IMG/VR virus record: IMGVR_UViG_3300043694_000018
Span: 1-64,000 of that record
Direction: 5' to 3' (one strand)
From: a virus
Taxonomy: Duplodnaviria > Caudoviricetes
Length of the DNA: 64,000 nucleotides
The notes beneath the pieces are model-generated. The model was not told the DNA's origin. It did no database searches and worked only from the letters and a program-made list of their open reading frames with translations. Positions 1 through 64,000 of the stretch are shown here, in pieces; positions within the stretch are counted from its first letter, which is position 1, and every line of letters begins with the position of its first letter. The position numbers were made by a program, and so were the translations under genes.

Positions 1-2080
1 CATCGACGGCACCACCGCCAAGATCAACGACCCCTCGACATGGATGACGCGCGCTCAAGCGCAGGACTGTCTGGTCGAGTACGACCACGACGGCGTGCAG
101 ATTGCCCTCGGCGAGGCCAACGGTATGCTGCTGGGCGGCGTCGACCTCGACGCCTGCCTCGACACTGAAGGCGATCTCGATCCGTGGGCCGAGGCCATCG
201 TCAAGCTCCTCGACACCTACACCGAGGTCAGCCCATCCGGCACCGGCCTGCACCTGTTCTTCAAGTGCTCGCCCGAACTCAACTCGAAGCGCCTGCGCAA
301 GCACGTCCAGCGCAAGAGCCCGCGCGGCGGCAAGGACCAAGGCATCGAGTGCTACCTCGCCAAGCACTTCATGGCCGTCACCGACCAGACCTTCCAGCAC
401 TACGACACCGTGCGCATCCTCGACTTGGACACGCTCGACCGGCTCCAGATTCACATGCGCGACTTCGAGCAGAAGCCTCGCAAGCCCGAGGTCGATGAGA
501 CCGAGCGCCTGTACAGCGCCATCGCCGCCATGGCCAACACCGACCTGTCGTGGGAGGAATGGAACACGCAGGGCATGGCGATCTATCGTGCCACCGCAGG
601 CACGCAGCGCGGCTTCGAGGCGTTCTTGCGCTTCAGCCAGAAGTCGACCAAGTACGACGAGCGCGCCTGCGATGAGCGCTGGCGCAACTGGCGCATCTCA
701 CCGCCCGATCAGGTCGGCGAGGGCACCATCTTCCACCTCGCCATGGAGGCTGGCTGGCAGCCACCAGCGCGGCCCAAGACCAACGGCCACGCCAAGAACG
801 GCAACGGCCACAGCTATGCCGAGGAGCCCGAGAATGTGGTCGATCTCAACGCCTATCGCGGCAGCGCCAAGCTCAAGGACGAGACGCGCTTCCCGTCGCC
901 TGCGGCGCTCACTGAGGAAGACCTTGACGAGGATGCCCTCCCGGCGCGGCGCTGGCTCAAAGGCCGCAGCCTGATACGCGGCGAACTCACTGGCATCGTC
1001 GGCGATTCAGGCGTCGGCAAGTCAAGCCTCGAACTGATGACGGCGATTGCCGTCGTCACTGGTCGCGAAGGACTGGTGAGCGAGACGATCTACGAGACCG
1101 GCCCGGCATGGGTCCATAACTGCGAGGACAGCCACACCGAACTGCGACGGCGCGTCATTGCCATCCTCAAGCACTTCGATATTCCCAACGACGAGATCGT
1201 CGGCAAGTTGTTCCTCACCAGCGGCCTCGACAACGAGTTCGTCGTCCTCAACCGCGATCCCCGCTCAGGCCTTCTCACATCGACCATTCACGTGCAGGAC
1301 TGCATCGCCCACATCAAGGACCTCGGCATCATCTTCGCCAACTTCGATCCGTTCGGCAGTCTCGTGGACGACATCAGCGAGAACGCCAACCTCGAAGTGC
1401 GCAAAGGCCTCGTCCAGTTCAGGAAGATCGCCTACGCCACCGATGCCGCCGTGGCCATCGACCATCACACCGGCAAGGCACCACGCGGCGTCGAACACGA
1501 TCCGACCGATCCCAACATCGCACGCGGCGCAAAGGCCTTCATCGACACCTGTCGCATCGTCCAGCAACTCACCAACATCACCAACGCCGACGCCGACCGC
1601 TTCGACATCAACACGGAGAACAAGCACCTCTACCTGCGGCGCGACAATGGCAAGATCAACATCGCGCTGAAGGATGGGCAGGCACTTGGCTGGTACAGGC
1701 GTGAGACGATCCGGCTGCGCAACAGCGACGAGGTCGGTGTCGTCGTGCCGCACAGGTTCGAGACCAAGAGCCAGAGCGAGCAGGACCTCGAACGGCGGCG
1801 CGACGAGGGTCGTATCTTTGCGATGGTCGAGCGGCGCTTCAACGAAGGCCTGCCGGTGTCGGCCGCACCGCAGACCAAGGACGAAGGGCGCTACCTGCCA
1901 GCGCTCATGGATGCGTTGCCGCCTGCCGACCGCGTGCCCTACAAGCGAGCCCGGCGGCTGCTCACCGACATGCTTGGACGGCAAGACCTCTACTCCATCA
2001 CCGTCGATAGCCACAGCAAGGCGAAGGGGCTCTGCACGGCCACCCAATACCGCAACCTCAAAGAGAAAAAGGAGGAGTAG
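1..2080 (+). CDS. Primase-helicase (primase/polymerase N-terminus, PriCT-2-like domain, RepA/AAA_25 helicase); 5' end cut by window edge
   Basis: Frame is open from base 2 (IDGTTAKINDPSTWM...). Motifs: GVDLD and YTEVSPSGTGLH (primase); WEEW..QGMA..F..FSQKS.KYD (PriCT-2); Walker A GDSGVGKS, NCED, FDP, DHH (AAA_25). Confidence 0.85.
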   Translation, partial: IDGTTAKINDPSTWMTRAQAQDCLVEYDHDGVQIALGEANGMLLGGVDLDACLDTEGDLDPWAEAIVKLLDTYTEVSPSGTGLHLFFKCSPELNSKRLRKHVQRKSPRGGKDQGIECYLAKHFMAVTDQTFQHYDTVRILDLDTLDRLQIHMRDFEQKPRKPEVDETERLYSAIAAMANTDLSWEEWNTQGMAIYRATAGTQRGFEAFLRFSQKSTKYDERACDERWRNWRISPPDQVGEGTIFHLAMEAGWQPPARPKTNGHAKNGNGHSYAEEPENVVDLNAYRGSAKLKDETRFPSPAALTEEDLDEDALPARRWLKGRSLIRGELTGIVGDSGVGKSSLELMTAIAVVTGREGLVSETIYETGPAWVHNCEDSHTELRRRVIAILKHFDIPNDEIVGKLFLTSGLDNEFVVLNRDPRSGLLTSTIHVQDCIAHIKDLGIIFANFDPFGSLVDDISENANLEVRKGLVQFRKIAYATDAAVAIDHHTGKAPRGVEHDPTDPNIARGAKAFIDTCRIVQQLTNITNADADRFDINTENKHLYLRRDNGKINIALKDGQALGWYRRETIRLRNSDEVGVVVPHRFETKSQSEQDLERRRDEGRIFAMVERRFNEGLPVSAAPQTKDEGRYLPALMDALPPADRVPYKRARRLLTDMLGRQDLYSITVDSHSKAKGLCTATQYRNLKEKKEE

Positions 2081-2084
2081 ATTT

Positions 2085-2255
2085 TTCCCGCAAGGGTTTG
2101 CGGAAGTGAGTCGCTGCGGAAGTGCGGAACTCAGGTATTCTAAGTCGTTGATATTCCTCAAAACCCCGTGCGGGAGTGAGTCTGGTTCCATACCTCCAGT
2201 GTGAGTCTTCGTCTCACACACACTCCTGACGGAGTGTGAGACGGGACTCACCCCG
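2085..2255. other. Putative replication origin / structured intergenic region
   Basis: GCGGAAGT/GCGGAACT direct repeats, AT-rich tract, long imperfect inverted repeat 2201-2251, directly after primase-helicase. Confidence 0.4.
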
Positions 2256-2271
2256 CGCACAGGAGATCGCC

Positions 2272-2721
2272 ATGATCCAACCGACCAGCCACGACGACTA
2301 CCTCGCCACCCTTGTCCATCCTGCCCTGCTGGCCGCCGCCGATACCGTCATCGAGGTCCGCGCCAACAATCAGGGCGTCGTCCGCCTGCTGGCTCAAGTG
2401 CTGCCCCGATCCACCGACCGCATCGCCGTCGTCAATCCGCTGATCTGGCTGCCCCATGGCGACAGCCGCAAATGGGTCAACTGTCTGGCCATCCACGACG
2501 ATGAGGGCTTCAACCTGCAAGGCATCACGCTCGACCAAGACGATCCCGACTACGCCGATCAAGTTCGGCATCAGGTCATCTCGACCCTGTTCGAGACCGA
2601 GCCACCCTTCACAGTCTATCTCCCCGAAACCGAACTCGAAGCCGCCCGGACATGCGAGAGCCTGTGGCCGTCATCGCGCACACGCAAGCTCCGCAAGGCC
2701 ATCGAGAACGACAAGGCTTGA
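2272..2721 (+). CDS. Hypothetical protein
   Basis: CACAGGAG RBS before ATG 2272; GC3-rich codons. Confidence 0.7.
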   Translation: MIQPTSHDDYLATLVHPALLAAADTVIEVRANNQGVVRLLAQVLPRSTDRIAVVNPLIWLPHGDSRKWVNCLAIHDDEGFNLQGITLDQDDPDYADQVRHQVISTLFETEPPFTVYLPETELEAARTCESLWPSSRTRKLRKAIENDKA

Positions 2722-2770
2722 CGCCAAATTCTTTCACGCCCTACATTGCGGACATCTGAAAGGAGATACC

Positions 2771-3181
2771 ATGGCCAAGAAGCCACCCGCCAAGAAGCCC
2801 GCCCGCAAGAACCCCGTCGAGGCCAAGGTCGACCACGCGCTCGGCATCGGCAGCAGCCGTCCCACCGAGCATCCCCTCATCGGCAAAGGCGTCCGCATCG
2901 AACACATCGACCCCGATCCCGGCATCACCTTCGGCGAGATCATGGCCATCATCGACTGCCCACCCGCCCAAGGCGACCTCGTCCTCATCGAGCGCGTCTA
3001 TCCCAACGCCGATCAGGACTCCTACCAGTTCGTCATCGCGCTGAGCGGCCTCGCCGATCCCCGCATCCGCCTGTTCAACGATCCCGACGACGCCATCGCC
3101 TACACCGAGGGAACACCAATGCCGCTGGCCGATGCGCCAGAGGGTGAAGGCCCAGACCATCTCGGCGAGCCCTCAAATTAG
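2771..3181 (+). CDS. Hypothetical protein with Lys/Pro-rich N-terminus
   Basis: AAGGAGA RBS, MAKKPPAKKPARK start, typical codon bias. Confidence 0.7.
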   Translation: MAKKPPAKKPARKNPVEAKVDHALGIGSSRPTEHPLIGKGVRIEHIDPDPGITFGEIMAIIDCPPAQGDLVLIERVYPNADQDSYQFVIALSGLADPRIRLFNDPDDAIAYTEGTPMPLADAPEGEGPDHLGEPSN

Positions 3182-3190
3182 GACATCACC

Positions 3191-3559
3191 ATGGAACTGA
3201 TCTCCTGCACCCGCGCCCTCCATCGCATGCTCTGCGCCGGACACGACACCGTCATCGTCCACATGAACCGCGAGAACGAGGAATACACCGGCACACCAAC
3301 CGGCGTCTTCGCCAAGACCAACACGCAGGCCCGCATCCCTCAACGCGGTGATCGCGGCGATGCAGCCATCGGATCGCGCGTACCCGATCCCAAGAACTCG
3401 GCCATGCGCCGCAACCAAGATGCCCATCGCCCAATCTCGTGGCGCGCCCACGACTTCATCCTCGGCTTCACCATCATCGAGCGATCCAAGGAGGTCACGA
3501 TCTACCTGCCCATCGATGAGGTCATCGCCATCACCGGAGTTCCCAATGCGCAGGGGTGA
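3191..3559 (+). CDS. Hypothetical protein
   Basis: ORF tightly packed in operon. Confidence 0.55.
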   Translation: MELISCTRALHRMLCAGHDTVIVHMNRENEEYTGTPTGVFAKTNTQARIPQRGDRGDAAIGSRVPDPKNSAMRRNQDAHRPISWRAHDFILGFTIIERSKEVTIYLPIDEVIAITGVPNAQG

Positions 3560-3725
3560 CTGGAAGATCATCCTGTTCATCTTCGCGCTCGGCCTCTCGT
3601 TCGTCGCGCTCATGACCGTGCGCGACGATCACGTCTTCCATACAGGCGGACAGACTCTCCCCGGCCTCGGCGAATCCCCCGGCCTCGGTGTCTCGCGCGG
3701 CCTCACCCAGCGCGAGTTCAAGTGA
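3546..3725 (+). CDS. Small membrane protein
   Basis: MRRGDWKIILFIFALGLSFVALM hydrophobic segment; stop overlaps next GTG. Confidence 0.55.
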   Translation: MRRGDWKIILFIFALGLSFVALMTVRDDHVFHTGGQTLPGLGESPGLGVSRGLTQREFK

Positions 3726-3895
3726 GCGACCCCCATGCCATCGAGTTCACCTGCATCGACTGCGGCACCCGCGTCTTCGCCATCGGATACCACCACGCCA
3801 ACGACGACCCCGTCTGCGCCACCTGCTCATGGCTGCGCGCCATCGAAGACCCCGATGAACGCGAGAAATTGCGAAAGTTCCTCAACCGAGACTGA
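3722..3895 (+). CDS. Small Zn-finger-like protein (57 aa, not in ORF track)
   Basis: Hand translation from GTGA overlap: MSDPHAIEFTCIDCGTRVFAIGYHHANDDPVCATCSWLR..., two CxxC pairs. Confidence 0.65.
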   Translation: MSDPHAIEFTCIDCGTRVFAIGYHHANDDPVCATCSWLRAIEDPDEREKLRKFLNRD

Positions 3896-4196
3896 ACCCA
3901 TCTACCGCCTCAGCCTCTACGAGGCCTGCGTCTACACCAACCTCGACCCCTACCTGCTCGGCATCCTCCTCGATGATTTCGGCCTCCCGCGTCACCACAT
4001 CCCCACCGACCAACTCGACGGCATCCTCCGCTTCCTCAACGCCAATATCCTCGGCGATCCCGTCATTTTCCGCCTCTGGGCCGAGTCCGGCTTCACCGCC
4101 TACAACCCCGCCGACCGCGCCGGTCGACCCGCCCATGGCGCTCACACGCTTGACAGTACCCCGCCCGCTGTGGCTCAAATCCGCTCCGATAGCTGA
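3855..4196 (+). CDS. Hypothetical protein
   Basis: 3' part of ORF 3735-4196 has normal protein composition; start uncertain. Confidence 0.45.
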   Translation: MNARNCESSSTETEPIYRLSLYEACVYTNLDPYLLGILLDDFGLPRHHIPTDQLDGILRFLNANILGDPVIFRLWAESGFTAYNPADRAGRPAHGAHTLDSTPPAVAQIRSDS

Positions 4197-4362
4197 GCGC
4201 GGCCCTTCAGGGCCTGAGATCGGATCGCTCAGCCACTCTCGCGGGGAGGCTCCGATGTGAATTTCAGACATTCCATTTTGCGGAGCCATGCCTTACGACC
4301 TGTCCTCTTTTCAGGGCATCAGGATACACAGGAGGTCCAACAGTCCCGCGAGACCAACAGCG

Positions 4363-4887
4363 ATGTTCGCTTGGCACGTCGCCATCACAAAACCTTTCTC
4401 CGAACTGATTGCTGAACGGCACCTCGAACAGCAAGACTTCCAGCCGTTCAATCCCAAGTGCCTCATCATGCGCATCGTCCGAAACCGGCGCATCTTCACC
4501 GAGAAACCCTACATCCCCGGATACATCTTCATCCGATTCGATGTCGACACCGACAACTGGCAGCGCGTCAACAACACCAAAGGCGTGCAGCAGTTGATCT
4601 ACTCGTCCCCCGAACGCCCCGCTTGGATTCGCGACGAGGTCATGCAAGTCCTCATCGACCGTTGCTCAGGCGGTCAGTACGTCGCCCCAGAGCACATCGA
4701 TCAGGCCATCTCCAAGCTCATCCCCATCGGCGCGCTCGTCCGCGTGGTCGACGGTCCCTTCGAGGGCATGCGCGCGCCCGTCCACTGGTCACACCACCAG
4801 CGCGTCTCCGTCCTCTTGTCCTTCCTCGGCGTCCCCCGCAAAATCGATCTCCCCGCCCGATCCGTCGAGGTCGTCGGTCGGGCCTAA
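4363..4887 (+). CDS. NusG/RfaH-family transcription elongation/antitermination factor (NGN + KOW)
   Basis: W.V..TKP..E..AERHL, KPYIPGYIFIRFD, V..TKGV..LI (NGN); G..VRVVDGPFEG..A.V and RVSVLLSFLG (KOW). Start may be 4288. Confidence 0.9.
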   Translation: MFAWHVAITKPFSELIAERHLEQQDFQPFNPKCLIMRIVRNRRIFTEKPYIPGYIFIRFDVDTDNWQRVNNTKGVQQLIYSSPERPAWIRDEVMQVLIDRCSGGQYVAPEHIDQAISKLIPIGALVRVVDGPFEGMRAPVHWSHHQRVSVLLSFLGVPRKIDLPARSVEVVGRA

Positions 4888-4907
4888 AGTAGCGCGCGAG
4901 TAGCCCC

Positions 4908-5375
4908 ATGGCGGCAGCAACCGCACAGGTCGTCAAACTCCCCAAGCCCAAGCGTGTGCCTTTACCCACGGGCAAAGGCTATCGCTACGGCGGGCGCGTC
5001 AAAGGCACACCGAACAAGACCGGCCAAGAGTTCCGCGCTGCCTGTGCTTCGTATTCCATGGAAGGATTGGCGCGGCTCATCTCGATGGGTCGACAAGATC
5101 AGGACCTGCGGCTCGCCTTCGATGCGTGGAAGTTCATCATCGAGCAAGCGCATGGTCGCGCACCGCAAGGCATCAACCTGCTCGGCGCTGCTGGTGAACC
5201 CCTCGATCTCGCGACATTGACCGATGCCCAACTCACCATCCTCATCGCCCGCTTCGAGCTTGCAGCTTCAAGCGCGGAAGTGGCTCCCGCAATTGAAGGC
5301 ACAGCAACAGAGGTTGCACCGGGAAGCGAAGCAGAGGGCGGACACGCTGGCGAGGTTGAACGAGATCAGGAGTAA
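4908..5375 (+). CDS. Putative terminase small subunit
   Basis: GGRVKGTPNKT motif, ..EQAHGRAPQ; immediately upstream of TerL. Confidence 0.65.
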   Translation: MAAATAQVVKLPKPKRVPLPTGKGYRYGGRVKGTPNKTGQEFRAACASYSMEGLARLISMGRQDQDLRLAFDAWKFIIEQAHGRAPQGINLLGAAGEPLDLATLTDAQLTILIARFELAASSAEVAPAIEGTATEVAPGSEAEGGHAGEVERDQE

Positions 5376-6849
5376 CAACCTGAAGTTCTACGGCTTCATC
5401 ACCGAAGCGTGGGACAAGCTCGAACCGACCGCGCCCTACAAACCGTCATGGCACCATCAGGCCATCGGCGAACACCTCGAAGCGGTGTGGCGCGGCGAGA
5501 TACAGCGCCTCATCATCAACCAGCCGCCCGGCACCATGAAGTCGCTCACCGTGAGCGTGCTGTTCCAAGCGTGGGAATGGGGGCCGATGAACACGCCCGG
5601 CCTGCGCTACCTCACCACGTCGTACCGCGAGGACTGGGCACGGCGCGACTCCCGCAAGACCCGCGATCTGATCCAGAGCGAATGGTATCAGACGCTCTAC
5701 CCCTACATCAGGCTGACGCGCGATGGCGAGACCGACTTCGAGAATACGTTCCTTGGGAATCGTAAAGCGGTTCCCTTCAAGTCTCTCACCGCCGGTCGCG
5801 GTAATCGGGTCATCGTGGACGACCCACACTCGACCGAACAGGCTGAGTCAGATGCAGATCGTGAAGTCGCGACGCGCGTCTTTCGTGAGTCCGTCACCTC
5901 ACGCCTCAACGACCCGGAGCGCGACTGCATCATCATCTGCATGCACCGGCTCCATCCTGACGATGTGTGCGGCGTCGTTGAACGTCTAGGCTTGCCCTAC
6001 GTCAAGCTCGTGCTGCCCATGGAGTACACGCGCTCGCTCGAAGTGCGCACGCCATGGTTCAAAGACCCGCGCACGATGGAGAATGAACTGCTGTGCCCCA
6101 ACCGCGTCGACCGCGACACGGTGGAGCAGAACAAGATCGAGCTTGGCCCGCACGCCTACGACACGCAGTACCAGCAACAGGCCAAGGCGCGCGAAGGCAG
6201 CTTCTTCTTCAACCCCGAACACTTCCTGATCAAGACCGAGGTCGATGGCCGTGAGACGTGGTCGCCCGCCGATACTCCTCCCATCTGTGACAACGTCTTC
6301 GCGGTCATCGACACCGCGAGCAAGGTCGGCAAGCTGCGCGACGGCACGGGCTGCATGTACTACGCCTACACCAAGTACCCGGAGGAACAGCTTCGCATCA
6401 TCGACTGGGACCTGATCCAGATCGAGGCCGCCATCCTCGAACACTGGCTGCCCAACGTGCTCACGCGCTGCGAGGAACTGGCGACGCAGTGCAACGCGCG
6501 CTACGGCACATCGGGCGCGTGGATCGAGGAGAAGGACTCGGGCATCGTGCTGTTGCAGCAAGCGTTCATGCGCGGCCTGCTGGCCCAGCCGATCCAGACC
6601 AAGCTCACGCAGATCGGCAAGGACGGCCGGGCGATGAGCGCGTCAGGCTACATCTACAAGGGCATGGTAAAAATCTGTCAGGCGGCCTACGACAAGGTCA
6701 ACAACTTCCATGGCCGCACGCGCAACCACGCTTGGTGGCAGATGACCAACTATCGAATCGGCCACTCGACGCCCACGGATGAGGACGAGCTTTTCGACTG
6801 CCTGTGCTACGGTGCGATCATCGCATGCGGCGACACACAGGGGTTCTGA
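5224..6849 (+). CDS. terL: Terminase large subunit
   Basis: WHHQAI..HLE, IINQPPGTMKS (Walker A region), GRGNRVIVDDPH (Walker B), nuclease IDTASK...D, terminal DE.FDC. Start uncertain (5224 ATG or 5260 TTG). Confidence 0.92.
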   Translation: MPNSPSSSPASSLQLQARKWLPQLKAQQQRLHREAKQRADTLARLNEIRSNNLKFYGFITEAWDKLEPTAPYKPSWHHQAIGEHLEAVWRGEIQRLIINQPPGTMKSLTVSVLFQAWEWGPMNTPGLRYLTTSYREDWARRDSRKTRDLIQSEWYQTLYPYIRLTRDGETDFENTFLGNRKAVPFKSLTAGRGNRVIVDDPHSTEQAESDADREVATRVFRESVTSRLNDPERDCIIICMHRLHPDDVCGVVERLGLPYVKLVLPMEYTRSLEVRTPWFKDPRTMENELLCPNRVDRDTVEQNKIELGPHAYDTQYQQQAKAREGSFFFNPEHFLIKTEVDGRETWSPADTPPICDNVFAVIDTASKVGKLRDGTGCMYYAYTKYPEEQLRIIDWDLIQIEAAILEHWLPNVLTRCEELATQCNARYGTSGAWIEEKDSGIVLLQQAFMRGLLAQPIQTKLTQIGKDGRAMSASGYIYKGMVKICQAAYDKVNNFHGRTRNHAWWQMTNYRIGHSTPTDEDELFDCLCYGAIIACGDTQGF

Positions 6850-7094
6850 TGATCAAGATGACCGGCAAGAACGCCAAGACCGGCACGCCGTTCGTGCTGC
6901 TCGGCATCACCGACATGAACATCAAGCAGATGAACATGGGCAAGCCGATCCACGTGCTGGGCGCAGAGATGGGCGTCGATGTCGACATCGTCATCATCAC
7001 TGGCAAGGACGAGGACACGCTGGCCGAGACGCTGCGACCATTCGTGAGCGAGACCACGCGCGTCACCGACCGTCGCGACAGGAAGCGCAACTGA
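6849..7094 (+). CDS. Hypothetical protein
   Basis: TGATG coupling with terL and next gene. Confidence 0.65.
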   Translation: MIKMTGKNAKTGTPFVLLGITDMNIKQMNMGKPIHVLGAEMGVDVDIVIITGKDEDTLAETLRPFVSETTRVTDRRDRKRN

Positions 7095-7291
7095 TGCAGC
7101 ACCCTGACGACAACGCGATCTTCTTCCGGCAGTACATCGCGCCGCACGACATCGAATGGCGCGGCATGTTCTTTCCGATGGGCTCGATGTGGACATGCCT
7201 CGCTGGCGCTGCGGTGCCCGAGGGCTTTGTCGACGTGAGCATCGAGAACCTGCGCGAGATCAAGGCGCGCTTGCAGGCCACGGTGCAGTGA
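7094..7291 (+). CDS. Hypothetical protein
   Basis: TGATG coupling; 65 aa. Confidence 0.55.
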   Translation: MQHPDDNAIFFRQYIAPHDIEWRGMFFPMGSMWTCLAGAAVPEGFVDVSIENLREIKARLQATVQ

Positions 7292-7413
7292 GCGCACTGG
7301 AGATCGGCGGCACCTTCAAGGTGCTGATGCGCCAGATCGAGGACGAGCCGCAGATCAGGGCGCGCACGACGCTGAGGTACGACGGCTTCATCATCACCAT
7401 CACAGGAGATCGC

Positions 7414-7740
7414 ATGGCCTACACGCTCCCCGTCGACCACGAGGTCGAAGTGCAAGTCGCCTACGTCGATGCCAAGGGCAACCCCGCTGTGGTCGATGGC
7501 GACCCGGTGTGGTCATCGAGCGATGAGACGATCATCACGGTGACGGCCGACACGACCAACGCGATGCAGGCGATGGTGACGCCGGTCGGACCCATCGGCA
7601 ACGCTCAGGTCAAGGTCGAGGCTGATGCTGATCTCGGCGCTGGCACCAAGTCGCTGATCACGCTGATGGACGTGACCATCGTTGCGGGCGAGGCGGTGGC
7701 TGGCACGATCACGCCAGTCGGCGCACCGACCCCGGTGTGA
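7414..7740 (+). CDS. Ig-like (Big-type) virion protein
   Basis: ACAGGAG RBS; VQVAYVDAKGNPAVVDGDPVWSSSDETIITV resembles bacterial Ig-like repeats. Alternative GTG start 7288. Confidence 0.6.
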   Translation: MAYTLPVDHEVEVQVAYVDAKGNPAVVDGDPVWSSSDETIITVTADTTNAMQAMVTPVGPIGNAQVKVEADADLGAGTKSLITLMDVTIVAGEAVAGTITPVGAPTPV

Positions 7741-7937
7741 ACGCGCTCGAAGTCGCCGAAGGCTACCGGCGCAAGAACGAGGACGCATGGGAGAAGGATT
7801 GCCTGCACTGGCGCGGTCGCGTGCTGGTCGGCGATCACGCGCACTGGTGCCGCGAGTGGGACGGCCTGCCCATCGATGAGACGACGCCCGAATGGCCATG
7901 CGCCTGCGCTACGCCAGCGCACGCACCCGGCCGCTAG
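7737..7937 (+). CDS. Hypothetical Cys/His/Trp-rich protein
   Basis: GTGA overlap; DCLHWRG..HWC.EWD.LPIDET. Confidence 0.6.
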   Translation: MNALEVAEGYRRKNEDAWEKDCLHWRGRVLVGDHAHWCREWDGLPIDETTPEWPCACATPAHAPGR

Positions 7938-8082
7938 ATGCAGCGCAGCCCGTCAGAGCACTCGCAGAACATCATGCTGATGATGAGCACCATCAGCACT
8001 GGCACGGTGAGCATCCACATGGTTCGCATGTCCTGATTATGGGACAGGCCATGTGATCGCGTTGTGACCAAAGGAGGCGCGC

Positions 8083-8283
8083 ATGTACGAGCGCTCCGTC
8101 ATCCCCCATCCGGGGTTCCGCTTCTGGGCATCACGCGCGACGGTCCAGCAGGGCGTCGACATGGTCGAGGCCAACATCCGCGAGCAGAACATCGAGGTCG
8201 AGCCCGGCTATGACGCCGTGCTGATCACGATGTGCGCGCAGGCGCATGCGCTGTTCAAGATTGAACCTGCGGGGAACGCCTGA
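8083..8283 (+). CDS. Hypothetical protein
   Basis: AAGGAGG RBS; TGATG coupling to portal. Confidence 0.6.
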   Translation: MYERSVIPHPGFRFWASRATVQQGVDMVEANIREQNIEVEPGYDAVLITMCAQAHALFKIEPAGNA

Positions 8284-9929
8284 TGGCTGGCGAACTGAAG
8301 ATCACCAGTGCGATGGGCACTGCGCTCAGCGAACTGCTGACGCACAACGACGACATCCAGCCGGGTGCCGCGCTGAGCTACGACCTGTGCAAGAACATCT
8401 ACATTTTCCATCCGCTCGGCCGGAAGCTGGTCGAGAAGCCCATCGAGATCGCGCAGAGCCAGAAGCGCGAGGTCAGTGTGCCGAACTCGCCCGAGGAGCG
8501 CGTGAAGGAAGCGTTCGAGGATGAGTGGGAGCGGCTGCGCGTCGACACGCACATCATGAACCTCATGCGAATCGCGCGTGTATACGGCGTCGGCTCACTC
8601 GCTGTGGTTGAGGACGGCGTCGATGTGTCCAAGCCGCTCGACTACAACAAGGTCTACAAGGCGCAGATCGCGATCAACGCCTACGATCCGCTCAACACGG
8701 CGGGCTCGCTGGTGCTGCATCAGGACCCGCTGGCGATGGACTTCCAGCACGTCATGCAGATCGCGGTAAGCGGCCAGCCGTTCCATCGCACGCGCTCCAT
8801 CGTGCAGATGAACGAAGCGCCGATCTACATTCACTACACGGCGTCGGCCTACGGCTTCGTCGGCCGCAGCGTTTTCCAGCGCAGCCTGTTCCCGATGAAG
8901 TCGTTCCTGCGCACGATGGAGACCAACGATCTGGTGGCGACCAAGATCGGCGTGCTGGTGGCGAAGATCAAGCAGCCCGGCTCGATCATCAACAACGCGA
9001 TGATCAAGCTGTTCGGCCAGAAGCGTCAGGTAGTGAAGGAAGCGCAGACCGGCGGCGTGATCTCGATCAGCCCCGACGAGGCCATCGAGTCGCTGAACTT
9101 CCAGAACCTCGACGGGCCGATGGAGATCGTGCGCAAGTCGATCCTCGAAGACATCGCATCGGCGTGCGGCATGCCCGCGAAGATGCTGACCGAGGAGACG
9201 TTCGCCGAGGGATTTGGCGAGGGCACTGAAGACGCCAAGGCCATCGCCCGCTACATCGACGGCGTTCGGGAGGAGATGCAGCCGGTCTACGACTGGTTCG
9301 ACCGGCTGGTGATGTACCGGGCGTGGAACCCGGACTTCTACAAGACGATTCAGGCCGAGTACACGGAGTACGCCAACGTCGAGTTCGCGCAGGCGTTCTA
9401 CGAGTGGAAGAACAGCTTCACCACCAAGTGGCCATCGCTGCTCAAGGAGCCCGACAGCGAACTGGTCAAGGTGGACGAGGTCAAGCTGCGCGCGGTGCTG
9501 GCGTTCCTGCAACTGATGCTGCCGCAGGCCGACCCCGACAACAAAGCGCGGCTGATCGAATGGGCGGTCGACAACTTCAACAGCCTCAAGTTCCTGTTCG
9601 ATACGCCGCTCGAACTGGACTACGAGGAGTTGGCCAACTTCACGCCCGAGCCGCAGGTCATGCCCGGCATGGGCGCGCAGGGCGCACACGGTCCACCGGG
9701 CGGCGGCATGATGGGCGGTGGCAAGCCGGGCATGGGCGGCGGCGGTGGTGGCGGTGGCATGGGTGGCGGTGGCCAGAAGATGCAGGGCATGAGCTTCGGC
9801 AGCATGGCGCAGATGGGCCGCAGCCACGCCAACGACGCCGTCGACCGTCAGGTCGAGCAGTTCATGAGTGCAGTCGACCGCATGCTGGCGCGGCACAACA
9901 AGCCGCGCCTGCGCGTGGTCGAGAAGTGA
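8283..9929 (+). CDS. Portal protein (DUF1073-type) with Gly/Met-rich C-terminal tail
   Basis: Position after terL; ARVYG...L, IH.TR, ..IASACGMPAKML....AEGFGEGTEDA...Y...I motifs. Confidence 0.85.
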   Translation: MAGELKITSAMGTALSELLTHNDDIQPGAALSYDLCKNIYIFHPLGRKLVEKPIEIAQSQKREVSVPNSPEERVKEAFEDEWERLRVDTHIMNLMRIARVYGVGSLAVVEDGVDVSKPLDYNKVYKAQIAINAYDPLNTAGSLVLHQDPLAMDFQHVMQIAVSGQPFHRTRSIVQMNEAPIYIHYTASAYGFVGRSVFQRSLFPMKSFLRTMETNDLVATKIGVLVAKIKQPGSIINNAMIKLFGQKRQVVKEAQTGGVISISPDEAIESLNFQNLDGPMEIVRKSILEDIASACGMPAKMLTEETFAEGFGEGTEDAKAIARYIDGVREEMQPVYDWFDRLVMYRAWNPDFYKTIQAEYTEYANVEFAQAFYEWKNSFTTKWPSLLKEPDSELVKVDEVKLRAVLAFLQLMLPQADPDNKARLIEWAVDNFNSLKFLFDTPLELDYEELANFTPEPQVMPGMGAQGAHGPPGGGMMGGGKPGMGGGGGGGGMGGGGQKMQGMSFGSMAQMGRSHANDAVDRQVEQFMSAVDRMLARHNKPRLRVVEK

Positions 9930-9930
9930 T

Positions 9931-10800
9931 GTGGCGCGCCGTTTCCACATTGCGCGGGCTCGTCTCGGCACCCACACGCGCGACTTCATCGGCGTGCTCG
10001 CCGCTGCGGCCGAGGACTTCACGGCGAATGGCTACGACCGCGCTGAGCGACTGACCTTCTGGCAGCAGCAGCTACGTGCGGCGGCCGAGCGCTCAACGAT
10101 CCCCGAGCAGATCATGGAGGGCATGCTGCGCGCGTCGTTGCGGTCGATCTACGACAAGATGATCGAGCACGGCGGCATCCTGCGCCTGCATCCGGGCATC
10201 GGCGAGTTCACGCTGCGCAAGGTCAAGCCGCAACTGCATGCTGAACTGGAGCGGCGCGTCCACGCCAGCGCGCAACTGATCAAGCTCAACCGCGAGGAGA
10301 TGATCGAGAAGACGATGCGGCGCTTCAGCGGCTGGGCGACATCGATCCCGGCCGGTGGTGCGGCCGAGCCGCGCAAGAGCAAGAACGACATCAAGCGCGG
10401 CATCGCGGGGCTGAAGTTCAACGAGCGCCGCGTCATCATCGATCAGGGCCACAAGCTCACGAGTGCGATCAGCCAGACGATTGCCGAGGGCGGTGGCGCG
10501 CTGGGCGGCTACTGGTACAGCCACTGGCGACAGCCGGGCTACAACTACCGCGAGGACCACAAGGAACGCGACGAGGTGTTCTACGTGCAGCCCGACAACT
10601 GGGCGCTCAACGACGGGCTGATGAAGTACGGCGGGCACATCGGGATCGATGATCAAACGCTGCCGGGCGAGGAAGTGTTCTGCCGTTGCTTCTATCGCTA
10701 CGTCTACAACCTGACTGATCTGCCGGACGAGTGCCTGACCAAGAAGGGCCGCACCAAGCTCGAAGAAGCGCGCGCGTACATGGCGCGAGAGGAGGCGTGA
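9931..10800 (+). CDS. Minor head / head morphogenesis protein (MuF/gp7-like)
   Basis: GTG start after portal; IIDQGHKL, W.SHWR....YREDHKERD, PGEEVFCRC motif. Confidence 0.8.
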   Translation: MARRFHIARARLGTHTRDFIGVLAAAAEDFTANGYDRAERLTFWQQQLRAAAERSTIPEQIMEGMLRASLRSIYDKMIEHGGILRLHPGIGEFTLRKVKPQLHAELERRVHASAQLIKLNREEMIEKTMRRFSGWATSIPAGGAAEPRKSKNDIKRGIAGLKFNERRVIIDQGHKLTSAISQTIAEGGGALGGYWYSHWRQPGYNYREDHKERDEVFYVQPDNWALNDGLMKYGGHIGIDDQTLPGEEVFCRCFYRYVYNLTDLPDECLTKKGRTKLEEARAYMAREEA

Positions 10801-11030
10801 TGGCAGCGTTCCCCGGCCGACCGATCCCTGTGCAGGTTGTGACAGGCCAGCAGGTGCAACCCGGCCCGATCACGCCCTACGTGCTGGTGACGGGGCAGAA
10901 CGTGCTGCCCGGCCCGCCGACCAAGATTCAGGTGGTGGCGGCTGGCGGCACGGTGTCGCCCGGCCCGCAGATACCGTGTCAGGCCGTCGCGGGCACGCCG
11001 CTCGCAGGCAAGCCGATCCCGGTGCGCTGA
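10800..11030 (+). CDS. Small Pro/Gly/Val-rich repeat protein
   Basis: GGAGG RBS, TGATG coupling; about five PG.PIP.Q.V-like repeats. Confidence 0.6.
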   Translation: MAAFPGRPIPVQVVTGQQVQPGPITPYVLVTGQNVLPGPPTKIQVVAAGGTVSPGPQIPCQAVAGTPLAGKPIPVR

Positions 11031-11221
11031 TGGACGAGCCGCTGTTGCAGTTCTTCATCTTCGAGCATCTGCCGCCGAACTTGCAGGCGGTCAGTCAGCC
11101 GTTCCATTCGCTCGCTCACTGGATCGTGGCGAACCTGCCGCGCAACCCTGAGCGCACTGTCGCACTGCGCAAGCTCCTCGAAGCGAAGGACTGTGCGGTG
11201 CGCGCCAAGCTGTACGCCTGA
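11030..11221 (+). CDS. Conserved small helical phage protein
   Basis: LQFF.FEHLPP.LQAVS.PF..LA..I...LP..PERTVALRKLLEAKDCAVRA. Confidence 0.75.
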   Translation: MDEPLLQFFIFEHLPPNLQAVSQPFHSLAHWIVANLPRNPERTVALRKLLEAKDCAVRAKLYA

Positions 11222-11352
11222 CGTGAACGACCTCCTGTACCGCGTCGGCATGAACTGCGCGGGACTGGCGCAACGCTTCGACGTTCACAGCGCCAAGCGC
11301 AGGCAACTGCGCAAACTGGCGAGCTTCTTCTTCGAGATGGCATACTGCGAGG

Positions 11353-11799
11353 ATGAGGAACACGGACAAGGCCTACCTCGCAGGCATCATCGACGGCGAA
11401 GGCTGTGTGGGCATAGGGATTCGCAAGAGCGGATCGAGGCGAGGTCGCTACCTGACGCCAACCCTTCAAGTGACGAACACCCAGAAGGAACTCCTCGACT
11501 GGCTCTACAAACGATACGGCGGTGGCATCTACGCTCACCGCCAGACGAACCAACGCGGGCGTAAGCCGACTTGGTTGTGGTCGTGCGCTGGTCAGAAAGC
11601 GCTGGCGGCAATTCGAGATGCCAGACCGTACATGCTGCTGAAGTGTGAGCAAGCTGACATCCTGCTGGCATTGCCACGCTACTCGACCAAGGCCCGAGAC
11701 AAGCTCGGCCGCATCAAGGGTTCGATGACTGCGCGAGAGCATGCCGAGAACGACAACGTCATTGAACGGATACGCGCCCTCAACAAGCGAGGTGTGTGA
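11353..11799 (+). mobile_element. Free-standing LAGLIDADG homing endonuclease gene
   Basis: KAYLAGIIDGEGC motif followed by LQVTNT.KELLDWL...YGG; codon usage less GC3-biased than neighbours. Confidence 0.88.
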
Positions 11800-12212
11800 T
11801 GCCCTTAACAGACAAAGGTTCCACAATTATGGAAGCGATGAAGTCGGAGTACGGCCCGGAAAAGGGTGAACACGTCTTCTACGGTGCCAAAAATAAAGGG
11901 ACCATCAGCGGCGTGGATGACGACGACAAGGACACGATGGCGCAACGCCGCTTCGATGATCTCATGGAGAAGGTCCATGGGCTCGGCAAGCGCTGCGACG
12001 CCATCGAGGCGCGCTTCAAAGGGCCAGCACCAGCGCCCGGCGTCGTCACGTCGCCAGCGGTGAAGGACGACGACGACTGCGACACGCGGCACGATGATCG
12101 CTCGCCCGAGGAGCATGCGCAGGCGGCCAAGTTCCACGAGGAGGAGGCTGCACGCGGCGATGGCTTCGGCGGCAGGCTGACGACGCCGACCGGCGGCACG
12201 ATCCTCAAGTAG
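11799..12212 (+). CDS. Head-module protein with conserved MPLT.KG..IM..M..EYG.EKGE.VFY..KN.G.I.GVD N-terminus
   Basis: GAGG RBS; motif recognised from phage head operons of this type; Asp-rich C-terminus. Confidence 0.7.
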   Translation: MPLTDKGSTIMEAMKSEYGPEKGEHVFYGAKNKGTISGVDDDDKDTMAQRRFDDLMEKVHGLGKRCDAIEARFKGPAPAPGVVTSPAVKDDDDCDTRHDDRSPEEHAQAAKFHEEEAARGDGFGGRLTTPTGGTILK

Positions 12213-12218
12213 GCTGCG

Positions 12219-15200
12219 ATGGACGGCCTCGATCTCGCTGCCGACAAGCTCGACGCGCTGATCGCCCGGCTCGACTTCGATCCCAACGAGCCGCGCGATT
12301 CGCGTGGCCAGTGGACAACAGGCGCAGGCAGCAAGAAGGTCAACTACAAGGATGCGACGACCATCGGCGGCAAGATGGTCGACTTCGTCGTCAACCCGAC
12401 GATGGGCATGATCCGCTCGATGGTGCGCCACTCGGAGATACCCGCGCAGGGGATTCGGGTGATGCGCGACGACAGCGGGCACGTCATCGCATGGGATGCC
12501 TTCCATGGCATCCACGAGCAGATGGCAAGCGCGCTGGGCCACGCGGACAACGTGATCAAGGCAGAGCGCTCACCGCACAGCGACGACCGCGACATCTACG
12601 CCGAGGACGGCAAGCCGTGGATCGACTTCATCTCGCTCAACGCTGAGGGCAAGTTCGAGAGCGCGTTCGGTGAGCCGAAGGACTGGGCGACGCCTGACGA
12701 TGGCGTGCGCGCTGACGACTTCGATCCGAGCGAACCGCGTGATGAGGCAGGCAAGTGGACATCGGGCGGTGGCGGCAAGCGAGTGAACGTCGAGGACATC
12801 GTCAAGCTGCGCGACTATCACGGCGGCAAGGAGGTCAACGTCGTCATCAATCCGACCAAGGCCAAGATCGCCGAGATGGTGCGCAAGGTGCCTGACCCGT
12901 TCGAGGCCGAGGACGCTGGCGTGAGAGTGGTGCGCGCGAACGACGGCACGGTCTACGCATGGGACCCGCGAGACGCGATCCACGACACGATGCTGCAAGC
13001 GCTCGAAGCGCAGGGCGTCGATGTGTCGAAGACGCGGCAGAACCTCAAGGGTCAGGATGTCATCTACTACCACCCGAACAGCGGTGAACTGCACTCGGTG
13101 ATGAGCGAGCCCGAGGACTGGTACGCCGACGAGCCCGCGCCAAAGAAGATCGCCAATAGCTGGACCTCGTACAAGACGCCGAGCGGTGTCGATGTCGATG
13201 TCGTTGTCAACCCGACGCCTGACAACATCGAGGACCTGTCGAAGGAGAACAAGTGGAACGGGCGGGTCAGGTTCGTGCGCGACACGGACGGCAACATCTA
13301 CGCCGCGAGCGCGAGCAAGGCGATCCACGATTCGATCATCGGCGCGCTGGGCCTCAGCGTGGCGGACAAGACGGTGAGCGACCGCCAGTGGAACCAGTTC
13401 ATCTACGACCCGAAGCACCAGAAGGTTGGCGATCTGGTGAAGTGGGGCTGGGTGGCCGCTGATGCGTTCGATCCTGATGAGCCGCGCGATCCACGCGGGC
13501 GATGGACAGCCGGGCAGCGCGGCTTCATGGATGAGTTTCACGCGGGCACCGAGGAGCACCCGCTCGGCATGCCGGATCGCTTGCGCTATCTGCCGCAGAA
13601 CGAAGGGCAGGAGCAGACCAACCTCGTCGCGCTGCACGTGTCGCCATGGCAGGACGGCATCCATGTCCACTCGATCTTTGCGCCGGAGCCGAGGCAGGGG
13701 CAGGGAACGGCCGGGTTGAAGTGGCTGCACGAACTCGCCGACAAGCACAACGTACCGCTCGATGGCTTCGCCAAGGCCTACGGCGAGGGCGGCATGTCGA
13801 CGGCGCGGCTGAAGAAGTGGTACGCCAAGCACGGCTGGAAGGTGCAGCGCAGCGGCTCGATGAAGCGCCTGCCGCGTGGCAGCGCTGCTGACGACTATGA
13901 CCCGAGCGAACCGAGAGACGAATCGGGCAAGTGGACTGGGGGCGGTGGCGCGGGCAAGAAGCCCGAGGAGGATCGGTCAGGCCCGGAGTTCCACGAGCCC
14001 GAGGACATCCAGCGCGCGTTCGAGAACTACACGGGCAACGACATCACGCCGATGGATGCCGACTATGCGGGCACCGAGGGCGGCATCGGCTTCCTCGGCC
14101 CTGACGGCACGATGTGGAACATCGAGGGCAGCCACGCAGGCACGTCGCTGCGGCTCAACAAGGACCTGTGGGACATCTTCGAGGCGGGTTATCACCGCAT
14201 CTACGCCACGCCCGGCGACATGCTGGGCATCGAGGTCAACAACGAGAAGCCGCTGACGCCACAGCAGGTCAAGTTCGTGATCGACGCGGCGAGCCACGAG
14301 AAGTTCAAGAGCCTGTACATCGAGGGACAAGGCCACTTCTTCGGCAGGACGGGCAGCGACAAGTTCGAGCCGCCCGAGGGTGTGAACGCCAAGAACGCGC
14401 GGCGATACCTACGACAGCAGGGCATGATCGCGGCCGACGACGATGTGCTCGACGCCGCCGCCGACCGGCTCGATGCGCTGCTGACACGCTTGGACTGGGA
14501 GGAGAGTCAGCACCCGCGCGTGCCCGAGGGATCGAGCAAGGGCGGCCAGTTCACCAAGGGCGCGGGTGGCGCACCGGCCGAGGGCGAGAAGCCGAACGAA
14601 CTGGAGAAGCTGGTCGGCGAGTTCAAGAGCGTTGGCGAGCCGAAGGGCGAGCCCACGCCGTCGCAGATGTCGATCAGGCGCGTGATGCGCCGCCTCGGCG
14701 AGGCCGAGGAGATGATGAAGGAGGCGCGCGAGGTCGGGAACGAGGAGATGATCCCGCGCCTGCGCGAGGAGATCGGCAAGTTCCGCAAGCGCAAGCGTGA
14801 ACTGGACAAGATCGAGCACGACCGCGAGCGCGCAGAGCAGCAGGAGAAGTGGGACGACGCGCGCTCATACGACCGCACGCAGGCCGCCGTCGTGTTCATC
14901 GATGAGAAGGTGCAGGAACTGGTCAACTCCGGCGAGTGGCAGAAGCTCGATGACAAGGCGCGCATGGACAAGCGCGGCGAGTTCGAGTTGCAGTTCCTCG
15001 ACAAGGAGCCACCGCGCACCAAGCTCGACTATCTGGAGCAGGGCAAGCTGCTGACGCTGTGGGAGCGCGCTGACGACGAGACCAAGGAGGACGCCAAGAA
15101 CATCTTCATCCAAGAGAAGATGGATGCCCTCTATAAAGGGCAGGAGGTTCAGGACTTCGACAAGCACGAGGAGGCGAAGCAAAAGGCTTCGGCCGAGTTC

Positions 15201-17783
15201 GATGCGATGTCGCCGCGCGTGCGGCACACCTATCTGGAGAAGGCCGAGGCCAACCTGCCGAAGTCGTGGGACGAGCTTGGCGACGAACAGCAGGAGCAGG
15301 CGAAGGCGCGCTACGTGCGCAACAACCTGAAGCGTGCGGTCAACGAGGAGACATCGTACTGGCGCGAGCAGGGCGGCAACCTCGATGACGCCAAGCACAA
15401 GCTGGTGGGCGAGTTCAACGAGTACGATTCGACCATGCCGGAGTGGTTCGAGGAGGCGATGTCGGATGTCAACGAGCATCGGCTCCACACCGATCCACCG
15501 CATCCGCCGATCCCGTACACCAACGAGCAACTGTGGAAGGCGATCTCGCTCAGCTACGAGGGCGACGGTGCTGGCGGTGGCCCGCTCCGCGTCGAGTTCC
15601 TTGACGAGAACCTGCGCCATCCGAAGGACTACGATTCCAAGCAGCAGACGCTACCCGGCATCGAGCCCGAAGACCCGTCGAAGCGACTGACGCAGGAGAT
15701 GCGCGACGCGCTGGAGGTGCAGATCACCGACGCCTTCGACGCGCAGGCCGACAAGGATCAATACTCGGTGGAGCCCGACTACAACATGCTGGAGGAGAAC
15801 GCAGCGGAGCGGGTCAACATCGAGTGGGACGACCTCAATGATGACCAGAAGTTCGCGATGTTCCAAGGCCGCAAGCAGAAGCTCGGCATGCAGACCGAGA
15901 TGCGCGGCAAGACCGAGTGGCGCTATGTGCCGTTCACCGCCAAGGCGTGGAACCCCGGCGACCTGCCAGAGGGCGAATCGTACAGCGTCGAGACCGCCGT
16001 CGACCCGGATGCCCACGACATCGAGGACGTGATGCGGCACAGCCAGCGCGGCGTGATCCGGCTGGCGCGCATGAACGACGGCAAGACATACGTGTGGGAC
16101 GCCACGACCGTCACGCATCCCGAGATGATTCCCGAGCTTGGCTACAGCTACCCGGAGGACGTTGACGACACCGAGGTCGCGTGGGGCATGAGCGGCGTGC
16201 GCTACCTGCTGAACAACTGGGCACGCCACGACAGCCAGAGCCCGCGCATCGCCGCCGACGCGGTGTACCTGAAGTGGAACGACTCGATCATCCCGCCGCC
16301 GGGCTATCGCTTCCAGAGTTGGGTAGCGCGCGCCGACGCCTTCAACCCCAACGAACCGCGCGATCCGCAGGGGCGCTGGACCGAGGGCGGTGGCACGCTC
16401 TACCACGTCACGCACAGCCGCTACGGTGGCAGCATCAAGAAGAAGGGCATCGTGCCGTTGGGCGGCGAGGGCTCGAACTGGGTGAAGGGCACGGAGGAAG
16501 GCGAGCGCTACGGCGCTGGCGAGGTCTACGCCTTCGAGCACAAGGACGACGCGATTCGCTGGGCCGCGAAGATGGACTGGTCGTTCAACAAGGGCGACAG
16601 CGGCAAGGGCAAGATCAGCATCGTCCACATCAAGGGCCAGCAGGGCGACAAGTGGCTGGTCGATGAGTCTGATCCGCTCAGTCAGGCGACGGCCAAGGGC
16701 AAGTGGCTGAAGCGGCTCGACCCGGTCGACCGCAAGCGCATCGCCAAGGTCGAGCCTGTCACCAACGACATGGTGCGCGACATGCTCGCGCGCGAGCGCG
16801 CCGAGACACCGAAGGCGAAGGAAGCGCCCGGTTGGAGCTTCCCTGATGACGAGAACAAGTTCTGGAACGCCATACCGGGGATACTGAGCGGGCACGTCCA
16901 CAGCGAAGGGCCGTGGTTCGTCGCCGAAGGCGAGGGCTACAAGATCAAGTACAGCCGCCTCACCGACAACTGGACCGTCTCCGATCCGAAGAACGACAGC
17001 AACAAGTGGGCTGAGGGCATCGGCGTCTACAACCTGATGCAGTTCCTGAAGGACGACCCGAAGATCGGCAAGAAGGCGCAGGCGTGGATCGACAAGGACA
17101 AGCAGGAGCACGCCGCCACGCTGGCCGAAAAGCTCAAGCACTTCCGCTCGACCGCTGAGGAGATGGGCAAGCGCGCCAACTTCGATACGTCGAAGATCAA
17201 GTTCGGGGAGGTCGCGCCCGACTACGTGCTGAACGGCAGGCACTTCAAGGCGGCCGGTGTCGCCAACCTCGGCAGCGGCGAGATCACGCTCTACCCCGGT
17301 GCGGAGTCGAGCGAGGAGTTCTTCCGGGGCGTGGTGGCGCACGAGATGGAGCACCAAAAGTTCCAGTTCTTCCTCGATGAGCAGAGCCGCGAACTGGAGG
17401 AGATCATCAAGCTGCCCAAGCCCGAGCGGCGGCGCGATGACCCGATGAAGCCGGACGGCACGCTGCGCACACCCGAGCTTCGCGAGAAGTACCCGGCCTA
17501 CTCGGCCTACACCGAGATCATCGGCAAGCACTACGACGAACTGAAGGAGGAGGACGGCGTCACCAAGTACAGCCGCGAATGGTGGCAGGCCTACAACAAC
17601 AAGACGGCCAACATCGAGCAGGCGTGGCACGAGACGATGGCCGAGATCGCCTTCCTGATGCACAAGGACGAGGAGGGCTCGAAGGTCAGTCGCAACTGGA
17701 ACAAGCTGTTCAACACCGTCAATCAAATCTGGAACGACCGCCACACGCAGGGCATGCGCACGTCGGGAGTGCCCGGCCCATGA
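12219..17783 (+). CDS. Giant modular (polyvalent) head-associated protein: 6 leader repeats, GNAT, ART-like, HExxH zincin, 4x unknown domain
   Basis: 1854-aa ORF with strong codon bias; motifs detailed in findings. Confidence 0.85.
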   Translation: MDGLDLAADKLDALIARLDFDPNEPRDSRGQWTTGAGSKKVNYKDATTIGGKMVDFVVNPTMGMIRSMVRHSEIPAQGIRVMRDDSGHVIAWDAFHGIHEQMASALGHADNVIKAERSPHSDDRDIYAEDGKPWIDFISLNAEGKFESAFGEPKDWATPDDGVRADDFDPSEPRDEAGKWTSGGGGKRVNVEDIVKLRDYHGGKEVNVVINPTKAKIAEMVRKVPDPFEAEDAGVRVVRANDGTVYAWDPRDAIHDTMLQALEAQGVDVSKTRQNLKGQDVIYYHPNSGELHSVMSEPEDWYADEPAPKKIANSWTSYKTPSGVDVDVVVNPTPDNIEDLSKENKWNGRVRFVRDTDGNIYAASASKAIHDSIIGALGLSVADKTVSDRQWNQFIYDPKHQKVGDLVKWGWVAADAFDPDEPRDPRGRWTAGQRGFMDEFHAGTEEHPLGMPDRLRYLPQNEGQEQTNLVALHVSPWQDGIHVHSIFAPEPRQGQGTAGLKWLHELADKHNVPLDGFAKAYGEGGMSTARLKKWYAKHGWKVQRSGSMKRLPRGSAADDYDPSEPRDESGKWTGGGGAGKKPEEDRSGPEFHEPEDIQRAFENYTGNDITPMDADYAGTEGGIGFLGPDGTMWNIEGSHAGTSLRLNKDLWDIFEAGYHRIYATPGDMLGIEVNNEKPLTPQQVKFVIDAASHEKFKSLYIEGQGHFFGRTGSDKFEPPEGVNAKNARRYLRQQGMIAADDDVLDAAADRLDALLTRLDWEESQHPRVPEGSSKGGQFTKGAGGAPAEGEKPNELEKLVGEFKSVGEPKGEPTPSQMSIRRVMRRLGEAEEMMKEAREVGNEEMIPRLREEIGKFRKRKRELDKIEHDRERAEQQEKWDDARSYDRTQAAVVFIDEKVQELVNSGEWQKLDDKARMDKRGEFELQFLDKEPPRTKLDYLEQGKLLTLWERADDETKEDAKNIFIQEKMDALYKGQEVQDFDKHEEAKQKASAEFDAMSPRVRHTYLEKAEANLPKSWDELGDEQQEQAKARYVRNNLKRAVNEETSYWREQGGNLDDAKHKLVGEFNEYDSTMPEWFEEAMSDVNEHRLHTDPPHPPIPYTNEQLWKAISLSYEGDGAGGGPLRVEFLDENLRHPKDYDSKQQTLPGIEPEDPSKRLTQEMRDALEVQITDAFDAQADKDQYSVEPDYNMLEENAAERVNIEWDDLNDDQKFAMFQGRKQKLGMQTEMRGKTEWRYVPFTAKAWNPGDLPEGESYSVETAVDPDAHDIEDVMRHSQRGVIRLARMNDGKTYVWDATTVTHPEMIPELGYSYPEDVDDTEVAWGMSGVRYLLNNWARHDSQSPRIAADAVYLKWNDSIIPPPGYRFQSWVARADAFNPNEPRDPQGRWTEGGGTLYHVTHSRYGGSIKKKGIVPLGGEGSNWVKGTEEGERYGAGEVYAFEHKDDAIRWAAKMDWSFNKGDSGKGKISIVHIKGQQGDKWLVDESDPLSQATAKGKWLKRLDPVDRKRIAKVEPVTNDMVRDMLARERAETPKAKEAPGWSFPDDENKFWNAIPGILSGHVHSEGPWFVAEGEGYKIKYSRLTDNWTVSDPKNDSNKWAEGIGVYNLMQFLKDDPKIGKKAQAWIDKDKQEHAATLAEKLKHFRSTAEEMGKRANFDTSKIKFGEVAPDYVLNGRHFKAAGVANLGSGEITLYPGAESSEEFFRGVVAHEMEHQKFQFFLDEQSRELEEIIKLPKPERRRDDPMKPDGTLRTPELREKYPAYSAYTEIIGKHYDELKEEDGVTKYSREWWQAYNNKTANIEQAWHETMAEIAFLMHKDEEGSKVSRNWNKLFNTVNQIWNDRHTQGMRTSGVPGP
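15126..15141. promoter_or_regulatory. Palindromic site GCCCT-CTATAA-AGGGC (intragenic)
   Basis: Perfect match to genome-wide motif. Confidence 0.65.
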
Positions 17784-19954
17784 TCGAGCGCGTGATGCTC
17801 AACAACAAGATGGGCACCGTGGTCTACCTCAACGCCGCGATGCTGCCGACCGACAAGGACAAGGCGAAGGCCATCAAGGTCCACTTCGATGACGGCACGA
17901 TCACCTTCGCCACGCTCCAGCCAGACACCGTGCCGACGCCGAAGCGCTGGGTGAACCCGAACACGCCGTCGCCCTATGGCATGAGCGGGCGGCTCGACTG
18001 GGACGAGTCACAGCACCCGCGCGGCCAGCCAGCGAACAAGGGCCAGTTCGTCACTCGGGGCGGCGCGGCGATGGGCATGACCATCGGCAAGGCGGGCGAG
18101 GGACTGTACACGGCGCAGATCGACGGCAAGTACGCAGGGCACGCCCAGCTTGCCAGCGAGGGCCATCCGTTCGTGTCGGCGCTGCACGTGCCCGAGGAGC
18201 ACAGCGGCAAGGGCGTCGGCCACGCGCTGTACGATCACATCGAGAAGCAGACGGGCAAGTCGATGGTGCCCAATCCGCTGCATCTCACCGAGCAGCACGC
18301 GGAGATTTGGAAGAAGCGGCTGAGTGATATGGGCGCGGCCGAGGCCAAGCGGCGGCTCACCGAGGCGCGCACCATCGGCTACAAGAACTTCGGCCAGAAG
18401 TACACGACGACGGACAAGCTGCACATGCCGCTGCGGGAGGTCGCGGGCAAGGCGCAGCATCCGGGCGAGGGTTACAGCGAGAACGCCTTCGTGGACGGCA
18501 AGGGCCGCATCCACACCAACAACATCTACGACGCCACGCGCGCGCTGTACGAGAAGCGCGATGTCGTGCTGGCGCAGCCGCGCGAGGTGTCGACGCTGCT
18601 CGATCACCTCCAGAAGGTCTCGGCCGAGTTCATCCGGCTGGGCAGCAAGGCTCCGGTGTTCGACCTGTGCAAGGTCAGCGTCGAGGGCACCAACCTGTTC
18701 TGCGTCGGCTCGATGGGCATCCCGCGCGTGAAGATGCCGCAACTCGACAAGGAGATGACCAAGAAGTTCCTGCACTTCCTGCAAGCCAAGGGCTACGAGG
18801 TCACGGACGAGGAGGAGTTCGCCAGCTACCTGCGCGCGACGCAGAACGAACTGAACGGGGCCAAGGTGGCGGGCATCGCCAACGCGATGCTGACCGGCAA
18901 GTTCGAGGAGGGCCGCAACCCGCGACTGGTGATCAGCCGCGACAACTACATCCTCGACGGGCATCACCGCTGGGCAGCGCTGGTCGGCGTCGATGCGCTG
19001 AACAACCAGTTCGGCGACAAGCTCATGAAGGTGAGCCGGGTCGGCATCGGCATCACCGACCTGTTGCGCGAGGCTGAGGAGTTCGGCGTGCCGACCGGCG
19101 AGGGCGTCGAGGTGATGTCGAAGGAGGAGGCGGCGCAGTCGGGCGGCAAGGCGACTGGCACGCCCAAGACCGGAGCACCAGCGACGAAGCAGCCCGACAA
19201 GCACGGCTACGAGTTCGTGTCGCCCAACGTCAAGGACCTCAAGTTCAAGGACGCCGTGGCGTCGCTCGAAGGCGACCGGCACAAGTACATCACCGCGCTC
19301 AGCGAGCAGGTCGACAAGGAACTGGGGCTGAAGGGCACGACCAAGCCGGTGCTCGGCGTCTGGACCGATGGCGCGGAGAACTCGACCATGACGACCTACA
19401 CCAACCCGACGTGGCAGCAACTGGTGGCGTCGGCCTCGATGAAGGGGCATCTGGCGAACCAGAAGCAGGTCCTGATCTTCAACGAGGGCGACATCGATGC
19501 TGGCCACGGCGACGAGGGCTTCCTCGCGTCGTTCCCGGTGAAAGGCGACATGAAGGAGGTGTCGGACTGGCTGGGCCAGAACGGGCTGATCTACCACACG
19601 CTTGAACCGACGAAAGACGGCGCTATCGTCCACGTCTACGGCAGCGATGACGCCACCATGCAGGCCGTGAAGGCCGCAGGAGACCACTATGGCACGACCG
19701 TCCAAGCCGGTGTCGGACGAGGAGCCTTCCTCGGCAGCTTCAAAGAAGGAGCCGACGACGAGCAGCGCGCAGACGCCCGCGCCGTCTATGAGCGAGAGAT
19801 TGAAGGCGCTGGGCTTCAAGGTGCGTCGGCCGTCTGGAAAGGGCTACGTGATCGGTACGGGTGGGCCAACAAAGCAGCCACCGGAAGCCAAGCAGTAGCA
19901 CGTGCTGACGCACGCCCTAGAAACAGGGCATTGCAGTTTGCGGTATCCCCATGA
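17780..19954 (+). CDS. Second modular protein: leader repeat, GNAT-like, ParB/Srx-like domain
   Basis: ATGA overlap; RLDWDESQHPRG...GQF; VPEEHSGKGVGHALY (GNAT motif A); ISRDNYILDGHHRWAA (ParB/Srx-like). Confidence 0.8.
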   Translation: MIERVMLNNKMGTVVYLNAAMLPTDKDKAKAIKVHFDDGTITFATLQPDTVPTPKRWVNPNTPSPYGMSGRLDWDESQHPRGQPANKGQFVTRGGAAMGMTIGKAGEGLYTAQIDGKYAGHAQLASEGHPFVSALHVPEEHSGKGVGHALYDHIEKQTGKSMVPNPLHLTEQHAEIWKKRLSDMGAAEAKRRLTEARTIGYKNFGQKYTTTDKLHMPLREVAGKAQHPGEGYSENAFVDGKGRIHTNNIYDATRALYEKRDVVLAQPREVSTLLDHLQKVSAEFIRLGSKAPVFDLCKVSVEGTNLFCVGSMGIPRVKMPQLDKEMTKKFLHFLQAKGYEVTDEEEFASYLRATQNELNGAKVAGIANAMLTGKFEEGRNPRLVISRDNYILDGHHRWAALVGVDALNNQFGDKLMKVSRVGIGITDLLREAEEFGVPTGEGVEVMSKEEAAQSGGKATGTPKTGAPATKQPDKHGYEFVSPNVKDLKFKDAVASLEGDRHKYITALSEQVDKELGLKGTTKPVLGVWTDGAENSTMTTYTNPTWQQLVASASMKGHLANQKQVLIFNEGDIDAGHGDEGFLASFPVKGDMKEVSDWLGQNGLIYHTLEPTKDGAIVHVYGSDDATMQAVKAAGDHYGTTVQAGVGRGAFLGSFKEGADDEQRADARAVYEREIEGAGLQGASAVWKGLRDRYGWANKAATGSQAVARADARPRNRALQFAVSP
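19914..19929. promoter_or_regulatory. Palindromic site GCCCT-AGAAAC-AGGGC (upstream of Nudix-DUF2213 start)
   Basis: Perfect match. Confidence 0.65.
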
Positions 19955-21915
19955 TCCGCGCCGCCGGGGTGCTGATCCTGAGCGCGGACGGTCGCGTGCT
20001 GTTCCTCAAGCGCTCGAAGTCGGGGGACATGCCGGGCAAGTGGTGCTTCCCCGGCGGCAAGATCGAGGACGACGAGACGCCCGAAGAAGCTGCCATCCGC
20101 GAACTGGACGAGGAAGCAGGCGTCAGTGCCAAGCCAGAGCACCTGACGTTCTGGACGCGCCGGGTCGCGGCTGACGCAGGCCCGGAGGAGGTCGACTTCA
20201 CCACGTTCATCGTGCGCAACGTGGTCGAGTTCGAGCCGTACCTCGATCAGGAGCACACCGCCTACCTGTGGGCTGAGCCGAACCGCGCCCCGCGCCCGCT
20301 CCACCCCGGTTGCCAGATCAGCGTCGACCGGCTGGACATGGACGAGCTTGACGTGGCGCGCGCGATCAAGGACGGCGACCTTCACGGCCCACAGCAGTAC
20401 GAGAACATCTGGCTGTTCCCGATGCGCATCACCGGGACCGGCATGGCCTTCCGCCACAAGTGGGAGGAGTACGTCTGGCGCGATCCCGCGCTCTATCTCA
20501 ATGACAATTTCTTGCAGCGTTGCAATGGCCTGCCCGTCATCCTCGAACACCCATCAACGTCGGTGCTGACCACCGACGAGTTCAAGGACCGCACAGTCGG
20601 CACGGTCATGCTGCCCTACATTAAGGGCGACGAGGTCTGGGGCATCACGAAAATCTACGACGCGGACGCCGCGCACATCCTGCTCACGGAGCAGTTGAGC
20701 ACGTCACCGGCCGTGGTGTGGCGTGACCCGGACGTGAACGCTGAGAAGGAGATGGAGAACGGCCAGACATACCTGATCGAGGGAAAGCCCAGCCTCCTCG
20801 ATCACCTTGCGATTTGTAAGCAGGGCGTCTGGGACAAAGGCGGGAAACCCGAAGGTATAGACCTAGGAGGTCTGATCATGCCAGAGAACAGCAAGATCGC
20901 CGCCGACGACACCAGCAAGGGCGGCAGTGGAATCGAGCGCCTGCTCAAGGGGCTCGATGCGATGGCGTTGAAGCTCGACAGCTTCACGTCGCGCATGGAC
21001 TCGGTCGAGGCGCAGGTCGCGAAGGTCCTCAAGTCCCGCAAGGACGACGATGATCGCGCCGACGCAGGTCCGCCGGGCGACGGCAAGCCTGTGCCGCCGA
21101 TGCCGGGTCCGGGCGCACCGCCGGGCGACGGCAAGCCCGCGCCCGTGGCAGCCGACAAGCGCAAGGACGCGGACGGCAAGCCGTTCCCCGGTGCCGCGCC
21201 GCCGATCCAAGGCAAGGGTCCGCCGTCACCGCCGCCTGCCGCCAAGGCCGACGAGGGCGATGGCGACGACAAGGACAAGAAGGACGACCTGCCGCCGTTC
21301 ATGAAGAAGGCGGACGACGAGAAGGAGCCCAACGAGGACCCGACCGCGCAGGGTCGTGGCGACGAGGGCAGCGAGAAGACCCACTTCCCGGCCAAGCCGA
21401 TCACCGGGGCCGACGCGGCCAAGCGTGACGCCGACCTCAACGCGCTCAAGAAGGAGATCGCCGAGCTTCGGCTGCGCATCCCCAAGGATCGCTCAGACGC
21501 CGACGCCGCCCAGATGGCCGAGGATCAGGCACGCTGCGACAGCGTCGCCATGCTGTTCGGCACGTCAGCGCCGCGCCCGCTCGCGGGCGAGACCCGGCCA
21601 GCGTACCGGCTGCGCATCTTGGAGCCGTTCAAGAAGCACAGCCCGCAGTGGCAGAATGTCGACGTTCAGGTCGTCGCCGTCGATGAGGCCGCGCTCAACG
21701 TGGTCGAGCATCAAATCTACGAGGCGGCACGGATCGCCGCTCGTGATCCCGCCAGCGTCCCGGTCGGCACGCTGCGGGCCGTCACCATGCGCACGCCCAC
21801 AGGCCACATCGAGACGAAGTTCATGGGGTCGCCGAGCGCGTGGCTCAATCGTCATGCGGGCAACTCGCGGGCCTTCGTGACGGCGCTCAACCTCAAGTCG
21901 CCGACTGCAAACTGA
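19951..21915 (+). CDS. Nudix hydrolase fused to DUF2213-type prohead protease/scaffold
   Basis: Nudix box FPGGKIEDDETPEEAAIRELDEEAG; R.G.......R....L....L....NG.PV..EHP, DHLAIC..G (DUF2213); acidic/Pro-rich scaffold-like tail. Confidence 0.82.
   Translation: MIRAAGVLILSADGRVLFLKRSKSGDMPGKWCFPGGKIEDDETPEEAAIRELDEEAGVSAKPEHLTFWTRRVAADAGPEEVDFTTFIVRNVVEFEPYLDQEHTAYLWAEPNRAPRPLHPGCQISVDRLDMDELDVARAIKDGDLHGPQQYENIWLFPMRITGTGMAFRHKWEEYVWRDPALYLNDNFLQRCNGLPVILEHPSTSVLTTDEFKDRTVGTVMLPYIKGDEVWGITKIYDADAAHILLTEQLSTSPAVVWRDPDVNAEKEMENGQTYLIEGKPSLLDHLAICKQGVWDKGGKPEGIDLGGLIMPENSKIAADDTSKGGSGIERLLKGLDAMALKLDSFTSRMDSVEAQVAKVLKSRKDDDDRADAGPPGDGKPVPPMPGPGAPPGDGKPAPVAADKRKDADGKPFPGAAPPIQGKGPPSPPPAAKADEGDGDDKDKKDDLPPFMKKADDEKEPNEDPTAQGRGDEGSEKTHFPAKPITGADAAKRDADLNALKKEIAELRLRIPKDRSDADAAQMAEDQARCDSVAMLFGTSAPRPLAGETRPAYRLRILEPFKKHSPQWQNVDVQVVAVDEAALNVVEHQIYEAARIAARDPASVPVGTLRAVTMRTPTGHIETKFMGSPSAWLNRHAGNSRAFVTALNLKSPTAN
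20613..20628. promoter_or_regulatory. Palindromic site GCCCT-ACATTA-AGGGC (intragenic)
   Basis: Perfect match. Confidence 0.6.
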
Positions 21916-21925
21916 GAGGTCCACC

Positions 21926-22540
21926 ATGGCCATCGGCATCACTCCTCAAGTCACCAAGACGGCACTGGGCACCTTCGGTGTGCAGTGGGACGGGCTCGTG
22001 CAGGGCACCGCCATGCCGTCACCCAACGCGGTCTTCAACCTCGCTGGCGGCTGGGTCGCCAGCACCGAGACCGATCCGATGTACGGCGGGATCGCCATCA
22101 CCGAAGGCATCCCGACCGCACCCGGCTCGCCACCGGCCACCCCAGCGATGGAACTGGGCGGCCCGCTCACGCGCGCGAGCGGCTATCCCAACCTCACGGG
22201 CTTCACCGTGTTCGATCAGGACTACGCGGCGATCAACTCGCCGCAGTCCGAAGTGCAGTTGGCGGACGTGTACATGCAGATGAACTTCTACCGCCTCGGC
22301 TCGGGCCAGCGCATCGTCGTGGCCTGCGATCCGGCGCTCATCACCCTGTACGGTCAGCCGATCACGCAACAGGTGTCGTGGGACTTCTCGGCCCAGCGCC
22401 TCGTGGCGTTCTCGACCACCGCTCTCGCCTGCAAAGTCCTCAAGATGATGCCTGCGGGGTGCATGACCGTCACCTACACCAGCGGCACCAAGACCGCCGC
22501 ATGGAATCGCAACGGCGCAGCCGCTGTGATCCTGATCTGA
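21926..22540 (+). CDS. Capsid decoration/cement-type structural protein
   Basis: Located between protease and major capsid protein; GAGG RBS. Confidence 0.65.
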   Translation: MAIGITPQVTKTALGTFGVQWDGLVQGTAMPSPNAVFNLAGGWVASTETDPMYGGIAITEGIPTAPGSPPATPAMELGGPLTRASGYPNLTGFTVFDQDYAAINSPQSEVQLADVYMQMNFYRLGSGQRIVVACDPALITLYGQPITQQVSWDFSAQRLVAFSTTALACKVLKMMPAGCMTVTYTSGTKTAAWNRNGAAAVILI

Positions 22541-22553
22541 AGGGAGATAGACC

Positions 22554-23576
22554 ATGGCACTGCAAGCGCCAGCCTTTGTGACGGTCAACCCGTCGCTGAT
22601 CGAGCCCGATCTCATCCTCCCCTACGCGCAGGCATCCGGTGCCTTCGATTGCCTCGAAGGTGGCGAGCCTCGCATCAAGCTGGGCGAGGGCGATCTCTAC
22701 GTCTACATGAAGCGCGTCGACCTGCGCACGTCGATGGCGGCTGGACCGGCCAGCTACAACAGCCTGCCGGGCGTGAACATCGCGTTCTCGCAAATCCAGA
22801 CGCCGACGTACCTGTTGCAGGTGCGCTCGATGTACAATCACCACGATCAGGCCGCCGCCCAGAATTGGGGCGTGTCCCTGCCGGAGGCGTACCGGCTCGG
22901 CATGCGGCAGGGTCACTTCCAGTTGGCCCGCAACGCTCTGCTCTACGGCTTCAATCCGCAGAACGGCGAGGGCTTGGTCAACACGGCGGGCGCAGTCGCC
23001 GTCAACCTGCCAGCGGATTCGCTGGGGAACACCACCGTCTCGACCTACGACAACGGTCAGATGGCGTTCTTCTTCCTCCAGCAAATCCAGTTCCTGAAGG
23101 CCCGGACCAACCAACTGGGCATCGGGCGCAAGTTCACCATCCTCGGGCCGCAGCGCACGCTCGGGCTGATGGAGTACCAGAGCGTCGTGCAGTTGACCCA
23201 GTACCAGCGACAGGGTGCGGGCTCGGCGACCACGGCGACGCTGATCAAGGAAATCCTGATGTCGAACGGCGATTCGATCATCTGGGCCTACGACGACACG
23301 CTGATCGGCAAGGGCGCGGGCGGCAACGACGCCGTCATCATCGCGATGCCGGAGGTCGAGAAGCCCAAGGAGACCGGGATCAACACCAACGAGTTCGCCA
23401 AGCTCTCGCCGGGCAACGACTCGTGCATCACGATGTACGGCGACCAGTCCGCTCCCAAGGAGATCACCTCGCCGATGGCGGGCGGCATGACCGACGTACT
23501 GAGCGAGTGGCGCATCACCTCGGGCTGGGCAGTCCGGCCGGAGTGCATCACCATCTGCTCGATGCAGTATCAGTGA
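22554..23576 (+). CDS. Major capsid protein (DUF2184-like)
   Basis: 340 aa, strong RBS and position; L.YGF...GEGL.N, terminal SGW.VRPE motif. Confidence 0.8.
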   Translation: MALQAPAFVTVNPSLIEPDLILPYAQASGAFDCLEGGEPRIKLGEGDLYVYMKRVDLRTSMAAGPASYNSLPGVNIAFSQIQTPTYLLQVRSMYNHHDQAAAQNWGVSLPEAYRLGMRQGHFQLARNALLYGFNPQNGEGLVNTAGAVAVNLPADSLGNTTVSTYDNGQMAFFFLQQIQFLKARTNQLGIGRKFTILGPQRTLGLMEYQSVVQLTQYQRQGAGSATTATLIKEILMSNGDSIIWAYDDTLIGKGAGGNDAVIIAMPEVEKPKETGINTNEFAKLSPGNDSCITMYGDQSAPKEITSPMAGGMTDVLSEWRITSGWAVRPECITICSMQYQ

Positions 23577-23674
23577 CGGGTGCGGGCGCTCATCGCCCGC
23601 TTCACCCCGAATCTGGATTTATGCCCATGGGCATAAAATGAAGAAACCGCCCGAAAGTGAACCGAGGAGCCGCC

Positions 23675-24160
23675 ATGAAGCTCTACATCGCCAACTGCAC
23701 CAATCAGGTGCGCGTGGTCAACTCGCGACCGCCTGAACACAAGAACGTCTGGAGCCAGCCCATCCAGATCGGCCAGCAGGCGCTCTACATCTCGCCCAAC
23801 CTCAACCGGCTCCAGATCGACGCCATCATCGAACAGCAATCGGCCTACGGCCTGCGCTCGTGCAAGGACTTCGAGCACGCGCGCGTGTCGGGCGCGCTCT
23901 ACGAGATGCTGTACAACATCGATGAGCCGGTGCCGTACAAGCAGCACCTCGCAGCCTGTGAGTGGAACGAGGCCGTGCTGCGCCAGCGCGGCAAGAAGCT
24001 GCGCGAGGATGCCGCCATCGCCACCTCGGCCGACATGCGCAACTACGCGCCCAACGCTGCCAACCTGCTCCAGATGCAAGTGCAGGAGGAGACCCCGGCC
24101 ACCGATCACGAGCCCGTGAACGAGGGCTGGCGCGTCGACCCGCAGCACGGGATCGCGTGA
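23675..24160 (+). CDS. Conserved virion-module protein
   Basis: GAGGAG RBS; MKLYIANCTNQ start. Confidence 0.7.
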   Translation: MKLYIANCTNQVRVVNSRPPEHKNVWSQPIQIGQQALYISPNLNRLQIDAIIEQQSAYGLRSCKDFEHARVSGALYEMLYNIDEPVPYKQHLAACEWNEAVLRQRGKKLREDAAIATSADMRNYAPNAANLLQMQVQEETPATDHEPVNEGWRVDPQHGIA

Positions 24161-24161
24161 C

Positions 24162-24725
24162 ATGGCGACGGCGGTCGTCAACGGCGCGGGCTGGTTCCCG
24201 ATCACCGGAACAGGCACGTTCAGCGCCAGCGCCGTCGATCCCAACCTCACCGACTACCTGAAGTTCCTGCGTGGCGTGGTCGGTATCCCGGTCGAGGCGC
24301 TGCCCGACTCCTCGCCATGGATCACCCAGTCGTACTGGTACGCCATGACGGTGTGCAACGAGCAACTGGGCGTGGTCGGCAACGCCGAGACGCCGCCGCC
24401 GCAGGTGTTCCCGACGTACTACGCCTACGCGGTGTACAACCTCGGGGCCGACTTCCTCGTGCGCTTCGCCTTGGACGACCCGGCCGCACCGCCGCCGTGG
24501 AACACCTACTGGAAGGACCTGCGCGCCAAGATGGGGCTGAACTCGTGGGTGCCGGGCGTCATCCAGTCGTCCAGCGATCAGGGCACGTCACAGAGCTTCA
24601 TGATTCCTGACTGGTATCGCCAGATCAGCCTCGGCGACCAAATGCTGCTCCAGACGCCGTGGGGCCGACAGTACCTCGCGCTGGCGCAGGCCTACGGCCC
24701 GACGATCTGGGGGCTCACGCCATGA
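24162..24725 (+). CDS. Head-tail adaptor (DUF4054-like)
   Basis: YAVYNLGAD..., SSSDQGTS.S, L.QTPWGRQYL motif. Confidence 0.7.
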   Translation: MATAVVNGAGWFPITGTGTFSASAVDPNLTDYLKFLRGVVGIPVEALPDSSPWITQSYWYAMTVCNEQLGVVGNAETPPPQVFPTYYAYAVYNLGADFLVRFALDDPAAPPPWNTYWKDLRAKMGLNSWVPGVIQSSSDQGTSQSFMIPDWYRQISLGDQMLLQTPWGRQYLALAQAYGPTIWGLTP

Positions 24726-25198
24726 TGCTGAACCTCGGCGTGATCAGCCAGCCCTACCGCCACACCGGCCCGCGCTACACGGGCCGGGGCCGCGCCAAGC
24801 ACAAGCGCTCAGGCGCGACGCGCGGCATCTCGACCTACGAGGTCGCCCGCATCCTCGAACACAAGTACCACGTGATGGAGCACTTCTATCGCAAGCACGA
24901 GGATGAGATCACCCAGATCATCATGGACGACTTGGACGAGGCAGCGCTCACGGCCCAGATGGGCGGCCCGGCCGAACTCGCCGAGGATTCCAGCGGCATG
25001 CAGAAGATCAGGGCGATGTTCAACACGTTCCTCGACAGCAAGGAGATCGAGACCATGGGCGTGGCGGGCGTGCCGACCAAGGCGGCGCTGCACGGCGTCA
25101 GCCATCGCTTCAAGCATCCCTACGCCCGGCGCGGACCACGCCCGAGCTTCATCGACACCGGCCTCTACGAGGCCTCTTTTCGCGCGTGGGTGGACTGA
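24722..25198 (+). CDS. Neck / virion morphogenesis protein
   Basis: ..VA.ILE.KYH, PRPSFIDTGLY.ASF motif. Confidence 0.65.
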   Translation: MMLNLGVISQPYRHTGPRYTGRGRAKHKRSGATRGISTYEVARILEHKYHVMEHFYRKHEDEITQIIMDDLDEAALTAQMGGPAELAEDSSGMQKIRAMFNTFLDSKEIETMGVAGVPTKAALHGVSHRFKHPYARRGPRPSFIDTGLYEASFRAWVD

Positions 25199-25548
25199 TG
25201 CCCCTGATGGTTGATCCCCGAGCGGTGAGCAGCGCCGACAGCGCCCGGCAGGACCGCTCCAGCCACATCCTGATGCCGGGCGCGGGCTACATGCGCATCG
25301 GGCCGCCGCCTGAGCCGCCCGTGGTGAAGCGCCACGCCTTCGACTGCGAGCCGCCCGCCAACCATGCCGACAAGGAGTGGCACGTGCTGAAGACGCCGGA
25401 CGGCGAGGACTACGGGCCGATGCGCTGGCACGCCGACACCAAGGAGTGGGAGCCGGTCTCGCCGTTCGCGGGCAACCGGCTGGCGTGGACCTCGCGCTTC
25501 CTCGCGGCGTGGGGCTGGAGCTACGGGAAGCCACATGGCGACGATTGA
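25198..25548 (+). CDS. Hypothetical protein
   Basis: TGATG coupling. Confidence 0.6.
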   Translation: MPLMVDPRAVSSADSARQDRSSHILMPGAGYMRIGPPPEPPVVKRHAFDCEPPANHADKEWHVLKTPDGEDYGPMRWHADTKEWEPVSPFAGNRLAWTSRFLAAWGWSYGKPHGDD

Positions 25549-26530
25549 CGAAGTCGAAGAAAGCCGGACGGCGCTGGGGGCTGCCCTAAAAGCAGGGCTC
25601 GACACGCTCGACCTCAACCAGACCATCACCTTCACCAAGTACGTGCGCACCATCCTGCCCTACGACGGCTGGGTGTTCTGGGTCGCCAAGGTGCCCGCCG
25701 AGACGATGGATGTGATGGGCGCGATCCACTACCTCAGCCAGTACAGCCAGAAGCAGGAATCGACCGGCGTCACCCATCGCGTGGTGTTCTCGGCCGAGAA
25801 CGCGGTCAACGATCTCAACGCCATCGCGCCGAACGAATGGTGGATCGCCAAGTTCGACGGCATCCAGTTCGCCTTCAGCCAGCGCGGCATGTACTTCCAG
25901 CAGGCCAACCTGCACCACTATCTCGGTGACGCCGTCTACTCCTCGATGCAGCCGATGGTGCTCGATGACCCGGCGCAACTCGATCCCGACAGCGCCATCG
26001 TCTCGAACAGCCTGCCGATCTGGCTCTACCTCAGCGGCTACGCGCCGCCATGGCACGTCGACATCCCGATGCCGCCGATCCCGCTCTACCCGAGCTTCCT
26101 CAGCCCGGCCAACATCAGCACGCCCTATGGCGTCGTCCATGTCGAGCCAGATCAGACGATGCCCTACGCCTCGGTGCCGTTTCTTAACAGCCGCTCAGAT
26201 CACAGCCAGCTTTACCACGACCGCGTGACGGTGACGCTCTACAACGTCAAGCACCGGCAGGCGATGGACTTCCTCGATGCGACGCTCCAGTTCAGCTACG
26301 ACACCGACTACATGGGCATCGTCGGCATGCCGCCTGCGGTACGCGACGACAAGGAAGTGCAGGCCGAACTGCTGACGCTGGCGATCAAGAAGCGCGTCGT
26401 CTTCGAGATCAGCTACTACCAGAGCGTTGTTCGCAATCTCGCCCGCCAGTTGATCCTGCGCGCGCAGATGGGACTGTACGTCGACACCCAGCACATCGCC
26501 GACATCCCGATCATCCCGACGATCCCCTAG
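25535..26530 (+). CDS. Head closure / tail terminator-type structural protein
   Basis: Position before sheath; 331 aa. Confidence 0.55.
   Translation: MATIDEVEESRTALGAALKAGLDTLDLNQTITFTKYVRTILPYDGWVFWVAKVPAETMDVMGAIHYLSQYSQKQESTGVTHRVVFSAENAVNDLNAIAPNEWWIAKFDGIQFAFSQRGMYFQQANLHHYLGDAVYSSMQPMVLDDPAQLDPDSAIVSNSLPIWLYLSGYAPPWHVDIPMPPIPLYPSFLSPANISTPYGVVHVEPDQTMPYASVPFLNSRSDHSQLYHDRVTVTLYNVKHRQAMDFLDATLQFSYDTDYMGIVGMPPAVRDDKEVQAELLTLAIKKRVVFEISYYQSVVRNLARQLILRAQMGLYVDTQHIADIPIIPTIP
25583..25598. promoter_or_regulatory. Palindromic site GCCCT-AAAAGC-AGGGC (intragenic)
   Basis: Perfect match; rare codons. Confidence 0.65.
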
Positions 26531-26544
26531 AACAGGAGCCAACG

Positions 26545-26862
26545 ATGCCCCAAGCGATTCTCAACGCCTCGGTCTCCGAAGGCGGCAGCAAGACCGCGCT
26601 TCAGGTCAACTCGGCCCGCGTCATCAAGGCCGCGCCCGGCAACCTCGCGCGCATCATCGTGCAAGCGCCCGGCTCGGCCGGAAACCTGACGATCAATGAC
26701 TGCGCTACCGTGGGCGCGGCGGCGGCGGCCAATCAGGTCATCACCATCGCCTTCGGTTCGCTCACCATCGGGCAGCAAATCTGGCTCGACATGCCGATGG
26801 CCACTGGGATCACCGTCAGCGCGATCCCAACCGCTGGCGTGATCTCGATCTCCTACAACTGA
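26545..26862 (+). CDS. Small beta-rich virion protein
   Basis: AGGAG RBS. Confidence 0.65.
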   Translation: MPQAILNASVSEGGSKTALQVNSARVIKAAPGNLARIIVQAPGSAGNLTINDCATVGAAAAANQVITIAFGSLTIGQQIWLDMPMATGITVSAIPTAGVISISYN

Positions 26863-26886
26863 TCCTTCCGACTCGGAGGCCGCCCC

Positions 26887-28530
26887 ATGGCGAACCCCAT
26901 TGTCACTGTCCAAGTCTCACAGACTGTCGCGCCGACTCCGAGCAATCTTCAGAAGACCGGCGCGATCATCTCGTCGGGCGGCACGACGTTGTCTCAGGGC
27001 GCGACCCAGCTTCTGCTGAGCGACGCCGACCTCAACGCCATCCTGCCTGCGGCACTGGCGCTCACCACAGTCGCGTGGGCGGCGGGCGTCGTCACCGCGT
27101 CGACCGCTGCACCTCATGGCAAGGCGACCGGCGCTACCTTCGTCAGCACCATCGCAGGCGTCACGCCGTCCGGCTTCAACGGCACGTTCAACTGCATCGC
27201 CACCGGGCCATCGGCGTTCACCTACTACGTCGCTGCCAACCCCGGCTTGCAGACCGTGGCGGGCACCTACTCGAACCCGGCGGGCGAGCAGGTCAACGCC
27301 ATGGTCGACACCTTCTTCGGCCAAGGCTCACAGCAGGGCGTGTACGTGCTCGAACTGGGCTCGGGCTCGGTCGCCACGCAGGTCTCCAACCTGCAAAATT
27401 TCATCAACAACAGCGACCAGATGTTCTACAGCTACCTCGTGCCGCGCGAGTGGGACGCTGACCCCGCCTTCCTCGCGCTGATCGCCCAGTACGAGACCAC
27501 GACAGCGAAGACCTACTTCTTCGTCACCACCACGCTGGCAACCTACAGCCAGTACACGGCGCAGATGAAGGACGTGGTCGCGCTGATCGAGGCCCCGCAG
27601 TACGGCATCTGGCCGGGCGTGACGTTCGCCTCGGCGACGTGGGCCGGTGGCACCGTCACGGCGGCGACCACCACCGCCCACGGCATCAAGCCGGGCGACT
27701 GGTTCCAGACCATTGGCATGGCACCCGCAGGCTACAACGGCATCTGGCGCGCGCTGCCCGGCACCACCGGCACGGCGCTCTCGTGGGCGATGAGCAATCC
27801 GGGCGGGCCTGCGACCACACCGGGCTCGGTCAAGCAGAGCGTCTACGGCTCCGTGGGCATCCCTGCAACCGAGTTCACCATGGCGGCGGCGTGGTGGGTG
27901 ACGCTGAACTATGCGCCCGGCGCGGCCAACAAGGTGCCGCCCTACGCCTACAGCTACCTGTACGGCGTGACGCGCTTCCCTTCGCCGGGCAACGGGCCGC
28001 TGTTCTCCGCGCTCAAGCTGGCGAACGTCAACATCGTCGGCACCGGAGCGGAAGGCGGCATCGGCAACAACATCCTGATCTACGGTCACACGATGGATGG
28101 TCGGCCGTGGAACTACTGGTATTCGGTGGACTGGATGCAGATCAACATCGACCTCGACATCTCCAACGCCATCATCAACGGGTCGAACAACTTCATCAAT
28201 CCGCTCTACTACAATCAGGATGGCATCAACCGCCTCGAAGCGGTCGCGGCCAACACCGGCACCAACGGCATCGCCTACGGTCTGGCGCTGGGCGCGGTCA
28301 GGCAGGTCTCGCTCGATCCCGCCGTCTTCACCGACAACATCAACAAGGGCGTGTACGCGGGTCTGCTGGTCGTGAACGCCATCCCGTTCCCGTCCTACAC
28401 GGCGGCGCACCCGAGCCACTACGCCATCGGCGAGTACGACGGGCTCAGCATGGTCTACACGCCGCTCCGAGGCTTCGAGCACATCGTGTTCAACATCGTC
28501 GTCACCGACTTCGTGGCGGCGGCGGCGTGA
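26887..28530 (+). CDS. Tail sheath protein with two inserted beta-domains
   Basis: MANPIVTVQVSQT..PTP, C-terminal YWYSVDW.QIN, ..PLYYNQ.GI..L motifs typical of contractile sheaths; followed by tube gene. Confidence 0.8.
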   Translation: MANPIVTVQVSQTVAPTPSNLQKTGAIISSGGTTLSQGATQLLLSDADLNAILPAALALTTVAWAAGVVTASTAAPHGKATGATFVSTIAGVTPSGFNGTFNCIATGPSAFTYYVAANPGLQTVAGTYSNPAGEQVNAMVDTFFGQGSQQGVYVLELGSGSVATQVSNLQNFINNSDQMFYSYLVPREWDADPAFLALIAQYETTTAKTYFFVTTTLATYSQYTAQMKDVVALIEAPQYGIWPGVTFASATWAGGTVTAATTTAHGIKPGDWFQTIGMAPAGYNGIWRALPGTTGTALSWAMSNPGGPATTPGSVKQSVYGSVGIPATEFTMAAAWWVTLNYAPGAANKVPPYAYSYLYGVTRFPSPGNGPLFSALKLANVNIVGTGAEGGIGNNILIYGHTMDGRPWNYWYSVDWMQINIDLDISNAIINGSNNFINPLYYNQDGINRLEAVAANTGTNGIAYGLALGAVRQVSLDPAVFTDNINKGVYAGLLVVNAIPFPSYTAAHPSHYAIGEYDGLSMVYTPLRGFEHIVFNIVVTDFVAAAA

Positions 28531-28541
28531 GGAGATGATCT

Positions 28542-28997
28542 ATGGCTGACCCACTCGTTGCGCTGGGCTCGCTCAACCGGCTCCGCGCGTCCATCTACTG
28601 GAACAGCTTCCCGCAACTCAACATCACCGCGTCGTTCCTCGGCGTCGATGGCATCCGCCTCGGCCTCGACGGCGGCGCGGTGGCCTTCCTGCCCGCAATG
28701 ACGGGCACGGTGGCGAGCCCCGAGCCGTACCAGATGATCACGCTTTCGGCGAACCTGCTGAAGACCCAGCAGCTTGCCGAACTGTACAAGAACCAGATGG
28801 AGGTCGACGCCCGCATCGGCGATGGCACGGTCTACCCCGACGTAGCGATCAGCCAGAACGGGCTCGGCGTCTACATGGTGCGCAACTGCGCCATCGAGTC
28901 GGTGGCTGAGCTTGCCTTCTCCGGCACCGACGCGGGCTTCCGCGTCACCATGCGCGGCTACTACCTGATCAACTCCAGCCTGTGGGGCTCGGGATGA
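28542..28997 (+). CDS. Tail tube protein
   Basis: 151 aa directly after sheath. Confidence 0.7.
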   Translation: MADPLVALGSLNRLRASIYWNSFPQLNITASFLGVDGIRLGLDGGAVAFLPAMTGTVASPEPYQMITLSANLLKTQQLAELYKNQMEVDARIGDGTVYPDVAISQNGLGVYMVRNCAIESVAELAFSGTDAGFRVTMRGYYLINSSLWGSG

Positions 28998-29152
28998 ACC
29001 TGCTGTGGCTGCTGATCGTCATCCTGCTGATCTTCGCCGTGCTGGGCGCACCGCGCTGGCCCTACGCGCAGTCGTGGGGCTGGTATCCTTCGGGCGGGCT
29101 GGGGCTGGTCGTGATCATTCTTCTCATCCTGTTGCTGATGGGCAGACTGTGA
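28994..29152 (+). CDS. DUF3309-like small membrane protein (52 aa)
   Basis: Hand translation: MNLLWLLIVILLIFAVLGAPRWPYAQSWGWYPSGGLGLVVIILLILLLMGRL. Confidence 0.75.
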   Translation: MNLLWLLIVILLIFAVLGAPRWPYAQSWGWYPSGGLGLVVIILLILLLMGRL

Positions 29153-29160
29153 GGTGAGCC

Positions 29161-29331
29161 ATGTCACTCGGTCTCGCGTTCTGGATTTTGATGTTGATCT
29201 GGCTGGTCTTCGGCTTCGCGTGGCACTGGGGCGTGATGGGGCCATACGGCCCGTGGGGCTTCAGCCTCCTGCTGTTCATCCTGCTGGCGCTGCTCGGCTG
29301 GCACGCCTTCGGCCCGCCGTTGCACGGCTGA
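29161..29331 (+). CDS. Small two-TM membrane protein (56 aa)
   Basis: Hand translation: MSLGLAFWILMLIWLVFGFAWHWGVMGPYGPWGFSLLLFILLALLGWHAFGPPLHG; GAGG RBS. Confidence 0.7.
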   Translation: MSLGLAFWILMLIWLVFGFAWHWGVMGPYGPWGFSLLLFILLALLGWHAFGPPLHG

Positions 29332-29355
29332 TCGCAGGAGGCCTATAAAGCGGGC

Positions 29356-29940
29356 ATGGCAAAACTCGACCGGCGGCTCAACCTCGTCCTATCCGTCACG
29401 ACCGACGATGGCGCGGAGATGTGGGTCCACCACACGCCGATCCGCCGCGAGGTCTTCCAGACCCACTTCCTCGTCATCACCAAGACCGTGTCGGCGATGT
29501 ACGAGGAGGGCCTGCCGCCGAACATCGCCTCGCGCGTCGCCATGCTGATGCTGCGCAAGGTCGCCAAGGACATGGGCACGCCGATCCCCGAGCAGGTCGA
29601 GCAGGCGCTCCTGCCTGAACTGTGGCGGCTCACCAACGTCATGATCCCCAACCCCAACGGTGCCGCAGGCTGGCTGACGGTGCCGCTGGAGAAGGTGATC
29701 GCCGACAAGGTGATCGATGAGGAGGATGCCGAGGAGGTGAAGAACCACGTGGTTTTTTTTACCTGCGCCTCTTGGGTCCACAAGAAGAACGAGTTGGAGG
29801 AGATGATCTATCCGATCCTGCAAAACTCCGGCTCGCAGATCACATCATTGAACTCTACGGACTTCAGGCCGTCCTCGCCGACATCGACGCCGGTCGAGAA
29901 TACTGGCGAGACGGCGACAGCCTCGTCCATTCCATCCTAG
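29356..29940 (+). CDS. Tail assembly chaperone
   Basis: Between tube and tape measure; contains a T8 slippery run. Confidence 0.7.
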   Translation: MAKLDRRLNLVLSVTTDDGAEMWVHHTPIRREVFQTHFLVITKTVSAMYEEGLPPNIASRVAMLMLRKVAKDMGTPIPEQVEQALLPELWRLTNVMIPNPNGAAGWLTVPLEKVIADKVIDEEDAEEVKNHVVFFTCASWVHKKNELEEMIYPILQNSGSQITSLNSTDFRPSSPTSTPVENTGETATASSIPS

Positions 29941-30065
29941 ACTGGGTCGTCACCGAGGGCTGGGACGCCTTCTTCAGGCGCGTCCAAGAATGGGACTGGG
30001 CCTCGGCCACCGACTATCGCAACCGCCACCTGATCGCGCTCGGCAAGGCGCTCGCCGGGAGATGA
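29757..30065 (+). CDS. -1 frame extension of tail assembly chaperone (G-T type fusion partner)
   Basis: -1 frame is open from the T8 run to 30065, ending 3 nt before the tape measure start. Confidence 0.55.
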   Translation, partial: FYLRLLGPQEERVGGDDLSDPAKLRLADHIIELYGLQAVLADIDAGREYWRDGDSLVHSILDWVVTEGWDAFFRRVQEWDWASATDYRNRHLIALGKALAGR

Positions 30066-30068
30066 CGC

Positions 30069-32123
30069 ATGGCCGTCAACGCTCACGCTCAAGCCATCTT
30101 CAGCACTCAGGTCAACCCGTCGCTCGTGCCGGGTGCGACGACTGGGCCACAGCAGCCCAGCGCGCAGTCGCTGACGCCCGCAAATCAGGCCATGCAGAAG
30201 TGGCAACAGGCGCAGAAGCAGGCGCTGGACCTGTCGAAGCAATTCCTCAAGACGATGCAGGACCTGACGAAGGCGATCCAGTCGCTGCAACAGACGCTGG
30301 TGAAGATGGTGCCGCAAATCGCGGCGGCGGCGCAGCACACCAAGATGATGATGCACCACGCCAGCGGCACGGAGCGCCACTGGAAGAAGATCAAGGAGCA
30401 CGCCGCCAGCTATTACGACCACGTCAAGGGCGCGACGCTGCACCTGCTGAAGTGGACCGGCATCTTCGGGCTGGTCGGTGGCGTTCTCGGCAGCTTCACA
30501 ACCCTGTTCGGCTTGTCTTCGCTGGCCGCCGGGGTACGCGCCGAGAAGCGCGAGGCCGCAGGCCTTGGACTGGGCAGCGGTGAGAAGGCGGTGCTGGAGT
30601 CCTCGTTCCGGGGCATCTTCCCTGACGTGGGCGGGATCATGAGCGGCGTTGGCCGCGCCAAGGGCAACTACCGTTCGCCGGAGGCCCGCGCGTTCCGTCG
30701 CTTGGGGCTCGATGCGCGCACCATGAGCCCGTTCCAGATGAATCAAGCGATCCTGCGCAGGGTGTTCCAGATCGCCGACACGGTGCCCGAGGCGCAGTGG
30801 ACGACCGTGCTCAAGAACCAGCATCTCCAAGAGTTCGGCATCACCGAGGAGACGGTGCGACAGGCGCACGCCGCGACACCCGAGCAGCGCCGCAAGGCGT
30901 GGGCCGGGATGTCGCCCGAGGAGGTCAAGCGGAAGGGGCTGACGCCGGGCGCGCAGGACAAGTGGACCGACTTCGCCAACTTCTGGGAGGACGCCGGTCG
31001 GCGCATCAAGGTTGCGCTGATCAACAACCTCGACAAGATCATGCCGCAACTGGAGAAGCTGCTCGCCAACATCGAGCGCTGGATCACCGACTTCTTCGAG
31101 GGCGACAGTTTCGAGAAGCTGGTCAACTCCATCACGGCGGGCCTCAAGGACTTCACCGAGTACCTCGGCAGCCAGCAGTTCAAGGACGACGTGAAAGCCT
31201 TCAAAGATGGCTTCCGCGACGTTGTCGATTTTATGAAGCGCTGGTTCGGGCCGAGCGATCCGACGCTCGATCCCGAGGGCCATCCGGGCGGCACCGACGA
31301 GAGCATCAGCGAGGAGGAGATGCTGCGCAGGCGCGCCCGCACCAAGAAGTGGTGGAAAGAGAACATGCCGTCGTGGCTCGGTGGCGAGGCGAAGCCCTCG
31401 ACCGAACTGGACGAAGAAGGCCATCCCATCGAACCGCCCAGCGGGCCGAAGGTCCGGCCGGGGCCGGGCCGCTCGGTCAACCCGCGCAACTTTCGCGCGC
31501 GCATGGGCTGGGGGCCTGACCCGGCGAACGACAACACAGGTGGCGCACGCGGCGGCGCGCGCACGCCGGGCAGCGGCGGCGGCAAGGTCGGCATCTCCGG
31601 TCAGGTGCGTGGCACGGCCGATCAGGCGATGAAGTTCTTCATCGAGCGTGGCTGGAGCAAGGATCAAGCCGCTGGCATCGTCGCCAACCTGATCGAGGAG
31701 TCGGGGCTCGACCCCAACATCGGCGGCGACAACGGCAAGGCCTACGGCATCGGCCAGTGGTGGCCGGATCGACAGGCGCAGTTCCAGAAGATTTTCGGCA
31801 AGTCGATCAAGGGATCGAGCTTCATGGAGCAGCTTGCCTTCGTGGACTGGGAACTCGGCCACACCGAGGCCAAGGCGGGCAACCTCCTGCGTGGCGCGGG
31901 CTCGGCGCGTGACGCCGGAGCCATCGTGTCGCGCTACTACGAGCGCCCGGCGGCGGTGCAGGAAGCGATGAACAAGCGCGGTGGCATGGCCGACGCGCTG
32001 GTCGGCGGGACAGGACAGGTGTTCGACGTGAACCTCAACATCAACGACAGCGCAGGCGGCAACGTCACCTACGCCGCCGCTCCCATCGGGCTGCGCGGGC
32101 GGCCGAGGCATGTCCGGCGATGA
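30069..32123 (+). CDS. Tape measure protein with C-terminal phage tail lysozyme domain
   Basis: Helical Ala/Gln/Lys-rich body; GWSKDQAAGIVANLIEESGLDP...G.AYGIGQW...R, YERP. Confidence 0.88.
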   Translation: MAVNAHAQAIFSTQVNPSLVPGATTGPQQPSAQSLTPANQAMQKWQQAQKQALDLSKQFLKTMQDLTKAIQSLQQTLVKMVPQIAAAAQHTKMMMHHASGTERHWKKIKEHAASYYDHVKGATLHLLKWTGIFGLVGGVLGSFTTLFGLSSLAAGVRAEKREAAGLGLGSGEKAVLESSFRGIFPDVGGIMSGVGRAKGNYRSPEARAFRRLGLDARTMSPFQMNQAILRRVFQIADTVPEAQWTTVLKNQHLQEFGITEETVRQAHAATPEQRRKAWAGMSPEEVKRKGLTPGAQDKWTDFANFWEDAGRRIKVALINNLDKIMPQLEKLLANIERWITDFFEGDSFEKLVNSITAGLKDFTEYLGSQQFKDDVKAFKDGFRDVVDFMKRWFGPSDPTLDPEGHPGGTDESISEEEMLRRRARTKKWWKENMPSWLGGEAKPSTELDEEGHPIEPPSGPKVRPGPGRSVNPRNFRARMGWGPDPANDNTGGARGGARTPGSGGGKVGISGQVRGTADQAMKFFIERGWSKDQAAGIVANLIEESGLDPNIGGDNGKAYGIGQWWPDRQAQFQKIFGKSIKGSSFMEQLAFVDWELGHTEAKAGNLLRGAGSARDAGAIVSRYYERPAAVQEAMNKRGGMADALVGGTGQVFDVNLNINDSAGGNVTYAAAPIGLRGRPRHVRR

Positions 32124-32950
32124 CGCCCGGCCTCAGCGCGTTCCAGATGGCGTATGAGATTTCGCCGATCATCCTCGTCGGCGGCATCGCCGACAAGATA
32201 CCCGGCCAGATGCTGCCGATCATCTCGATCACCGAGCCGGGCAATCTGCTGACCGGCTTGGTCAGCGGCGGCGATCCGCTCAGCCTCGACAACTTCTTCG
32301 CCCACTACATCCCGCTGCCGGGCTCGTCGCTGATCGACCAAGACATCGCCCAGTACCCGTTTGCCAACCAGACCGTCGCGGCGAACTCGGTGATGACCAA
32401 GGCGCTCAACATCAGCTTCCAGATGATCGCGCCCGCCAAGGGTCGCTTCAGCTACGTCAGCAAGATGCCCATCATCATGATGCTCCAGAAGACGCTGGAG
32501 AATCACAACGCGACTGGCGGCACCTACACGCTGCTGACGCCGTCGTTCATCTACCTCAACTGCCTGATGGTCTCGATGCGCGACACCTCGCAGGGAGCCA
32601 CCAAGCAGGTTCAGAACACGTGGCAACTCGACTTCCAGAAGCCGCTGATCACCGTGCAGGACGCGGTCGGTATCTCGGGCGCGCTCAACGGCCTCATGCG
32701 CAAGCTGAGCGCCGGAAGCTCGATGGACGGCGAGATCAGCACGTCAGGCTTCGATCCGGCATCGGGTGCTGCCACACCCGAGGGCCAGACCGATGTCATC
32801 CGCTCGTCGCCCGGCAAGGTGGCGGTGCCCTACGATCTCAACCAGCAGCCCACCCAGATTGTCGGCTGGCCCCGGCCGGGCATCTTGGGCAACCCGGACA
32901 CGGGCGTCGGCTTGGGCACGCAGGCCATCGGCAATCAGGGGCCGATCTGA
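32120..32950 (+). CDS. Baseplate / tube-initiator-type protein
   Basis: Follows tape measure; ATGA overlap. Confidence 0.6.
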   Translation: MTPGLSAFQMAYEISPIILVGGIADKIPGQMLPIISITEPGNLLTGLVSGGDPLSLDNFFAHYIPLPGSSLIDQDIAQYPFANQTVAANSVMTKALNISFQMIAPAKGRFSYVSKMPIIMMLQKTLENHNATGGTYTLLTPSFIYLNCLMVSMRDTSQGATKQVQNTWQLDFQKPLITVQDAVGISGALNGLMRKLSAGSSMDGEISTSGFDPASGAATPEGQTDVIRSSPGKVAVPYDLNQQPTQIVGWPRPGILGNPDTGVGLGTQAIGNQGPI

Positions 32951-33447
32951 TGCAGTTCATCCCCTTCACACCCTCCCGCGTTGGCGGCGTCGTGCCGTTC
33001 CAGTTCAGCCCGACCATCGACGGCGAGACCATGGACGCCATCGTGACGTGGAACGCCGCAGGCCAGCGCTGGTACGTCACGCTCGTCAACTCCTCGGGCG
33101 ATGTCATCTTCCACATGGCGCTGGCGGGCGCGCCGCTCGGCCAGACCATCGAGACGCTGGAGTGGCAGAGCGGACATGCGCTTGGCACGACGGTCGTGCC
33201 GTTCAGCTTCCGCATCGGCAACACCTACGACCTCGCGATCTACGACTGCGCGCCGAACGGCTACAACGGCAGGCATCGCGTGCTGATGACCGGGCCGAAC
33301 TCGTTCAGCTACGCCTTGCCAATCGACCCCGGCCTGCTCACCAACGCGGGCTCGATCACTTTCGATCTCGACATGCTGGCGGGCTACGGCTTCAACAGCA
33401 CGATGGTCTATCGCTCGCCGACCTCGATGTTCGAGATCAACCCATGA
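32950..33447 (+). CDS. Small baseplate protein with inserted beta-domain
   Basis: TWN.AGQRWYV.L...SG motif; TGATG coupling. Confidence 0.6.
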   Translation: MQFIPFTPSRVGGVVPFQFSPTIDGETMDAIVTWNAAGQRWYVTLVNSSGDVIFHMALAGAPLGQTIETLEWQSGHALGTTVVPFSFRIGNTYDLAIYDCAPNGYNGRHRVLMTGPNSFSYALPIDPGLLTNAGSITFDLDMLAGYGFNSTMVYRSPTSMFEINP

Positions 33448-34781
33448 GATGGTACGAGATCGTCATCAAGTTCAAGGACGGGTCGGTGTACCAGCCGCCC
33501 TCAATGAAGGGCTTGAAGCTGCGCAAGGGCGTGAGCTATGGCAGCGTCGACAACCAAGGCAACGCGCTGACCTCGGCGCTGCACATCCAACTCAACGTGC
33601 CGGTCAACGAGATCGGGGCCATCGAGGCCGACGACGGCGTGATGCTGCACATCTTCAACGTCGGCATCGAGGACATCGCCAAAGGCAACACGCTGACCGA
33701 CGCCTACATCGAAGTGCGCGGCGGCATGATGCAGCCCGGCCTGCCGCTCGCCGTGCCGAAGAAGCCCAGCGTGCTGGTGTCGGGCTCGATCTGGTCAGCG
33801 TTCGGCAACTGGGTCGGCACCCAGACCGAGATGTGCCTCATCATCTCCGATCCGCTGCAAGGCATGGCTGACCAGAAGCCCGACATCACCTTCAACTGGC
33901 CGGACGGCACGCCGCTCGCTGATGCCATCGAGCAGATGATGACGGCGGCGTTCCCTGAGTACGAGATCAGCATCGCGATCAGCGACCAACTCAAGGTCAA
34001 GGGCCAGCAGGTCGGGTTCTATGGCACGTTCAACCAATTCTCGATGCAAATCATCCAGTTCTCGAAGGACAAGCAGTTCCGGGGCATCAAGACGTTGGAC
34101 GGCAGCCCCTACGACGGCGTGAAGATCGTGAAGGACCCGGCTGCCAACAAGATCACCGTGTCGGACGGCACGCAGAAGGCCAACCAGTGGACGAAAGATC
34201 GGCCGCACCAGATCGACTTCATCGACCTGATCGGCCAGCCGACATGGATCGAGCCCGAGGTCATCACCTTCGCCACCGTGCTGCGCGGCGATATTCGGCT
34301 CGGCGACTACGTCAAGCTGCCTGCCGGGCTCAAGCTGCCCTACGTGACGACGACGGATCGCGGCGCACCGAATCCGGTGGGCGTCGGGGCCGAGCAGGAC
34401 CCGTCGCGCAACAACGTGGCGCTCAAGGGCACCTTCCTCATCGTCTCCATCGAGCACTACATGATGTTCCGGCAGCCTGACGCGAACTCGTGGGTGACGA
34501 TCTTCCAAGGCGAAGCGGAGATGCAGCAGAAGGTCGGTGACGGCACGACCTCGATCTCAGGTGGGGCCGAGGCCACAACGCCCTCACTCATCGAGCAGGC
34601 CTTCAACGCACCGACCGGCACGACCGTCACCGATCCCAAGATCGTCGCCGCCTTCAATCAAGGTACGATCACGGCCAAGCCGGGCATCAACGCCTCCGTC
34701 GCCGCAGGCGCGGGCGTCGATCCCAAGAAGCCCGACCCCATCGAGCCCAAGAACCCGACACCCGCCGTCTGGCCCGGATAG
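33444..34781 (+). CDS. Baseplate hub protein
   Basis: ATGA overlap; DLIGQPTWI, .V.LRGDI..GD.V.LP, G.F.I..I.H...FRQPD..SW.T. Confidence 0.7.
   Translation: MRWYEIVIKFKDGSVYQPPSMKGLKLRKGVSYGSVDNQGNALTSALHIQLNVPVNEIGAIEADDGVMLHIFNVGIEDIAKGNTLTDAYIEVRGGMMQPGLPLAVPKKPSVLVSGSIWSAFGNWVGTQTEMCLIISDPLQGMADQKPDITFNWPDGTPLADAIEQMMTAAFPEYEISIAISDQLKVKGQQVGFYGTFNQFSMQIIQFSKDKQFRGIKTLDGSPYDGVKIVKDPAANKITVSDGTQKANQWTKDRPHQIDFIDLIGQPTWIEPEVITFATVLRGDIRLGDYVKLPAGLKLPYVTTTDRGAPNPVGVGAEQDPSRNNVALKGTFLIVSIEHYMMFRQPDANSWVTIFQGEAEMQQKVGDGTTSISGGAEATTPSLIEQAFNAPTGTTVTDPKIVAAFNQGTITAKPGINASVAAGAGVDPKKPDPIEPKNPTPAVWPG
33497..33512. promoter_or_regulatory. Palindromic site GCCCT-CAATGA-AGGGC (intragenic)
   Basis: Perfect match. 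Confidence 0.6.
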
Positions 34782-34788
34782 AGGAACG

Positions 34789-35982
34789 ATGCTCACCCAG
34801 AAAATCCCCTTCAATCGCTCGCTGCCGCGCGCGATGTCGAACCGCTTCTCGAACCTTCAGCAGCTTTTGCAGAAGGGGCTGCCCGCGACCATCGTCAAGC
34901 TGGAGAAGAACGGCACCATCGCCACCGTGAAGTTCGAGTTGGATAGCCAGTTCAACCTGCCACAGGTCAAGATGCCGGTGTACGGGCCGGAGTATGTGCG
35001 CTGGCCGCTGCAAGAGGGCTGCAAGGGCTACGTCGTGCCGTCCGATGTGAACATCGGCGCGATGAACGGACTGGGTGAAGGCGTGGCGACGCTGACGCCG
35101 CAGTTCAACCTGTCGTCGGGCGTGTTCTTCCCGATGGGCAACACCGAGTTCGATGACACCGACGATCCGAAGAAGGTCGTGCTGTACGGCCCGGACGGCG
35201 TGATCATTCGCAACGGCACCAAGGACTCGGTGCTCGACATCGACAGCGAGCACTTCACCTTCTCGCTCAACGGCAACACCTTCATCACAGTCAACAAGGA
35301 CGGCGTCACCATCGACTTCGCGCCGACCAGTGCCGACCCGCACACTGGCACCAGCGCAGTCACCGGGTCCACCACTGCCACGATCTACCTCAGCGCGACC
35401 GGCATGCTGTTGTCGTCGTTCAACCGTTCGATCAGCTTCACCCAGAGCGGACTCACCATCGCAGGCGATGGTCGCTCGATCAGCTTCAACTCGTCCGGCC
35501 TCACGATGAACGGCGATGGTCATGCAATCGCGATCAACCCGACCGGCATCACGATGAGCCGCAGCGACGGCCAGTACATCCAGATACAGTCGGGCGGCAC
35601 TTACATCCAAGGGCTAGGCGGCGCGACCTTCAATCTCCAGAACCAGTCGGTGAACATGGCCAATGGCACCGGCATCGGGCTCAACCTGAACACCAGCGGG
35701 CTCTCCGCTTCAACGCCGTGGGGCTCATCGATCAGCCTGCTCAACAATCAGGCGACCATCGGCTTCGGCGGCGGCGCGTATGTGCAGTGCCTGTCGAACC
35801 AGATCAACGCCATCAGTGCGGGGATCGCCCAGATGTCCGCGCCCAACGGCCAGAACATCTACATGGACCCCAGCCATGTCACTATCGGCAGCGGCAACAC
35901 CACCATCGACAGCCGCCTGTTCCTCCAACACACGCACTACGGCGTGCAGACCGGCGGCAGCAATACCAACGTGGTGAACTGA
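34789..35982 (+). CDS. Baseplate central spike (gpV/gp5-like) with beta-helix repeats
   Basis: N-terminal OB-like region, repeated short beta strands, terminal FLQHTHYGVQTGGSNT (HxH metal site). Confidence 0.8.
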   Translation: MLTQKIPFNRSLPRAMSNRFSNLQQLLQKGLPATIVKLEKNGTIATVKFELDSQFNLPQVKMPVYGPEYVRWPLQEGCKGYVVPSDVNIGAMNGLGEGVATLTPQFNLSSGVFFPMGNTEFDDTDDPKKVVLYGPDGVIIRNGTKDSVLDIDSEHFTFSLNGNTFITVNKDGVTIDFAPTSADPHTGTSAVTGSTTATIYLSATGMLLSSFNRSISFTQSGLTIAGDGRSISFNSSGLTMNGDGHAIAINPTGITMSRSDGQYIQIQSGGTYIQGLGGATFNLQNQSVNMANGTGIGLNLNTSGLSASTPWGSSISLLNNQATIGFGGGAYVQCLSNQINAISAGIAQMSAPNGQNIYMDPSHVTIGSGNTTIDSRLFLQHTHYGVQTGGSNTNVVN

Positions 35983-36347
35983 TGCGCACCTACGGCCGGG
36001 TCTACACCTACGACGCGCTCGGCCAGCCGACTATCGGCCCGTGGCAGGTCGTCACCTCGGACAAGAACGGGCTGAACGACATGGTGATGCTGACGGCGCT
36101 GGCGCAGGTGCTGCGGCTCAATCAGGGCGAATCGCCGTTCTATTCCCAGTGGGGCATCCCGGCGCGCTCGGCGGTGATCACGCAGGTCTTCCCCGACTTC
36201 GCCGTCGCCTACACTCAGCAGGCGTTCGCGCCGCAGTTCGCCGCGCTGATGATCAACAAGCGTGCGGACCCGACACCGACCTACGACATCTTCATCACGA
36301 CCAAGCTCGGTGTACAACTGAACGTCAAGGTCCCCATCCCGACGTGA
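35982..36347 (+). CDS. Baseplate wedge subunit (gp25/gpW-like)
   Basis: L.QVLRLNQGESPFYSQWGIP motif; between spike and J-like gene. Confidence 0.7.
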   Translation: MRTYGRVYTYDALGQPTIGPWQVVTSDKNGLNDMVMLTALAQVLRLNQGESPFYSQWGIPARSAVITQVFPDFAVAYTQQAFAPQFAALMINKRADPTPTYDIFITTKLGVQLNVKVPIPT

Positions 36348-36354
36348 GGCTCGC

Positions 36355-38052
36355 ATGGCTGACAACGATCTCCCCGTCGACATCGGCAACCTGCCTGTGG
36401 TCCTCGGGCCAGCCGGGCTCGCGCCGCAGTCGCCGTCCGCCCTGCTCAGCCAGCTTCTCGGGCTCGTCGCCAAGACCAACCCCGGCTACACCGCCAACCT
36501 GCCGGGCTCGCTGATCGAGGACATCTCCTCGACCGACGTGGCGGCGATGGTGCTGATCGACCAGATGCGCGTCGAGATGCTGAACAGCCTGACGCCGCGC
36601 GGCTGCAACGCCTTCGTGCTCAACCAGCTTGGCCAAATCTACGGCGTGCAGGTCGGGGCCTCGACCAACACCTCGGTCTACTGCGTGTTCTACGGCCTGC
36701 CCGGCTTCGTGATCGGCAAGGGCTTCGTCGTCACCGATGGCAACTACCAGTATCAGGTGGTCGACGGTGGCGTGGTCGGATCGTCCGGCCAAAGTCAGCC
36801 CTTGTTTTGTGTGGCCACGCAGGCGGGCATCTGGGCGGTGCCAGCAGGCACTGTGACCAGCCTCGTGACCTCGGTGCCGCAGGGCTTCCCGCTCACCGTC
36901 GTCAACTCCGAGCCCGGCATCCCCGGCTCCGATGTCGAGAACATCACCAGCTATCGCGCGCGTGTGCTGATGGCCGGGCTGGCAGCGTCGCAGGGCATGG
37001 CGCGCTACCTCAAGACGCTGGTCGACAACGTGCCCGGCGTGCAGCCGCGTCTGGTCTCGGTGCAGCAACAGACCGGCGGCGGCTGGGCGGTGATCGTCGG
37101 CGGCGGCGATCCCTACGAGGTCGCCTACGCGATCTGGATGGCCCTGTTCGACATCAACAATCTCGTCGGCTCCACGCTGCACGTCGTCACGATCAGTCAA
37201 GCCAACCCGGCAGTCGTCACCACCGATCTCAACCACCTGTTCACGCCCGGCCAGCCGATCAGCATCCAAGGCGTGCTGCCCACGACCTACAACGGCACCA
37301 GCTTCGGCGTGCTGGGGCTGGTCGGCACCACCGGCAAGGTCTTCACGCTCGGCGTGCCGTTCGCGGCCAACGCCGTCCAGTCGCTGGCGTGGGCGACTGG
37401 CGTGGCGACGGCGACGACGCTGACCAACCACGGCGTGACTGTGGGCTCGACCTTCACACTGGTCGGGCAGGTGCCGACCGGCTGGGCCGGGACCTACACC
37501 GCCGTCGCAGGCACCACGGGCACGACGCTGAAGTGGAACCTCGCGGCCAACCCCGGCGCGGCGACCACGCTTGGCCAGCTTGCCGCCGGGATGGCGAACT
37601 TCGACAGCACCGGGCTCGCGGCCTACTCCACGGGCGGCGTCATCACGCCCAACCTGCGCAACCTCGTCGTCACGCTGACCGACTATCCCGACACCTTTCT
37701 CGTGCCGTTCATCATCCCGCCCCAGCAGACGCTCAGCATCGTGGTGACGTGGAACACGTCGAGCCCCAACTTCGTGTCGCCGGTCGCCATCGCCCAACTC
37801 GCGGGTCCGGCGCTGGTCGACTACATCAACAGCGTCGTCGTCGGCCAGCCGCTCAGCCAGTACACGATGGAGGACGTGTTCGCTGACGCCGTCGAGCCGA
37901 TCCTGCCGCACGCGCTGATCAGCCACATCGTGTTTCAGGTCTCGATCAACGGCGTCGGCACGGTGGTCTCGCCCGGCACCGGCTACTTCAAGGGTGATCC
38001 GCAGAGCTACTTCTTTGCCCGGCTCAGCGACATCACCTTCACGCAGGGCTGA
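36355..38052 (+). CDS. Baseplate J-like protein with two inserted beta-domains
   Basis: NLPGSLIEDISST, C.Q.G...VPAGT.T.L, G...E....YR.RV motifs. Confidence 0.85.
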   Translation: MADNDLPVDIGNLPVVLGPAGLAPQSPSALLSQLLGLVAKTNPGYTANLPGSLIEDISSTDVAAMVLIDQMRVEMLNSLTPRGCNAFVLNQLGQIYGVQVGASTNTSVYCVFYGLPGFVIGKGFVVTDGNYQYQVVDGGVVGSSGQSQPLFCVATQAGIWAVPAGTVTSLVTSVPQGFPLTVVNSEPGIPGSDVENITSYRARVLMAGLAASQGMARYLKTLVDNVPGVQPRLVSVQQQTGGGWAVIVGGGDPYEVAYAIWMALFDINNLVGSTLHVVTISQANPAVVTTDLNHLFTPGQPISIQGVLPTTYNGTSFGVLGLVGTTGKVFTLGVPFAANAVQSLAWATGVATATTLTNHGVTVGSTFTLVGQVPTGWAGTYTAVAGTTGTTLKWNLAANPGAATTLGQLAAGMANFDSTGLAAYSTGGVITPNLRNLVVTLTDYPDTFLVPFIIPPQQTLSIVVTWNTSSPNFVSPVAIAQLAGPALVDYINSVVVGQPLSQYTMEDVFADAVEPILPHALISHIVFQVSINGVGTVVSPGTGYFKGDPQSYFFARLSDITFTQG

Positions 38053-38054
38053 CC

Positions 38055-39149
38055 ATGACGCAGGTCCAACTCTGGCCGACTGCCGTCTCGCAGGTCCGCG
38101 TCGGTGGCCAGCCCATCACGGCGATCTATGGTCCCTGCCTCGGCGGCATCATCACCAATCCCCGGACGAGCGGCGAGCAGGGCGTCCCGGCACTTGAGCC
38201 GCTGTACCTCAACCCGCTGGGTCCTGCGCTGGCGATTGCCTCGGGCAGCACCATCGCGCTGCAACCCGGCCAGAGCTACACGGTGCCGCTCAACTTCGGC
38301 GGCGACATCAGCGTGACGGCGGCGACGGCGGGCCATCGCTTCTCGGGCGTGGTGTTCCAGCCGTCGACCGACTTCCACCGTTCGGACTTCTACGACGCGG
38401 GCTTCACCTTCCCGCCGCCCGGCCCGGTGACGCTCCAGCGCACGATCCCGTCGTACCTCTACCAGCAGTACACCGACGACGACGACTTGCAGGCCTTCGT
38501 CGCCGCCTACAACGCCATGACGCAGAGCTACCTGTCATGGATGAGCAACATCAACCTCGCGGTCTACACCGGGGACCAGATCGGCGGCGACCTGCTCGAC
38601 TGGGTGGCCGAAGGGCTCTACGGCATCACGCGCAACGCCCTATCTTTAGGGCATGGCAAGACAGTCGGCCCGCTCAACACGTATATGTTCAACACCCTGC
38701 CGCTCAACGTGCTGCGCAACATCCCGCCCAACGACTACTTCCTGACTGACGACGACACGTTTAAGCGCATCATGACGTGGCACATCTTCAAGGGCGACGG
38801 CAAGGTGTTCGACGTGCGCTGGCTCAAGCGCCGCGTCATGCGCTTCCTGACCGGGGTCGACGGCGGGCCGGGCGATACCGGCGTGCTCGGACCCGACGAG
38901 ACCTACCCGGTGTCGGTGACGTTCGGCGCTGGCGGGGTCGTCAACATCAACCTGCAACCGCAGCGTCGTCGCTTCGTGTCGGGCGCGATCTTCAACGGCT
39001 TCGCCATGAACACGATGACCTTCGCCCAGTTCAACAGCACGGTGCAACAGTTCCCGGTGTCGCCGAAGGCCCCGATCCTGAAGTCGGCCATCGAGGCGGG
39101 CGTGCTGGAGCTTCCTTTCCAGTTCCAGTTCACCGTGAACATCCTATGA
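38055..39149 (+). CDS. Baseplate wedge (gpI-like) protein with extra N-terminal domain
   Basis: IPSYLYQQY.DDD.LQAFV.AYN, G.LLDWV..GLYG..R, DD.FKR..TW. Confidence 0.7.
   Translation: MTQVQLWPTAVSQVRVGGQPITAIYGPCLGGIITNPRTSGEQGVPALEPLYLNPLGPALAIASGSTIALQPGQSYTVPLNFGGDISVTAATAGHRFSGVVFQPSTDFHRSDFYDAGFTFPPPGPVTLQRTIPSYLYQQYTDDDDLQAFVAAYNAMTQSYLSWMSNINLAVYTGDQIGGDLLDWVAEGLYGITRNALSLGHGKTVGPLNTYMFNTLPLNVLRNIPPNDYFLTDDDTFKRIMTWHIFKGDGKVFDVRWLKRRVMRFLTGVDGGPGDTGVLGPDETYPVSVTFGAGGVVNINLQPQRRRFVSGAIFNGFAMNTMTFAQFNSTVQQFPVSPKAPILKSAIEAGVLELPFQFQFTVNIL
38637..38652. promoter_or_regulatory. Palindromic site GCCCT-ATCTTT-AGGGC (intragenic)
   Basis: Perfect match; CTA TCT TTA codons. Confidence 0.65.
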
Positions 39150-39159
39150 GGTCGAACCC

Positions 39160-40317
39160 ATGGCCCAAGTGATCTTCAAAAACAATGCGCAGACCACGTT
39201 GTCGGCCTCGATCTCAGCGACCGACACGACGATCCCTCTGCACGCGGGCGGCGGCATCCTGTTCCCCATTCCGAGCGCCGGGCAATACTTCGTCGGCACC
39301 ATGATCGATGCCGCGACCGGACTGCTCAATGAGATCGTGTGGTGTACCGCATTTGCGGGCACGGACCTGCTGACGGTGGTGCGCGGACAGGAAGGCACGT
39401 CGCCCAAGGGCTGGACCGCAGGCGACAGCTTCGCCGAACTGTGGACCGCTGGCCAAGCGGGCGCGATGCTCCAGAAGGGCGATCAGCAGAGCGGATCGAC
39501 CAACTACGCGCAGGATGTCGGCACGCCCAACGCGATCCGCGCGGTGTTCAACCCGGCGATCACCACGCTGATCCCCGGCATGCCGCTCAACATCCTGATC
39601 GCCAACGCCAACACCGGACCCACGACCCTTGATGTCGGCACAGGCGCGGGTGCGGTGCGCGACATCAAGGGTCAGCCGCTCAAGGGCGGCGAGCTTGCGG
39701 CGGGCACCATCGTCCAGTTCTTCTGGACCGGCGCGATCTTCGTGATGTCCTACGCGCTCGGTGCGGCGGCAGGCCTCAATGGTCAGGTCCAGTTCAACGA
39801 CGCTGGTGTGTTCGGCGGGTCGTCCAACTTCATCTTCGACAAGGCCACGCCTGCCTTCAACATGGTCGGCACCTTCAACGTCACTGGCGCGGGGAACATC
39901 AACGCCAATAACAAGGTGCTCGCGACCTACCTTCAGGGCACCAGCACGATCTACGCGCCCAACATGGGCGACGCCAACTCGAACTGGACCGGCAAGCCCA
40001 TCCCGGTCACGGGCGGCGGCACAGGCCTTGCCAGCATCCCCTTCTCGCCGGGCAGCAACGGCTACATCTACTTGCTCGGAGGCTTGGGCATGCAGTGGGG
40101 CCAGTACGCCTTCGGCGGCGACTCAGGCGGCTTCGTGCCCTTCAGTCGCGCCTTCTCGGGCGGTCCCTACGGCGTGTGGCTGACGCCGAACGACGGCTCG
40201 CTCGGCCTGCCGCAGTCGGAGTCGGTCGTCACGGCGGCGAACACCTCGGGCTTCAGCATGATCAACGGCTCCGACCGCAGCCGGAACTTCTTCTGGATGG
40301 CACTCGGCTACTACTGA
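39160..40317 (+). CDS. Tail fibre protein (proximal/short)
   Basis: FKNNAQTTLSASI, L.V.RGQEGT...W.AG; C-terminal GYI.L.GGL..QWG fibre domain. Confidence 0.75.
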   Translation: MAQVIFKNNAQTTLSASISATDTTIPLHAGGGILFPIPSAGQYFVGTMIDAATGLLNEIVWCTAFAGTDLLTVVRGQEGTSPKGWTAGDSFAELWTAGQAGAMLQKGDQQSGSTNYAQDVGTPNAIRAVFNPAITTLIPGMPLNILIANANTGPTTLDVGTGAGAVRDIKGQPLKGGELAAGTIVQFFWTGAIFVMSYALGAAAGLNGQVQFNDAGVFGGSSNFIFDKATPAFNMVGTFNVTGAGNINANNKVLATYLQGTSTIYAPNMGDANSNWTGKPIPVTGGGTGLASIPFSPGSNGYIYLLGGLGMQWGQYAFGGDSGGFVPFSRAFSGGPYGVWLTPNDGSLGLPQSESVVTAANTSGFSMINGSDRSRNFFWMALGYY

Positions 40318-40327
40318 GGAGCGCACC

Positions 40328-40642
40328 ATGGCAGTCAATCCCCAGCCCGGTACGAACTCGGTGGTGTCGACGGCGAACACGCCGGTCGAAGCCGTGCCCG
40401 CCAACCCGCAGGGCGGCGGCACGATCACCAACCCGCTGAGCGCCACCGATCAGGGGCTCGGCACCAACCCGGCCGAGCCGCTGTACATCGATCCGACCGG
40501 CCAGAATCCGGCGCTGGCAGCCTACGGCACCACCTTCGCGCTCGCGCCCGGCCAGACGTGGAACGTCATCCCCGGCCAGATGACGCGCACCATGGTCAAC
40601 GCCGCGACAGGCGGCCATCGCTTCAGCGTGATCTGGTGGTAG
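40328..40642 (+). CDS. Small virion protein paralogous to N-terminus of 38055 gene
   Basis: GG.ITNP.....QG....EPLY..P.G.........T.AL.PGQ........AAT.GHRFS shared. Confidence 0.7.
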   Translation: MAVNPQPGTNSVVSTANTPVEAVPANPQGGGTITNPLSATDQGLGTNPAEPLYIDPTGQNPALAAYGTTFALAPGQTWNVIPGQMTRTMVNAATGGHRFSVIWW

Positions 40643-40645
40643 GCC

Positions 40646-43600
40646 ATGCCTGACGGCTCGAACCTCCCGCCCACCGCCGTCTACCTGAGCGGCACGCCCG
40701 GCGTGATGTCGGTGGCCGTGCCTATCGGCGCGGTCGGCCCCGGCCCGGTCCCGCCGCCGTGGCAGTACAGCGGCCCGACGATCTTCTACGATCAGGGCGG
40801 CGCGACCATGAAGCACGATGTGCCGGGCGGCTCCAAAGGCCCCGGCACGCTGAACGCCACGGCGCTGTACGTGAACGGCGTCGCGGTCGGCACGACGACG
40901 CTCAGCGTTAGCCAAGGCACCGGCATCGTCTGCTCGCCGAACCCGATTGTCGGCGTCGGCACGATCTCCATCGACACCAACGTCGTCGTCACCAAGCCGA
41001 GCGGTGCGCTGACGACGGGCTCGGTGCTGTTCGCGGGCACCACGGGTGCAGTCGCTCAGGACAACGCGAACTTCTCGTGGGACGACACCAACAACATCCT
41101 GACGGTCAAGAATCAGGTCAACGTCAACAACCTGCTCCTGCAAGGCGACGGCACCAACGCCTACGTGCGCAACACCGTCTCGGCGAACTATCTCTACCTC
41201 GGCGCGGGCTCGACCAATTCGCTGCTCGTCTCGACCACCGGGCTCTACTCGCCGACCGCCGGAGCCTCGAACGTCGGCAACGCCTCGAACTACTTCAACC
41301 AGATGTACGCCAACTCGTACATCGGCCGGGGCACAGGGACCGCGCAGTTCATCCTCGACACGCCCGCCGCGAACTCGCGCTGGGTCGAATGGCGCACCGC
41401 CGGGGTCGTGCGCTGGACGATGGGCGTCAACAACGCCGCCGAAGGCGGCTCGAACGCGGGCTCCAACTTCTTCCTCAGCCGCTTCACCGATGCAGGTGGT
41501 CCGCTCGACACACCGATCACCATCAATCGCGCGACCGGCCTGCTGACCAAGTTCGGGCCGGACGGCGCGAACTCGGTGCTGTTCGGCGGCACGGCGCGCG
41601 GCATCCGGTTCTACCACACGACGACCCTGTCCACGATTGAGGGCACCGACCAGACCGGCGGCGGTTCCTACCAGCCGCTGTACATCGGCGGCTCGCTGGT
41701 CAACCTCGGCGTCAACGGCAACACCTACTGGCAGGTTGCTGCGACCGGCAACCTGCTGGGCTTCACCGACAACACCAGCGACATCGGCACCATCTCGGCG
41801 GCCCGCCCGCGCAACATCTACGCCGCTGGCAATATTGGCGCTGGGCTGGCATCGGCGATTCCGGCCACCGGCACGCAGGACCTCGGCCTGCTGTTCTCGT
41901 CCACGCCGCACTTCGGCGTCACCTTCGCAGGCGGCGCTCCCAACATCGTGATGGCCAAGGGCACCATCGCGTTGAACAGCGCAGGCAATGCCGCGCCCTA
42001 CATCAACACGGACGGCACCGCCACCGGCTGGGTCCAGTTGGCGATGTCGGTGGGCGCTGGCTACCTGACCGGCATCACGGCTGGCACCGGCATCAGCGTC
42101 TCCGGCGTCGCGCCGTCACCGACCGTTGCGCTCAGCAACCAGATCACGGCGGCAGGCCCCATCGGGGGCGCGTCGACCGTCCCGGTCCTGACCTACAACG
42201 CACAGGGTCAACTGACGACCGTCACGACGGCCACGATCACGGCGGCGGCTATCGGTGCTCAGCCTGCCGGGACCTACGTGACGAGCGTCGGCGCAGGCAC
42301 CGGCATCACGATAGGCGGCACGGGCACTGCGCCGACCGTGGGCATCACCAACACGATCACGGCGGCAGGCCCCATCGGCGGCGCGGCCACGGTGCCGGTG
42401 CTGACCTACAATGCGCAGGGCCAACTCACGACGGTCACGACGGCAGCGATCACCGCCGCCGCCATCGGAGCCCAGCCCGCCGGGACCTACGTCACCTCGA
42501 TCACGGCAGGCAACGGCATCAGCGTCGGCGGCACCGGGGCCGTGCCGGTCATCAGCATGGCGAACTCGATCACCGCTGGCGGCCCCATCGGTGACGCGAG
42601 CCACGTCGCCCAGATCACCTACAACGCGCAGGGCGTGCTGACGCTGGTCTCGTCAGTGCTGATCACCCCGGCCGCCATCGGGGCTCAGCCCAGCGGCACC
42701 TACGTCACCGGCATCGGAGCCGGGACTGGCATCAGCATCGGCGGCACCGCGACCGTGCCCACGGTCGGGCTGGCCAATACCGCCGTCACGGCGGGCTCCT
42801 ACGGCTCGGGCGCGCTGGTCCCGACCTTCACGGTCGACGCACAGGGCCGCCTGACGGCGGCGGGCACCGCCACCAACACGCCCGCGATTGCCAACGTCAC
42901 CGGGCTCGGCACGGGCATCGCCACCTTCCTCGCCACGCCGAACAGCGCCAACCTTGCGGCGTGCGTGCCGGACGAGACCGGCTCCGGCGCGCTGGTGTTC
43001 GGCACTGCGCCTACGATCTCGAACGCCAACCTCACCGGCTCGCCAACCATCGCGGGCTACGCCACGACGGCGGCGCTGGCTGGCTACCTGCCGCTCACGG
43101 GCGGCATCCTGTCGGGCACGCTCCAGTTCAGCGCGGGCGACATCGGGCTCTCAGGATCGAACAGGCCTGCCAACGTCTACGTCGGCACGCAGGTTACGAC
43201 GCCACGGGTCAACGGGCCTGCCTCCTCCGATCTCACGCTCAACGCGCCAGTCGGTCAGAACGTGCAGCTTGCGGTCAACGGTGTGAACGTCGTCACCGTC
43301 ACCGCAGCGGGCCTCGCCAATACCGGCCCGGATCAGATTTTGGTCAACACCGCGATCCCGGCGGGCGGCAGCGTCGGCGCTGGCTACAAGTTCACCAGCA
43401 CCGCCAACTTCGGCATCTTCCCCGGCTCGGGTGCGCCAACGCTCGTCGCGGCGCGTGGCTCGCTCTACCTGCGCAGCGATGCGCCCACCGCGCCGTACTA
43501 CAACACGGACGGCACGGGCACGGGCTGGGTGCAGCTTGGCTCGGGCGGCGGCGCGTCGGTGTGGGTCGGCGACACACCGCCCGCTTCGCCCGCCGACAAC

Positions 43601-44191
43601 ACCCTCTGGTGGAAATCAGACAGTGGTCAACTGCTAATCTACTATAACGATTCCAACACTCGACAGTGGGTTCCTGCCGCGCCGTCGACCTCGCAGGGCC
43701 AGACCATTCCGCCGGGCACTGGCGCAGACTTCTGGGGCGGCACCGCGCCAGCGGGCTGGTACTTGTGCGACGGCTCGCTCAAGAACCGCGTGACGGACGC
43801 CGCGCTGTTCGCCGCCATCGGCACGACGTTCGGCGCGGGCGACGGCTCGACCACGTTCGCCTTGCCGGACTGTCGCGCGCGTGTGACGGCGATGGCGGAT
43901 GGCGGCACGGGCCGCTTCACTGCCATCGCCACGCTGGGGCAGGCAGGCGGCGCGGAGTATCAGGGCCTGACCATCGCCAATCTGCCCGCGCACAATCACG
44001 GCGGCACGGGTGTCGGCCTCGTCGGCAACAACCTCACCAACGGCACCTCGCGCGCAGTGGGCACGGCTGACGGCACCAACTCCGGCTACTTCCAAGACAT
44101 CCAATTGACCGGCGTGGGCAACACCGGCAGCGGCACCGGGCACTACAACGTGCAGCCCACCATCATCTGCAACAAGATCATCAAGAGGTGA
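40646..44191 (+). CDS. Long tail fibre with 71-aa tandem repeats and C-terminal tail-collar-like domain
   Basis: Gly/Thr/Ala-rich; G..DFWGGTAPAGWYLCDGS...R...AALFAAIGT.FG.GDGSTTF.LPD.R and H..VQPTII.N.IIK. Confidence 0.88.
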   Translation: MPDGSNLPPTAVYLSGTPGVMSVAVPIGAVGPGPVPPPWQYSGPTIFYDQGGATMKHDVPGGSKGPGTLNATALYVNGVAVGTTTLSVSQGTGIVCSPNPIVGVGTISIDTNVVVTKPSGALTTGSVLFAGTTGAVAQDNANFSWDDTNNILTVKNQVNVNNLLLQGDGTNAYVRNTVSANYLYLGAGSTNSLLVSTTGLYSPTAGASNVGNASNYFNQMYANSYIGRGTGTAQFILDTPAANSRWVEWRTAGVVRWTMGVNNAAEGGSNAGSNFFLSRFTDAGGPLDTPITINRATGLLTKFGPDGANSVLFGGTARGIRFYHTTTLSTIEGTDQTGGGSYQPLYIGGSLVNLGVNGNTYWQVAATGNLLGFTDNTSDIGTISAARPRNIYAAGNIGAGLASAIPATGTQDLGLLFSSTPHFGVTFAGGAPNIVMAKGTIALNSAGNAAPYINTDGTATGWVQLAMSVGAGYLTGITAGTGISVSGVAPSPTVALSNQITAAGPIGGASTVPVLTYNAQGQLTTVTTATITAAAIGAQPAGTYVTSVGAGTGITIGGTGTAPTVGITNTITAAGPIGGAATVPVLTYNAQGQLTTVTTAAITAAAIGAQPAGTYVTSITAGNGISVGGTGAVPVISMANSITAGGPIGDASHVAQITYNAQGVLTLVSSVLITPAAIGAQPSGTYVTGIGAGTGISIGGTATVPTVGLANTAVTAGSYGSGALVPTFTVDAQGRLTAAGTATNTPAIANVTGLGTGIATFLATPNSANLAACVPDETGSGALVFGTAPTISNANLTGSPTIAGYATTAALAGYLPLTGGILSGTLQFSAGDIGLSGSNRPANVYVGTQVTTPRVNGPASSDLTLNAPVGQNVQLAVNGVNVVTVTAAGLANTGPDQILVNTAIPAGGSVGAGYKFTSTANFGIFPGSGAPTLVAARGSLYLRSDAPTAPYYNTDGTGTGWVQLGSGGGASVWVGDTPPASPADNTLWWKSDSGQLLIYYNDSNTRQWVPAAPSTSQGQTIPPGTGADFWGGTAPAGWYLCDGSLKNRVTDAALFAAIGTTFGAGDGSTTFALPDCRARVTAMADGGTGRFTAIATLGQAGGAEYQGLTIANLPAHNHGGTGVGLVGNNLTNGTSRAVGTADGTNSGYFQDIQLTGVGNTGSGTGHYNVQPTIICNKIIKR
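42062..42800 (+). repeat. 213-bp (71-aa) coding tandem repeat, ~3.5 copies
   Basis: Units start at 42062, 42275, 42488, 42701 (Y.T.I.AG.GI...ITAAGPIG.A..V..LTYNAQG). Confidence 0.9.
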
Positions 44192-44403
44192 GCATGATTA
44201 CCTCCGCGACCTACAAGTGCGACCGCTGCGGCACCGAAGCCAAGTCGAGCGAAGGCGTCGCACCCCCGGCCGACTGGGCGATCATCAACGTGCAGGGCCT
44301 TGGCGTCTTTCGTGCGGTGAATCTCTGCACGACGTGCGCTGGCGATCTCATCGCGCTGATGGAGGCTAAGGGTGCCAAGTTCGACCTGACGCCGCCCGCC
44401 TGA
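44188..44403 (+). CDS. Small Zn-finger-like protein
   Basis: CDRCG ... LCTTC. Confidence 0.65.
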   Translation: MSMITSATYKCDRCGTEAKSSEGVAPPADWAIINVQGLGVFRAVNLCTTCAGDLIALMEAKGAKFDLTPPA

Positions 44404-44404
44404 C

Positions 44405-45577
44405 ATGCTCGACTTTCCGAACAGCCCGACAGACCAGCAACTCTGGGGCGCACCGAACGGTGTGACGTACCAGTTCAATGCCTCGCCTTCGCCCGGCTAC
44501 TGGGCGGCGGTCGGCGGCTCAACCACGGGCGCGACGATCTCCTCGACGCCGCCCGTCAATCCGTTCGGCGGGCAAATCTGGTGGCAGCCTGATCTCGCGC
44601 GCGCTTTCATCTGGTACTTCGACGGCAACAGCTATCAATGGGTTCCGCTCGACCCCGGCACAGGCGCGCTCGCGACCGGGGCCGACTTCTTCTCCTCGGG
44701 CGCGCCAGCGCTCGGCACGACTGCTCAAGTCACCACGATGCCGGTCATCAGTGGAAATTCAGGCTCGTGGTATTCGACAGGGACAGGGAGGTTCATCCCA
44801 CCGGCAGGAAGATACAACCTGTTCGCTGCCATCGGTGGCTACAGCAATGCCGGTGCCATCGGCATCAACGGCGCGATCCGCAAGAATGGCGTGACTGTTG
44901 GTCAAGGCCCCGCCGTCAACACGCCGGGGGCCAATCAATGGGGTGTCACGCCCCACAATGTGCAGGCGGACGCCAACGGCAGCGACTACTTCGACTTCCT
45001 CGTGTCGTGCAATCCCGCCGCGACCGGCAGCTTCGGTTGGTTCGGCGCGCATCCTGTCGGCCAGATCGTCGGCACGATCCAGCCGGGGCCGAGCGTGCCG
45101 TACCTCTACAACGAGGTGGTCTCGATTGCGGGCGCGACCGACATGCGACCGACCTTTCCGTCGAACGCCAAGAAGATCGAGATCGAGTTCGCCATCGGCA
45201 CTTCGGATTCCTCGGCGCAGACGTTCTATGTGCAGTGGATGCAGGGCGGGGCCATCGTCGGCGGCACCAACTACACGTACCAGATGTTCTATGGCACCGG
45301 CACGACCGTCGCGGCGGCAGGCGCGACCGGGCAAGGGTACTTCAACCTCGGCAGCGCGCTCATCTTCAAGGGCGTGCTGCGTCCCTCGTTCCTCTATCCC
45401 TCCGGCTACGTCCTCGAAGGCCAAGGCTACGCGCAGGGCGCGTCGGGTGCGCGCTACGCCATGGGCTGGTCAGGCGACACGGGCGCGCTCGGCGGCATCA
45501 CCGCGCTGCGCCTCGGCTTCGTCTCGGGCACGACGCTGGCAGTCGGCAGCTACGCCCGCAGCTACGTGGTGCAGTGA
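44405..45577 (+). CDS. Tail fibre-associated/receptor-binding protein (adaptor + C1q-like + beta domain)
   Basis: MLDFPNSP start, GRFIPPAGRY.L.A.I C1q-like motif. Confidence 0.7.
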   Translation: MLDFPNSPTDQQLWGAPNGVTYQFNASPSPGYWAAVGGSTTGATISSTPPVNPFGGQIWWQPDLARAFIWYFDGNSYQWVPLDPGTGALATGADFFSSGAPALGTTAQVTTMPVISGNSGSWYSTGTGRFIPPAGRYNLFAAIGGYSNAGAIGINGAIRKNGVTVGQGPAVNTPGANQWGVTPHNVQADANGSDYFDFLVSCNPAATGSFGWFGAHPVGQIVGTIQPGPSVPYLYNEVVSIAGATDMRPTFPSNAKKIEIEFAIGTSDSSAQTFYVQWMQGGAIVGGTNYTYQMFYGTGTTVAAAGATGQGYFNLGSALIFKGVLRPSFLYPSGYVLEGQGYAQGASGARYAMGWSGDTGALGGITALRLGFVSGTTLAVGSYARSYVVQ

Positions 45578-46656
45578 TGGCGCTCGATTTCCCAAACAGC
45601 CCGGTCGCCAATCAGGTGTTCTATGCCAGCAACGGCATCGCCTACCAGTACAACGCGACCTACACCGCATGGCTGCCGATCAGCGCGTTGATCGCGCCGC
45701 CCGTCGACTTCTACGCGACGATCTACTCCACGGGTATTCCCGCCGCTTGGACGACGCTCACGGCATGGGCCGTCCAGTCGGGCAATGCAGGCGGATGGCT
45801 CGGCGCGAACGGGCGGTTCACGCCGCCACCCGGCCGCTACTTCGTCTTCGCCGCGCATGTGTTCGGCCAGACCGGCACCGCCGTCACGGGCTACATCACG
45901 CTGCGCAAGAACGGCACCGTCATCGCAAACCCATCGCCGGGCATGACGACGGGGACGGCTGGCTACTACGGCAACACGTTCCATCAGGCCATTGTCGACA
46001 TGAACGGCACGGACTGGATTGACGTGCAGGTCTATGCCGGGACAACGACCAACATCAACCTGCCGTTCTGGTTCGGCGCGTTCGCGCTGCCCGGCGGCGC
46101 GCAGCCCTCGCCGGTCTACACGCCGACATGGCGGCAACTCTATCGCATCTCACCGACTGCGGGCGTCGGTCCCATCGACCTGACCTCGATTCCGTCCGAC
46201 ATCAACGATCTCGAACTGCGCTTCGACGTGAGTGCCACCACCGGGGCGCAGGACTTCATCGTCCAAGTCATCACGGCGAGCGGCGTCATTGCATCCAGCT
46301 ATGCATGGTCGACCAAGTGGGGCAACCACGCGCAGGCGTCGGGCGCGGCTCCCGCTGTGTACAACAGCACTGCCTCTGGCATGACCTCGGGCTTCGCGCT
46401 CAACGGCTCGGTGGTCGGCAACCGGGTGAGCTATACCATCAACGGCTCGCTCAAGATCAACAACATCAGAGACAACAGCCGGACGAAGTACGCCAACTGG
46501 CATTGCGGCTTCCTTGAACAGACCGGGACCTACGTCGTGGACATGGAAGGCGGCGGCTACCAGAGCGGCGGCTTGGCGATCACGGGCCTGCGCTGCACGT
46601 GGACCTCGACCACTTTCGCCGCTGGTGGGGAACTGTCACTACTCGGATCACCTTGA
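45577..46656 (+). CDS. Paralogous tail fibre-associated/receptor-binding protein
   Basis: MALDFPNSP start, GRFTPPPGRY.V.A; same architecture as 44405 gene. Confidence 0.7.
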   Translation: MALDFPNSPVANQVFYASNGIAYQYNATYTAWLPISALIAPPVDFYATIYSTGIPAAWTTLTAWAVQSGNAGGWLGANGRFTPPPGRYFVFAAHVFGQTGTAVTGYITLRKNGTVIANPSPGMTTGTAGYYGNTFHQAIVDMNGTDWIDVQVYAGTTTNINLPFWFGAFALPGGAQPSPVYTPTWRQLYRISPTAGVGPIDLTSIPSDINDLELRFDVSATTGAQDFIVQVITASGVIASSYAWSTKWGNHAQASGAAPAVYNSTASGMTSGFALNGSVVGNRVSYTINGSLKINNIRDNSRTKYANWHCGFLEQTGTYVVDMEGGGYQSGGLAITGLRCTWTSTTFAAGGELSLLGSP

Positions 46657-46669
46657 GAAGGAGGCATCG

Positions 46670-47002
46670 ATGCCGACATACGTGTGCGTCAAGGACAACG
46701 TCATCACCCAGATCGGAAAGGAGACCGACCCCGCGCTGGTCTTGGCACCGGGTGAGGTCCAGTACATCGCGCCGCCGGTCATGCCCGGCGCAGACGAGCC
46801 CGAGGTCGGCTGGCTGTGGAACGACGCCAATCCCGCGCCAGCGGCAGCGACTATGCCTGCGGGCGAGGAGAAGGCGAGCGCCGATCCCGGCCGCGCGCCG
46901 GAGCCCCCCAGCGACGAGCCGGGTGCGCCGCCAACCGGCACACCGCCGCAGCCGCGCCCAGCACCGCATGCGCCCGCGCATCGCGGCAGCCGCAGGGAGT
47001 AG
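46670..47002 (+). CDS. Hypothetical protein (possible fibre assembly factor) with Pro/Ala tail
   Basis: AAGGAGG RBS; ..P.VGW.W motif. Confidence 0.55.
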   Translation: MPTYVCVKDNVITQIGKETDPALVLAPGEVQYIAPPVMPGADEPEVGWLWNDANPAPAAATMPAGEEKASADPGRAPEPPSDEPGAPPTGTPPQPRPAPHAPAHRGSRRE

Positions 47003-47005
47003 GCC

Positions 47006-47374
47006 ATGGCCGACCCAGCGCACGAAATCGGAACGCCACCAGTGGGCCACGAGATGACCAACGATCCGAACAAGATCAGCTACGCCGTCGTCGGTGTCGA
47101 CGGCGGCAACCTCTTGGTCGACTACAAGCTCGGCGAGAACACCGTGCAGCTTCGCCTGCCCTACACGGGCGACAAGGAGAACCTGCCCGCCTACCTCAGC
47201 CGCATGGTGACGCTCACCGGGCTCGCCGACATCCCGCAGCCGCGCACCGAGACCGTCGACCTCACGCAGTTCCTCGGGACGGCGGGTCAGGTCAAGTACG
47301 AGCACGAGGAGCCGCCACCGCCGCCGCCCCCTGTGCCGCCGCAGGCTCCTGCGTCACCGCCCGAGCGCGAGTGA
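47006..47374 (+). CDS. Hypothetical protein, poly-Pro tail
   Basis: GGGAG RBS, codon bias. Confidence 0.6.
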   Translation: MADPAHEIGTPPVGHEMTNDPNKISYAVVGVDGGNLLVDYKLGENTVQLRLPYTGDKENLPAYLSRMVTLTGLADIPQPRTETVDLTQFLGTAGQVKYEHEEPPPPPPPVPPQAPASPPERE

Positions 47375-47375
47375 T

Positions 47376-47630
47376 GTGAAGCGGTGTCTGGCGCTCATCC
47401 TGTTGCTGGCTGGTTGCAGCAGCACCAAACCGCCTGACTGGCCAGACCCGCCTTTCAAGATGGAGGTGACGCTCGCGCGTGACGACAAGATCGTCTGCAT
47501 GGAGCGCATCTTCCATGTCGGCTTGCCGACCACGGGCGGGCACTGGCCCAAGGTGATCGGCTACTTGAGGCGCGAGTTCGAGTGTACCGTCGTGCCCGTC
47601 AACTATCCGTTGAGAGGGAGTGAGTGGTAA
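47376..47630 (+). CDS. Lipoprotein (o-spanin candidate)
   Basis: Lipobox LLLAG|C, Pro-rich linker, two further Cys; adjacent to endolysin. Confidence 0.6.
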   Translation: MKRCLALILLLAGCSSTKPPDWPDPPFKMEVTLARDDKIVCMERIFHVGLPTTGGHWPKVIGYLRREFECTVVPVNYPLRGSEW

Positions 47631-48055
47631 TGCCCATGTTGCTCAGCCCGAACTTTAGCCTTGAGGAAATGATCCGGTCGGACACGGCTCAAGCCGAGGG
47701 CATCGTCAATGCGCCCAACTGGGACTGCCTCGTTCAGATGATCCTGCTCTGCAACAACACGCTCGAAGGCATCCGCAAGTTGCTGGGCGACGTGCCGATC
47801 ACCATCACGTCCGGCTTCCGCTGTGGCGACCTCAACGAAGCGGTCGGTGGCGCGGAAAATTCGGCTCACTTGTTCGGCTGCGCCGCCGACTTCCATGCCG
47901 AGGGCTTCACGATCCAAGGGATCATCGCCGCCGTTCAGCCTCACATGGCAGAGCTTGAGATCGACCAGTTGATCGATGAGTACAGTCAGTGGGTCCATGT
48001 CGGTCGCGCCAATTTCGGCGCGACCCCGCGCAACGAGTGTTTCGCCGTCACCTAG
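47630..48055 (+). CDS. Endolysin, peptidase M15A family
   Basis: LSPNFSLEEM, ITSGFRC..LN.AVGG..NSAH..G.AAD, WVH. Confidence 0.88.
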   Translation: MPMLLSPNFSLEEMIRSDTAQAEGIVNAPNWDCLVQMILLCNNTLEGIRKLLGDVPITITSGFRCGDLNEAVGGAENSAHLFGCAADFHAEGFTIQGIIAAVQPHMAELEIDQLIDEYSQWVHVGRANFGATPRNECFAVT

Positions 48056-48378
48056 CGTGGCTGGCCCGCGCGCCGGGCCATCTCCTCGCTGGCTGGCGAG
48101 ATGCGTCCGTACTCGCCGTTGTACCAGCGCGGGAACAGGCGCTCGCCGACCCAGTGGACGGCGAGGATCACGCCGAACGCCGTGTAGGCGATCAGCCATT
48201 CCCACTTGCGGATCGGCTTCTCGACGCCGGGTGGCGTCTTGAGCCACCACAGGATGTCAGGCGGCGGCGCGACGCCGGTCAGCACATCAGGCGTCGGCTT
48301 GGGTGCGGTGAGCCTGAGCGCGACCCACGTGGCGAAGCTCAGCGCGATCACCACCAGCGCGATGTACAGGACCGTCAT
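48052..48378 (-). CDS. Hypothetical membrane protein
   Basis: Two hydrophobic segments. Confidence 0.6.
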   Translation of the reverse strand: MTVLYIALVVIALSFATWVALRLTAPKPTPDVLTGVAPPPDILWWLKTPPGVEKPIRKWEWLIAYTAFGVILAVHWVGERLFPRWYNGEYGRISPASEEMARRAGQPR

Positions 48379-48605
48379 CGGGTCTGGTCCCACGCGCCTG
48401 CGCCGGGATTGGCCTTGCGATCCCAGTCTGCGTCGGAGGCTTCCTCACTGGCGGCGGCCAGCGTGTAAAGCTCCTCGACCAGCCGCTGGATGATCACGAC
48501 CATTGCATCGGGGCCTAGCTCGCCGCTGATGATGGCGAGTTGCTTGCCGACGTGCTCGCTCAGTTCCTTGTAGGCGCGCTCCTGCTTGTACTGTTCGTCT
48601 GCCAT
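48375..48605 (-). CDS. Hypothetical protein
   Basis: GGGAGAAGG RBS, MADEQYK start. Confidence 0.6.
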   Translation of the reverse strand: MADEQYKQERAYKELSEHVGKQLAIISGELGPDAMVVIIQRLVEELYTLAAASEEASDADWDRKANPGAGAWDQTR

Positions 48606-49777
48606 CACGCCTTCTCCCTTCCTGTCATCATCGGCCGCGCCTGTTGCTTGGCGGCCTCCTTGCTCTGCGCCGTCGATGGCACGTTGTCGGTCTTCTGGCT
48701 GCCTTGGCTGCCCGGATACCAGACCTGCATCCAGCCGGGCTGCGTCGCCTGCCCGCCGTAGCCCCGCAGCTTCGGCACGCCTGTCACGGCGACCGCGCCC
48801 GCCGGGCACTTCACGATGTACTGCGTCGGCCCGGTGTGCGGCGTCACCCAGTTGCGCGTCCAGTTGCCGTCGCTCGCAAGCTGCGGGCTCGCGATCTCGG
48901 CTCCGGCCCAGTCCTGCTTGTCGACCACCACCATGATCTGCCCGGCGTTCTCCATCTGCGGGTTCCAGATCATGTGGATGCCGTTCGTCGCATGGATGCC
49001 ACCCATGCCGTTGCAGACGAACTTCGGCGACAGCCACGTCACCTGATCGGACGATGCCAGTTGCTCGGCACCCCAGCCGTCGCAGCGGGAAAGCTGCGCG
49101 TTGTTGACGGTGATCTGCGTGGTGGTGCCGCCGCCGGTTGGCCCGTTCTCGAAGATGACGCCGGTCTTGCCGACATCGTTGGTCTCGATCATGTCGACCG
49201 AGCCCTCGAACGCGCCCATGAACACGTAGCCGTTGCCCGCGACGTGCTCGACGCGCAGGTTCTGGATCGAGAAGTTGTAGAAGCTCTCGTTGTTGCCTTG
49301 GTTGCTGGAGACGAAGCGGAAGGCATCGCCACAGCGCCGGTTGGGATAGTCGCCCGTGACGAACAGGTTCTTCAGCCGGAAGCCCGGCTGCCCATCCTGA
49401 AACTCCAGCAGGTGATCGTAGCTCGCGATGGCGGTGCCGATCTGGAGGCCTGAGCCGTCGAAGTAGAAGTTGGGCTTCGTGACGGGCACGACGATCTTGG
49501 CGCTCACCGTGATCGGCGGACTGGCGGGGTCGACCACGATGCGCCCGCCGTTGGCGGCGGTCTGAAGCGCAGTGCGCAGGTCGCCCTCGTTGTTGATCAT
49601 CGTCAGCATGCCGTTCTCCGGTGGTTGAGGGTCAGGAGGGATCGGATCAGGCGGCGTGGCGGTGAGGGCCGCCAGCGCTTCGGCCGATGCCGCAGGAGCG
49701 TCGCGCAGCCATTGCAGCGTGGCCTCGCTGACCGTTCCGGCGGCCAGCCCGGCGAGTACGTCTCGGCGCTCAGGCAT
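48605..49777 (-). CDS. Right-handed beta-helix (pectin-lyase-like) protein with twin-arginine-like leader
   Basis: MPERRDVLAGLAAG leader; repeated ..I.NL.V..., GNG..F, ..G..F.N beta-helix patterns. Confidence 0.65.
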   Translation of the reverse strand: MPERRDVLAGLAAGTVSEATLQWLRDAPAASAEALAALTATPPDPIPPDPQPPENGMLTMINNEGDLRTALQTAANGGRIVVDPASPPITVSAKIVVPVTKPNFYFDGSGLQIGTAIASYDHLLEFQDGQPGFRLKNLFVTGDYPNRRCGDAFRFVSSNQGNNESFYNFSIQNLRVEHVAGNGYVFMGAFEGSVDMIETNDVGKTGVIFENGPTGGGTTTQITVNNAQLSRCDGWGAEQLASSDQVTWLSPKFVCNGMGGIHATNGIHMIWNPQMENAGQIMVVVDKQDWAGAEIASPQLASDGNWTRNWVTPHTGPTQYIVKCPAGAVAVTGVPKLRGYGGQATQPGWMQVWYPGSQGSQKTDNVPSTAQSKEAAKQQARPMMTGREKA

Positions 49778-49808
49778 GTTCGGTCTCCCTCGTCGGATCA
49801 TGCGCCAC

Positions 49809-50180
49809 TCAGCCCACGGTCGGTGGTGGCCATTTTTGGCGCGGCACCGGCACGCGCACCCGGATCGGGCCGCGCTGCTCGATGAGGGCGCGCAGGCCTG
49901 CCGGGTCGTGGCGTGCCCACACCATGAAGCAGTGGTGGCTGATCACGGTCGGCGGCCAGAGGTCGCCCGGCACCATCGCACGGGGCGCGCAACTTAAAGA
50001 CCCTACTGCCGACTGGGGAAGCCCATATTTGACCGCCAGAGGGCCTTGGCCGGGAGCGCCCGGAGATACGGCCCCGGCGGCCGAGCCTACGTGCTGGTCA
50101 CGGCTGCCAAGCCGCTGGGGTGTCGACGGGGTGTCGACACCTAGGGTCAGCGGATCGGTTACGGAAGGTAACTCTGCCAT
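49809..50180 (-). CDS. Hypothetical protein
   Basis: Fills gap between - strand genes; weak support. Confidence 0.35.
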   Translation of the reverse strand: MAELPSVTDPLTLGVDTPSTPQRLGSRDQHVGSAAGAVSPGAPGQGPLAVKYGLPQSAVGSLSCAPRAMVPGDLWPPTVISHHCFMVWARHDPAGLRALIEQRGPIRVRVPVPRQKWPPPTVG

Positions 50181-50192
50181 GTCACCGCCCGG

Positions 50193-50426
50193 TCACAGAC
50201 GACCCCGGTCTTCGCGCAGCCAGTACCAGAGCACGATGGGCAGCCAGCCGGTCGACCAGCGCAGGAAGCACGTGACGTTGGCGAACCAGAACGCCCGCCA
50301 CTCGGCCCCGGTCTGGGGCCGGGCAACACGCGCCAGCAGGCCGCTCAGCACTGACAGGGCGAACACCGTGCCGATGGCCATGTAGAGCGCCAGCGCGATG
50401 GCCAGCATGCGCTCGAAGTCGCTCAC
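50193..50426 (-). CDS. Small membrane protein
   Basis: GTG overlap; hydrophobic helix. Confidence 0.6.
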   Translation of the reverse strand: MSDFERMLAIALALYMAIGTVFALSVLSGLLARVARPQTGAEWRAFWFANVTCFLRWSTGWLPIVLWYWLREDRGRL

Positions 50427-50635
50427 GCCGCCGCTTCCAGTGTGTCGGTCTGGGCCTGACAGTGGTCGATGATCTGGCCGTAGAACTCGACGGCGGCCTT
50501 CGCGGTCATCGTCTTGGCCACCCGGTCGAGCACATCCTTGGCGGCCTTGGCGGCCTCGGCCGGGCCGGGCGTGCGCCGCTTGGGCTTGGCGGCCTTGCGG
50601 GCCTTCTTCTTCGCTGCCTTGCGTCTCGCTGCCAT
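50423..50635 (-). CDS. Basic Ala/Lys-rich protein
   Basis: GGGAGG RBS; MAARRKAAKKKARK. Confidence 0.65.
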   Translation of the reverse strand: MAARRKAAKKKARKAAKPKRRTPGPAEAAKAAKDVLDRVAKTMTAKAAVEFYGQIIDHCQAQTDTLEAAA

Positions 50636-50645
50636 GGTCTCCTCC

Positions 50646-50924
50646 CTATCGTTGGTAGGTCTTCGATTCGCAGCGCTCCTCCGAGCCCTGCTTCCAGCAC
50701 CGCGTGATCGTCTCGCGCTGGCCGGTGTCGCGCCCGCGCAGCACGGGCGTCGGCGTCGTGTCGCGCTCCCGGCACACCCGGTAGGCCCCTTCCTTCCAGC
50801 ACAGGGTGGACGTGGTCTGCTGGCCGTGCGCGTTGCTGCACATGCTGAGACCCCACAGCCCCATGCCGAAGATCATCGGCATGCCGACAAGCAGCTTCAT
50901 GACGCGCATGTCAGAGTTGGTCAT
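50646..50924 (-). CDS. Small exported protein
   Basis: Signal-like N-terminus; C..C repeats. Confidence 0.55.
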   Translation of the reverse strand: MTNSDMRVMKLLVGMPMIFGMGLWGLSMCSNAHGQQTTSTLCWKEGAYRVCRERDTTPTPVLRGRDTGQRETITRCWKQGSEERCESKTYQR

Positions 50925-50944
50925 CTCCCCCTCCCCCGGTGACT

Positions 50945-51292
50945 TCAGTGCGTCACCCCCGCCGCTTCTTCCTCAAGGTCGTCGTAGCCGCCCAGCGCCT
51001 CGAACATCGGGTGAGCGATCATCGTGCCGTACAGGCGGCTGATGTCCCGGCGCAGCGGTACGACCATGGCGACCGGGATGTCGATCTCCTCGCCCGGCTT
51101 CACGGCGTGGAGCTTCTGCGCCAGCAGGTAGCGGCGGCGGTGCTCCAGTTCGGTGCGTGGCGGCTGCTGGGGATCGCCCGGCTGGACGCAGGCGTTGATG
51201 AGCACGACCCGCACGGTCCACGTCGTCTTGCCGTCCGGCGTGATCATCGGCCGCTGATCGAAATCGACCAGCACCTTGTCGGTCAGCTTCAT
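50945..51292 (-). CDS. Hypothetical protein
   Basis: GAAGG RBS; codon bias. Confidence 0.65.
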   Translation of the reverse strand: MKLTDKVLVDFDQRPMITPDGKTTWTVRVVLINACVQPGDPQQPPRTELEHRRRYLLAQKLHAVKPGEEIDIPVAMVVPLRRDISRLYGTMIAHPMFEALGGYDDLEEEAAGVTH

Positions 51293-51642
51293 GCGCTCAC
51301 CTTCAGTTCGTTCATGACCTCGATGACCTCGGCCCGCCGTTCCTTCGCCCGGTCGATGCGCTCATCGATGTGCTCCAGAACGCGCGGCCAGAGATCAGGC
51401 TGGATCACGGTTTCGAGGCCGTCCCAGCGGCGCACGGTGCGCAGGTTCACGGCGACGGCGCGGCCCATCTCGGACTTCCAGCGCTTGCCGTAGAGGGCAC
51501 GACCGACGCGCTCCAGCAGGCGGCGGTAGCGAACGGCTTCCTTCTTCGTGGGAGGATGCTCCCTGAAATCACGTGGTCGCTGCTTGCTCATGGATGCCCT
51601 AATATCAGGCTGCCCGCTTTCGGTAAACAGCATCATGGTCAT
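51289..51642 (-). CDS. Putative HTH DNA-binding protein
   Basis: GRALYG.RW.SEMGRAVAVNLRTVRRW helix-turn-helix-like pattern; start uncertain. Confidence 0.6.
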   Translation of the reverse strand: MTMMLFTESGQPDIRASMSKQRPRDFREHPPTKKEAVRYRRLLERVGRALYGKRWKSEMGRAVAVNLRTVRRWDGLETVIQPDLWPRVLEHIDERIDRAKERRAEVIEVMNELKVSA

Positions 51643-52010
51643 TGCGGCAAGTTCGATTCGGTGTAGCCGAAGCGCTCCATCAGTGCGTGACGACAGTTCT
51701 CGATCTGCACGAGGAACAGGCGCTCCCAGAAGAAGTCGGAGCGGACCATCCGGTCGAGCAGCTTCTCGTTGTGCCGGTGCTGCGCCTCCTCCCACATCAT
51801 GGCGTAAGCGCGCGCTTCGATCATGGTCTCGCGGTCGTACAGCGTCTCCGGCAGCTTGATGCCGCGCTCGCGCAAGGCCTTGATGGCGCTCCCGGCCGCT
51901 GCGATCACTTGCTGCTCGTTGAGCACCGGCCCGCTCATCGGCGTCAGGCTCTGCGTCGCGACGAACTCCAGCATGTCCTTCGGCGGCTTCGGCAGATCGT
52001 TCGTGCTCAT
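51639..52010 (-). CDS. Hypothetical protein
   Basis: GGAGG RBS. Confidence 0.6.
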   Translation of the reverse strand: MSTNDLPKPPKDMLEFVATQSLTPMSGPVLNEQQVIAAAGSAIKALRERGIKLPETLYDRETMIEARAYAMMWEEAQHRHNEKLLDRMVRSDFFWERLFLVQIENCRHALMERFGYTESNLPQ

Positions 52011-52330
52011 AGGCCCTCCATGAACTCGGCGTCGCCTGTCACGATGATGACAGTGCCGACGAGGTAGTCGCCGATCTCGGACGGCTGGCGGTCGAGCGCG
52101 CGCGCCCACAGCAACGTGGCCTGCGCGTTGAAGGGCAACTTCTTGTTCTTCCCATCCTCGTCGCAGAAGGCGACGCACTGCTGGCCCTCGTAGACGTAGA
52201 AGCTCGGCACCGCCTCGACGTAGCCGCCGTTCAGCGCGGGCTTGATCAGTTCGAGAATGTTCTGCGGGTCGGTGGTGTCGATGCGCGAGATCGGTCGATC
52301 CGGGCGCACGATGTGAAGCGATCCGTTCAT
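52007..52330 (-). CDS. DUF3846-like protein
   Basis: GGYVEAV, FCDEDGK.K.LP.N..AT, DYLVG.V....G. Confidence 0.75.
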   Translation of the reverse strand: MNGSLHIVRPDRPISRIDTTDPQNILELIKPALNGGYVEAVPSFYVYEGQQCVAFCDEDGKNKKLPFNAQATLLWARALDRQPSEIGDYLVGTVIIVTGDAEFMEGL

Positions 52331-52662
52331 GACGACAGCCTCCTCATGTGCAAGAGCGCGATGCAGAGCATGATCGGCAGAACCGGCACGCCGTCGATCA
52401 GCGTCGCGCGGTCGAAGTCGAGCGCACCGTCGAGCAGGCTGCGCATGCCGCTTTCGTCGTGGGCGAGATCGTCGGCACTGATGTCACGTTCCTTCTGCAT
52501 GCGCTCGAAGATCAGGCGCAGCGCACCCAGCGCAGCATTGACGCGGGCCTCGGTCATCACCTCCTCGGGCTCCACGTCGTAGCTCTCGCGCAGCAGGGCG
52601 CGCGCCTTCTCTACCCACTCGGGCGTGATGTACTGGACGATCTCGCGCGGGATGCCCTTCAT
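52327..52662 (-). CDS. Hypothetical protein
   Basis: ATGA overlaps. Confidence 0.6.
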   Translation of the reverse strand: MKGIPREIVQYITPEWVEKARALLRESYDVEPEEVMTEARVNAALGALRLIFERMQKERDISADDLAHDESGMRSLLDGALDFDRATLIDGVPVLPIMLCIALLHMRRLSS

Positions 52663-52913
52663 TCGGCCTTCTCGATGTGCTGCTTGGCGGCTTCGAGCGC
52701 ACTGTCGATCTGCGCCTCCAGATCGGGCACGGTGATCTTGAGCGCCTCCCGCCTGATCTTCTGGAGCGTCACGACCAGCAGGACGTTGGCCTCCTCCAGC
52801 GCGTTCTTCTGTTTGACCAGCTTGGTGATCTGGCCGTGCAGCGCGCCCAGCCGGTCGTTGATCGCGCTGCTCAGGTCATCGACGCGCTTCATCAGTTCTT
52901 CGGTCGTCGGCAT
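52659..52913 (-). CDS. Coiled-coil protein
   Basis: GGAGGAG RBS; heptad pattern. Confidence 0.6.
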   Translation of the reverse strand: MPTTEELMKRVDDLSSAINDRLGALHGQITKLVKQKNALEEANVLLVVTLQKIRREALKITVPDLEAQIDSALEAAKQHIEKAE

Positions 52914-52915
52914 GC

Positions 52916-53218
52916 TCACTCCTCCACGGGCTGGGGCTTTTTGGCGAGGCGGTTGACGGCTTCGGTCAACAGGGCCGCACGCTGGATAATGTACTGGTCG
53001 CGGCATGCCTCCTCCTCGTTCTCGCTGCGCGCCTTGGTCAGGCAGTCATCGTAGGTCTTGCGCGCCGCCTTGACGCGGTTGTCCCAATCGTCGGCGCGCA
53101 GCACGCAGGTCGACAGGCCGATCAGGATCACCGCGCCGAGCACGGTGAAGAAGGCGTCGCGCAGCCGTCGAAAGGCGCAGAACGCCGATACGACCAGCAG
53201 GATGACGACGAAGATCAT
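52916..53218 (-). CDS. Membrane-anchored protein
   Basis: Two N-terminal hydrophobic stretches. Confidence 0.55.
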   Translation of the reverse strand: MIFVVILLVVSAFCAFRRLRDAFFTVLGAVILIGLSTCVLRADDWDNRVKAARKTYDDCLTKARSENEEEACRDQYIIQRAALLTEAVNRLAKKPQPVEE

Positions 53219-53574
53219 CGCAGCGCACTCCGGCGGCCAAGCTGCTTGCCGATCAGTTCGGCCCCGACCTCGTCGCGGGCGTCGCTCTGCTTGACCCACG
53301 TGATTACGCCCGTGGCGGTCACGCCAGTCTCGCCGATCAGCACGCCGACCAGATCGCGGTCGCGCACGAGTTCGGGCATCTCCTCCTCCAACTTCTTGAG
53401 CCGGGCCTCGATGGGTCCCTCGTACTCGAAGACGCCTGCCTCGTTCATGCCGGTGTCGCGCACCGGCATCTTGACGCCGATCAGGTGAATCCGCTGGTAG
53501 CTATCGCCCATCACGAACGACACGCGCCGGGTCTTCCAATTGCTCACGCCGCGCGGGCGACCCCGTGGCATCAC
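53215..53574 (-). CDS. Hypothetical protein
   Basis: GGGGAGGG RBS. Confidence 0.55.
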   Translation of the reverse strand: MMPRGRPRGVSNWKTRRVSFVMGDSYQRIHLIGVKMPVRDTGMNEAGVFEYEGPIEARLKKLEEEMPELVRDRDLVGVLIGETGVTATGVITWVKQSDARDEVGAELIGKQLGRRSALR

Positions 53575-53867
53575 GCCCTCCCCCGGATCGCTTCGCGCTC
53601 GCCGATCTGGCGGTCGATCTCCGTGGCGATGGCGATCAGATCGCGCTCGATCTTGTTGAGGGCTTCGCGGCGCGCGATATGCTCATGGTAGGCAAGCGAC
53701 GCCGCGTCACCCTTGGGGCTGGTGGCGATGGTCTGGTAGTCGCGGCCGTGGACCGTGAGGGCGCTCATCGCAGCTTGCGCGGCCTGTATGGCGTGGATGG
53801 CGTCGAGGTATTCCTGCTTCAGGACCTCGGCGTTCGTGCCGTTGATGTTGATCTGAGGAAACTGCAT
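53571..53867 (-). CDS. Conserved small phage protein
   Basis: ACACAGGAG leader; P.IN.NGT..E.L...Y..A...HGRDYQ motif. Confidence 0.7.
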   Translation of the reverse strand: MQFPQININGTNAEVLKQEYLDAIHAIQAAQAAMSALTVHGRDYQTIATSPKGDAASLAYHEHIARREALNKIERDLIAIATEIDRQIGEREAIRGRA

Positions 53868-53889
53868 TGTCATTCTCCTGTGTTTCGAT

Positions 53890-53905
53890 GCCCTCAATTT
53901 AGGGC
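53890..53905. promoter_or_regulatory. Palindromic site GCCCT-CAATTT-AGGGC
   Basis: Intergenic, upstream of early gene. Confidence 0.8.
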
Positions 53906-53933
53906 GTGACCGGGAGAACTACAAGCCCTCTCG

Positions 53934-54137
53934 TCACTGGCCGCACTGGTCGGGGAACGGTTCCTGCCCCTTGTGGATGCGGGCGTCGTTCGTCGTCTTC
54001 AGGTTGGCCCGGCAGGTCTCGACGGCCTTGCTCCGGGCGATGCCGTCGCCGATCAGGTAGCCGGTCAGCAGCACGGCACAGCCGCTCGTGCTCAGCGCAA
54101 CGCCCGCCAGTACGCACGCCATGGCAAGACGCTTCAC
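53934..54137 (-). CDS. Small lipoprotein
   Basis: GTG start, ALSTSG|C lipobox-like. Confidence 0.55.
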   Translation of the reverse strand: MKRLAMACVLAGVALSTSGCAVLLTGYLIGDGIARSKAVETCRANLKTTNDARIHKGQEPFPDQCGQ

Positions 54138-54373
54138 GATGTCACCTTGGCCAGCGTGGCGTAGCAGTTCATGCCCGCCGTGGTGCGGACCTCCGTGCCA
54201 TTGGCCAGCGTGAACGAGAACGCGCCGCTGTTCACGGCGAGGTCGTAGGCGTCCTTCCACGTCTGCGCGCCGGGATAGGTCTGGCACGTGACATTCCATG
54301 GGCCGCGCGGCGTGGCGGCGGCGACACTGGTGGCCGCGCAAACCAGCGCGGCGATGGCAAAAACTCGAATCAC
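54134..54373 (-). CDS. Small secreted protein
   Basis: AGGAAGG RBS, signal peptide. Confidence 0.6.
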   Translation of the reverse strand: MIRVFAIAALVCAATSVAAATPRGPWNVTCQTYPGAQTWKDAYDLAVNSGAFSFTLANGTEVRTTAGMNCYATLAKVTS

Positions 54374-54399
54374 TCAACACCTTCCTTTCGACGCCCTAA

Positions 54400-54430
54400 G
54401 CCCGCGTCAGCTTTTCAGGGCTGAGCGGGC
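54400..54430 (-). ncRNA. Bulged leader hairpin, copy A
   Basis: GCCCGC-UCAGC-[CCUGAAAA]-GCUGA-C-GCGGGC. Confidence 0.55.
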
Positions 54431-54508
54431 CGGGTTCCTGTGGTAGATCGGGGTGGTTGCCGGGCGGCCAACACAGGACACAAACCGCCCGGCGTCCCCC
54501 ACGCGAGA

Positions 54509-54532
54509 GGGAGCGGCTTCCCATCCGCTCCC
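54509..54532. terminator. GC-rich hairpin after DUF932 gene (possible terminator, no U-tract)
   Basis: GGGAGCGG-cttcccat-CCGCTCCC. Confidence 0.35.
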
Positions 54533-54546
54533 TCCCTCCCAAGTTC

Positions 54547-55665
54547 TTAGGCAGCGACGGGCACCGCCTCGACATCGATCACCGGCTGGGCAGCGGCGCG
54601 GCGGCGGCGGCGCACCGGGGCCGCGTCGGCCTCCAGTACCTGCTTCCACTCGGCCTGCGGCAGTTCCAGCAACTGGCCGCCCAGCTTCTCGAAGTCGACG
54701 GCGCGGTCGTAGTCGGTGGCGTCGTGGGCCTGCGCGGTGACGGCGTTCAGCACGCCCCACTTGCTCAAGTCGCCGCCCTCGATCAGCGACCGCAGGATGC
54801 CGCCGGTCTCGGTCTCGTTGGCACCGATCTTCTGGGCCAGCACCTCGACCGCAGCCGCCGGGTTGCCGACGATCTTGGCCTCGGTCATGCCCTGCATCTT
54901 GGCGACGACCTTGCCGAACTCGATCTCGCCGACCGCGTTCCGCACCATGTCGCGGACCTTGAGCAGGATCGCCCGGTCGTCCGCCTTCTTCGTGTCGTCG
55001 GCCCACAGGGCCTCGTTGTCTTCGATCTTGCGACCGACGTGACGAGCGCTGAAGCGCTGGTCCGGCAGGATCATGCCGTTGAGGCAGCGCAGGCGGTACA
55101 CCATCGGCGTCACCGACACCGCGCCGAAGCCGATCTCGGAGTTCGAGATCACGACACCGGCCTGCACCACGTCGCCGACCTTGACCTCGCCCTGTACACG
55201 CGGGCTCACCGCCTGAATGTACATGCGCCGCTCAGTCACTTCGCAGGAGACGATCTGGACTTGCGGGATGTCGAGCAGCACCGGCAGCGCGACCTCGGCG
55301 ATTTCCTCGTTCTCGATGCGCTGATACTGGTTCGACAGGAAGGCGCGGACGTTGTCCTTCAGGACGCGGACCATGCGCTTCTCGGGGTTCGCGTGGAACC
55401 ACGTGTTGACGTTCTGGGCCAGAAGCTCCGGCTGGTCGGCGAGCATGCGGTCGTAGTATTTGACCGGGATGCCGAGGCGGTTGGCGATCTGGTTGTGAGC
55501 AGTCGGCCGGATGGCGAGCGGCTGCTGGCTGGGGATGACGAGCGACGTGCCCGTCTCGCTGGGCCTCATCTCGACCGACGCGGTGTCGGCGATGAAGTCC
55601 TTCTTCTGGGTCTTCAGGCCCTCGATACGCTGGGCCAACTCGGAAAGCGACAAACCTTTAAGCAT
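54547..55665 (-). CDS. DUF932-like protein
   Basis: ACACAGGA leader; RAFLS..Y.RI.N, G..ISNSE.G.G.V.V......RL.CLNGM. Confidence 0.75.
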   Translation of the reverse strand: MLKGLSLSELAQRIEGLKTQKKDFIADTASVEMRPSETGTSLVIPSQQPLAIRPTAHNQIANRLGIPVKYYDRMLADQPELLAQNVNTWFHANPEKRMVRVLKDNVRAFLSNQYQRIENEEIAEVALPVLLDIPQVQIVSCEVTERRMYIQAVSPRVQGEVKVGDVVQAGVVISNSEIGFGAVSVTPMVYRLRCLNGMILPDQRFSARHVGRKIEDNEALWADDTKKADDRAILLKVRDMVRNAVGEIEFGKVVAKMQGMTEAKIVGNPAAAVEVLAQKIGANETETGGILRSLIEGGDLSKWGVLNAVTAQAHDATDYDRAVDFEKLGGQLLELPQAEWKQVLEADAAPVRRRRRAAAQPVIDVEAVPVAA

Positions 55666-55723
55666 TGAAGTGGTAGTTCCTGTGTTTGCTCCGGCTGCCG
55701 GGATGGTCCCGCCGGGCACCACA

Positions 55724-55752
55724 GAGATAGGCTCACTGAAAAAGTTTTGCAA
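55724..55752 (-). promoter_or_regulatory. Sigma70-like early promoter TTGCAA-N17-TATCTC
   Basis: One of three near-identical promoter boxes. Confidence 0.6.
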
Positions 55753-55761
55753 GCCCCTGAT

Positions 55762-55804
55762 GCCCTTTTTTGAGGGCCTATGGATTGTGCCCTATTTTGC
55801 GGGC
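55762..55804. promoter_or_regulatory. Tandem palindromic sites (GCCCT-TTTTTG-AGGGC and variant GCCCT-ATTTTG-CGGGC)
   Basis: Just upstream of the -35 of the DUF932 promoter. Confidence 0.8.
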
Positions 55805-56001
55805 ATGACCACATCCAGCTTGCGGGGTGCCCGCTGGGTGGCGTGGTAGGTGCAGAAGTGGCCGATCCGGGCCGGGCGCTTGCACTGGTAGGCTGGCTTG
55901 GCCGTGGTCGGCGGCAGCACAGCGGCGAGGCAGCGCGCCGGGTCGACCGGCGGCTGGTCCTCCCTCGGCGAGTACAGGCAGCGCAGCGGCAGGGTGCTCA
56001 T
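55792..56001 (-). CDS. Small Cys/His protein
   Basis: C...C...C.R.....FC..H. Confidence 0.55.
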   Translation of the reverse strand: MSTLPLRCLYSPREDQPPVDPARCLAAVLPPTTAKPAYQCKRPARIGHFCTYHATQRAPRKLDVVMPAK

Positions 56002-56189
56002 GCCGGGGCCTTCTCCTCGGGCGCGTGGCTGCGCAGCGGGAAATCGCGGGTGGTGTGGCACTTCCACGTGCTGTTCGGCTTGTGCGGGTCCGTCACCCAC
56101 TTGTAGCTGTACTCGGTCACGCCGGTCTTGATCAGCGTGATCTGCGCGCCGCACTTGGCACAGGTCGCGGTCTTCGTCATCGGCATCAC
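55998..56189 (-). CDS. Small Zn-ribbon protein
   Basis: CAKCG ... C ... H.P. Confidence 0.6.
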   Translation of the reverse strand: MMPMTKTATCAKCGAQITLIKTGVTEYSYKWVTDPHKPNSTWKCHTTRDFPLRSHAPEEKAPA

Positions 56190-56392
56190 GGGAACTTCTC
56201 TTTCAGGTCGTCCAGCACCGACAGGCTCACCTCGGCGAGCCCGCCCAGAACTCCGTGCATGGCGTTCGCCAAGTCGCGGGCCTCACCCGGCTTCAGCGGC
56301 TTGTCGTCGCTGTTGTAGAGCCGGGTCATGACGCGGCGCAGCTTGGCGACCTCCATGCCGTCGATCACGAAGTCCTTGTCCTCGTCGCTCAT
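56186..56392 (-). CDS. Hypothetical protein
   Basis: ATGA overlaps. Confidence 0.6.
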   Translation of the reverse strand: MSDEDKDFVIDGMEVAKLRRVMTRLYNSDDKPLKPGEARDLANAMHGVLGGLAEVSLSVLDDLKEKFP

Positions 56393-56808
56393 GCCAGCAC
56401 CGCGCCCTGTTCGAGGTCGTAGTTCTCCAGCAACCGCCGGGCGGCGTCGATCTGGTCGGGCCGCATCTCCTCGGCAGCGCGCCGGTCGTTGGCGACCCAG
56501 CGCACGAAGCCCAGCACGTGCCCGGCAAGATCGGGCGACTGGACGCGCCAGTGCTTGAGGTCGTAGCGGCCCACGTACTCCAGCCCATCGGCGAACACGA
56601 CCTTGAAGTCGTGCTTGTCGTACCCGCCGCCGGTCGGCGCGGTGCGGCTGTTCGTGCGCAGCGTGTTGTTGGCGTCAGTCCAGCCCCGGCAGACCTGCAC
56701 GATGCCGCACTCGCTGGCGAGGCCTTCGACGCGCGTGATCTCGATGCGCACCGGGCGGATAAGCTCGCGGTACACCTTGCCGTCCACGCCCTGATAGGTC
56801 GCGCTCAT
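56389..56808 (-). CDS. Hypothetical protein
   Basis: AAGGGGG RBS; GGYDK.DF.V.F.DG..Y.GR.DL motif. Confidence 0.65.
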   Translation of the reverse strand: MSATYQGVDGKVYRELIRPVRIEITRVEGLASECGIVQVCRGWTDANNTLRTNSRTAPTGGGYDKHDFKVVFADGLEYVGRYDLKHWRVQSPDLAGHVLGFVRWVANDRRAAEEMRPDQIDAARRLLENYDLEQGAVLA

Positions 56809-56984
56809 GCGGCCCCCTTGGCGAAGCGGTACTCGCGCTCGGCCCACTGGTCGAGCTTGCTGAGCTTGTCCTTGTACTCGGACTCGCTCAGCTTGCCCGC
56901 CATGTACTGGGCGTCGATGGCGTCAGTGGTGCGCTCGACGGCGCGCTCGATCTGGTCCTCGGTCATGATGGTGTTCGTTCTCAT
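56805..56984 (-). CDS. Small helical protein (59 aa, not in ORF track)
   Basis: Hand translation: MRTNTIMTEDQIERAVERTTDAIDAQYMAGKLSESEYKDKLSKLDQWAEREYRFAKGAA. Confidence 0.65.
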   Translation of the reverse strand: MRTNTIMTEDQIERAVERTTDAIDAQYMAGKLSESEYKDKLSKLDQWAEREYRFAKGAA

Positions 56985-57000
56985 GCCCTCAATTTAGGGC
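56985..57000. promoter_or_regulatory. Palindromic site GCCCT-CAATTT-AGGGC
   Basis: Abuts ATG 56984. Confidence 0.8.
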
Positions 57001-57236
57001 GCGTCGTCGTTGCTTTCAATGGGGAAGACGCGCTGGCCCGGACGATATTCGCGCACGTCGAGGATCGGGTCGTGGTCGTACAGGCGCAGCGACAGGCGCG
57101 ACAGCCAGAGCAGCACCCAGTACAGGCCGTCGACCACGATCTGGCTGAGGCTGAAGACCAGCACCATCAGCAGGAACAGCGGCACGATGAGCGCCAGTAT
57201 CAGGGCGAACGACGCCGCAGCGCGCAGGGCGTTCAT
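56994..57236 (-). CDS. Membrane protein
   Basis: Long hydrophobic segment. Confidence 0.55.
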   Translation of the reverse strand: MNALRAAASFALILALIVPLFLLMVLVFSLSQIVVDGLYWVLLWLSRLSLRLYDHDPILDVREYRPGQRVFPIESNDDAP

Positions 57237-57562
57237 TCGGCCGCCACCTTGGCCGCCAGCGGCACCGGCACCGGGTCAGGCTCGATCACCGGCAGCGGCG
57301 CGACCGTGACGACCGGCTTGGCCGCGCGCTTCTGCGGCTTCACCGTGTAGTTCTGCAACAGGCGCTTGACGGTATCCACCACCATCATCTCGACCAGAAA
57401 CAGCACCTCCTGTCGTGGCAGGTTGGCGTCGGCGACGACGACCCGGACGTGCTGGACGTGCGGGTCGGCGCTGACGACCGGGGCGGACCAGATGACTGGC
57501 CCGCCGGGCGGGACCACTGAGCCGTTGCAGCAGTTGATCTCGATCTCGCAGACGTACTTCAT
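57233..57562 (-). CDS. Hypothetical protein
   Basis: GGAGG RBS. Confidence 0.55.
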   Translation of the reverse strand: MKYVCEIEINCCNGSVVPPGGPVIWSAPVVSADPHVQHVRVVVADANLPRQEVLFLVEMMVVDTVKRLLQNYTVKPQKRAAKPVVTVAPLPVIEPDPVPVPLAAKVAAE

Positions 57563-57843
57563 GCGTTGTTGCTTGAGCCTCCACCGTTTGAACGCTTGCG
57601 CGCGAGCACCCTGCTCCGCGCCCGGACGCAGGGCGCGCACATGCAGGAGTCGAGCGTCTTGTAGAAGATCGAGGCTGCATGCCACGCCGGGCACTCCTCG
57701 CGCAGGGCGATGGCGGCGATCTGGCCCACGTCATCCGGGCGCTTGACCCGGATGGAGGCTCGCACGATGCCTTCCCACTGCTGGATTGTGAACCTATGGC
57801 GTCCCACTACACTCTCCCCATGTCCCCTTTGTAGGGCATGCAA
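57559..57843 (-). CDS. Hypothetical Cys-containing protein
   Basis: ATGA overlap; start uncertain. Confidence 0.4.
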   Translation of the reverse strand: MHALQRGHGESVVGRHRFTIQQWEGIVRASIRVKRPDDVGQIAAIALREECPAWHAASIFYKTLDSCMCAPCVRARSRVLARKRSNGGGSSNNA

Positions 57844-57924
57844 TCTGCGATTGACAAGGATGGAATTGTCCGACTGCGGCGCTCAGGTATTACCCCCAAA
57901 GCGCTCTTGCCTAACCTTTCGGGA

Positions 57925-58110
57925 TCATGACGACAGCGCGCTCCCCTCGCGGACGTTGCCCTCGATCAGGACCTCGGTGGTGTTCTTCATCACCAGCGCA
58001 GTGCCGTGCAGGTCGATCTTGCTGCCCGGCAACCAGACGACCAGTTGATGGTCGTCCAGCGCCGGGTCGAGCTTCATCAGTTCGTCGCGCACTTGCTTGA
58101 CGGTCGCCAT
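57925..58110 (-). CDS. Hypothetical protein
   Basis: GGGGAGG RBS. Confidence 0.65.
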   Translation of the reverse strand: MATVKQVRDELMKLDPALDDHQLVVWLPGSKIDLHGTALVMKNTTEVLIEGNVREGSALSS

Positions 58111-58111
58111 C

Positions 58112-58762
58112 TCACACCTCCCCCGGATCGGCGTTGATCGCCGCGTCGCGCAGTTCCTCCAGCGCGGCCTCGTAGTCCGACTCGGCCTGTTCCTTGGCGT
58201 CGGCCTGTTCGGTCAGGTACTGCTCCCACGCGGTGGTCGCCCAGTCCTGAACGGCGTCGAGGTAGTCCTCGACCGTCGCGAGGTCGAGCCGTTCGGGCTC
58301 CGGCATCGAGTAGTTGTCGAGGAAGTCCTCGAAGCTCTGCTCCTCCGGCTCCTCCAGTTCGGGCTGGTCGAGGCCTTCGATCTCGTCGGCCCACGTCTCG
58401 CAGTTCTGGATGCGCTCCTGAAGCATCTCGCCGGTCGCGCCCTGTTGCAGGCCCTCCGGCATGTTGTCGAGGCTGCCTTGGCACTCCTCACCCAGCGACC
58501 TGATCTCGCCCGCGATCTCCACGAGCGCGTCATACAGGCCGTCATCGAGGCTGAGGTCGCCCATCTGTTCGCTGAAGCTACGCCACTGGCTCTTGAAGCT
58601 CGACCGCGTCAACTGGCTGGGACGCGGGTACGCCTTGCTGACGACCTTGGTCCCCGGCCCGCGCTGGTTCTTGAACGTCCACCAGTAGTACGTGTCACCC
58701 ACCGCGATCCCGGCATGCGGGATCGCCTTGCGGGCGCGCTCGACCTTATTGACGCGCGGCAT
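58112..58762 (-). CDS. Acidic hypothetical protein
   Basis: GGAGG RBS; GD.YYWW N-terminus, acidic helical C-terminus. Confidence 0.7.
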   Translation of the reverse strand: MPRVNKVERARKAIPHAGIAVGDTYYWWTFKNQRGPGTKVVSKAYPRPSQLTRSSFKSQWRSFSEQMGDLSLDDGLYDALVEIAGEIRSLGEECQGSLDNMPEGLQQGATGEMLQERIQNCETWADEIEGLDQPELEEPEEQSFEDFLDNYSMPEPERLDLATVEDYLDAVQDWATTAWEQYLTEQADAKEQAESDYEAALEELRDAAINADPGEV

Positions 58763-59072
58763 CGGAAGCCTCCTTGGCCTTGCGCGCGGCTTCGTCGCGG
58801 TCCCGCTCGCGCAGCATGTGATGCTGCACCAGCGTCGCGATCCGCTCCTCGTCGGCGAACAGGTCCTTCAGCGCGCCGTAGGCACCGCTCAGGTTCGCCA
58901 CCTTGCAGGCGGCATACAGCAGGTCGTTCGCGGCGTCCTTGTCACCGGCCGCGAAGCTCATGTCGATGAACACCGTGTTCGGCTTGTCCTCGGCGGTGTT
59001 CGCCCCAACCCGCAGGTTGGTGATGCTGCCGACAATCGTGCTGACGGTCGGCGGGTCCTTCCTTCTTGCCAT
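58746..59072 (-). CDS. Hypothetical protein
   Basis: ACACAGGAG leader. Confidence 0.65.
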   Translation of the reverse strand: MARRKDPPTVSTIVGSITNLRVGANTAEDKPNTVFIDMSFAAGDKDAANDLLYAACKVANLSGAYGALKDLFADEERIATLVQHHMLRERDRDEAARKAKEASDAARQ

Positions 59073-59094
59073 GTCACTCTCCTGTGTTGTTGTG

Positions 59095-59114
59095 ACGCCC
59101 TAAATTTAGGGCGT
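59095..59114. promoter_or_regulatory. Perfect 20-bp palindrome ACGCCCTAAATTTAGGGCGT
   Basis: Upstream of the ACACAGGAG leader of gene 58746-59072. Confidence 0.8.
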
Positions 59115-59366
59115 GGCCTTCCCGTTTTCAAGGGCCGCCGCACGCTCGGCCTTGCTCGGATAGATCACGCGCTGGCGGCGGAACACGCGCTTCTGCGGCT
59201 CCGGCTCAGGCGTGCTCGGCCCATAGGGCGCGACGCCCGGCGGCAGGTTGTGGTTGATGATGGCGAGGTTGGCCGCCTCGACGGCGGCCTCGGCGAGCTT
59301 CAGCGCATCGTGCGCCCGGCGCAGGCAGGCGTAGGCCTTCACCAGCAGGTCGTGCCGTTCACTCAC
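59106..59366 (-). CDS. Hypothetical protein
   Basis: GTG overlap. Confidence 0.55.
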   Translation of the reverse strand: MSERHDLLVKAYACLRRAHDALKLAEAAVEAANLAIINHNLPPGVAPYGPSTPEPEPQKRVFRRQRVIYPSKAERAAALENGKATP

Positions 59367-59556
59367 GCGGCACCTTGCTTTCGAGCACGATGACGCGCTT
59401 GATCCGGTCGTGCCAGATGCGGAACGACTCGGTCGGCCGGTTCGGCACTTCGAGCACGATCTCGCAGTCGCTGTGGCGATAGGGCTCGGCCAGCCGGGCG
59501 GTGGTGTCGCCGCCGTTGGTCGTGAGCACGCGCACGAGGATGCCCTTGGGGATCAT
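59359..59556 (-). CDS. Hypothetical SH3-like small protein
   Basis: G..VRV.T.NGG beta-rich pattern. Confidence 0.55.
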   Translation of the reverse strand: MIPKGILVRVLTTNGGDTTARLAEPYRHSDCEIVLEVPNRPTESFRIWHDRIKRVIVLESKVPRE

Positions 59557-59559
59557 GGT

Positions 59560-59844
59560 TCAGGCCTCCAGCGTCCGGGTGAGGTTCAGCCGCGCCGCCA
59601 TCGGCACCCGGTCGAGGGTGTCGTTGGCGTTGACGATCATCGCCATGCTGTACGAGCCGTAGGGCTTGAACTGCTCGACGCCGTTGTAGACCGAGAGGCG
59701 GCGCACGACGCGCTTGCCGTGGACCTCGGTGGTGATGGTCTTCGCGGTGCGCGCCTCGATGCGGAAGAAGCTCCACAACTGGCTATCGCCCGTGAAGTTG
59801 TCGGCGTAGGTGGTGCCGACCTGAAAGCGCTTGATGTCGTTCAC
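59560..59844 (-). CDS. Hypothetical protein
   Basis: ACACAGGAG leader before GTG; F.VG.TY......D.......RTAKTI motif. Confidence 0.7.
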   Translation of the reverse strand: MNDIKRFQVGTTYADNFTGDSQLWSFFRIEARTAKTITTEVHGKRVVRRLSVYNGVEQFKPYGSYSMAMIVNANDTLDRVPMAARLNLTRTLEA

Positions 59845-59857
59845 GATGATCTCCTGT

Positions 59858-59883
59858 GTCACGCCCTAAATAGAGGGCGTGAC
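59858..59883. promoter_or_regulatory. Extended palindrome GTCACGCCCT-AAATAG-AGGGCGTGAC
   Basis: Intergenic. Confidence 0.8.
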
Positions 59884-59900
59884 GTTCGGGGTTCAAGGGT

Positions 59901-60086
59901 TCAGCGGCGGGTCTTCGCGGCCTTCTTGGCGGCGGCCAGAAAGTCGTCGCCGACCTTCAGGACGCTCACCCGGTGAAGCCGCGCGATCATGCGTAGCCGC
60001 ACAGACGAGGTTTCGATGACGCCCTTGGGCGAGGTGCGCTTGGCTTCCTCGACCAGCCGGGCAATCGCCTCTCGGTACTTGCTCAT
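59901..60086 (-). CDS. Hypothetical protein
   Basis: GGAGG RBS. Confidence 0.6.
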   Translation of the reverse strand: MSKYREAIARLVEEAKRTSPKGVIETSSVRLRMIARLHRVSVLKVGDDFLAAAKKAAKTRR

Positions 60087-60490
60087 CGCACCACCTCCAC
60101 CACTTCTCGCTCGGCGAGGTAGCGGTACTTGCCGTCAGCAAACTCGACGCGGGCGCGCATGTAGCGCGTGCCGCCAACGCTAGTCCGGCGCGTCCACTCG
60201 ATGGCCGCGACCTCGCGGGCACCGTCGCCGCCGATCACCAGCCAGTCGCCGACCTTCACGGCCTCGGCCTCGATGTTCTCGAAGCGGCCGAGGTCGCCCT
60301 CGGCCATCTGCGGCACCGCGCGGGCCTTGGCCAGTTCGGCGCGGAGGTCCCACGCTCGGTCGAGCAGCTTGCGGCTGACGCTCGCGGCGTCGTAGGCATC
60401 CGACTCCAAGCCGTACTGGCTGAGGAGCTTGGCGGCCTCCTTGCACCGCGCGGAGGCGGTGAACAGAATCTCTACTTGTGTGTCAGTCAT
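60083..60490 (-). CDS. Hypothetical protein
   Basis: ACACAGGAC leader. Confidence 0.65.
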   Translation of the reverse strand: MTDTQVEILFTASARCKEAAKLLSQYGLESDAYDAASVSRKLLDRAWDLRAELAKARAVPQMAEGDLGRFENIEAEAVKVGDWLVIGGDGAREVAAIEWTRRTSVGGTRYMRARVEFADGKYRYLAEREVVEVVR

Positions 60491-60522
60491 GATGGTCCTG
60501 TGTTGGTTCTCTCGACTCCCCG

Positions 60523-60554
60523 ACCCCGCTCACGGGTCCTAACCGTGGCGGGGT
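60523..60554 (-). ncRNA. Bulged leader hairpin, copy B
   Basis: ACCCCGC-CACGG-[UUAGGAC]-CCGUG-A-GCGGGGU. Confidence 0.55.
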
Positions 60555-60637
60555 TCTGGGGTGATGCCGGGGCTCGACCCGGCGGCTGCATTTCCTAGGC
60601 CGTCCCCGACACTCCGGGGTGCTTCGCCCTCCCCACC

Positions 60638-60682
60638 AAGATGGGGATGCTGAAAGATTTTTGCAAGCCCTAAAAAGAGGAC
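60638..60682 (-). promoter_or_regulatory. Sigma70-like early promoter TTGCAA-N17-CATCTT abutting variant palindrome GCCCT-AAAAAG-AGGAC
   Basis: Sequence match to the other two copies. Confidence 0.6.
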
Positions 60683-61149
60683 ATCAAAACCTCGTACTTT
60701 TCGCTCAGCCCGCGCACGAGATCGGCAGCCTCAGAGAAGGTATCGGCCGGGACGCGCAGGGTCTCGACCGGGTGCTGCCCGGCATCTGGGCCGCTCATCA
60801 GCGTCGCGTTGCCGTTGACGTATTGCACCGTCCAGAGCGTCTGGACCTTGGCCTTTGGGTTGGCCACGACCACGTCGAGCGGCTTGCGGTTGAAGCTATC
60901 GTCCAACAGCGTCGCCCGCTCGTACTCGTAGACCTTCGAGCCGGGGAACGTGTCGAACACGATGCGCCCGGTGGTCCGGCCCTCGGCGACCAGCCTGCGG
61001 CTGGCGTGGCAGCCAGTCTTGAACTCCATGCGGGAGTTGTGCTTGCGCTCGCCCCAGCTTGGCTTGTAGGCGTACTTCGCCACGTTGGCCTCGCGGCCGT
61101 CCGTGAGCTTCACGCGCTCGGCCGTCACTCGATAGACATACGCACCCAT
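60670..61149 (-). CDS. Hypothetical protein
   Basis: ACACAGGAG leader. Confidence 0.65.
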   Translation of the reverse strand: MGAYVYRVTAERVKLTDGREANVAKYAYKPSWGERKHNSRMEFKTGCHASRRLVAEGRTTGRIVFDTFPGSKVYEYERATLLDDSFNRKPLDVVVANPKAKVQTLWTVQYVNGNATLMSGPDAGQHPVETLRVPADTFSEAADLVRGLSEKYEVLMSSF

Positions 61150-61183
61150 TGAACTCTCCTGTGTTGGTTCTCTCGACTCCCTG

Positions 61184-61216
61184 ACCCCGCGTCAGGTTCT
61201 CAGGCCTGAGCGGGGT
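61184..61216 (-). ncRNA. Bulged leader hairpin, copy C
   Basis: ACCCCGC-UCAGG-[CCUGAGAA]-CCUGA-C-GCGGGGU. Confidence 0.55.
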
Positions 61217-61224
61217 TGCGGGGG

Positions 61225-62187
61225 TTACATCTGATGATTGTCGCCGCTGAAGTCGTTGTAGTCCGGCTCCGGCTCGGCCGACCCGGTCGAGTAGTCGGTG
61301 CGGGCACCGTCGCCGTCTTCGCTGCGCTGGTCGTCGGCAGGCCCGATCTTGCGGGCCTGCGTCGGGCGACTGAAGAAGCCGAACTTCGGGTCATCCCGGC
61401 TCGGCTGGACCTTGGCGCTGAACTCGACGGTGTCGCCGCGCTCGACGCTCAGACCGGCGGGGACCGTGCCCCACACCTTCCAGCCGTCCTGATGGCGGAC
61501 CAGCATCTTGAGCACCGAGCCCCGGAAGCCATCGACCAGCTTGGTGCTGACGACCTCGCCCCGGATGGTGATGCGCTGGTCGCTGACCGGGAGCGGCGCG
61601 GCGGCGGCCTTCTCGGCCTCGCGCTGGGCGGTGCGCTGGGCGCGGTTGCTGATGTCGCTCAGCAGCTTGCCCACGAAGTTCGCCTGCTTGTCCGAGATCG
61701 AGCCGTAGCGCACGACCTTCGAGACGATGTCAGTGATGATCGACTCCTCGCGGGGAAGCGGCGCGTCGTAGGTCGCGGTGTAGATCGTCCACGCGGTGTT
61801 CAACTGGCGGTCGGCCAGAAGCTCCTGCGCGCGGGCCTTGCCCTTGAAGGTCTTGCGGCCAGCCGCGATCCGCTTCTTGAACGAGCGGAAGGCAGTGGCG
61901 TCGCCCATGTCCATCTTCTCGGCGCAGTCCATGCCGGTCTGGATGTAGGCGTTGCTCGGGCGATGATGGAAGCGCGCCACGTACATGGCGTGCGCGCCGC
62001 ACACGTGGCACGTGCCACCGTGCTCGTGATGAGACCACGTGCCACCCGTGCGCTTCTGATGCTCGCGGAAGAACATGCGGTCGCTGAGGAACGCCATGGA
62101 GTCCACGCCGCCGCCCAGATAGTCACAACTGACGTAGTCGTACTCCTGCGGCTGGATGGTGCTCGGGCGATGAAGGTCGGTTCTCAT
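61225..62187 (-). CDS. Protein with CxxC region and C-terminal OB-fold-like domain
   Basis: ACACAGGAC leader; CHVCG...CAEK; ITIRGEV....KVWGT...GDTVEF.A.V....DD..FGFFSRP. Confidence 0.7.
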   Translation of the reverse strand: MRTDLHRPSTIQPQEYDYVSCDYLGGGVDSMAFLSDRMFFREHQKRTGGTWSHHEHGGTCHVCGAHAMYVARFHHRPSNAYIQTGMDCAEKMDMGDATAFRSFKKRIAAGRKTFKGKARAQELLADRQLNTAWTIYTATYDAPLPREESIITDIVSKVVRYGSISDKQANFVGKLLSDISNRAQRTAQREAEKAAAAPLPVSDQRITIRGEVVSTKLVDGFRGSVLKMLVRHQDGWKVWGTVPAGLSVERGDTVEFSAKVQPSRDDPKFGFFSRPTQARKIGPADDQRSEDGDGARTDYSTGSAEPEPDYNDFSGDNHQM

Positions 62188-62224
62188 ATGGTCCTGTGTT
62201 TCCGGGCCACGGCGGCCCACCACA

Positions 62225-62252
62225 GAGATGGGGATTTGCAAAAAATTTGCAA
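62225..62252 (-). promoter_or_regulatory. Sigma70-like early promoter TTGCAA-N16-CATCTC
   Basis: Sequence match to the other two copies. Confidence 0.55.
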
Positions 62253-62274
62253 GCCCCCGATCTCGATTTCATAT

Positions 62275-62324
62275 GCCCTGCAATTAGGGCATGGTGGTTA
62301 TTGCACAGGCCCTGAAATTAGGGC
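62275..62324. promoter_or_regulatory. Two palindromic sites (62275-62290, 62309-62324)
   Basis: Upstream of the promoter at 62225-62252. Confidence 0.8.
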
Positions 62325-62855
62325 ACGCTCCAGCCCGGCCTTGGACCGGCGCAGCTTGCGCAGGGCGTTCTCGGCCCGGCGGGCCTTGGCCTCCCATCGC
62401 TCGATCCGGGCGGTGACGCTCAGCAGCTTGAGCGCGCGGACCTCGGCCTTGTCGGGCTTCGGCTTCGGCTCAGGCTTGGCCTTCGGCAGATGCCAGCCCT
62501 TCCTGACCACGTAGTCGACCATCGCCTTCTCCAGCGCCGCGTGGACGTGGGAGTGCGTCAGCTTGCCGGGGTGCATGACCTCGAACAGGTAGTGGCTGCA
62601 ATCGTGAACCATGCGGCCGAGACCGTTGTGCCCGCCGTTGGCGTAGCGCTTCGTGTCCTGCGGCTTGGTGTTCGCCCAGCACCGCCGACCCCGGCGGAAC
62701 CATGACGGCATCCGCAGGTAGATCGGGTCAATGTCCGGGTGCTTGGCGAACTTCGCGAACAGCTTGGCTGCCAGCGGCACGACCTCGGCCTTGGTGATCG
62801 GGGGGAGGATCGCTCCTCCCCACGCCGCGCCCACGTCGTCGTAGCTCACGGTCAT
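62298..62855 (-). CDS. Hypothetical protein
   Basis: GGAGG RBS; HD.SH...H..H pattern, possibly metal-binding. Confidence 0.6.
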   Translation of the reverse strand: MTVSYDDVGAAWGGAILPPITKAEVVPLAAKLFAKFAKHPDIDPIYLRMPSWFRRGRRCWANTKPQDTKRYANGGHNGLGRMVHDCSHYLFEVMHPGKLTHSHVHAALEKAMVDYVVRKGWHLPKAKPEPKPKPDKAEVRALKLLSVTARIERWEAKARRAENALRKLRRSKAGLERALISGPVQ

Positions 62856-63181
62856 GCGAGCCTCCGACCCTTGGCGCTGATGCGCGCCCAGTCCGACATC
62901 GAGACGCTTTGCTCGGCCCCGCCGTCGTGCAGCCAGATCAGCCGGGAGCCGGTCTCATCCTCGGCGACCCAGACGCGGCGGATGCCGCTGCCCAGTCGAC
63001 GGAGGTAGTGGTCGGTGTTCGCGATGAAGACCTCCCAACGCTCGGCGTCTTCGTAGCGCTCGCCCTCGGGCCTGCGCGCCTTGAAGCGCTTGCGCCGGGG
63101 CTTCACCTCCACCGGCTTCTGATCTCTCGACCGCCGCAGGAACGCGGGGATCGCGAGATCGTCATCACTCATCAACAACAT
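62852..63181 (-). CDS. Hypothetical protein with DDLAIPAFLRR motif
   Basis: ACACAGGAG leader. Confidence 0.65.
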   Translation of the reverse strand: MLLMSDDDLAIPAFLRRSRDQKPVEVKPRRKRFKARRPEGERYEDAERWEVFIANTDHYLRRLGSGIRRVWVAEDETGSRLIWLHDGGAEQSVSMSDWARISAKGRRLA

Positions 63182-63244
63182 TCGACTTCTCCTGTGTTCA
63201 ATCGAATGAAAGATTTTAGCACAGGAGGAAGCAAAAGTCGAGAC

Positions 63245-63260
63245 GCCCTATTTTGAGGGC
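63245..63260. promoter_or_regulatory. Palindromic site GCCCT-ATTTTG-AGGGC
   Basis: Overlaps stop of 63248 gene, upstream of next gene. Confidence 0.75.
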
Positions 63261-63520
63261 GCGTCGTCTTCGGGGCTACTAGACTTAGCGAAGCTGAGCG
63301 TGATCGTCTCGACTTCGCGCGCCGGTCTGTACTCGACCAAGTCGGCGAACTCCTCGTACTTCGACTCGTCAGCACCACCCTGCACGGCGACGGCGAACAC
63401 GTAGGCCGTGACCGGCGTGCCCTTCTCGCTCACGCCGCGCCAGATGCGCACCGGCATGTTCGGCTTCACACCGACGAGCGTCGCCCAGTCGTCGGTCAGT
63501 TCGATGGTCATCTTCACCAT
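63248..63520 (-). CDS. Hypothetical protein
   Basis: AGGAGA RBS; P.RIW.G.S..G.PV..YV. Confidence 0.65.
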   Translation of the reverse strand: MVKMTIELTDDWATLVGVKPNMPVRIWRGVSEKGTPVTAYVFAVAVQGGADESKYEEFADLVEYRPAREVETITLSFAKSSSPEDDAPSK

Positions 63521-63678
63521 CACCGTTCTCCTATTGCTAAGTCGCGGCACACGGCTTCGCCGTGGTGCCAGTAGCACTCGATCTTGGCGACGGCTCGCCA
63601 CAGCGGCGTGTCATCGATGCTCGACCAGTCGATAGAGAGCACGACCCATGCGATTAGCAGGATGGCCACGGAACGCAT
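63520..63678 (-). CDS. Small exported protein (52 aa)
   Basis: Hand translation: MRSVAILLIAWVVLSIDW...ECYWHHGEAVCRD; TGATG coupling. Confidence 0.5.
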   Translation of the reverse strand: MRSVAILLIAWVVLSIDWSSIDDTPLWRAVAKIECYWHHGEAVCRDLAIGER

Positions 63679-63830
63679 CACCATGGCTCGTGATCTTCAT
63701 CATCGTATTGCATGAAATCGATCAGCCGCTGCGGCAGGTCGAACCAGACCACGTACTGGATGCCCAGCAGCATGGCGGCGAGGGTCGCGCCGACGCACAG
63801 CAGAACGATGACCTCGCCGAGGCTGATCAC
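63678..63830 (-). CDS. Small membrane protein
   Basis: GTG overlap; hydrophobic. Confidence 0.5.
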   Translation of the reverse strand: MISLGEVIVLLCVGATLAAMLLGIQYVVWFDLPQRLIDFMQYDDEDHEPW

Positions 63831-64000
63831 TGGATGACGCGCGTCGCCAGCGCTGCGCGCTCGACCTCGGTGAGTTCCCAGTGCGCCACGACCAGCCACA
63901 GGTCCGCCTTGCCGATGCGGCGCAGCAGGTACGGATCACGCGGCGGGATCGGCTCCCATTCGGCTTCCCAGAGCACGTGATAGTTCGCGAGCCCACGCTT
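63827..64000 (-). CDS. 3' end of a conserved phage protein (cut by window edge)
   Basis: Hand translation: KRGLANYHVLWEAEWEPIPPRDPYLLRRIGKADLWLVVAHWELTEVERAAL. Confidence 0.65.
   Translation of the reverse strand, partial: KRGLANYHVLWEAEWEPIPPRDPYLLRRIGKADLWLVVAHWELTEVERAALATRVIQ

Follow-up and report, generated by a model that had tools for sequence, protein, structure and literature searches.

A 16-bp palindrome, GCCCT-N6-AGGGC, recurs throughout the 64,000-nt stretch of phage DNA analysed here (the window). Judging from the sequence, we consider it somewhat likely to be the operator of a promoter-embedded regulon under a dimeric phage regulator, for which the small helix-turn-helix (HTH) protein encoded at 51289-51591 is the most likely candidate. 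This is the best-supported reading of the palindrome. An operator for a dimeric phage regulator had already been proposed in the first-pass annotation, and the dyad, its fixed spacing, its overlap with promoters and its co-occurrence with the HTH gene all agree with that proposal. What had escaped it is the anatomy: the -10 hexamer is formed by the AT-rich spacer itself. Site anatomy, statistics, conservation, the fold of the HTH protein and its co-occurrence with the motif were all computed here; binding, the direction of any regulation and the function of the intragenic copies are inferred.

A dispersed palindrome with a single spacing

The window holds 14 perfect copies, each at the coordinate given by the first-pass annotation, whereas dinucleotide shuffles of the window average 0.12 and never exceed 1; the claimed excess over chance is thus borne out. 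The seven imperfect variants listed there also exist, with one mismatch (3169, 4302, 55789 and 60667) or two (2738, 29340 and 57822). Its warning that some sites may have been missed was justified, since further variants lie at 51596 and, beyond the window, at 68815, 76342, 76640, 78584, 78643 and 78934. A form with an N7 spacer occurs at 71604, also beyond the window. Over the whole 79,317-bp phage genome the perfect copies number 16, with two beyond the window at 65481 and 74433, and about 25-35 palindrome sites are dispersed over its entire length.

When the spacer of GCCCT-Nk-AGGGC was scanned from k=0 to k=30, 16 matches were found at k=6 and 0-1 at each other length. None of eight comparison palindromes with GC-rich 5-mer arms around an AT-rich N6 gave a perfect copy, and enrichment was seen for no further GC-rich palindrome. 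The spacer is AT-rich in every copy, and symmetric AT flanks lengthen the dyad to 20 bp (AT-GCCCT-N6-AGGGC-AT; duplex form ATGCCCTAAATTTAGGGCAT). Beyond this AT, no flank conservation was observed and no boxA-like flank is kept. The only layout is therefore 5-N6-5, with half-site centres 11 bp apart: dyad symmetry with half-sites fixed at about one helical turn, as expected of an operator.

Conservation in related phages, whose absence the first-pass annotation had listed as part of what would refute its proposal, was found. The core RCCCT-N6-AGGGY is present again at orthologous promoters of four related uncultivated phages, and at orthologous sites (G001, L013, L020, G002, L043) the arms have been preserved although spacers and flanks diverged. 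CCCT-N6-AGGG occurs 16 times in G000, 6 times in G001, 5 times in G002 and 4 times in the L043 locus, never at other spacings; among more distant relatives (~70 loci) the core is absent or single. The outermost base of one half-site changes without regard to that of the other (A..C in three cases, G..T in one), which fits half-site recognition and not base pairing.

Promoter anatomy of the palindrome

In many copies, seen from the transcribed strand, the arms bracket a -10 hexamer (GCCC-TAAATT-nAGGGC). A TTGAAA-type -35 box precedes the hexamer by 17 bp and the palindrome is followed at once by an A (+1), so that it spans -16 to -1 of such promoters. With motif base T5 set as -12 at 69 sites from G000 and G001, a strong -35 at 16-18 bp was present at 15 sites on the sense side versus 2 on the antisense side (background 3%). 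Two palindrome promoters were recovered independently by a consensus promoter scan. An ATG abuts the palindrome at 56985, 29340, 76640, G001 8171 and the G001 HTH gene. Since the ATG of several genes is the predicted +1 A, their mRNAs would be leaderless. A second group of copies overlaps the -35 of TTGCAA promoters or immediately precedes it. The earlier statement that many copies sit just upstream of early -35 boxes or RBSs therefore holds for a minority, upstream of a -35, whereas most intergenic copies enclose the -10. Overlap with core promoter elements, and further copies on or beside the -35, are likewise as expected of an operator. The promoter-associated and intergenic sites are as follows.

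53890-53905, minus strand: perfect, around -10 TAAATT; -35 TTGTAG at 53924-53919 with a 17-bp spacer; RBS ACACAGGAG and ATG ~22 nt downstream
56985-57000, minus strand: perfect, around -10 TAAATT; -35 TTGAAA at 57019-57014, in agreement with the independent promoter scan; abutted by the ATG of ORF 56805-56984, whose start would be leaderless
59097-59112, minus strand: perfect and fully symmetric (GCCCTAAATTTAGGGC), around -10 TAAATT; -35 TTGAAA at 59131-59126
59863-59878, minus strand: perfect; -35 TTGAAC at 59896-59891; RBS and GTG start directly downstream
55762-55804, minus strand: tandem pair (55762 perfect, 55789 with one mismatch), 9 bp upstream of the TTGCAA -35 (55752-55747) of a DUF932 gene promoter
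62275-62324, minus strand: two perfect copies in tandem at the 3' end of gene 62298-62855, ahead of a TTGCAA -35 (62252-62247)
63245-63260, minus strand: perfect, overlapping the stop codon of ORF 63248-63520 and just upstream of the promoter TCGACT-17-TAAAAT of gene 62852-63181; orthologous site at L043 7442
60667-60682, minus strand: one mismatch (GTCCT...AGGGC on this strand), directly abutting a TTGCAA -35 (60666-60661)
57822-57837, minus strand: two mismatches, around -10 TACAAA; -35 TTGTCA at 57857-57852
2738-2753, plus strand: two mismatches, around -10 TACATT; -35 TTGACG at 2718-2723
3169-3184, plus strand: one mismatch, 6 nt ahead of the ATG of gene 3191-3559
29340-29355, plus strand: two mismatches, around -10 TATAAA; -35 TTGCAC at 29320-29325; abutted by the ATG of gene 29356-29940, a leaderless layout with an orthologous counterpart at G001 8171
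4302-4317, plus strand: variant GTCCT-N6-AGGGC with no -35, upstream of an RfaH-like gene and the late operon

The tandem pair at 62275 is kept in G001 (36497/36544), where the spacing is 47 bp instead of 34 bp, and the corresponding position of G002 (27681) is taken by a single perfect copy. The G001 36497 palindrome has a -35 within its own spacer; this site and 60667, which abuts a -35, occupy positions that would be repressive. At 4302, the arms are kept in G001 and L013 and nearly so in L020, and G002 reads GCCCT-GATTTT-AGGAT; the spacers differ. This site may be a late promoter or an operator.

Under the operator reading, the promoters acted on would be the phage's own, of sigma-70 type. 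At a class 1 site (cTTGnnn, a 17-bp spacer ending in GCCC, TAnaTT, nAGGGC, A at +1), a dimer on its site would occlude -16 to -1 and keep RNA polymerase out. At putative class 2 sites the palindrome overlaps or touches a TTGCAA -35 or precedes it by a few bp, often as a tandem pair.

The GC arms around the -10 could nevertheless be an intrinsic promoter feature, clamps flanking TAAATT with no dedicated repressor. They would be read by host RNA polymerase, possibly phage-modified, or form a symmetric, potentially bidirectional core, and copies lacking a -35, late and intragenic ones included, would be activator- or factor-dependent promoters. The spacer indeed works as a -10 box, with the -35 at 17 bp, A at +1 and leaderless ATGs; the copies of G002 and L043 are mostly promoter-embedded (3/5 and 5/6 of those shown); and a -35 is missing from the conserved site that precedes the RfaH-like late operon. 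The geometry also fits a symmetric, bidirectional core, the consensus TAAATTTA presumably being a double -10 legible on either strand with starts 18 bp apart. However, the -35 boxes are on the sense side only (15 versus 2 of 69), making true bidirectionality unlikely. Moreover, GCCC is conserved at -16 to -13, mirroring the discriminator, and we know of no sigma-70 contact that accounts for it. TTGCAA promoters lack the clamps and yet have separate palindromes upstream. Searches turned up neither a phage sigma factor nor an RNA polymerase; no RNA polymerase domain was recognised in any large ORF, though a very divergent polymerase might escape such a search. Taken together, we regard an intrinsic promoter core as unlikely. 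An N4-type hairpin promoter for a virion RNA polymerase, which would call for a phage-encoded single-subunit polymerase and no sigma-70 -35 box, does not fit, given that no RNA polymerase domain was recognised in the large ORFs and that -35 boxes are present.

Copies inside late genes and possible non-promoter roles

Late genes contain six perfect copies, spelled in very rare codons (usage fractions 0.00-0.12), against 0.27 copies in synonymous resampling. This is selection at the DNA level, which we count in favour of an operator.

15126-15141, plus strand: inside a 1854-aa ORF; rare codons TAT, AAA, GGG
19914-19929, plus strand: last codons of ORF 17579-19954 (rare CCT, AGA, AGG, GCA), 37 nt before an ATG at 19951
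20613-20628, plus strand: codes for PYIKG; kept in G001 (76259)
25583-25598, plus strand: rare codons CTA, AAA, GCA, GGG; G001 encodes identical amino acids without the motif
33497-33512, plus strand: ~50 nt after the gene start; absent from G001
38637-38652, plus strand: CTA, TCT, TTA, GGG (codon fractions 0.02, 0.01, 0.00, 0.12); absent from G001

Conservation of the 20613 copy could be explained by protein constraint. For a promoter-occluding repressor these six late copies have no obvious role, which speaks against the operator; as a third class of site they might act as a roadblock, or as auxiliary, looping or reservoir sites.

The palindrome could instead act as an RNA or non-template-strand hairpin: a boxB-like element, a recruitment or pause signal for LoaP/RfaH-type antitermination, or an mRNA processing or stability element, with the RfaH-like protein (4363-4887) or an N-like arginine-rich protein as possible readers. 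The first-pass annotation had raised such an antitermination signal because of the arms, GCCCU/AGGGC, which we take to be identical to the lambda boxB stem. Hairpins of 5-7 bp are thermodynamically plausible (-8 to -15 kcal/mol), a point against the operator, and on the sense strand several variants with a single mismatch could still pair through G-U. In addition, the phage encodes an RfaH-like NusG paralogue (TIGR01955, E = 4e-23), and the six intragenic copies are spread along a 45-kb late operon despite the rare codons they require. The details are less favourable. Loops are 6 nt and unconserved (AAAUUG, CAAAAA, CUAUUU, AGAAAC), whereas the lambda nut site has a conserved GNRA-like pentaloop, a transcribed-leader location and a nearby boxA. 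Here no boxA-like flank is conserved and many copies lie upstream of the transcription start; promoter-embedded copies precede their own predicted start and are thus not in that transcript. A lambda-type boxB/nut site was rejected on these features, and no N homologue was identified in the phage. Nor does a generic RNA hairpin fit, since changes in the variant arms are mostly non-compensatory and break pairing (CGGGC, GGGAC, AGCCT, outer pairs A..C), some being G-U compatible. The RfaH-like gene is conserved far outside the motif-bearing clade, and there is no canonical ops element: the ops consensus GGCGGTAGnnTG gave 0 perfect and 5 one-mismatch matches versus 4.5 expected. Intrinsic terminators were likewise rejected; a U-tract is absent, only 62272-62293 was flagged, and terminator-like matches are no commoner than in shuffles (8 versus 6.9). 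The RNA alternative is thus poorly supported and appears improbable.

A dual-use element that is no repressor site at all seems similarly remote to us: a GC-clamped symmetric -10 core at promoters and, through the same -10-like centre, a programmed pause or loading site within the 45-kb late operon, where the RfaH-like NusG paralogue would be recruited or re-recruited via a non-template-strand or RNA hairpin. Such a role would account for the rare-codon copies in late genes.

We also attach little weight to binding by a host protein or by a non-transcriptional phage system (partition, nucleoid organisation, packaging), for instance the ParB/Noc-like HTH protein at 75488-76294. Copies are scattered across the genome, coding regions included; this protein has a weak Noc HTH match, and the half-site ATGCCC recurs in a 20-bp palindrome, TTTATGCCCATGGGCATAAA, inside its gene and in an exact 53-bp copy of it. 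However, the gene is absent from the motif-carrying G001 and G002, and the tight register with -35, -10 and +1 suggests a role in transcription.

A candidate regulator and related systems

The HTH gene that the first-pass annotation had singled out as the candidate (51289-51642) does encode a Cro/YdaS/XRE fold and is conserved together with the motif; its extent has been re-delimited.

51289-51591, minus strand: candidate regulator, a 100-aa Cro/YdaS/XRE-type HTH protein, from profile matches, an AlphaFold2 model and fold matches
51596-51611, minus strand: variant palindrome AGCCTGATATTAGGGC, stopping 4 nt short of the HTH gene's ATG; G001 has this variant in front of its orthologue, too

Relatives of the protein match YdaS (30/61), HTH_3 (16/61) and Aca2 (8/61). 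Its AlphaFold2 model (pLDDT 95) consists of a helix-turn-helix and a long C-terminal helix, and the top Foldseek matches, with weak E-values (>0.1), are XRE regulators, Aca10/Aca2, C-proteins, P22 c2 and TP901-1 CI. Homologues were found in G001, G002 and L043. The remaining loci retrieved from relatives have none; among them, the motif-carrying L013 and L020 are fragments ending short of the HTH gene region. A palindrome promoter is located upstream of the HTH gene in 4/4 genomes, directly in three and at ~195 nt in G002. This co-occurrence, the basis for linking the protein to the operator, is confined to one clade and effectively represents one evolutionary event. Because the candidate regulator gene starts right after a palindrome promoter, autoregulation and coordinated shut-off of many transcription units are predicted; the shut-off might be an early-to-late switch or lysogenic silencing. 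The binder could instead be another, uncharacterised small early phage protein or a host factor.

The predicted circuit would be of a familiar type, in a version that is unusually tidy and spans the genome. With Cro/CI- and Aca-type autorepressors (lambda Cro, P22 c2, TP901-1 CI, Aca2) it shares a ~16-20-bp dyad of fixed spacing with an AT-rich centre, core-promoter overlap and a small XRE-fold HTH gene behind such a promoter. Those systems have 2-6 sites in one control region, whereas here ~25-35 putative operators extend over a 79-kb genome, with arms exactly flanking the -10 hexamer and copies also in late genes. Dispersed phage operators are known from P1 (C1 operators), mycobacteriophages L5/Bxb1 (stoperators) and phiC31 (conserved inverted repeats); as proposed here, one regulator has many genome sites, at promoters and within transcription units. 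P1 and L5 sites lack symmetry, and stoperators depend on orientation and lie between genes. In contrast, the present sites are symmetric, form the -10 region itself at many promoters and include rare-codon copies in coding sequence. Assignment as a mycobacteriophage stoperator (asymmetric 13-bp, orientation-specific, short intergenic) was rejected, the site being symmetric and six copies intragenic.

Cluster O mycobacteriophages carry more than 30 genome-wide copies of a 17-bp dyad repeat with an AT-rich centre, TGTTCGGNNNCCGAACA, for which binding by a dimeric protein was proposed (PMC4351075). As here, copies are intergenic and intragenic and enriched in the leftward non-structural arm, and leaderless promoters occur in the same genomes (PMC4351075). 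Corndog repeat sites are mostly not near promoters, and the authors thought a transcriptional role unlikely (PMC4351075). The present palindrome differs in sequence and layout (5-N6-5 versus 7-N3-7) and has a strong oriented -35/-10/+1 association.

The palindrome thus provides a compact regulatory map for a clade of uncultivated, high-GC, ~57-79-kb phages, naming likely promoters and start points, several leaderless genes and one candidate master regulator. Almost all early genes of the clade lack a known function. A -10 hexamer clamped exactly by putative operator half-sites would be a clean natural design for switching many promoters together, and the codon-costly intragenic copies enlarge the small set of phages (P1, L5, phiC31, Cluster O) with genome-wide operator-like sites.

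Abundance and conservation of the palindrome

The 14 perfect copies of GCCCT-N6-AGGGC reported in the first-pass annotation were all found in the window where it had placed them, and each of the seven mismatch variants that it listed is present in the sequence. Dinucleotide shuffles of the window gave an expectation of 0.12 perfect copies, with a maximum of 1. When up to one mismatch was allowed, 23 matches were observed in the window versus 3.6 expected. The full 79,317-bp record, of which the window is bases 1-64,000, has 16 matches to GCCCT-Nk-AGGGC at k = 6, whereas no other spacing from 0 to 30 has more than one. No enrichment was observed for direct or everted arrangements of the arms, none of eight further GC-rich 5-mer palindromes, each with an N6 spacer rich in AT, had a perfect copy, and GCCCT-N6 was the sole outlier among all 5-mer palindromes. 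The dyad symmetry continues into the AT flanks on either side. A literature search on the motif returned no relevant match.

Conservation was examined in related phages reached by protein searches. These included G001, a syntenic 77.6-kb IMG/VR genome whose conserved genes show 67-80% nucleotide identity; G002, a more distant 66.6-kb record; L043, a 20.7-kb locus of a 57-kb record; and two fragments, L013 and L020. Counted as CCCT-N6(AT-rich)-AGGG, the core recurs at N6 in G001 (6 copies), G002 (5) and the 20-kb locus L043 (4), compared with 16 in this phage (G000), and is essentially absent at other spacings. More distant relatives, of which about 70 loci were examined, carry none or a single core copy per locus. 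Most of the G002 and L043 copies are embedded in promoters whose -35 box, at 17 bp, is TTGACA, TTGCAA or TTGTAA.

Orthologous sites retain the arms while spacers and flanks diverge. This applies to the site upstream of 62852-63181, to the leaderless promoter of 29356-29940 and to the tandem pair after gene 62298-62855, for which G002 has one copy. It also applies to the site ahead of the RfaH-like gene, GTCCT...AGGGC in three genomes; L020 and G002 carry a sequence close to it there. G000, G001 and L013 have G..C as outer bases. G002 and L043 variously combine A or G at one end with C or T at the opposite end, and the pair A..C, in which pairing is broken, was seen three times. Another G002 palindrome, CGGCG-N7-CGCCG (14 copies), was rejected as an analogue: its GC-rich spacers and location within coding sequence indicate a compositional origin.

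Positions of the copies in promoters and genes

By gene content (large terminase, portal, baseplate wedge protein, tape-measure-like protein), the record, of 64.9% GC, is that of a tailed phage. Its layout was taken from third-position GC. On the plus strand, genes continue from 76890 across the record end to 48055 and include replication genes, the RfaH-like gene and structural genes; minus-strand genes extend from 48052 to 76294, nearly all of them without a family match. Neither a near-identical phage nor a near relative was found in GenBank, and the search for prophage relatives in bacterial genomes gave one distant match only.

Features of the phage genome (coordinates of the whole record)
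4363-4887, plus strand: RfaH-like NusG paralogue
5224-6849: large terminase
8283-9929: portal
12219-17783, plus strand: 1854-aa ORF between the portal region and the protease, without PHROG or Pfam match
17579-19954: next ORF, weak GNAT acetyltransferase match
19951-21915, plus strand: 654-aa protein, N-terminal Nudix hydrolase domain fused to a prohead-protease or portal-associated region (phrog_6216, E = 7e-137)
51289-51591, minus strand: helix-turn-helix (HTH) protein, 100 aa
62852-63181: protein without usable match in an ESM Atlas search
64630-65625, minus strand: FkbM-family methyltransferase gene of the early arm (4630-5625 in locus L011), with a perfect palindrome inside at 65481
75488-76294: ParB/Noc-like HTH protein

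The G001 counterpart of the 1854-aa ORF is one 2034-aa ORF. A search for an RNA polymerase within the 1854-aa ORF gave zero matches, and a sigma factor at 62298-62855, suspected from a C-terminal ALRKLR, found no support in Pfam, PHROG or NCBIfam.

Each copy was read on the strand of its neighbouring genes. Intergenic copies of the minus-strand arm show a -35 box (cTTGAAA-like), 13 nt, GCCC, TAAATT, nAGGGC and A, in which the inner T and the AT-rich spacer together make up the -10 hexamer, 17 bp from the -35. A simple -35 score was applied to positions 16-18 bp upstream of motif base T5. Among 69 sites in G000 and G001 that differ from the motif at no more than two bases, it detected a strong -35 at 15 sites in the sense and 2 in the antisense orientation, compared with 3% of random positions. 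The promoters 59131-59103 and 57019-56991 were also called by an independent consensus scan. The base 3' of AGGGC, seven bases past the -10 hexamer, is mostly A, and in several genes it is the first base of the start codon: ORF 56805-56984 (ATG 56982-56984), ORF 76656-76865 (genome coordinates), the G001 HTH gene, and gene 29356-29940 together with its orthologue in G001. The arrangement is close to leaderless at 51596, 68815 and 3169, and for the N7 form at 71604. Several genes appear leaderless, their ATG falling on the predicted +1 (56982-56984 and 29356; genome 76656, 74432 and 71603), a hint that the host may commonly translate leaderless mRNAs.

A second class of sites lies against or upstream of the -35 in TTGCAA promoters, often as a tandem pair. 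In the G001 orthologue of 62275, the -35 is located within the palindrome spacer.

Second-class sites relative to the -35
60667: directly adjoining
55762/55789: 9 bp upstream
62275/62309: 22 bp upstream
76342: 11 bp upstream

Downstream of the TTGCAA promoters, also in G001, we observed a conserved leader, (T/C)ATCT(C/T)-(t)GTGGTGGG, on the minus strand at 60631-60646, 62216-62233 and 55717-55729. At 60631-60646, as in G001, it forms a CCCCA...TGGGG hairpin; the leader may combine a -10 box with a 5'-UTR structure.

The third class comprises six perfect copies within late genes, that at 19914 in the final codons of an ORF. Their codons represent 0-12% of the synonymous families (for example CTA 0.02, TTA 0.00, TCT 0.01, AGA 0.01 and AAA 0.06), and synonymous-codon resampling of 31 kb of late genes gave a mean of 0.27 copies (maximum 2) against the 6 observed. 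The G001 orthologues of the genes at 25583 and 38637 use common codons for identical or almost identical residues and lack the motif, which is also absent at the G001 counterpart of 33497. Only the copy at 20613 (PYIKG) is common to G001, and protein constraint could explain it. Chance or codon bias as the origin is ruled out by the shuffles, the other-spacing and other-arm controls and the synonymous resampling. The DNA sequence of the palindrome is itself under selection, and the palindrome is a genuine regulatory element of the DNA that is both conserved and selected.

Possible readings of the palindrome

The operator reading of the first-pass annotation is the one that we rank highest, with guarded confidence: the palindrome would be the operator of a symmetric DNA-binding dimer, whose binding is predicted. 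Recognition by a dimer is favoured because the symmetry reaches the AT flanks, the spacing is strict, palindromes are also found at the -35 of promoters with an unclamped -10, and half-sites vary independently, since the outer bases mix freely and A..C breaks pairing. These points place second the possibility that the palindrome, with its half-sites around the -10, is an intrinsic promoter architecture, which we consider unlikely. We know of no sigma-70 contact that explains GCCC at -16 to -13.

The first-pass annotation had also likened the arms to boxB, with an RNA antitermination signal as the alternative; we ranked this together with a non-template-strand signal. The predicted stability, -8 to -15 kcal/mol, is sufficient for a hairpin. 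However, the loops are unconserved 6-mers, variant arms are mostly non-compensatory, a U-tract is absent, terminator-like matches are not enriched and each copy embedded in a promoter sits upstream of the start site of that promoter. The RNA or non-template-strand reading therefore ranks below an intrinsic promoter and appears improbable, as does, to a similar degree, recognition by another DNA-binding system or a host factor.

Candidate readers and comparison with known systems

For the dimeric operator, the first-pass annotation had suggested an HTH gene that remains a reasonable candidate regulator, its limits being redrawn from 51289-51642 to 51289-51591; the duplex palindrome ATGCCCTAAATTTAGGGCAT is its candidate target. 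The protein has no direct Pfam match. A profile search retrieved 2,425 relatives, and among 61 that were aligned, 30 matched YdaS, 16 HTH_3 and 8 Aca2/YdiL. An AlphaFold2 model from 4 sequences was poor; that obtained with the 61-sequence alignment (pLDDT 95) shows a helix-turn-helix and a long C-terminal helix. Best Foldseek matches were XRE regulators, Aca10/Aca2, restriction-modification controller proteins, P22 c2 and TP901-1 CI, with weak E-values and aligned-domain probabilities consistently of 0.8-0.98. G001, G002 and L043 have homologues, which are absent from all other loci retrieved from relatives; L013 and L020, both fragments, carry the motif but end short of this region. A palindrome promoter precedes the gene in all four genomes.

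Palindrome before the HTH gene
G000: ends 4 nt ahead of the ATG
G001: tandem pair, ATG abutting
L043: 24 nt upstream
G002: about 195 nt upstream

The recognition helix reads NLRTVRRW in G-type genomes versus DPRTVRSW and NPRTVRGW in A-type genomes; this one contrast is suggestive of a tie to the outer operator base. Fold, co-occurrence with the motif, upstream palindrome promoters and helix contrast thus make the protein a reasonable candidate reader.

Two other proteins were rejected as readers, judged by their distribution among relatives. The RfaH-like protein (TIGR01955, E = 4e-23; NGN and KOW domains both present) is kept in many related uncultivated phages without the motif. Its gene immediately precedes the terminase and the 45-kb late operon, with a GGCCCTTCAGGGCC hairpin upstream at 4201-4214; the ops consensus is absent. 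The ParB/Noc-like protein was discarded because its gene, unique to this phage, is absent from G001 and G002. An exact 53-bp duplicate occurs inside that gene (genome 75995-76047; L011 15995-16047) and just past the capsid gene (23608-23660). It holds a perfect 20-bp palindrome, TTTATGCCCATGGGCATAAA, with the ATGCCC half-site of the motif and a 2-bp spacer, which may be a parS-like site for this protein.

By the features tested, the palindrome fits neither a lambda nut site, a terminator, a stoperator nor an N4-type hairpin promoter. As a putative operator overlapping promoters, it resembles Cro/CI/Aca-type operators. P1 C1 operators, L5 stoperators and phiC31 inverted repeats are spread genome-wide, as is the palindrome. 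Its spread likewise recalls that of a 17-bp dyad repeat, itself unexplained, in the Cluster O mycobacteriophages (PMC4351075). In contrast to these systems, its half-sites flank the -10 hexamer exactly, it is tied to many predicted transcription units of the phage and its intragenic copies are costly in codons.

Follow-up and report, generated by a model that had tools for sequence, protein, structure and literature searches.

The Putative Cargo Locus and Its Genes

The window analysed here, a stretch of 64,000 nucleotides (positions 1 to 64,000 of the virus record IMGVR_UViG_3300043694_000018), carries a phage head module of portal, MuF-like, protease-scaffold and capsid genes, within which the region of 10.8–19.95 kb is a cargo insert. 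All genes, modules and junctions described below lie on the plus strand. The portal protein (8283–9929; Pfam Phage_portal_3, 1.7e-15; phrog_146, 3.9e-54) is followed by a MuF-like head morphogenesis protein (9868–10800; phrog_324 'head morphogenesis', 1.9e-24), which gave no MuF match in the Pfam search and sits where Klebsiella phage Chronis has gp3. Inside the insert, an HNH endonuclease gene (11353–11799; phrog_5046, 1.1e-27) precedes two cargo genes. The first is an open reading frame (12219–17783) for P0001, a putative polyvalent cargo protein of 1854 aa with six junction motifs, whose modules have homologues in shuffled arrangements in other proteins with the motif. The second (17780–19954; 724 aa) encodes an N-terminal P2N domain, the seventh junction, a GNAT domain, a ParB-like module and a C-terminal module; its start is most likely the ATG at 17780, which overlaps the stop codon of P0001 (ATGA), and this was favored over a start at 17579, which was rejected. 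Next come a protein combining NUDIX, a predicted prohead protease of the gp21 fold (DUF2213) and a scaffold (19951–21915; Pfam NUDIX, 3.7e-21; DUF2213, 1.4e-4) and the major capsid protein (22554–23576; Pfam Major_capside, 1.2e-6; phrog_6671, 1.2e-142). Close head-module relatives free of the insert (Chronis, YenM_29.18, QDWS and Rac-SA53) keep the portal, MuF-like, NUDIX-protease and capsid genes.

Pfam returned no match at all for P0001, its PolyVal models matched neither cargo protein, and neither contains a portal or MuF domain by which its entry into the head could be explained. Module identities proposed in the initial annotation held to different degrees. First, module F (16851–17780) was confirmed by structural modelling as a predicted zincin metallopeptidase resembling lethal factor: it carries HEMEH (17340–17354; aa 1708–1712 of P0001) and a conserved downstream HETxAE (HETMAE, 17628–17645; alignment A6), its AF2 model has a pLDDT of 75–98, and its best structural match is the catalytic domain of anthrax lethal factor (1yqy_A, Z 9.8 over 180 residues), followed by PPEP-3 (Z 6.5) and ArdC (Z 5.7). 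Second, the GNAT domain of the second cargo protein passed the Pfam cut-off (22.3 bits vs. 20.7), and the ParB/Srx-like module (18458–19099; HPGEGYS...DGHHRW) is indicated by the DGHHRW motif, phrog_2859 (1.1e-24) and distant phage matches. Third, the ART-like module E (16383–16853; aa 1389–1545) remained a lead, with Atlas matches of 0.90 to PARP and Tox-ART-HYD1 clusters and a poor fold (AF2 pLDDT below 50). Module B (13509–13895; aa 431–559) is likewise a tentative GNAT-like assignment, based on Atlas feature matches to clusters in which 12–16% of members carry Acetyltransf. For a conserved domain of about 215 aa and of unknown function (15216–15866; aa 1000–1216), the local sets yielded 36 homologues, of which 30 belong to viral loci. 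Together with the carrier domains and gene neighbors described below, the Pfam and phrog matches bear out the earlier view of effector chains in a head block and support, at the sequence level, reading both cargo genes as chains of polyvalent type within head morphogenesis genes.

Junction Motifs in This Phage and Beyond

The seven motif copies reported at first were all recovered in coding frames by a regular expression, at 12276, 12720, 13467, 13896, 14496, 16341 and 17999; the single other six-frame match (51794, minus strand) lacked the rest of the motif, and a seven-copy profile run against the whole record of 79,317 bases found only those seven (E 2e-21 to 1e-14). The core takes two forms, [FYW]-x-P-x-[EQ]-P-R-D-x-x-G-[KR]-W-T and an H-type W-[DE]-E-x-x-H-P-R...G-x-F, with P, R and G invariant across all copies. 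A Gly-rich linker, which had been claimed for every unit, follows six copies, copy 3 having only 'AGQRG'. Junction 1 (RLD followed by FDPNEPRDSRGQWT) and an adjoining N-terminal amphipathic helix, DKLDALIARLD, together span 12243–12317, and similar Ala/Arg/Leu helices precede the first copies in many phages. The cores of junctions 2 (12720–12761), 3 (13467–13508), 4 (13896–13937) and 6 (16341–16382) are preceded by RADD, AADA, AADD and RADA, respectively; junction 7 (17999–18052) has an H-type core behind GRLD. Junction 5, with the H-type core WEESQHPR...GGQFT, and a second copy of the N-terminal helix (DRLDALLTRLD) before it together span 14463–14555, an arrangement which suggests that P0001 arose by fusion of two genes.

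The core is widespread. Our profile search detected it in 1,598 protein clusters at E ≤ 1e-3, with 2–17 copies per protein among the 150 best-scoring proteins listed and a spacing of mostly about 150–400 aa in multi-copy proteins; at the DNA level, the pattern was matched in at least 119 viral contigs against a chance expectation of about 1 (our own rough estimate). F or Y stood before D-P in 120 of 120 copies, and W was followed by T in 99 of 120 and then by GGG. Homologous modules in other proteins begin 10–30 residues past a motif copy: the motif lay within 60 residues upstream in 9 of 10 homologues of module B and in 37 of 51 homologues of the ParB-like module (median 18.5), and shortly upstream in 17 of 21 homologues of the C-terminal module of the second cargo protein. 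Domains of the carriers include ART-PolyVal, MuF, exotoxin ART, Zeta toxin, Acb1, NUDIX and TopoIB; fusions also place the motif behind portals from three families and behind MuF, DUF2213 and S78, its genes neighbor portals, terminases and capsid genes, and some solo genes open directly with M-A-F-D-P or M-P-F-D-P. Prophages bearing the motif span at least seven phyla.

The initial annotation had expected such a leader to sit at module borders next to DUF2213 head genes. The former expectation was borne out; the latter was refuted, as the core occurs in genomes without a DUF2213-type protease and together with three portal families, two capsid families, and S78 and S78_2 proteases. The core motif heads modules in general and is common to phages with unrelated head genes. 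We found no published description of it in the literature.

Residues Before the Core and the Prohead Protease

The two or three residues preceding the aromatic position behave differently from the core, being protein-specific: identity at positions -1 and -2 was 0.67 and 0.39 within proteins vs. 0.20 and 0.10 between proteins. Classes of this element include [VIL]-x-K, K-[AED], x-D / D-A and A-A-[ED]. Family-wide, Asp before the core is a minority state. The motif is carried by 14 of the 80 loci with the protease type of this window, and in these an Asp lies within three residues upstream in 17 of 17 copies, which come from related phages and represent roughly 10 distinct sequence contexts, vs. 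about 25% elsewhere (24–26% in the general sets); [LA]-D precedes the core in 76% vs. 5–6%. P0001 contains 13 [RA][LA]D triplets vs. 3.0 expected, and the portal, the MuF-like protein and the capsid protein contain none. In the loci L189 and L195, an ART–NUDIX border without a core reads A-R-A-D-S and A-K-A-D-S. No link to protease families was found for the other classes (K, E). These comparisons support a genuine Asp element conserved within this protease lineage, and shared descent alone, without involvement of the protease, can account for the association.

The DUF2213 domain itself, which had been taken for a prohead protease, is supported by modelling as a likely one of the T4 gp21 fold. 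Its best structural match is 5jbl_A (Z 10.4, rmsd 2.5 Å over 128 residues), herpesvirus proteases come next, and invariant His, Ser and His residues (H200, S252 and H285) are the candidate catalytic residues. The x-x-D motifs noticed earlier in the protease/scaffold (AADD, RMDS, RKDD, RADA, KADE and RCDS) are all present, and three of them are near-invariant. Conserved [KR]-x-D sites lie at 20896–20910, 20992–21003 and 21532–21543; at the protease–scaffold boundary and at two positions of the scaffold stand K-A-D, R-[MV]-D-[SA] and [KR]-A-D-S, the Asp being near-invariant in 66 homologues, a conservation that could also be structural. These sites lack the core motif, and the core would therefore be dispensable for cutting. 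An acidic P1 has precedent in this fold: relatives cleave after Glu, and the AXE consensus for SPN3US gp245 was called 'reminiscent' of T4 gp21 (PMC7411985).

Interpretation of the Junctions

On balance, we lean towards a two-part junction, in which an Asp site would be cut by the phage's own head protease and a core peptide would be retained on each module. The two cargo proteins string together shuffled effector modules, among them GNAT-like modules, a recurring domain of unknown function, an ART-like module, the lethal-factor-like zincin and the ParB-like module, and a junction of this form stands at every module border. The first part would comprise two to four lineage-specific residues, here [RA]-[LA]-D-(A/D), matching the [KR]-x-D triplets of the phage's own protease/scaffold; the maturation protease would most likely cut after this Asp inside the prohead. 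After such a cut, each released module would start with the core and its Gly-rich linker, which perhaps serve as a handling tag for retention, ejection or uptake. The Asp-site reading gains comparative support because all 17 copies in same-protease loci have the Asp and [KR]-x-D recurs in the phage's own scaffold. A capsid-targeting leader on every module, as first proposed, is logically unnecessary, since a prohead protease acts inside the assembled prohead and internal copies would not be needed as entry tickets. The earlier interpretation is, as a whole, partly supported. What is new is the protein-specific residues before the aromatic, with Asp there in all copies of same-protease phages, and the two-part junction is a testable candidate for how multi-effector proteins are putatively cut and handled.

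An unlikely but serious alternative is that nothing is cut, and the chain is both packaged and ejected whole, like beads on a string. Motif and Gly linker would then be a conserved inter-domain element, e.g., a site that docks onto a component of the head or portal, or a grip by which the chain is threaded through the tail, and the Asp-containing flank merely this lineage's version of it. Conservation of the core independently of protease family fits this reading, as do uncut polyvalent virion proteins such as N4 vRNAP (PMC5512222) and the presence of MuF, a portal-bound head protein, anywhere within 38 of the 150 top motif proteins with modules on either side, where one anchor could carry the chain. 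However, a module attached downstream of a portal or protease domain would have to be severed to exit the virion, the [KR]-x-D triplet is found again at core-less module borders and at the protease–scaffold boundary, and the strongly protein-specific residues at -1 and -2 are more in keeping with a protease subsite than with a universal docking peptide.

It appears quite improbable that the zincin of module F cuts the junctions in cis or trans, leaving the prohead protease no role. Module F is an intact lethal-factor-like zincin (HExxH and the conserved downstream Glu), and among its structural neighbors are Pro-Pro endopeptidases, enzymes that cleave linear motifs rich in Pro; in 11 of 12 loci it ends one gene and the next opens with the P2N domain and then the motif, the two being fused in P0007 and P0084, and autoprocessing of polyvalent proteins by MPTase domains was proposed by Iyer et al. 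(PMC5512222). Yet such a zincin is uncommon, with 13 of 119 motif loci and 20 of the 150 top motif proteins containing one, Pfam tallies of motif carriers reveal no common peptidase family, and the association of the pre-core residues with protease lineage is left unexplained. Hardly any probability attaches to the disfavored reading of the repeats as DNA-level recombination signposts for cassette swaps with no peptide function, for although motif-flanked modules are clearly shuffled between proteins, the seven copies share no long exact DNA and vary at synonymous sites, which argues that the peptide and not the DNA is under conservation, and peptide conservation extends over different phyla and codon usages.

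Comparison With Known Systems

In polymorphic toxins, a short conserved pre-toxin peptide, e.g., VENN in CdiA, marks the border before swappable toxin modules. Sequence and delivery machinery differ from those of the phage junctions, and there is one junction per protein, not one per module. Likewise, MuF polymorphic toxins (Jamet et al., 2017; PMC5576092) place a variable effector on a head-associated domain beside a portal gene, and a quarter of the top motif-bearing proteins contain a fused MuF; the MuF toxins carry one C-terminal toxin behind an N-terminal MuF, whereas this phage has a separate MuF-like gene and six or more modules. A term search of that paper found no junction motif.

The Dar proteins of phage P1 (DarA, DarB and DdrB; PMC9024508, PMC12810830, PMC5512222) are also large anti-host proteins loaded into the head, some of them proteolytically processed, and DdrB has ParB-like and zincin domains. 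They differ in being separate proteins with a defined loading order and no known repeated junction peptide, and no sequence similarity of the cargo proteins to them was found.

In T4, internal proteins and Alt bear a capsid targeting sequence that the gp21 prohead protease cleaves off, and ejection proteins of giant phages are cut at AXE (PMC7411985, PMC10052503). These systems resemble this phage in that cargo is encoded with head genes, in the fold of the prohead protease, and in a short consensus, with an acidic (here putative) P1, that scaffold, protease and cargo all contain. In contrast to the T4 targeting peptide, which is N-terminal to the cut and discarded, the conserved peptide here would be C-terminal to the putative cut and retained; the cargo here also joins many modules, each border bearing a putative site, and the P1 would be Asp rather than Glu.

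The closest parallels in content are the phage-type polyvalent proteins (Iyer, Burroughs, Anand, de Souza and Aravind, 2017; PMC5512222). A term search of that text found no junction motif; both systems join many unrelated effector domains, including zincin, ART, ParB-like and GNAT-type modules, in one polypeptide in a head-gene setting of portal/terminase type, with packaging and processing predicted. Processing was ascribed there to MPTase domains, whereas in this phage the junction flank follows the lineage of the prohead protease.

Head module and cargo insert

The uncultivated viral record spans 79,317 bases, with the window covering its first 64 kb, and its head module (8.3-23.6 kb) encodes a portal (Pfam Phage_portal_3; phrog_146), a MuF-like protein, a NUDIX-DUF2213-scaffold protein, a 204-aa protein and the major capsid protein (MCP). 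The MuF-like ORF (9868-10800) matched phrog_324 'head morphogenesis' (1.9e-24), with no match to the Pfam MuF family (PF04233). The closest cultured relatives of the MCP (42-56% identity) were those of Klebsiella phage Chronis, Yersinia vB_YenM phages, Shewanella QDWS and Escherichia Rac-SA53. Gene order is identical in all these relatives, in which the MuF-like gene is directly followed by the protease gene; therefore, the region 10.8-19.95 kb is an insert. It contains an HNH endonuclease gene (11353-11799; phrog_5046, 1.1e-27), lying between the MuF-like and cargo genes within the region missing from related phages, and the two cargo genes, which are thus placed between the portal/MuF-like genes and the protease/MCP genes. 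The first encodes P0001 (12219-17783, + strand; 1854 aa); for the second, gene 2 (17780-19954, + strand; 724 aa), the most likely start is ATG 17780, which overlaps the P0001 stop. Searches of cultured phages with the region and with P0001 (blastn and tblastn) returned no match. The NUDIX-protease fusion (19951-20301 in the window; relatives L001, L165 and L166) is common to Chronis, YenM_29.18 and QDWS. Rac-SA53 is without NUDIX, which makes this domain an optional passenger of the protease.

Modules of the cargo proteins

At least eight segments lie between or beside the six junctions of P0001, each with different homologues. Pfam gave no match to P0001, including its single modules at E ≤ 5. 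When solved structures were searched by sequence, P0001, gene 2 and the junction motif profile had no match, and the protease protein matched in its NUDIX part only. Among the module labels proposed in the initial annotation, the zincin and the GNAT of gene 2 held up, and the ART-like, second GNAT-like and ParB-like assignments are leads only.

Module F, at the C-terminus of P0001, is a lethal-factor-like zincin metallopeptidase by motif and modelled fold. It carries HEMEH, with a downstream HETxAE kept in 11-12 homologues in the alignment, and its confident AF2 model best matched the catalytic domain of anthrax lethal factor (1yqy_A; Z 9.8, 180 residues). Lower-scoring matches were Pro-Pro endopeptidases, ArdC and many other zincins (Z 5-7). 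These matches were obtained by VIA-align after Foldseek with a model of modules E and F had returned nothing at E ≤ 0.001, the unfolded E half having disturbed that search.

Gene 2 comprises GNAT, ParB-like and C-terminal modules. Its GNAT (aa 105-157) scored 22.3 bits to Acetyltransf_1, against the Pfam cut-off of 20.7. As leads, module B of P0001 may be a second GNAT-like domain, and module E may be ART-like (Atlas score 0.90 to PARP and Tox-ART-HYD1 clusters, AF2 pLDDT <50 there, no Pfam match). A further lead is the possibly ParB/Srx-like segment of gene 2 (aa 226-440), which contains DGHHRW, matched the unnamed phrog_2859 (1.1e-24) and had distant tblastn matches in 418 phage records, with no ParB match in Pfam.

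Repeats and further domains were also observed. The N-terminal helix of P0001, DKLDALIARLD (12243-12275), recurs as DRLDALLTRLD (14463-14495) directly before its fifth junction, which suggests that P0001 arose from two cargo genes fused end-to-end. An unrecognised domain of ~80-110 aa (V-x-N-P-T ... G-V-R-V-x-R ... Y-A-W-D-A ... I-H), present in four copies in P0001 (12318-13466 and ~16056-16340) and in a few other motif-bearing proteins, had no Pfam or PHROG match. Another domain of ~215 aa (P0001 aa 1000-1216; 15216-15866) has 36 homologues among motif-bearing proteins, where it usually lies ~70 or ~200 residues downstream of the motif.

The junction peptide and its distribution

Each junction is made up of a flank of two to four residues, a core peptide ([FYW]-x-P-x-[EQ]-P-R-D-x-x-G-[KR]-W-T or W-[DE]-E-x-x-H-P-R...G-x-F) and a Gly-rich linker, and our analysis established it as a real and statistically solid feature. 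The seven copies listed in the initial annotation at 12276, 12720, 13467, 13896, 14496, 16341 and, in gene 2, 17999 were confirmed, all in frame, and a profile built from them matched only these seven in the whole record. Their DNA differs at synonymous positions, which points to selection on the peptide rather than on the DNA.

The same profile identified 1,598 cluster representatives (E ≤ 1e-3) among 1.84 billion proteins; the best 150 of these held 2 to 17 copies each, and in multi-copy proteins the copies were mostly spaced ~150-400 residues apart. A degenerate DNA pattern for D-P-x-E-P-R-D-x-x-G-x-W occurred in at least 119 viral contigs, with a chance expectation of ~1 by our own rough estimate. 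Among the matches listed, residues that the pattern left unspecified were kept as well, with an aromatic before it in 120/120, Thr after it in 99/120, and then Asp/Glu and Gly-Gly-Gly. Elsewhere, both variants (F-D-P-x-E-P-R-D...W and W-x-E-x-x-H-P-R...F) occur together in single proteins. Prophage copies were found in Alphaproteobacteria, Actinobacteria, Planctomycetota, Acidobacteria, Chloroflexota, Gemmatimonadota and Bdellovibrionales, with Lichenibacterium ramalinae and Streptomyces sp. among the matches, and the carrier proteins contain ART-PolyVal, exotoxin-type ART, MuF, Zeta toxin, GNAT, Acb1, NUDIX, topoisomerase IB and other domains; ART-PolyVal was matched in 7/48 and 3/82 of the motif-sharing relatives. 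The literal motif strings had no match in the literature searched, and no junction motif was found by term searches of PMC5512222 and PMC5576092.

The initial annotation had regarded the peptide as a leader tied to DUF2213 head genes and marking module boundaries in a plug-in cassette. The cassette logic was borne out; the link with DUF2213 was not. Homologues of the window's modules are shuffled, their place in the chain varying between carriers, and they mostly follow a motif by 10-30 residues (9/10, 37/51 and 17/21 for three modules). Portals, terminases (TerL) and capsid proteins or MCPs of several families lie beside motif carriers, DUF2213 being rare there, and in viral contigs the motif also follows portal domains, from three Pfam families, as well as MuF, DUF2213 and Peptidase_S78 domains. 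MuF was found by a local profile in 38 of the best 150 proteins, at any position and often with the motif 10-60 residues after it. Some solo genes open directly with M-A-F-D-P or M-P-F-D-P.

In four contigs (L019:1351-1500, L050, L070 and L102) the reading frame shifts inside the Gly-rich linker just past the motif, and the next module continues in a different frame from an internal ATG; a split gene, a frameshift or faulty assembly could account for this. Self-cleavage at the Asp-Pro bond of the core was considered and dropped, as D or P is replaced by N, S or E in many copies.

Lineage-specific flanks

Across the family, the aromatic is preceded by Lys, Ala, Gly, Arg or Asp, with Asp in the minority. 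Identity at position -1 was 0.67 within proteins versus 0.20 between proteins, and at -2 it was 0.39 versus 0.10, whereas at positions -6 to -8, and past the linker, it was ~0.1 both within and between proteins. Grouped by protein, the flanks form several classes, among them [VIL]-x-K, K-[AED], x-D or D-A, and A-A-[ED]. Such a protein-specific flank before a universal peptide is the pattern one would expect of protease subsites co-evolving with each phage's enzyme. Five context look-ups for the protease family of K-type and E-type flank carriers found no protease gene.

The protease of this lineage and the Asp site

The protease protein (19951-21915, + strand) combines NUDIX, DUF2213 and scaffold parts. 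The AF2 model of its DUF2213 domain, built from 32 homologues (mean pLDDT 81.9), best matched T4 gp21 (5jbl_A; Z 10.4, rmsd 2.5 Å, 128 of 165 residues), followed by herpesvirus proteases (VZV protease, Z 7.7), and the top Foldseek matches were likewise herpesvirus proteases and gp21 (probability 0.87-0.99). The modelled domain thus has the T4 gp21/herpesvirus assemblin fold, and the candidate catalytic residues H200, S250/S252 and H285 vary little or not at all across sets of 32 and 66 homologues.

We fetched 80 viral loci with this type of protease (52-80% identity), a scan that replaced a narrow DUF2213 profile matching only L083 among the first loci, and the motif was present in 14 of them. 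In these same-protease loci, Asp lies no more than three residues before the aromatic in 17/17 copies, all from related phages, versus 24-26% in general sets, and an [LA]-D flank occurs in 76% versus 5-6%. Furthermore, triplets with a near-invariant Asp occupy three positions in 66 distinct protease/scaffold homologues: K-A-D immediately past the protease domain, R-[MV]-D-[SA] where the scaffold begins and [KR]-A-D-S close to the scaffold C-terminal domain. A [KR]-x-D consensus, as a pattern of sequence only, is common to these positions and to the flanks of all the lineage's motif copies, although the conservation of the scaffold Asp could be structural. In P0001, [RA][LA]D was observed 13 times versus 3.0 expected; it was absent from the portal, MuF-like and capsid proteins. 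On the Asp site, the initial annotation is borne out for this lineage, cutting there being a putative step.

In two loci the protease polyprotein (L189:4882-7400 and L195:4876-6970) is ordered as a short N-terminal peptide, K-A-D-A-E|F with the core and its Gly linker, an R-S-E-type ART, A-R-A-D-S or A-K-A-D-S without the core, NUDIX and the protease. In the window, NUDIX alone is fused to the protease and the ART-like module sits in the cargo protein instead; ART and NUDIX are found together repeatedly in this lineage.

Where the specificity of gp21-fold proteases is known, they cleave after Glu within short motifs; for SPN3US gp245 the motif is AXE, 'reminiscent' of T4 gp21 (PMC7411985). Cutting after Asp would therefore be a modest variation, and we consider it plausible for the protease of this lineage.

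Alternatively, the zincin module F could be the junction-processing enzyme, and processing of polyvalent proteins by zincin/MPTase was proposed by Iyer et al. (PMC5512222). Module F is intact, and in 11/12 loci it ends its gene and the successor opens with a conserved ~50-aa domain (MIERVxVDGR...KVxFDDG) and then the motif. This conserved pair lies at 16851-17929 in the window and recurs, often with an ATGA overlap, in L064, L038, L056, L037, L013, L080, L109, L100, L029 and L061; in two proteins, P0007 and P0084, the two parts are fused. However, F is present in 11-13% of carriers only, which also weakens the notion that the motif is a dedicated partner of this zincin. Complex prediction of F (aa 1590-1854) with the gene 2 N-terminus (its N-terminal domain and the seventh junction) scored 0.05 against a mark of 0.32, speaking neither for nor against binding. 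The cargo may also act as an uncut beads-on-a-string protein, but as a general rule this is hard to reconcile with the modules that are fused behind portals or proteases. A DNA-level recombination signal is disfavoured by the synonymous differences among the seven copies.

Possible role of the core peptide

Returning to cleavage after Asp by the gp21-fold protease, the distribution of the core indicates that it is not a DUF2213-specific signal, and the scaffold sites without it indicate that it is not required for cutting. The prohead protease acts within the assembled shell, and internal copies are thus not needed to bring the modules in. The targeting role that the initial annotation assigned to the peptide of each module is conjectural. 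Since the core is C-terminal to the putative cut, it would stay as the N-terminus of each mature module, and the solo genes starting with M-A-F-D-P or M-P-F-D-P fit a function at that position. Our best guess is that the core would serve as a handling tag after putative cleavage, for retention, ejection, uptake or turnover.

N-terminal F, Y or W is a classical bacterial N-degron residue, and the first core residue is always aromatic, which makes an N-degron reading possible, if speculative. In its widest form, to which we give little credence, the junction would be a general programmable two-part code in phages of many phyla: a flank tuned to the phage's own head protease ([VIL]-x-K, A-A-E, [KR]-A-D and others) would be followed by a universal peptide forming the N-terminus of each released effector, and this exposed F/Y/W as an N-degron, or the peptide as an ejection handle, would set the fate or lifetime of injected effectors in the host.

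Implications and comparison with known systems

In 2017 polyvalent phage proteins were predicted to be packaged and cut into active effectors (PMC5512222), which raises the question of where, and by which enzyme, they are cut. The window and its relatives supply a defined putative site ([KR]-x-D before the universal peptide) and a candidate enzyme, the T4-gp21-fold protease, and the prediction follows that other phages with the same core would carry a flank differing to match their own protease; gp21-type proteases with known L/A-x-E specificity would then pair with x-x-E flanks. If true, the sequences of thousands of uncultivated phages would show where modules meet and at which residue mature effectors start, and the core would be a candidate tag to load foreign proteins into phage heads or release them. 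What a 14-residue peptide conserved so widely does would also become a question that can be clearly posed.

Judged by their predicted domains, the cargo proteins are polyvalent proteins as Iyer et al. use the term, with a junction element between the modules. As in the proteins of Iyer et al. (2017), one polypeptide combines several effector-type domains that are unrelated to one another, and the genes lie in a portal/terminase-type virion block, whereas the curated models of that study (ART-PolyVal, MPTase-PolyVal, LPD and others) had no match in P0001. With T4-type processed head cargo they share a short consensus in scaffold/protease and cargo, here at the level of residue patterns; the T4 targeting sequence is lost on cutting, while the core would be kept on the module. 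Virion-associated polyvalent effectors and protease-processed head cargo are thus the known kinds to which this system belongs, and the combination of a universal junction peptide with a lineage-specific, probably protease-matched site is apparently new and undescribed.

Follow-up and report, generated by a model that had tools for sequence, protein, structure and literature searches.

What kind of RNA element recurs between the genes on the minus strand of this uncultivated tailed phage, and what might it do there? In the window, which is the entire stretch of 64,000 nucleotides analysed here, three similar hairpins had been noticed and were proposed to represent an undescribed cis-regulatory RNA, acting as a protein-binding site, a put-like antiterminator or an RNase III/E processing site. 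Judged from their sequences and those of their relatives, the three copies (A, B and C) belong to a family of structured RNAs that act in cis and have not been catalogued, and this family most likely marks transcript boundaries.

Fold and coordinates of the three copies

All three hairpins are present on the minus strand where they had been predicted and fold as described, with minimum-energy structures comprising a lower stem of 6-7 bp, a single bulged base on the 3′ side, an upper stem of 5 bp and a loop of 7-8 nt. Their folding energies range from -26 to -31 kcal/mol (z = -3.2 to -4.0 relative to dinucleotide shuffles), and the window contains two matches to the hairpin pattern, versus 0.00 expected in 100 shuffles. 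A covariance model built from relatives was used to scan both strands of the 79-kb genome; A, B and C scored 67.2, 42.5 and 71.4 bits, respectively, on the minus strand, compared with at most 13 bits on the plus strand, and no other site in the genome exceeded 12 bits. At genome positions 66116-66159 a fourth, loose hairpin scored 10.5 bits.

Element C (full model match 61162..61230, minus strand) lies 3′ of the stop codon of a 321-aa gene and 5′ of an ATG at 61149. Its hairpin (61184-61216) is formed by a lower stem pairing 61210-61216 with 61184-61190 and an upper stem pairing 61205-61209 with 61192-61196, with the loop CCUGAGAA at 61197-61204 and a bulged C at 61191, and is followed by a tail at 61169-61183. 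Element B (60501..60568, minus strand; hairpin 60523-60554) displays a class II loop, UUAGGAC, and a bulged A, and its tail precedes a ribosome-binding site (RBS) and an ATG at 60490. Element A (54377..54445, minus strand; hairpin 54399-54431, core 54400-54430), which has the loop CCUGAAAA and a bulged C, is the third of three hairpins located 3′ of a DUF932 gene, and its tail, CUUAGGGCGUCGAAAGG, continues into the RBS. The start codons are found 21-34 nt 3′ of the stems, with which the expected distance of about 25 nt to the RBS roughly agrees.

The differences between copies that had been claimed to preserve pairing do so: the upper stem reads UCAGC/GCUGA in A, CACGG/CCGUG in B and UCAGG/CCUGA in C, while for the lower stem A has GCCCGC/GCGGGC and both B and C have CCCCGC/GCGGGG. 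The sequence thought to be common to B and C, the 25-nt GGGAGUCGAGAGAACCAACACAGGA, is likewise present in both. The loop of B is not a variant of the A and C loop but belongs to a second class, further examples of which are present in other phages.

Sigma-70-like promoters are predicted on the minus strand at 62224..62252 (TTGCAA, 17 nt, ATCTCT; a match to the consensus only), at the head of the 321-aa gene whose end coincides with element C; at 60638..60666 (TTGCAA, 17 nt, CATCTT), about 110 nt upstream of element B; and at 55724..55752 (TTGCAA, 17 nt, TATCTC), at the head of the DUF932 gene preceding element A. They have GGGCTTGCAAA...CCCATCT in common, and a further copy of the TTGCAA promoter-like stretch is found at 76625-76645. 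Elements C and B bracket a 159-aa gene (60670..61149, minus strand) with no Pfam or PHROG family, which is a cassette-like unit and is similar to the relative L170 at its 5′ end only. A search for loci related to the 159-aa protein returned none, and that for the 321-aa protein returned 40 loci, which were too distant and were followed by non-homologous hairpins.

A covarying hairpin family

The family comprises approximately 50 distinct copies in about 30 viral or metagenomic contigs, the carriers being a loose group of uncultivated soil and freshwater phages with high-GC genomes of 55-80 kb. Its consensus consists of a 7-bp lower stem (RCCCCGC/GCGGGGY), a single bulged 3′ base, a freely covarying upper stem of 4-5 bp and a 3′ tail, RGGNGUY, after which the RBS of the next gene is found. 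The apical loop is CCUGARAA in about 80% of the copies and is constant across at least 15 different upper stems; the second class, YUAGGAC, to which copy B belongs, is constant across four. Other loop variants are GAAA, GCAA and GUGAA, and several loop classes are present within one phage. CCUGARAA can be read as a U-A-closed GARA tetraloop of the GNRA type accompanied by two unpaired C residues. A scan with a 17-mer of the tail only retrieved one new member (L279, loop GUGAA), the other matches being mostly chance occurrences in high-GC coding DNA, and all 80 matches to an exact tail 14-mer in IMG/VR were due to chance.

Covariation in homologues, on which the proposed structure had been said to depend, is extensive. 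In the family alignment 95.5% of the cells are paired and nine of the 12 base pairs display compensatory double changes, whereas no shuffled alignment or slid register came near the observed covariation. Pairs 15-47 and 16-46 covary (CG 26, GC 10) even though they lie outside the constraints of the search pattern, RNAalifold returned the same helix as the consensus and G-U pairs are confined to the sense strand. Strong covariation, the asymmetry of the scores between strands and the co-orientation of 45 of the 46 flanking genes bear out the view of a structured RNA acting in cis from a single strand.

No match to Rfam 15 was detected at E <= 1 for positions 52000-64000 on either strand, no relative was retrieved from 50,697 cultured-phage records with megablast and blastn (using the region and element A) and a literature search by loop strings returned unrelated uses only. 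The family is therefore called undescribed, as had been anticipated, and what is newly added to phage biology is a well supported structured RNA family, absent from Rfam, situated precisely where phages hold their fastest-changing genes of unknown function.

Several other readings of the element were discarded. In an H-type pseudoknot between the loop CCU and the tail AGG, a linker of 1-2 nt cannot span the 12-bp helix. Interpretation of the tail as a half-site of the GCCCT-N6-AGGGC palindrome of the present genome is compatible with element A alone, and in the carrier genome G001 the tails do not follow that genome's palindrome (CACCCT...AGGGTG). The positions of a hammerhead-like core (CUGA...GAAA...GUC) misfit and Rfam contains no match. 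An attC-like site was dropped because no integrase of the integron type was noticed, the RBS is always 3′ and the flanking AAC/GTT is inconsistent.

Placement in operons and a probable role at transcript boundaries

Family members are always intergenic and co-oriented with the genes, the stem typically beginning 17-25 nt (about 20 nt) after the upstream stop codon and the next start being 21-63 nt 3′ of the stem. Each phage carries one to five clustered copies; in G001, L177, G005 and G006 there is a copy in each of three to four consecutive spacers, 300-600 nt apart, and the flanked proteins are mutually unrelated and have no family match. The original prediction placed the hairpins in early-gene leaders, to which the family is not confined: some copies lie just downstream of promoters, copy B in the present genome (G000) and the first element of G001 being between a promoter and the first gene, but most copies are intercistronic. 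A promoter 3′ of the hairpin was observed in only one or two cases, with a promoter-like site after the second G001 element.

The hairpin may be a transcript-punctuation element recognised by a factor, serving as a leaky stop, a processing site or a stabilising site, rather than a nut site of the lambda type; we give this reading a probability of roughly 0.4. Transcribed within an early or accessory operon, the element would fold into its 12-bp bulged hairpin just behind the ribosome finishing the upstream gene, where it would be a stop, pause or processing point, leaky and probably modulated by a factor, and would also shield the 3′ end of the upstream message, and the tail and the Shine-Dalgarno region would start the next gene. 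From the observed structure, conservation, strand, position, copy pattern and mosaic junctions, we infer that the element affects transcription or the ends of the RNA and that a factor binding the loop exists. If the element does control transcript ends or read-through, the one-by-one expression of gene cassettes would be explained. The conserved loop provides a concrete bait for a new RNA-binding regulator, and the element, being compact, is a candidate part with which operons could be tuned in high-GC bacteria.

As in an intrinsic terminator, the hairpin is GC-rich, stable and located shortly after a stop codon, and U-tracts follow a few members (L145, L146 and L167). In Methylobacterium sp. 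P31 two copies, one with the tail CUUUUGUG, lie directly 3′ of tRNA-Met(CAU) genes, the product of which is read as an initiator tRNA, and weaker relatives with a UUUUU tail are found between a promoter and prophage late genes. The family also resembles the intrinsic terminators flanking morons in temperate phages, which are GC-rich hairpins about 20 nt past a stop codon on either side of small accessory genes, and true U-tracts occur in rare family members and bacterial relatives; the typical member differs from them in its conserved loop, its purine-rich tail and its U content. An intrinsic terminator has at least 4-5 U in about 8 nt, whereas the median here is 2-3 U among the 9 nt that follow the stem and only nine of 51 copies have four or more; most copies therefore have too few for an ordinary intrinsic terminator. 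A terminator scan of the window remained at chance level. Other points also speak against punctuation: a strong stop between a promoter and the first gene, as for copy B and the first G001 element, would silence that gene, and a plain terminator or stabiliser needs neither a conserved 8-nt loop nor the RGGNGUY tail. No candidate was found for a binding protein or nuclease common to all carriers, and a BLAST-level comparison of their proteins revealed no family common to all.

The specific protein-binding site originally envisaged remains plausible because the apical loop is conserved above covarying stems. The same conservation could reflect a nut-like recruitment site, at which a phage or host protein would bind the GNRA-like apex, in the way that lambda N binds boxB or LoaP its leader hairpin, ride on RNA polymerase and suppress termination along the long minus-strand operon, the tail being a possible analogue of boxA. 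The UGAAAA or UGAGAA within the loop is close to the boxB loops of phage lambda, the GAAA, GCAA and GUGAA variants exist, some copies directly follow promoters and, as with lambda nut, a hairpin with a GNRA-like purine loop is placed in early transcripts after the first gene or in the leader. However, boxB is a GNRA-like pentaloop on a 5-bp stem, whereas here an 8-nt or 7-nt loop caps a bulged stem of 7 + 5 bp, and a weak match to boxA (YGCUCUUWA-like; one mismatch, within 60 nt) accompanies only three of 47 copies, at no fixed position. A processive modification would not need copies every 300-600 nt, up to five of them in adjacent spacers and with multiple loop classes within one phage; nor were canonical downstream terminators to be overridden found, or, at the BLAST level, an Arg-rich N-like protein common to the carriers. 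With its long stem, its 8-nt loop, its rare boxA-like matches and its copies in consecutive spacers, the family fits poorly with the put-like or lambda nut-like antiterminator that had been suggested.

A NusG paralogue is encoded by six carriers (G000, G002, G005, G006, G007 and contig L143), that of G000 (window positions 4288-4887) matching PF02357 at 8e-15 and phrog_6386 ('transcription antiterminator'), and for one NusG paralogue, LoaP, a leader RNA hairpin is required (PMC12691694). The combination of a small leader hairpin with a specialised NusG paralogue in the genome is shared with the LoaP system, but LoaP relies on a single-copy hairpin with a UNCG loop, located upstream of a terminator that depends on NusA (PMC12691694). 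Here the gene for the paralogue is located in the late block, in the orientation opposite to the elements, and is absent from the complete carrier genomes G001, G008 and G010. The paralogue was rejected as an obligatory partner, and a nut-like role is considered rather unlikely.

Transcript punctuation also has to be weighed against processing by an endonuclease, either at a site like those of T7 RNase III or by a Cas6-like hairpin-specific enzyme, that would cut the polycistronic early RNA into stable monocistronic messages. The placement of the elements between cistrons or in leaders, adjoining RBSs in an early operon, fits such a site and recalls the early RNase III sites of T7, which have the same arrangement and are alike between copies, and the conserved tail could contain the cut. 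The T7 sites, however, are irregular duplexes of about 20 bp that contain an internal loop and in which the apical loop is not conserved, and classical RNase III requires about 20 bp, compared with the 12 bp of secure helix in the family. An outer helix that would extend the substrate to 20 bp was set aside as marginally supported: complementarity between the 5′ flank and the tail is slightly better in matched than in mismatched pairs (-8.2 versus -7.4 kcal/mol, p about 0.015), and this helix is absent from the consensus fold. Furthermore, RNase III does not read loops, so it leaves the conservation of the loop unexplained, and the carriers have no common nuclease gene. A processing site, as in the original prediction, is considered unlikely.

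Even less probable is a translational operator, in which a protein bound to the hairpin would repress or activate initiation at the following RBS. The fixed placement upstream of the RBS and the entry of the tail into the Shine-Dalgarno sequence in several copies are compatible with this, and in combining a bulge with a conserved loop the hairpin is reminiscent of RNA-phage coat-protein operators, but the start codon may be anywhere from 21 to 63 nt away, the RBS is never within the hairpin and the downstream genes are mutually unrelated.

Cassette boundaries and possible gene exchange

Element B and its counterpart in the relative L170 are 84% identical over an island of 75 nt, on both sides of which the sequences are unrelated, and similarity to the relative L178 stops 11 nt past hairpin A. 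Since the same unit of roughly 45-70 nt flanks many unrelated small genes, it may serve as a patch of similarity for the exchange of gene cassettes between phages, which, if true, would account for some of the mosaicism seen in these genomes. The coincidence of mosaic junctions with the elements and the cassette-like layout of small flanked genes could also point to a function at the DNA level, as a single-stranded DNA hairpin or a recombination site mobilising cassettes; alternatively, the RNA might be a decoy of the CRISPR type I-E repeat stem, CCCCGC/GCGGGG, to which the lower stem corresponds. Strict co-orientation with transcription, an RBS always 3′ of the element, the lack of a dedicated recombinase seen beside the clusters and a likeness to the type I-E repeat limited to a 6-bp GC stem make these possibilities highly improbable.

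Among the close parallels are the PeSL (promoter-early stem-loop) cassettes of T4-type phages, short conserved intergenic regulatory units with a stem-loop that recur between the small variable genes of hyperplastic regions and coincide with gene-swap points between related phages (Arbiol et al., 2010, PMC2839356; Comeau et al., 2014, PMC4122927). Members of the family likewise border variable genes, at junctions where relatives differ by an indel or a replacement. A PeSL, however, is composed of a terminator stem-loop and an early promoter (PMC2839356; PMC4122927), whereas in the family a conserved tail and then an RBS come after the hairpin, which is bulged, 12 bp long and capped by a conserved 8-nt loop, and the high-GC carriers of 55-80 kb are unrelated to T4-type phages.

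A more elaborate form of transcript punctuation, which we regard as doubtful, would be a phage code in which one scaffold bears interchangeable loops (CCUGARAA, YUAGGAC, AUUGAGCC and GNRA), each read by a different phage or host factor that decides co-transcriptionally on the expression of the next cassette. If this were true, swapping of loops at orthologous positions, as between element B and its L170 counterpart, would rewire control. Separately, the CCUGA of the A and C loops and the UUAGG of the B loop are complementary over 5 nt, and loop-loop contacts might form between them.

Three hairpins among small minus-strand genes

The phage, whose 79,317 bp IMG/VR record supplies its first 64 kb to the window, has no cultured relative by megablast against cultured-phage records, and the identity of its portal protein to any of these does not exceed 48%. 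Structural, lysis and late genes occupy the plus strand (44 to about 48 kb), and a long minus-strand block starts at ~76.3 kb and ends at 48 kb. Within its distal portion, amid small genes for which no Pfam or PHROG family was found, lie three minus-strand elements: A (54400-54430), GCCCGC-UCAGC-CCUGAAAA-GCUGA-C-GCGGGC; B (60523-60554), CCCCGC-CACGG-UUAGGAC-CCGUG-A-GCGGGG; and C (61184-61216), CCCCGC-UCAGG-CCUGAGAA-CCUGA-C-GCGGGG. These sequences are as originally predicted, and RNAfold gives the exact bulged fold for each, with energies of -26.1, -30.6 and -28.2 kcal/mol and fold z-scores of -3.2, -4.0 and -3.8, respectively. Two instances of the hairpin pattern are present in the window where 0.00 would be expected, and the stretch said to be shared by B and C is present, comprising 25 nt within ~66 nt at 82% identity. 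A scan of 46-64 kb for canonical terminators gave no excess over shuffled sequence.

Three near-identical predicted sigma-70-like promoters (GGGCTTGCAAA...CCCATCTCTGTGGTG; TTGCAA, 17 nt, -10 region in CCCATCT) are found on the minus strand at 62224-62252, 60638-60666 and 55724-55752, each with one hairpin element downstream; further copies occur at about 76640, 76340 and 71640 of the genome. Many GCCC-N8-GGGC palindromes populate the same stretch, often overlapping these promoters. An extended translation-initiation motif, AACACAGGAG/C, is common to many minus-strand gene starts (for example 61157, 60495, 59079, 59851, 63189 and 55678), and its ACAnGGA core resembles the CsrA/RsmA binding consensus. 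Two more strong minus-strand hairpins are located at 54436-54540, between the stop codon of a DUF932 gene and element A, the second with a loop, GUCCUGUGUUGG, complementary to the common RBS motif CCAACACAGGAC.

A conserved family of bulged hairpins

The DUF932 gene upstream of A provided the gateway to relatives (61-63% protein identity), which display a GC-rich hairpin with a similar tail at the equivalent site, as well as more copies with the same architecture. Scanning with CCCGC-N4-5-CCTGARAA-N5-6-GCGGG matched 31 IMG/VR stretches, while a stricter pattern matched 27 metagenome stretches and only three stretches among 185,579 species genomes. The matches split cleanly: the upper stem is fully paired in 33 and has one unpaired position in ~10, and the remainder, with 0-3 paired positions and without the flanks, are taken to be chance, their number being roughly as expected.

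In an alignment of 38 distinct copies, pre-filtered on upper-stem pairing and with five lower-stem pairs fixed by the pattern, 95.5% of the cells of a 12-pair structure are paired, against 78% after shuffling and 32-45% when the register is slid; changes on both sides are seen at nine pairs, and covariation scores 0.454, which none of 500 shuffles attains, against 0.131. Pairs 15-47 (AU 14, GU 11, GC 8) and 16-46 (CG 26, GC 10), which were left free by the search, also covary, and RNAalifold recovers the identical helix. The original claim of covariation is borne out in homologues. Applied to the phage genome, a covariance model of the family picks out A, B and C, with no other convincing match; it also detects one to five copies per record in ten further phage records and 54 distinct sequences in the collected loci. 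The secure statement is that the family forms an RNA structure that is conserved, strand-specific, under selection and, as the prediction of an undescribed RNA had it, new to Rfam (probability about 0.95). A looser fourth hairpin beyond the window (genome 66116-66159, minus strand, L128:2116-2159; CCCGCCCCGC...GCGGGGCGGG), located 3' of a stop codon and 5' of an AACACAGGAC RBS, reaches only 10.5 bits under the model and is therefore a degenerate relative or else a GC hairpin unrelated to the family.

The consensus comprises a C-rich 5' flank ending in CA, a lower stem of R-C-CCCGC with GCGGG-G-Y, a one-base bulge on the 3' side (A 19, C 18, U 8, G 6) and an upper stem of 4-5 bp with nearly any sequence. 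The main loops are CCUGAGAA (25 copies) and CCUGAAAA (16 copies), both of class I, and may be depicted as a GARA tetraloop closed by U-A, with two C left unpaired, a reading rather than a result. The YUAGGAC loop (class II) is found in B, G005, G006 and L237, where it caps four different upper stems; AUUGAGCC occurs in three copies, and GAAA, GCAA and GUGAA in single copies. The tail reads Y-U-N-R-G-G-N-G-U-Y, with the second-last G in 94% and the U in 83% of copies, followed by a purine run that is itself the Shine-Dalgarno sequence in several copies.

Genomic position and a proposed role in transcript punctuation

Every copy is intergenic, with the neighbouring genes on the strand of the element in 45 of 46 cases, the upstream stop codon typically 17-25 nt ahead of the stem and the next start 21-63 nt past it. 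The downstream proteins form no common family. Copies cluster, with four in 1.3 kb of G001, four in consecutive spacers of L177, three in 1 kb of G005 and three in 0.9 kb of G006; the order in G001 is promoter-element-gene-element-promoter-gene-element-gene-element-gene. Similarity between relatives also breaks near the hairpins. Against L170, a syntenic relative (75-85% nucleotide identity), B, its RBS and the first codons form a 75 nt similarity island, the leader 5' of B and the genes 3' of it being unrelated; the L170 counterpart of B carries the other loop class, and the orthologue of C a double compensatory change (UCAGG/CCUGA to UCCGG/CCGGA). Similarity to L178 spans the DUF932 gene and hairpin A and ends 11 nt past the stem.

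Two strict-pattern matches lie in the chromosome of Methylobacterium sp. P31; they are class I hairpins (L166:4022-4049 and L167:4344-4371), each ~30 nt 3' of a tRNA-Met(CAU) gene, read as putative initiator tRNA. Their 5' flanks are identical and their 3' flanks differ; one is followed by CUUUUGUG, and a GCGU-type tail is retained in both. These copies may represent a tRNA terminator or, alternatively, the boundary of an element inserted at the tRNA. The covariance model matches 4 of 121 genomes of the same bacterial family, two of which (~30 bits) display a promoter, a bulged CCCCGC/GCGGGG hairpin, UUUUU-GCGUUGG and an RBS, preceding a small gene, a 197-residue gene and an HTH-bearing gene. 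The latter two are judged from sequence to be a putative head-tail protein and small terminase subunit; if so, this arrangement is a prophage late-operon leader terminator. Since such terminator-like relatives exist, the scaffold grades into true terminators, the U-tract being lost in typical phage copies (median 2-3 U in 9 nt). A plain terminator fails at least one tested feature, as do a translational operator, DNA-level models and, probably, a classical RNase III site.

The occurrence in every spacer, the constant spacing from the preceding stop codon, the existence of terminator-like relatives and the similarity junctions together favour transcript punctuation, in which the hairpin would act as a leaky or factor-dependent stop or pause, a processing point or 3'-end protection, coupled to translation start of the next gene. 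Cassette exchange would be a by-product, in line with what has been proposed for the PeSL cassettes of T4-type phages (PMC2839356, PMC4122927).

Candidate readers of the element

Conservation of the loops and tail points to recognition by a specific factor, so that a nut-like or LoaP-like model (LoaP: PMC12691694) survives as the main rival to punctuation. No consistent boxA accompanies the family elements. Very few proteins are widely shared among ten assembled carrier genomes, the most widespread family, present in eight, being tail-fibre-like.

The window encodes a NusG-family, RfaH-like protein (4288-4887, plus strand) with an NGN domain (PF02357, E = 8e-15; phrog_6386, 'transcription antiterminator') and, on one reading of the alignment, a possible KOW-like C-terminal part. 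Its gene heads the 48 kb plus-strand late block behind a TTGACA-type promoter-like site near 4150, and the protein is probably a late-operon antiterminator. Homologues occur in G002, G005, G006, G007 and L143; their absence from the complete carrier genomes G001, G008 and G010 rules the protein out as an obligatory partner of the hairpin.

The minus-strand tails of B and C (AGUCGAGAGAACC; 60501-60522 and 61162-61183) resemble the sarcin-ricin loop sequence of 23S rRNA (AGUACGAGAGGACC), probably by coincidence, as few family members share them. Elements A and C carry loops (CCUGA; 54411-54418 and 61197-61204) that are complementary over 5 nt, with one G-U, to that of B (UUAGG; 60535-60541), all on the minus strand; a loop-loop contact is conceivable, and the match may be due to chance.
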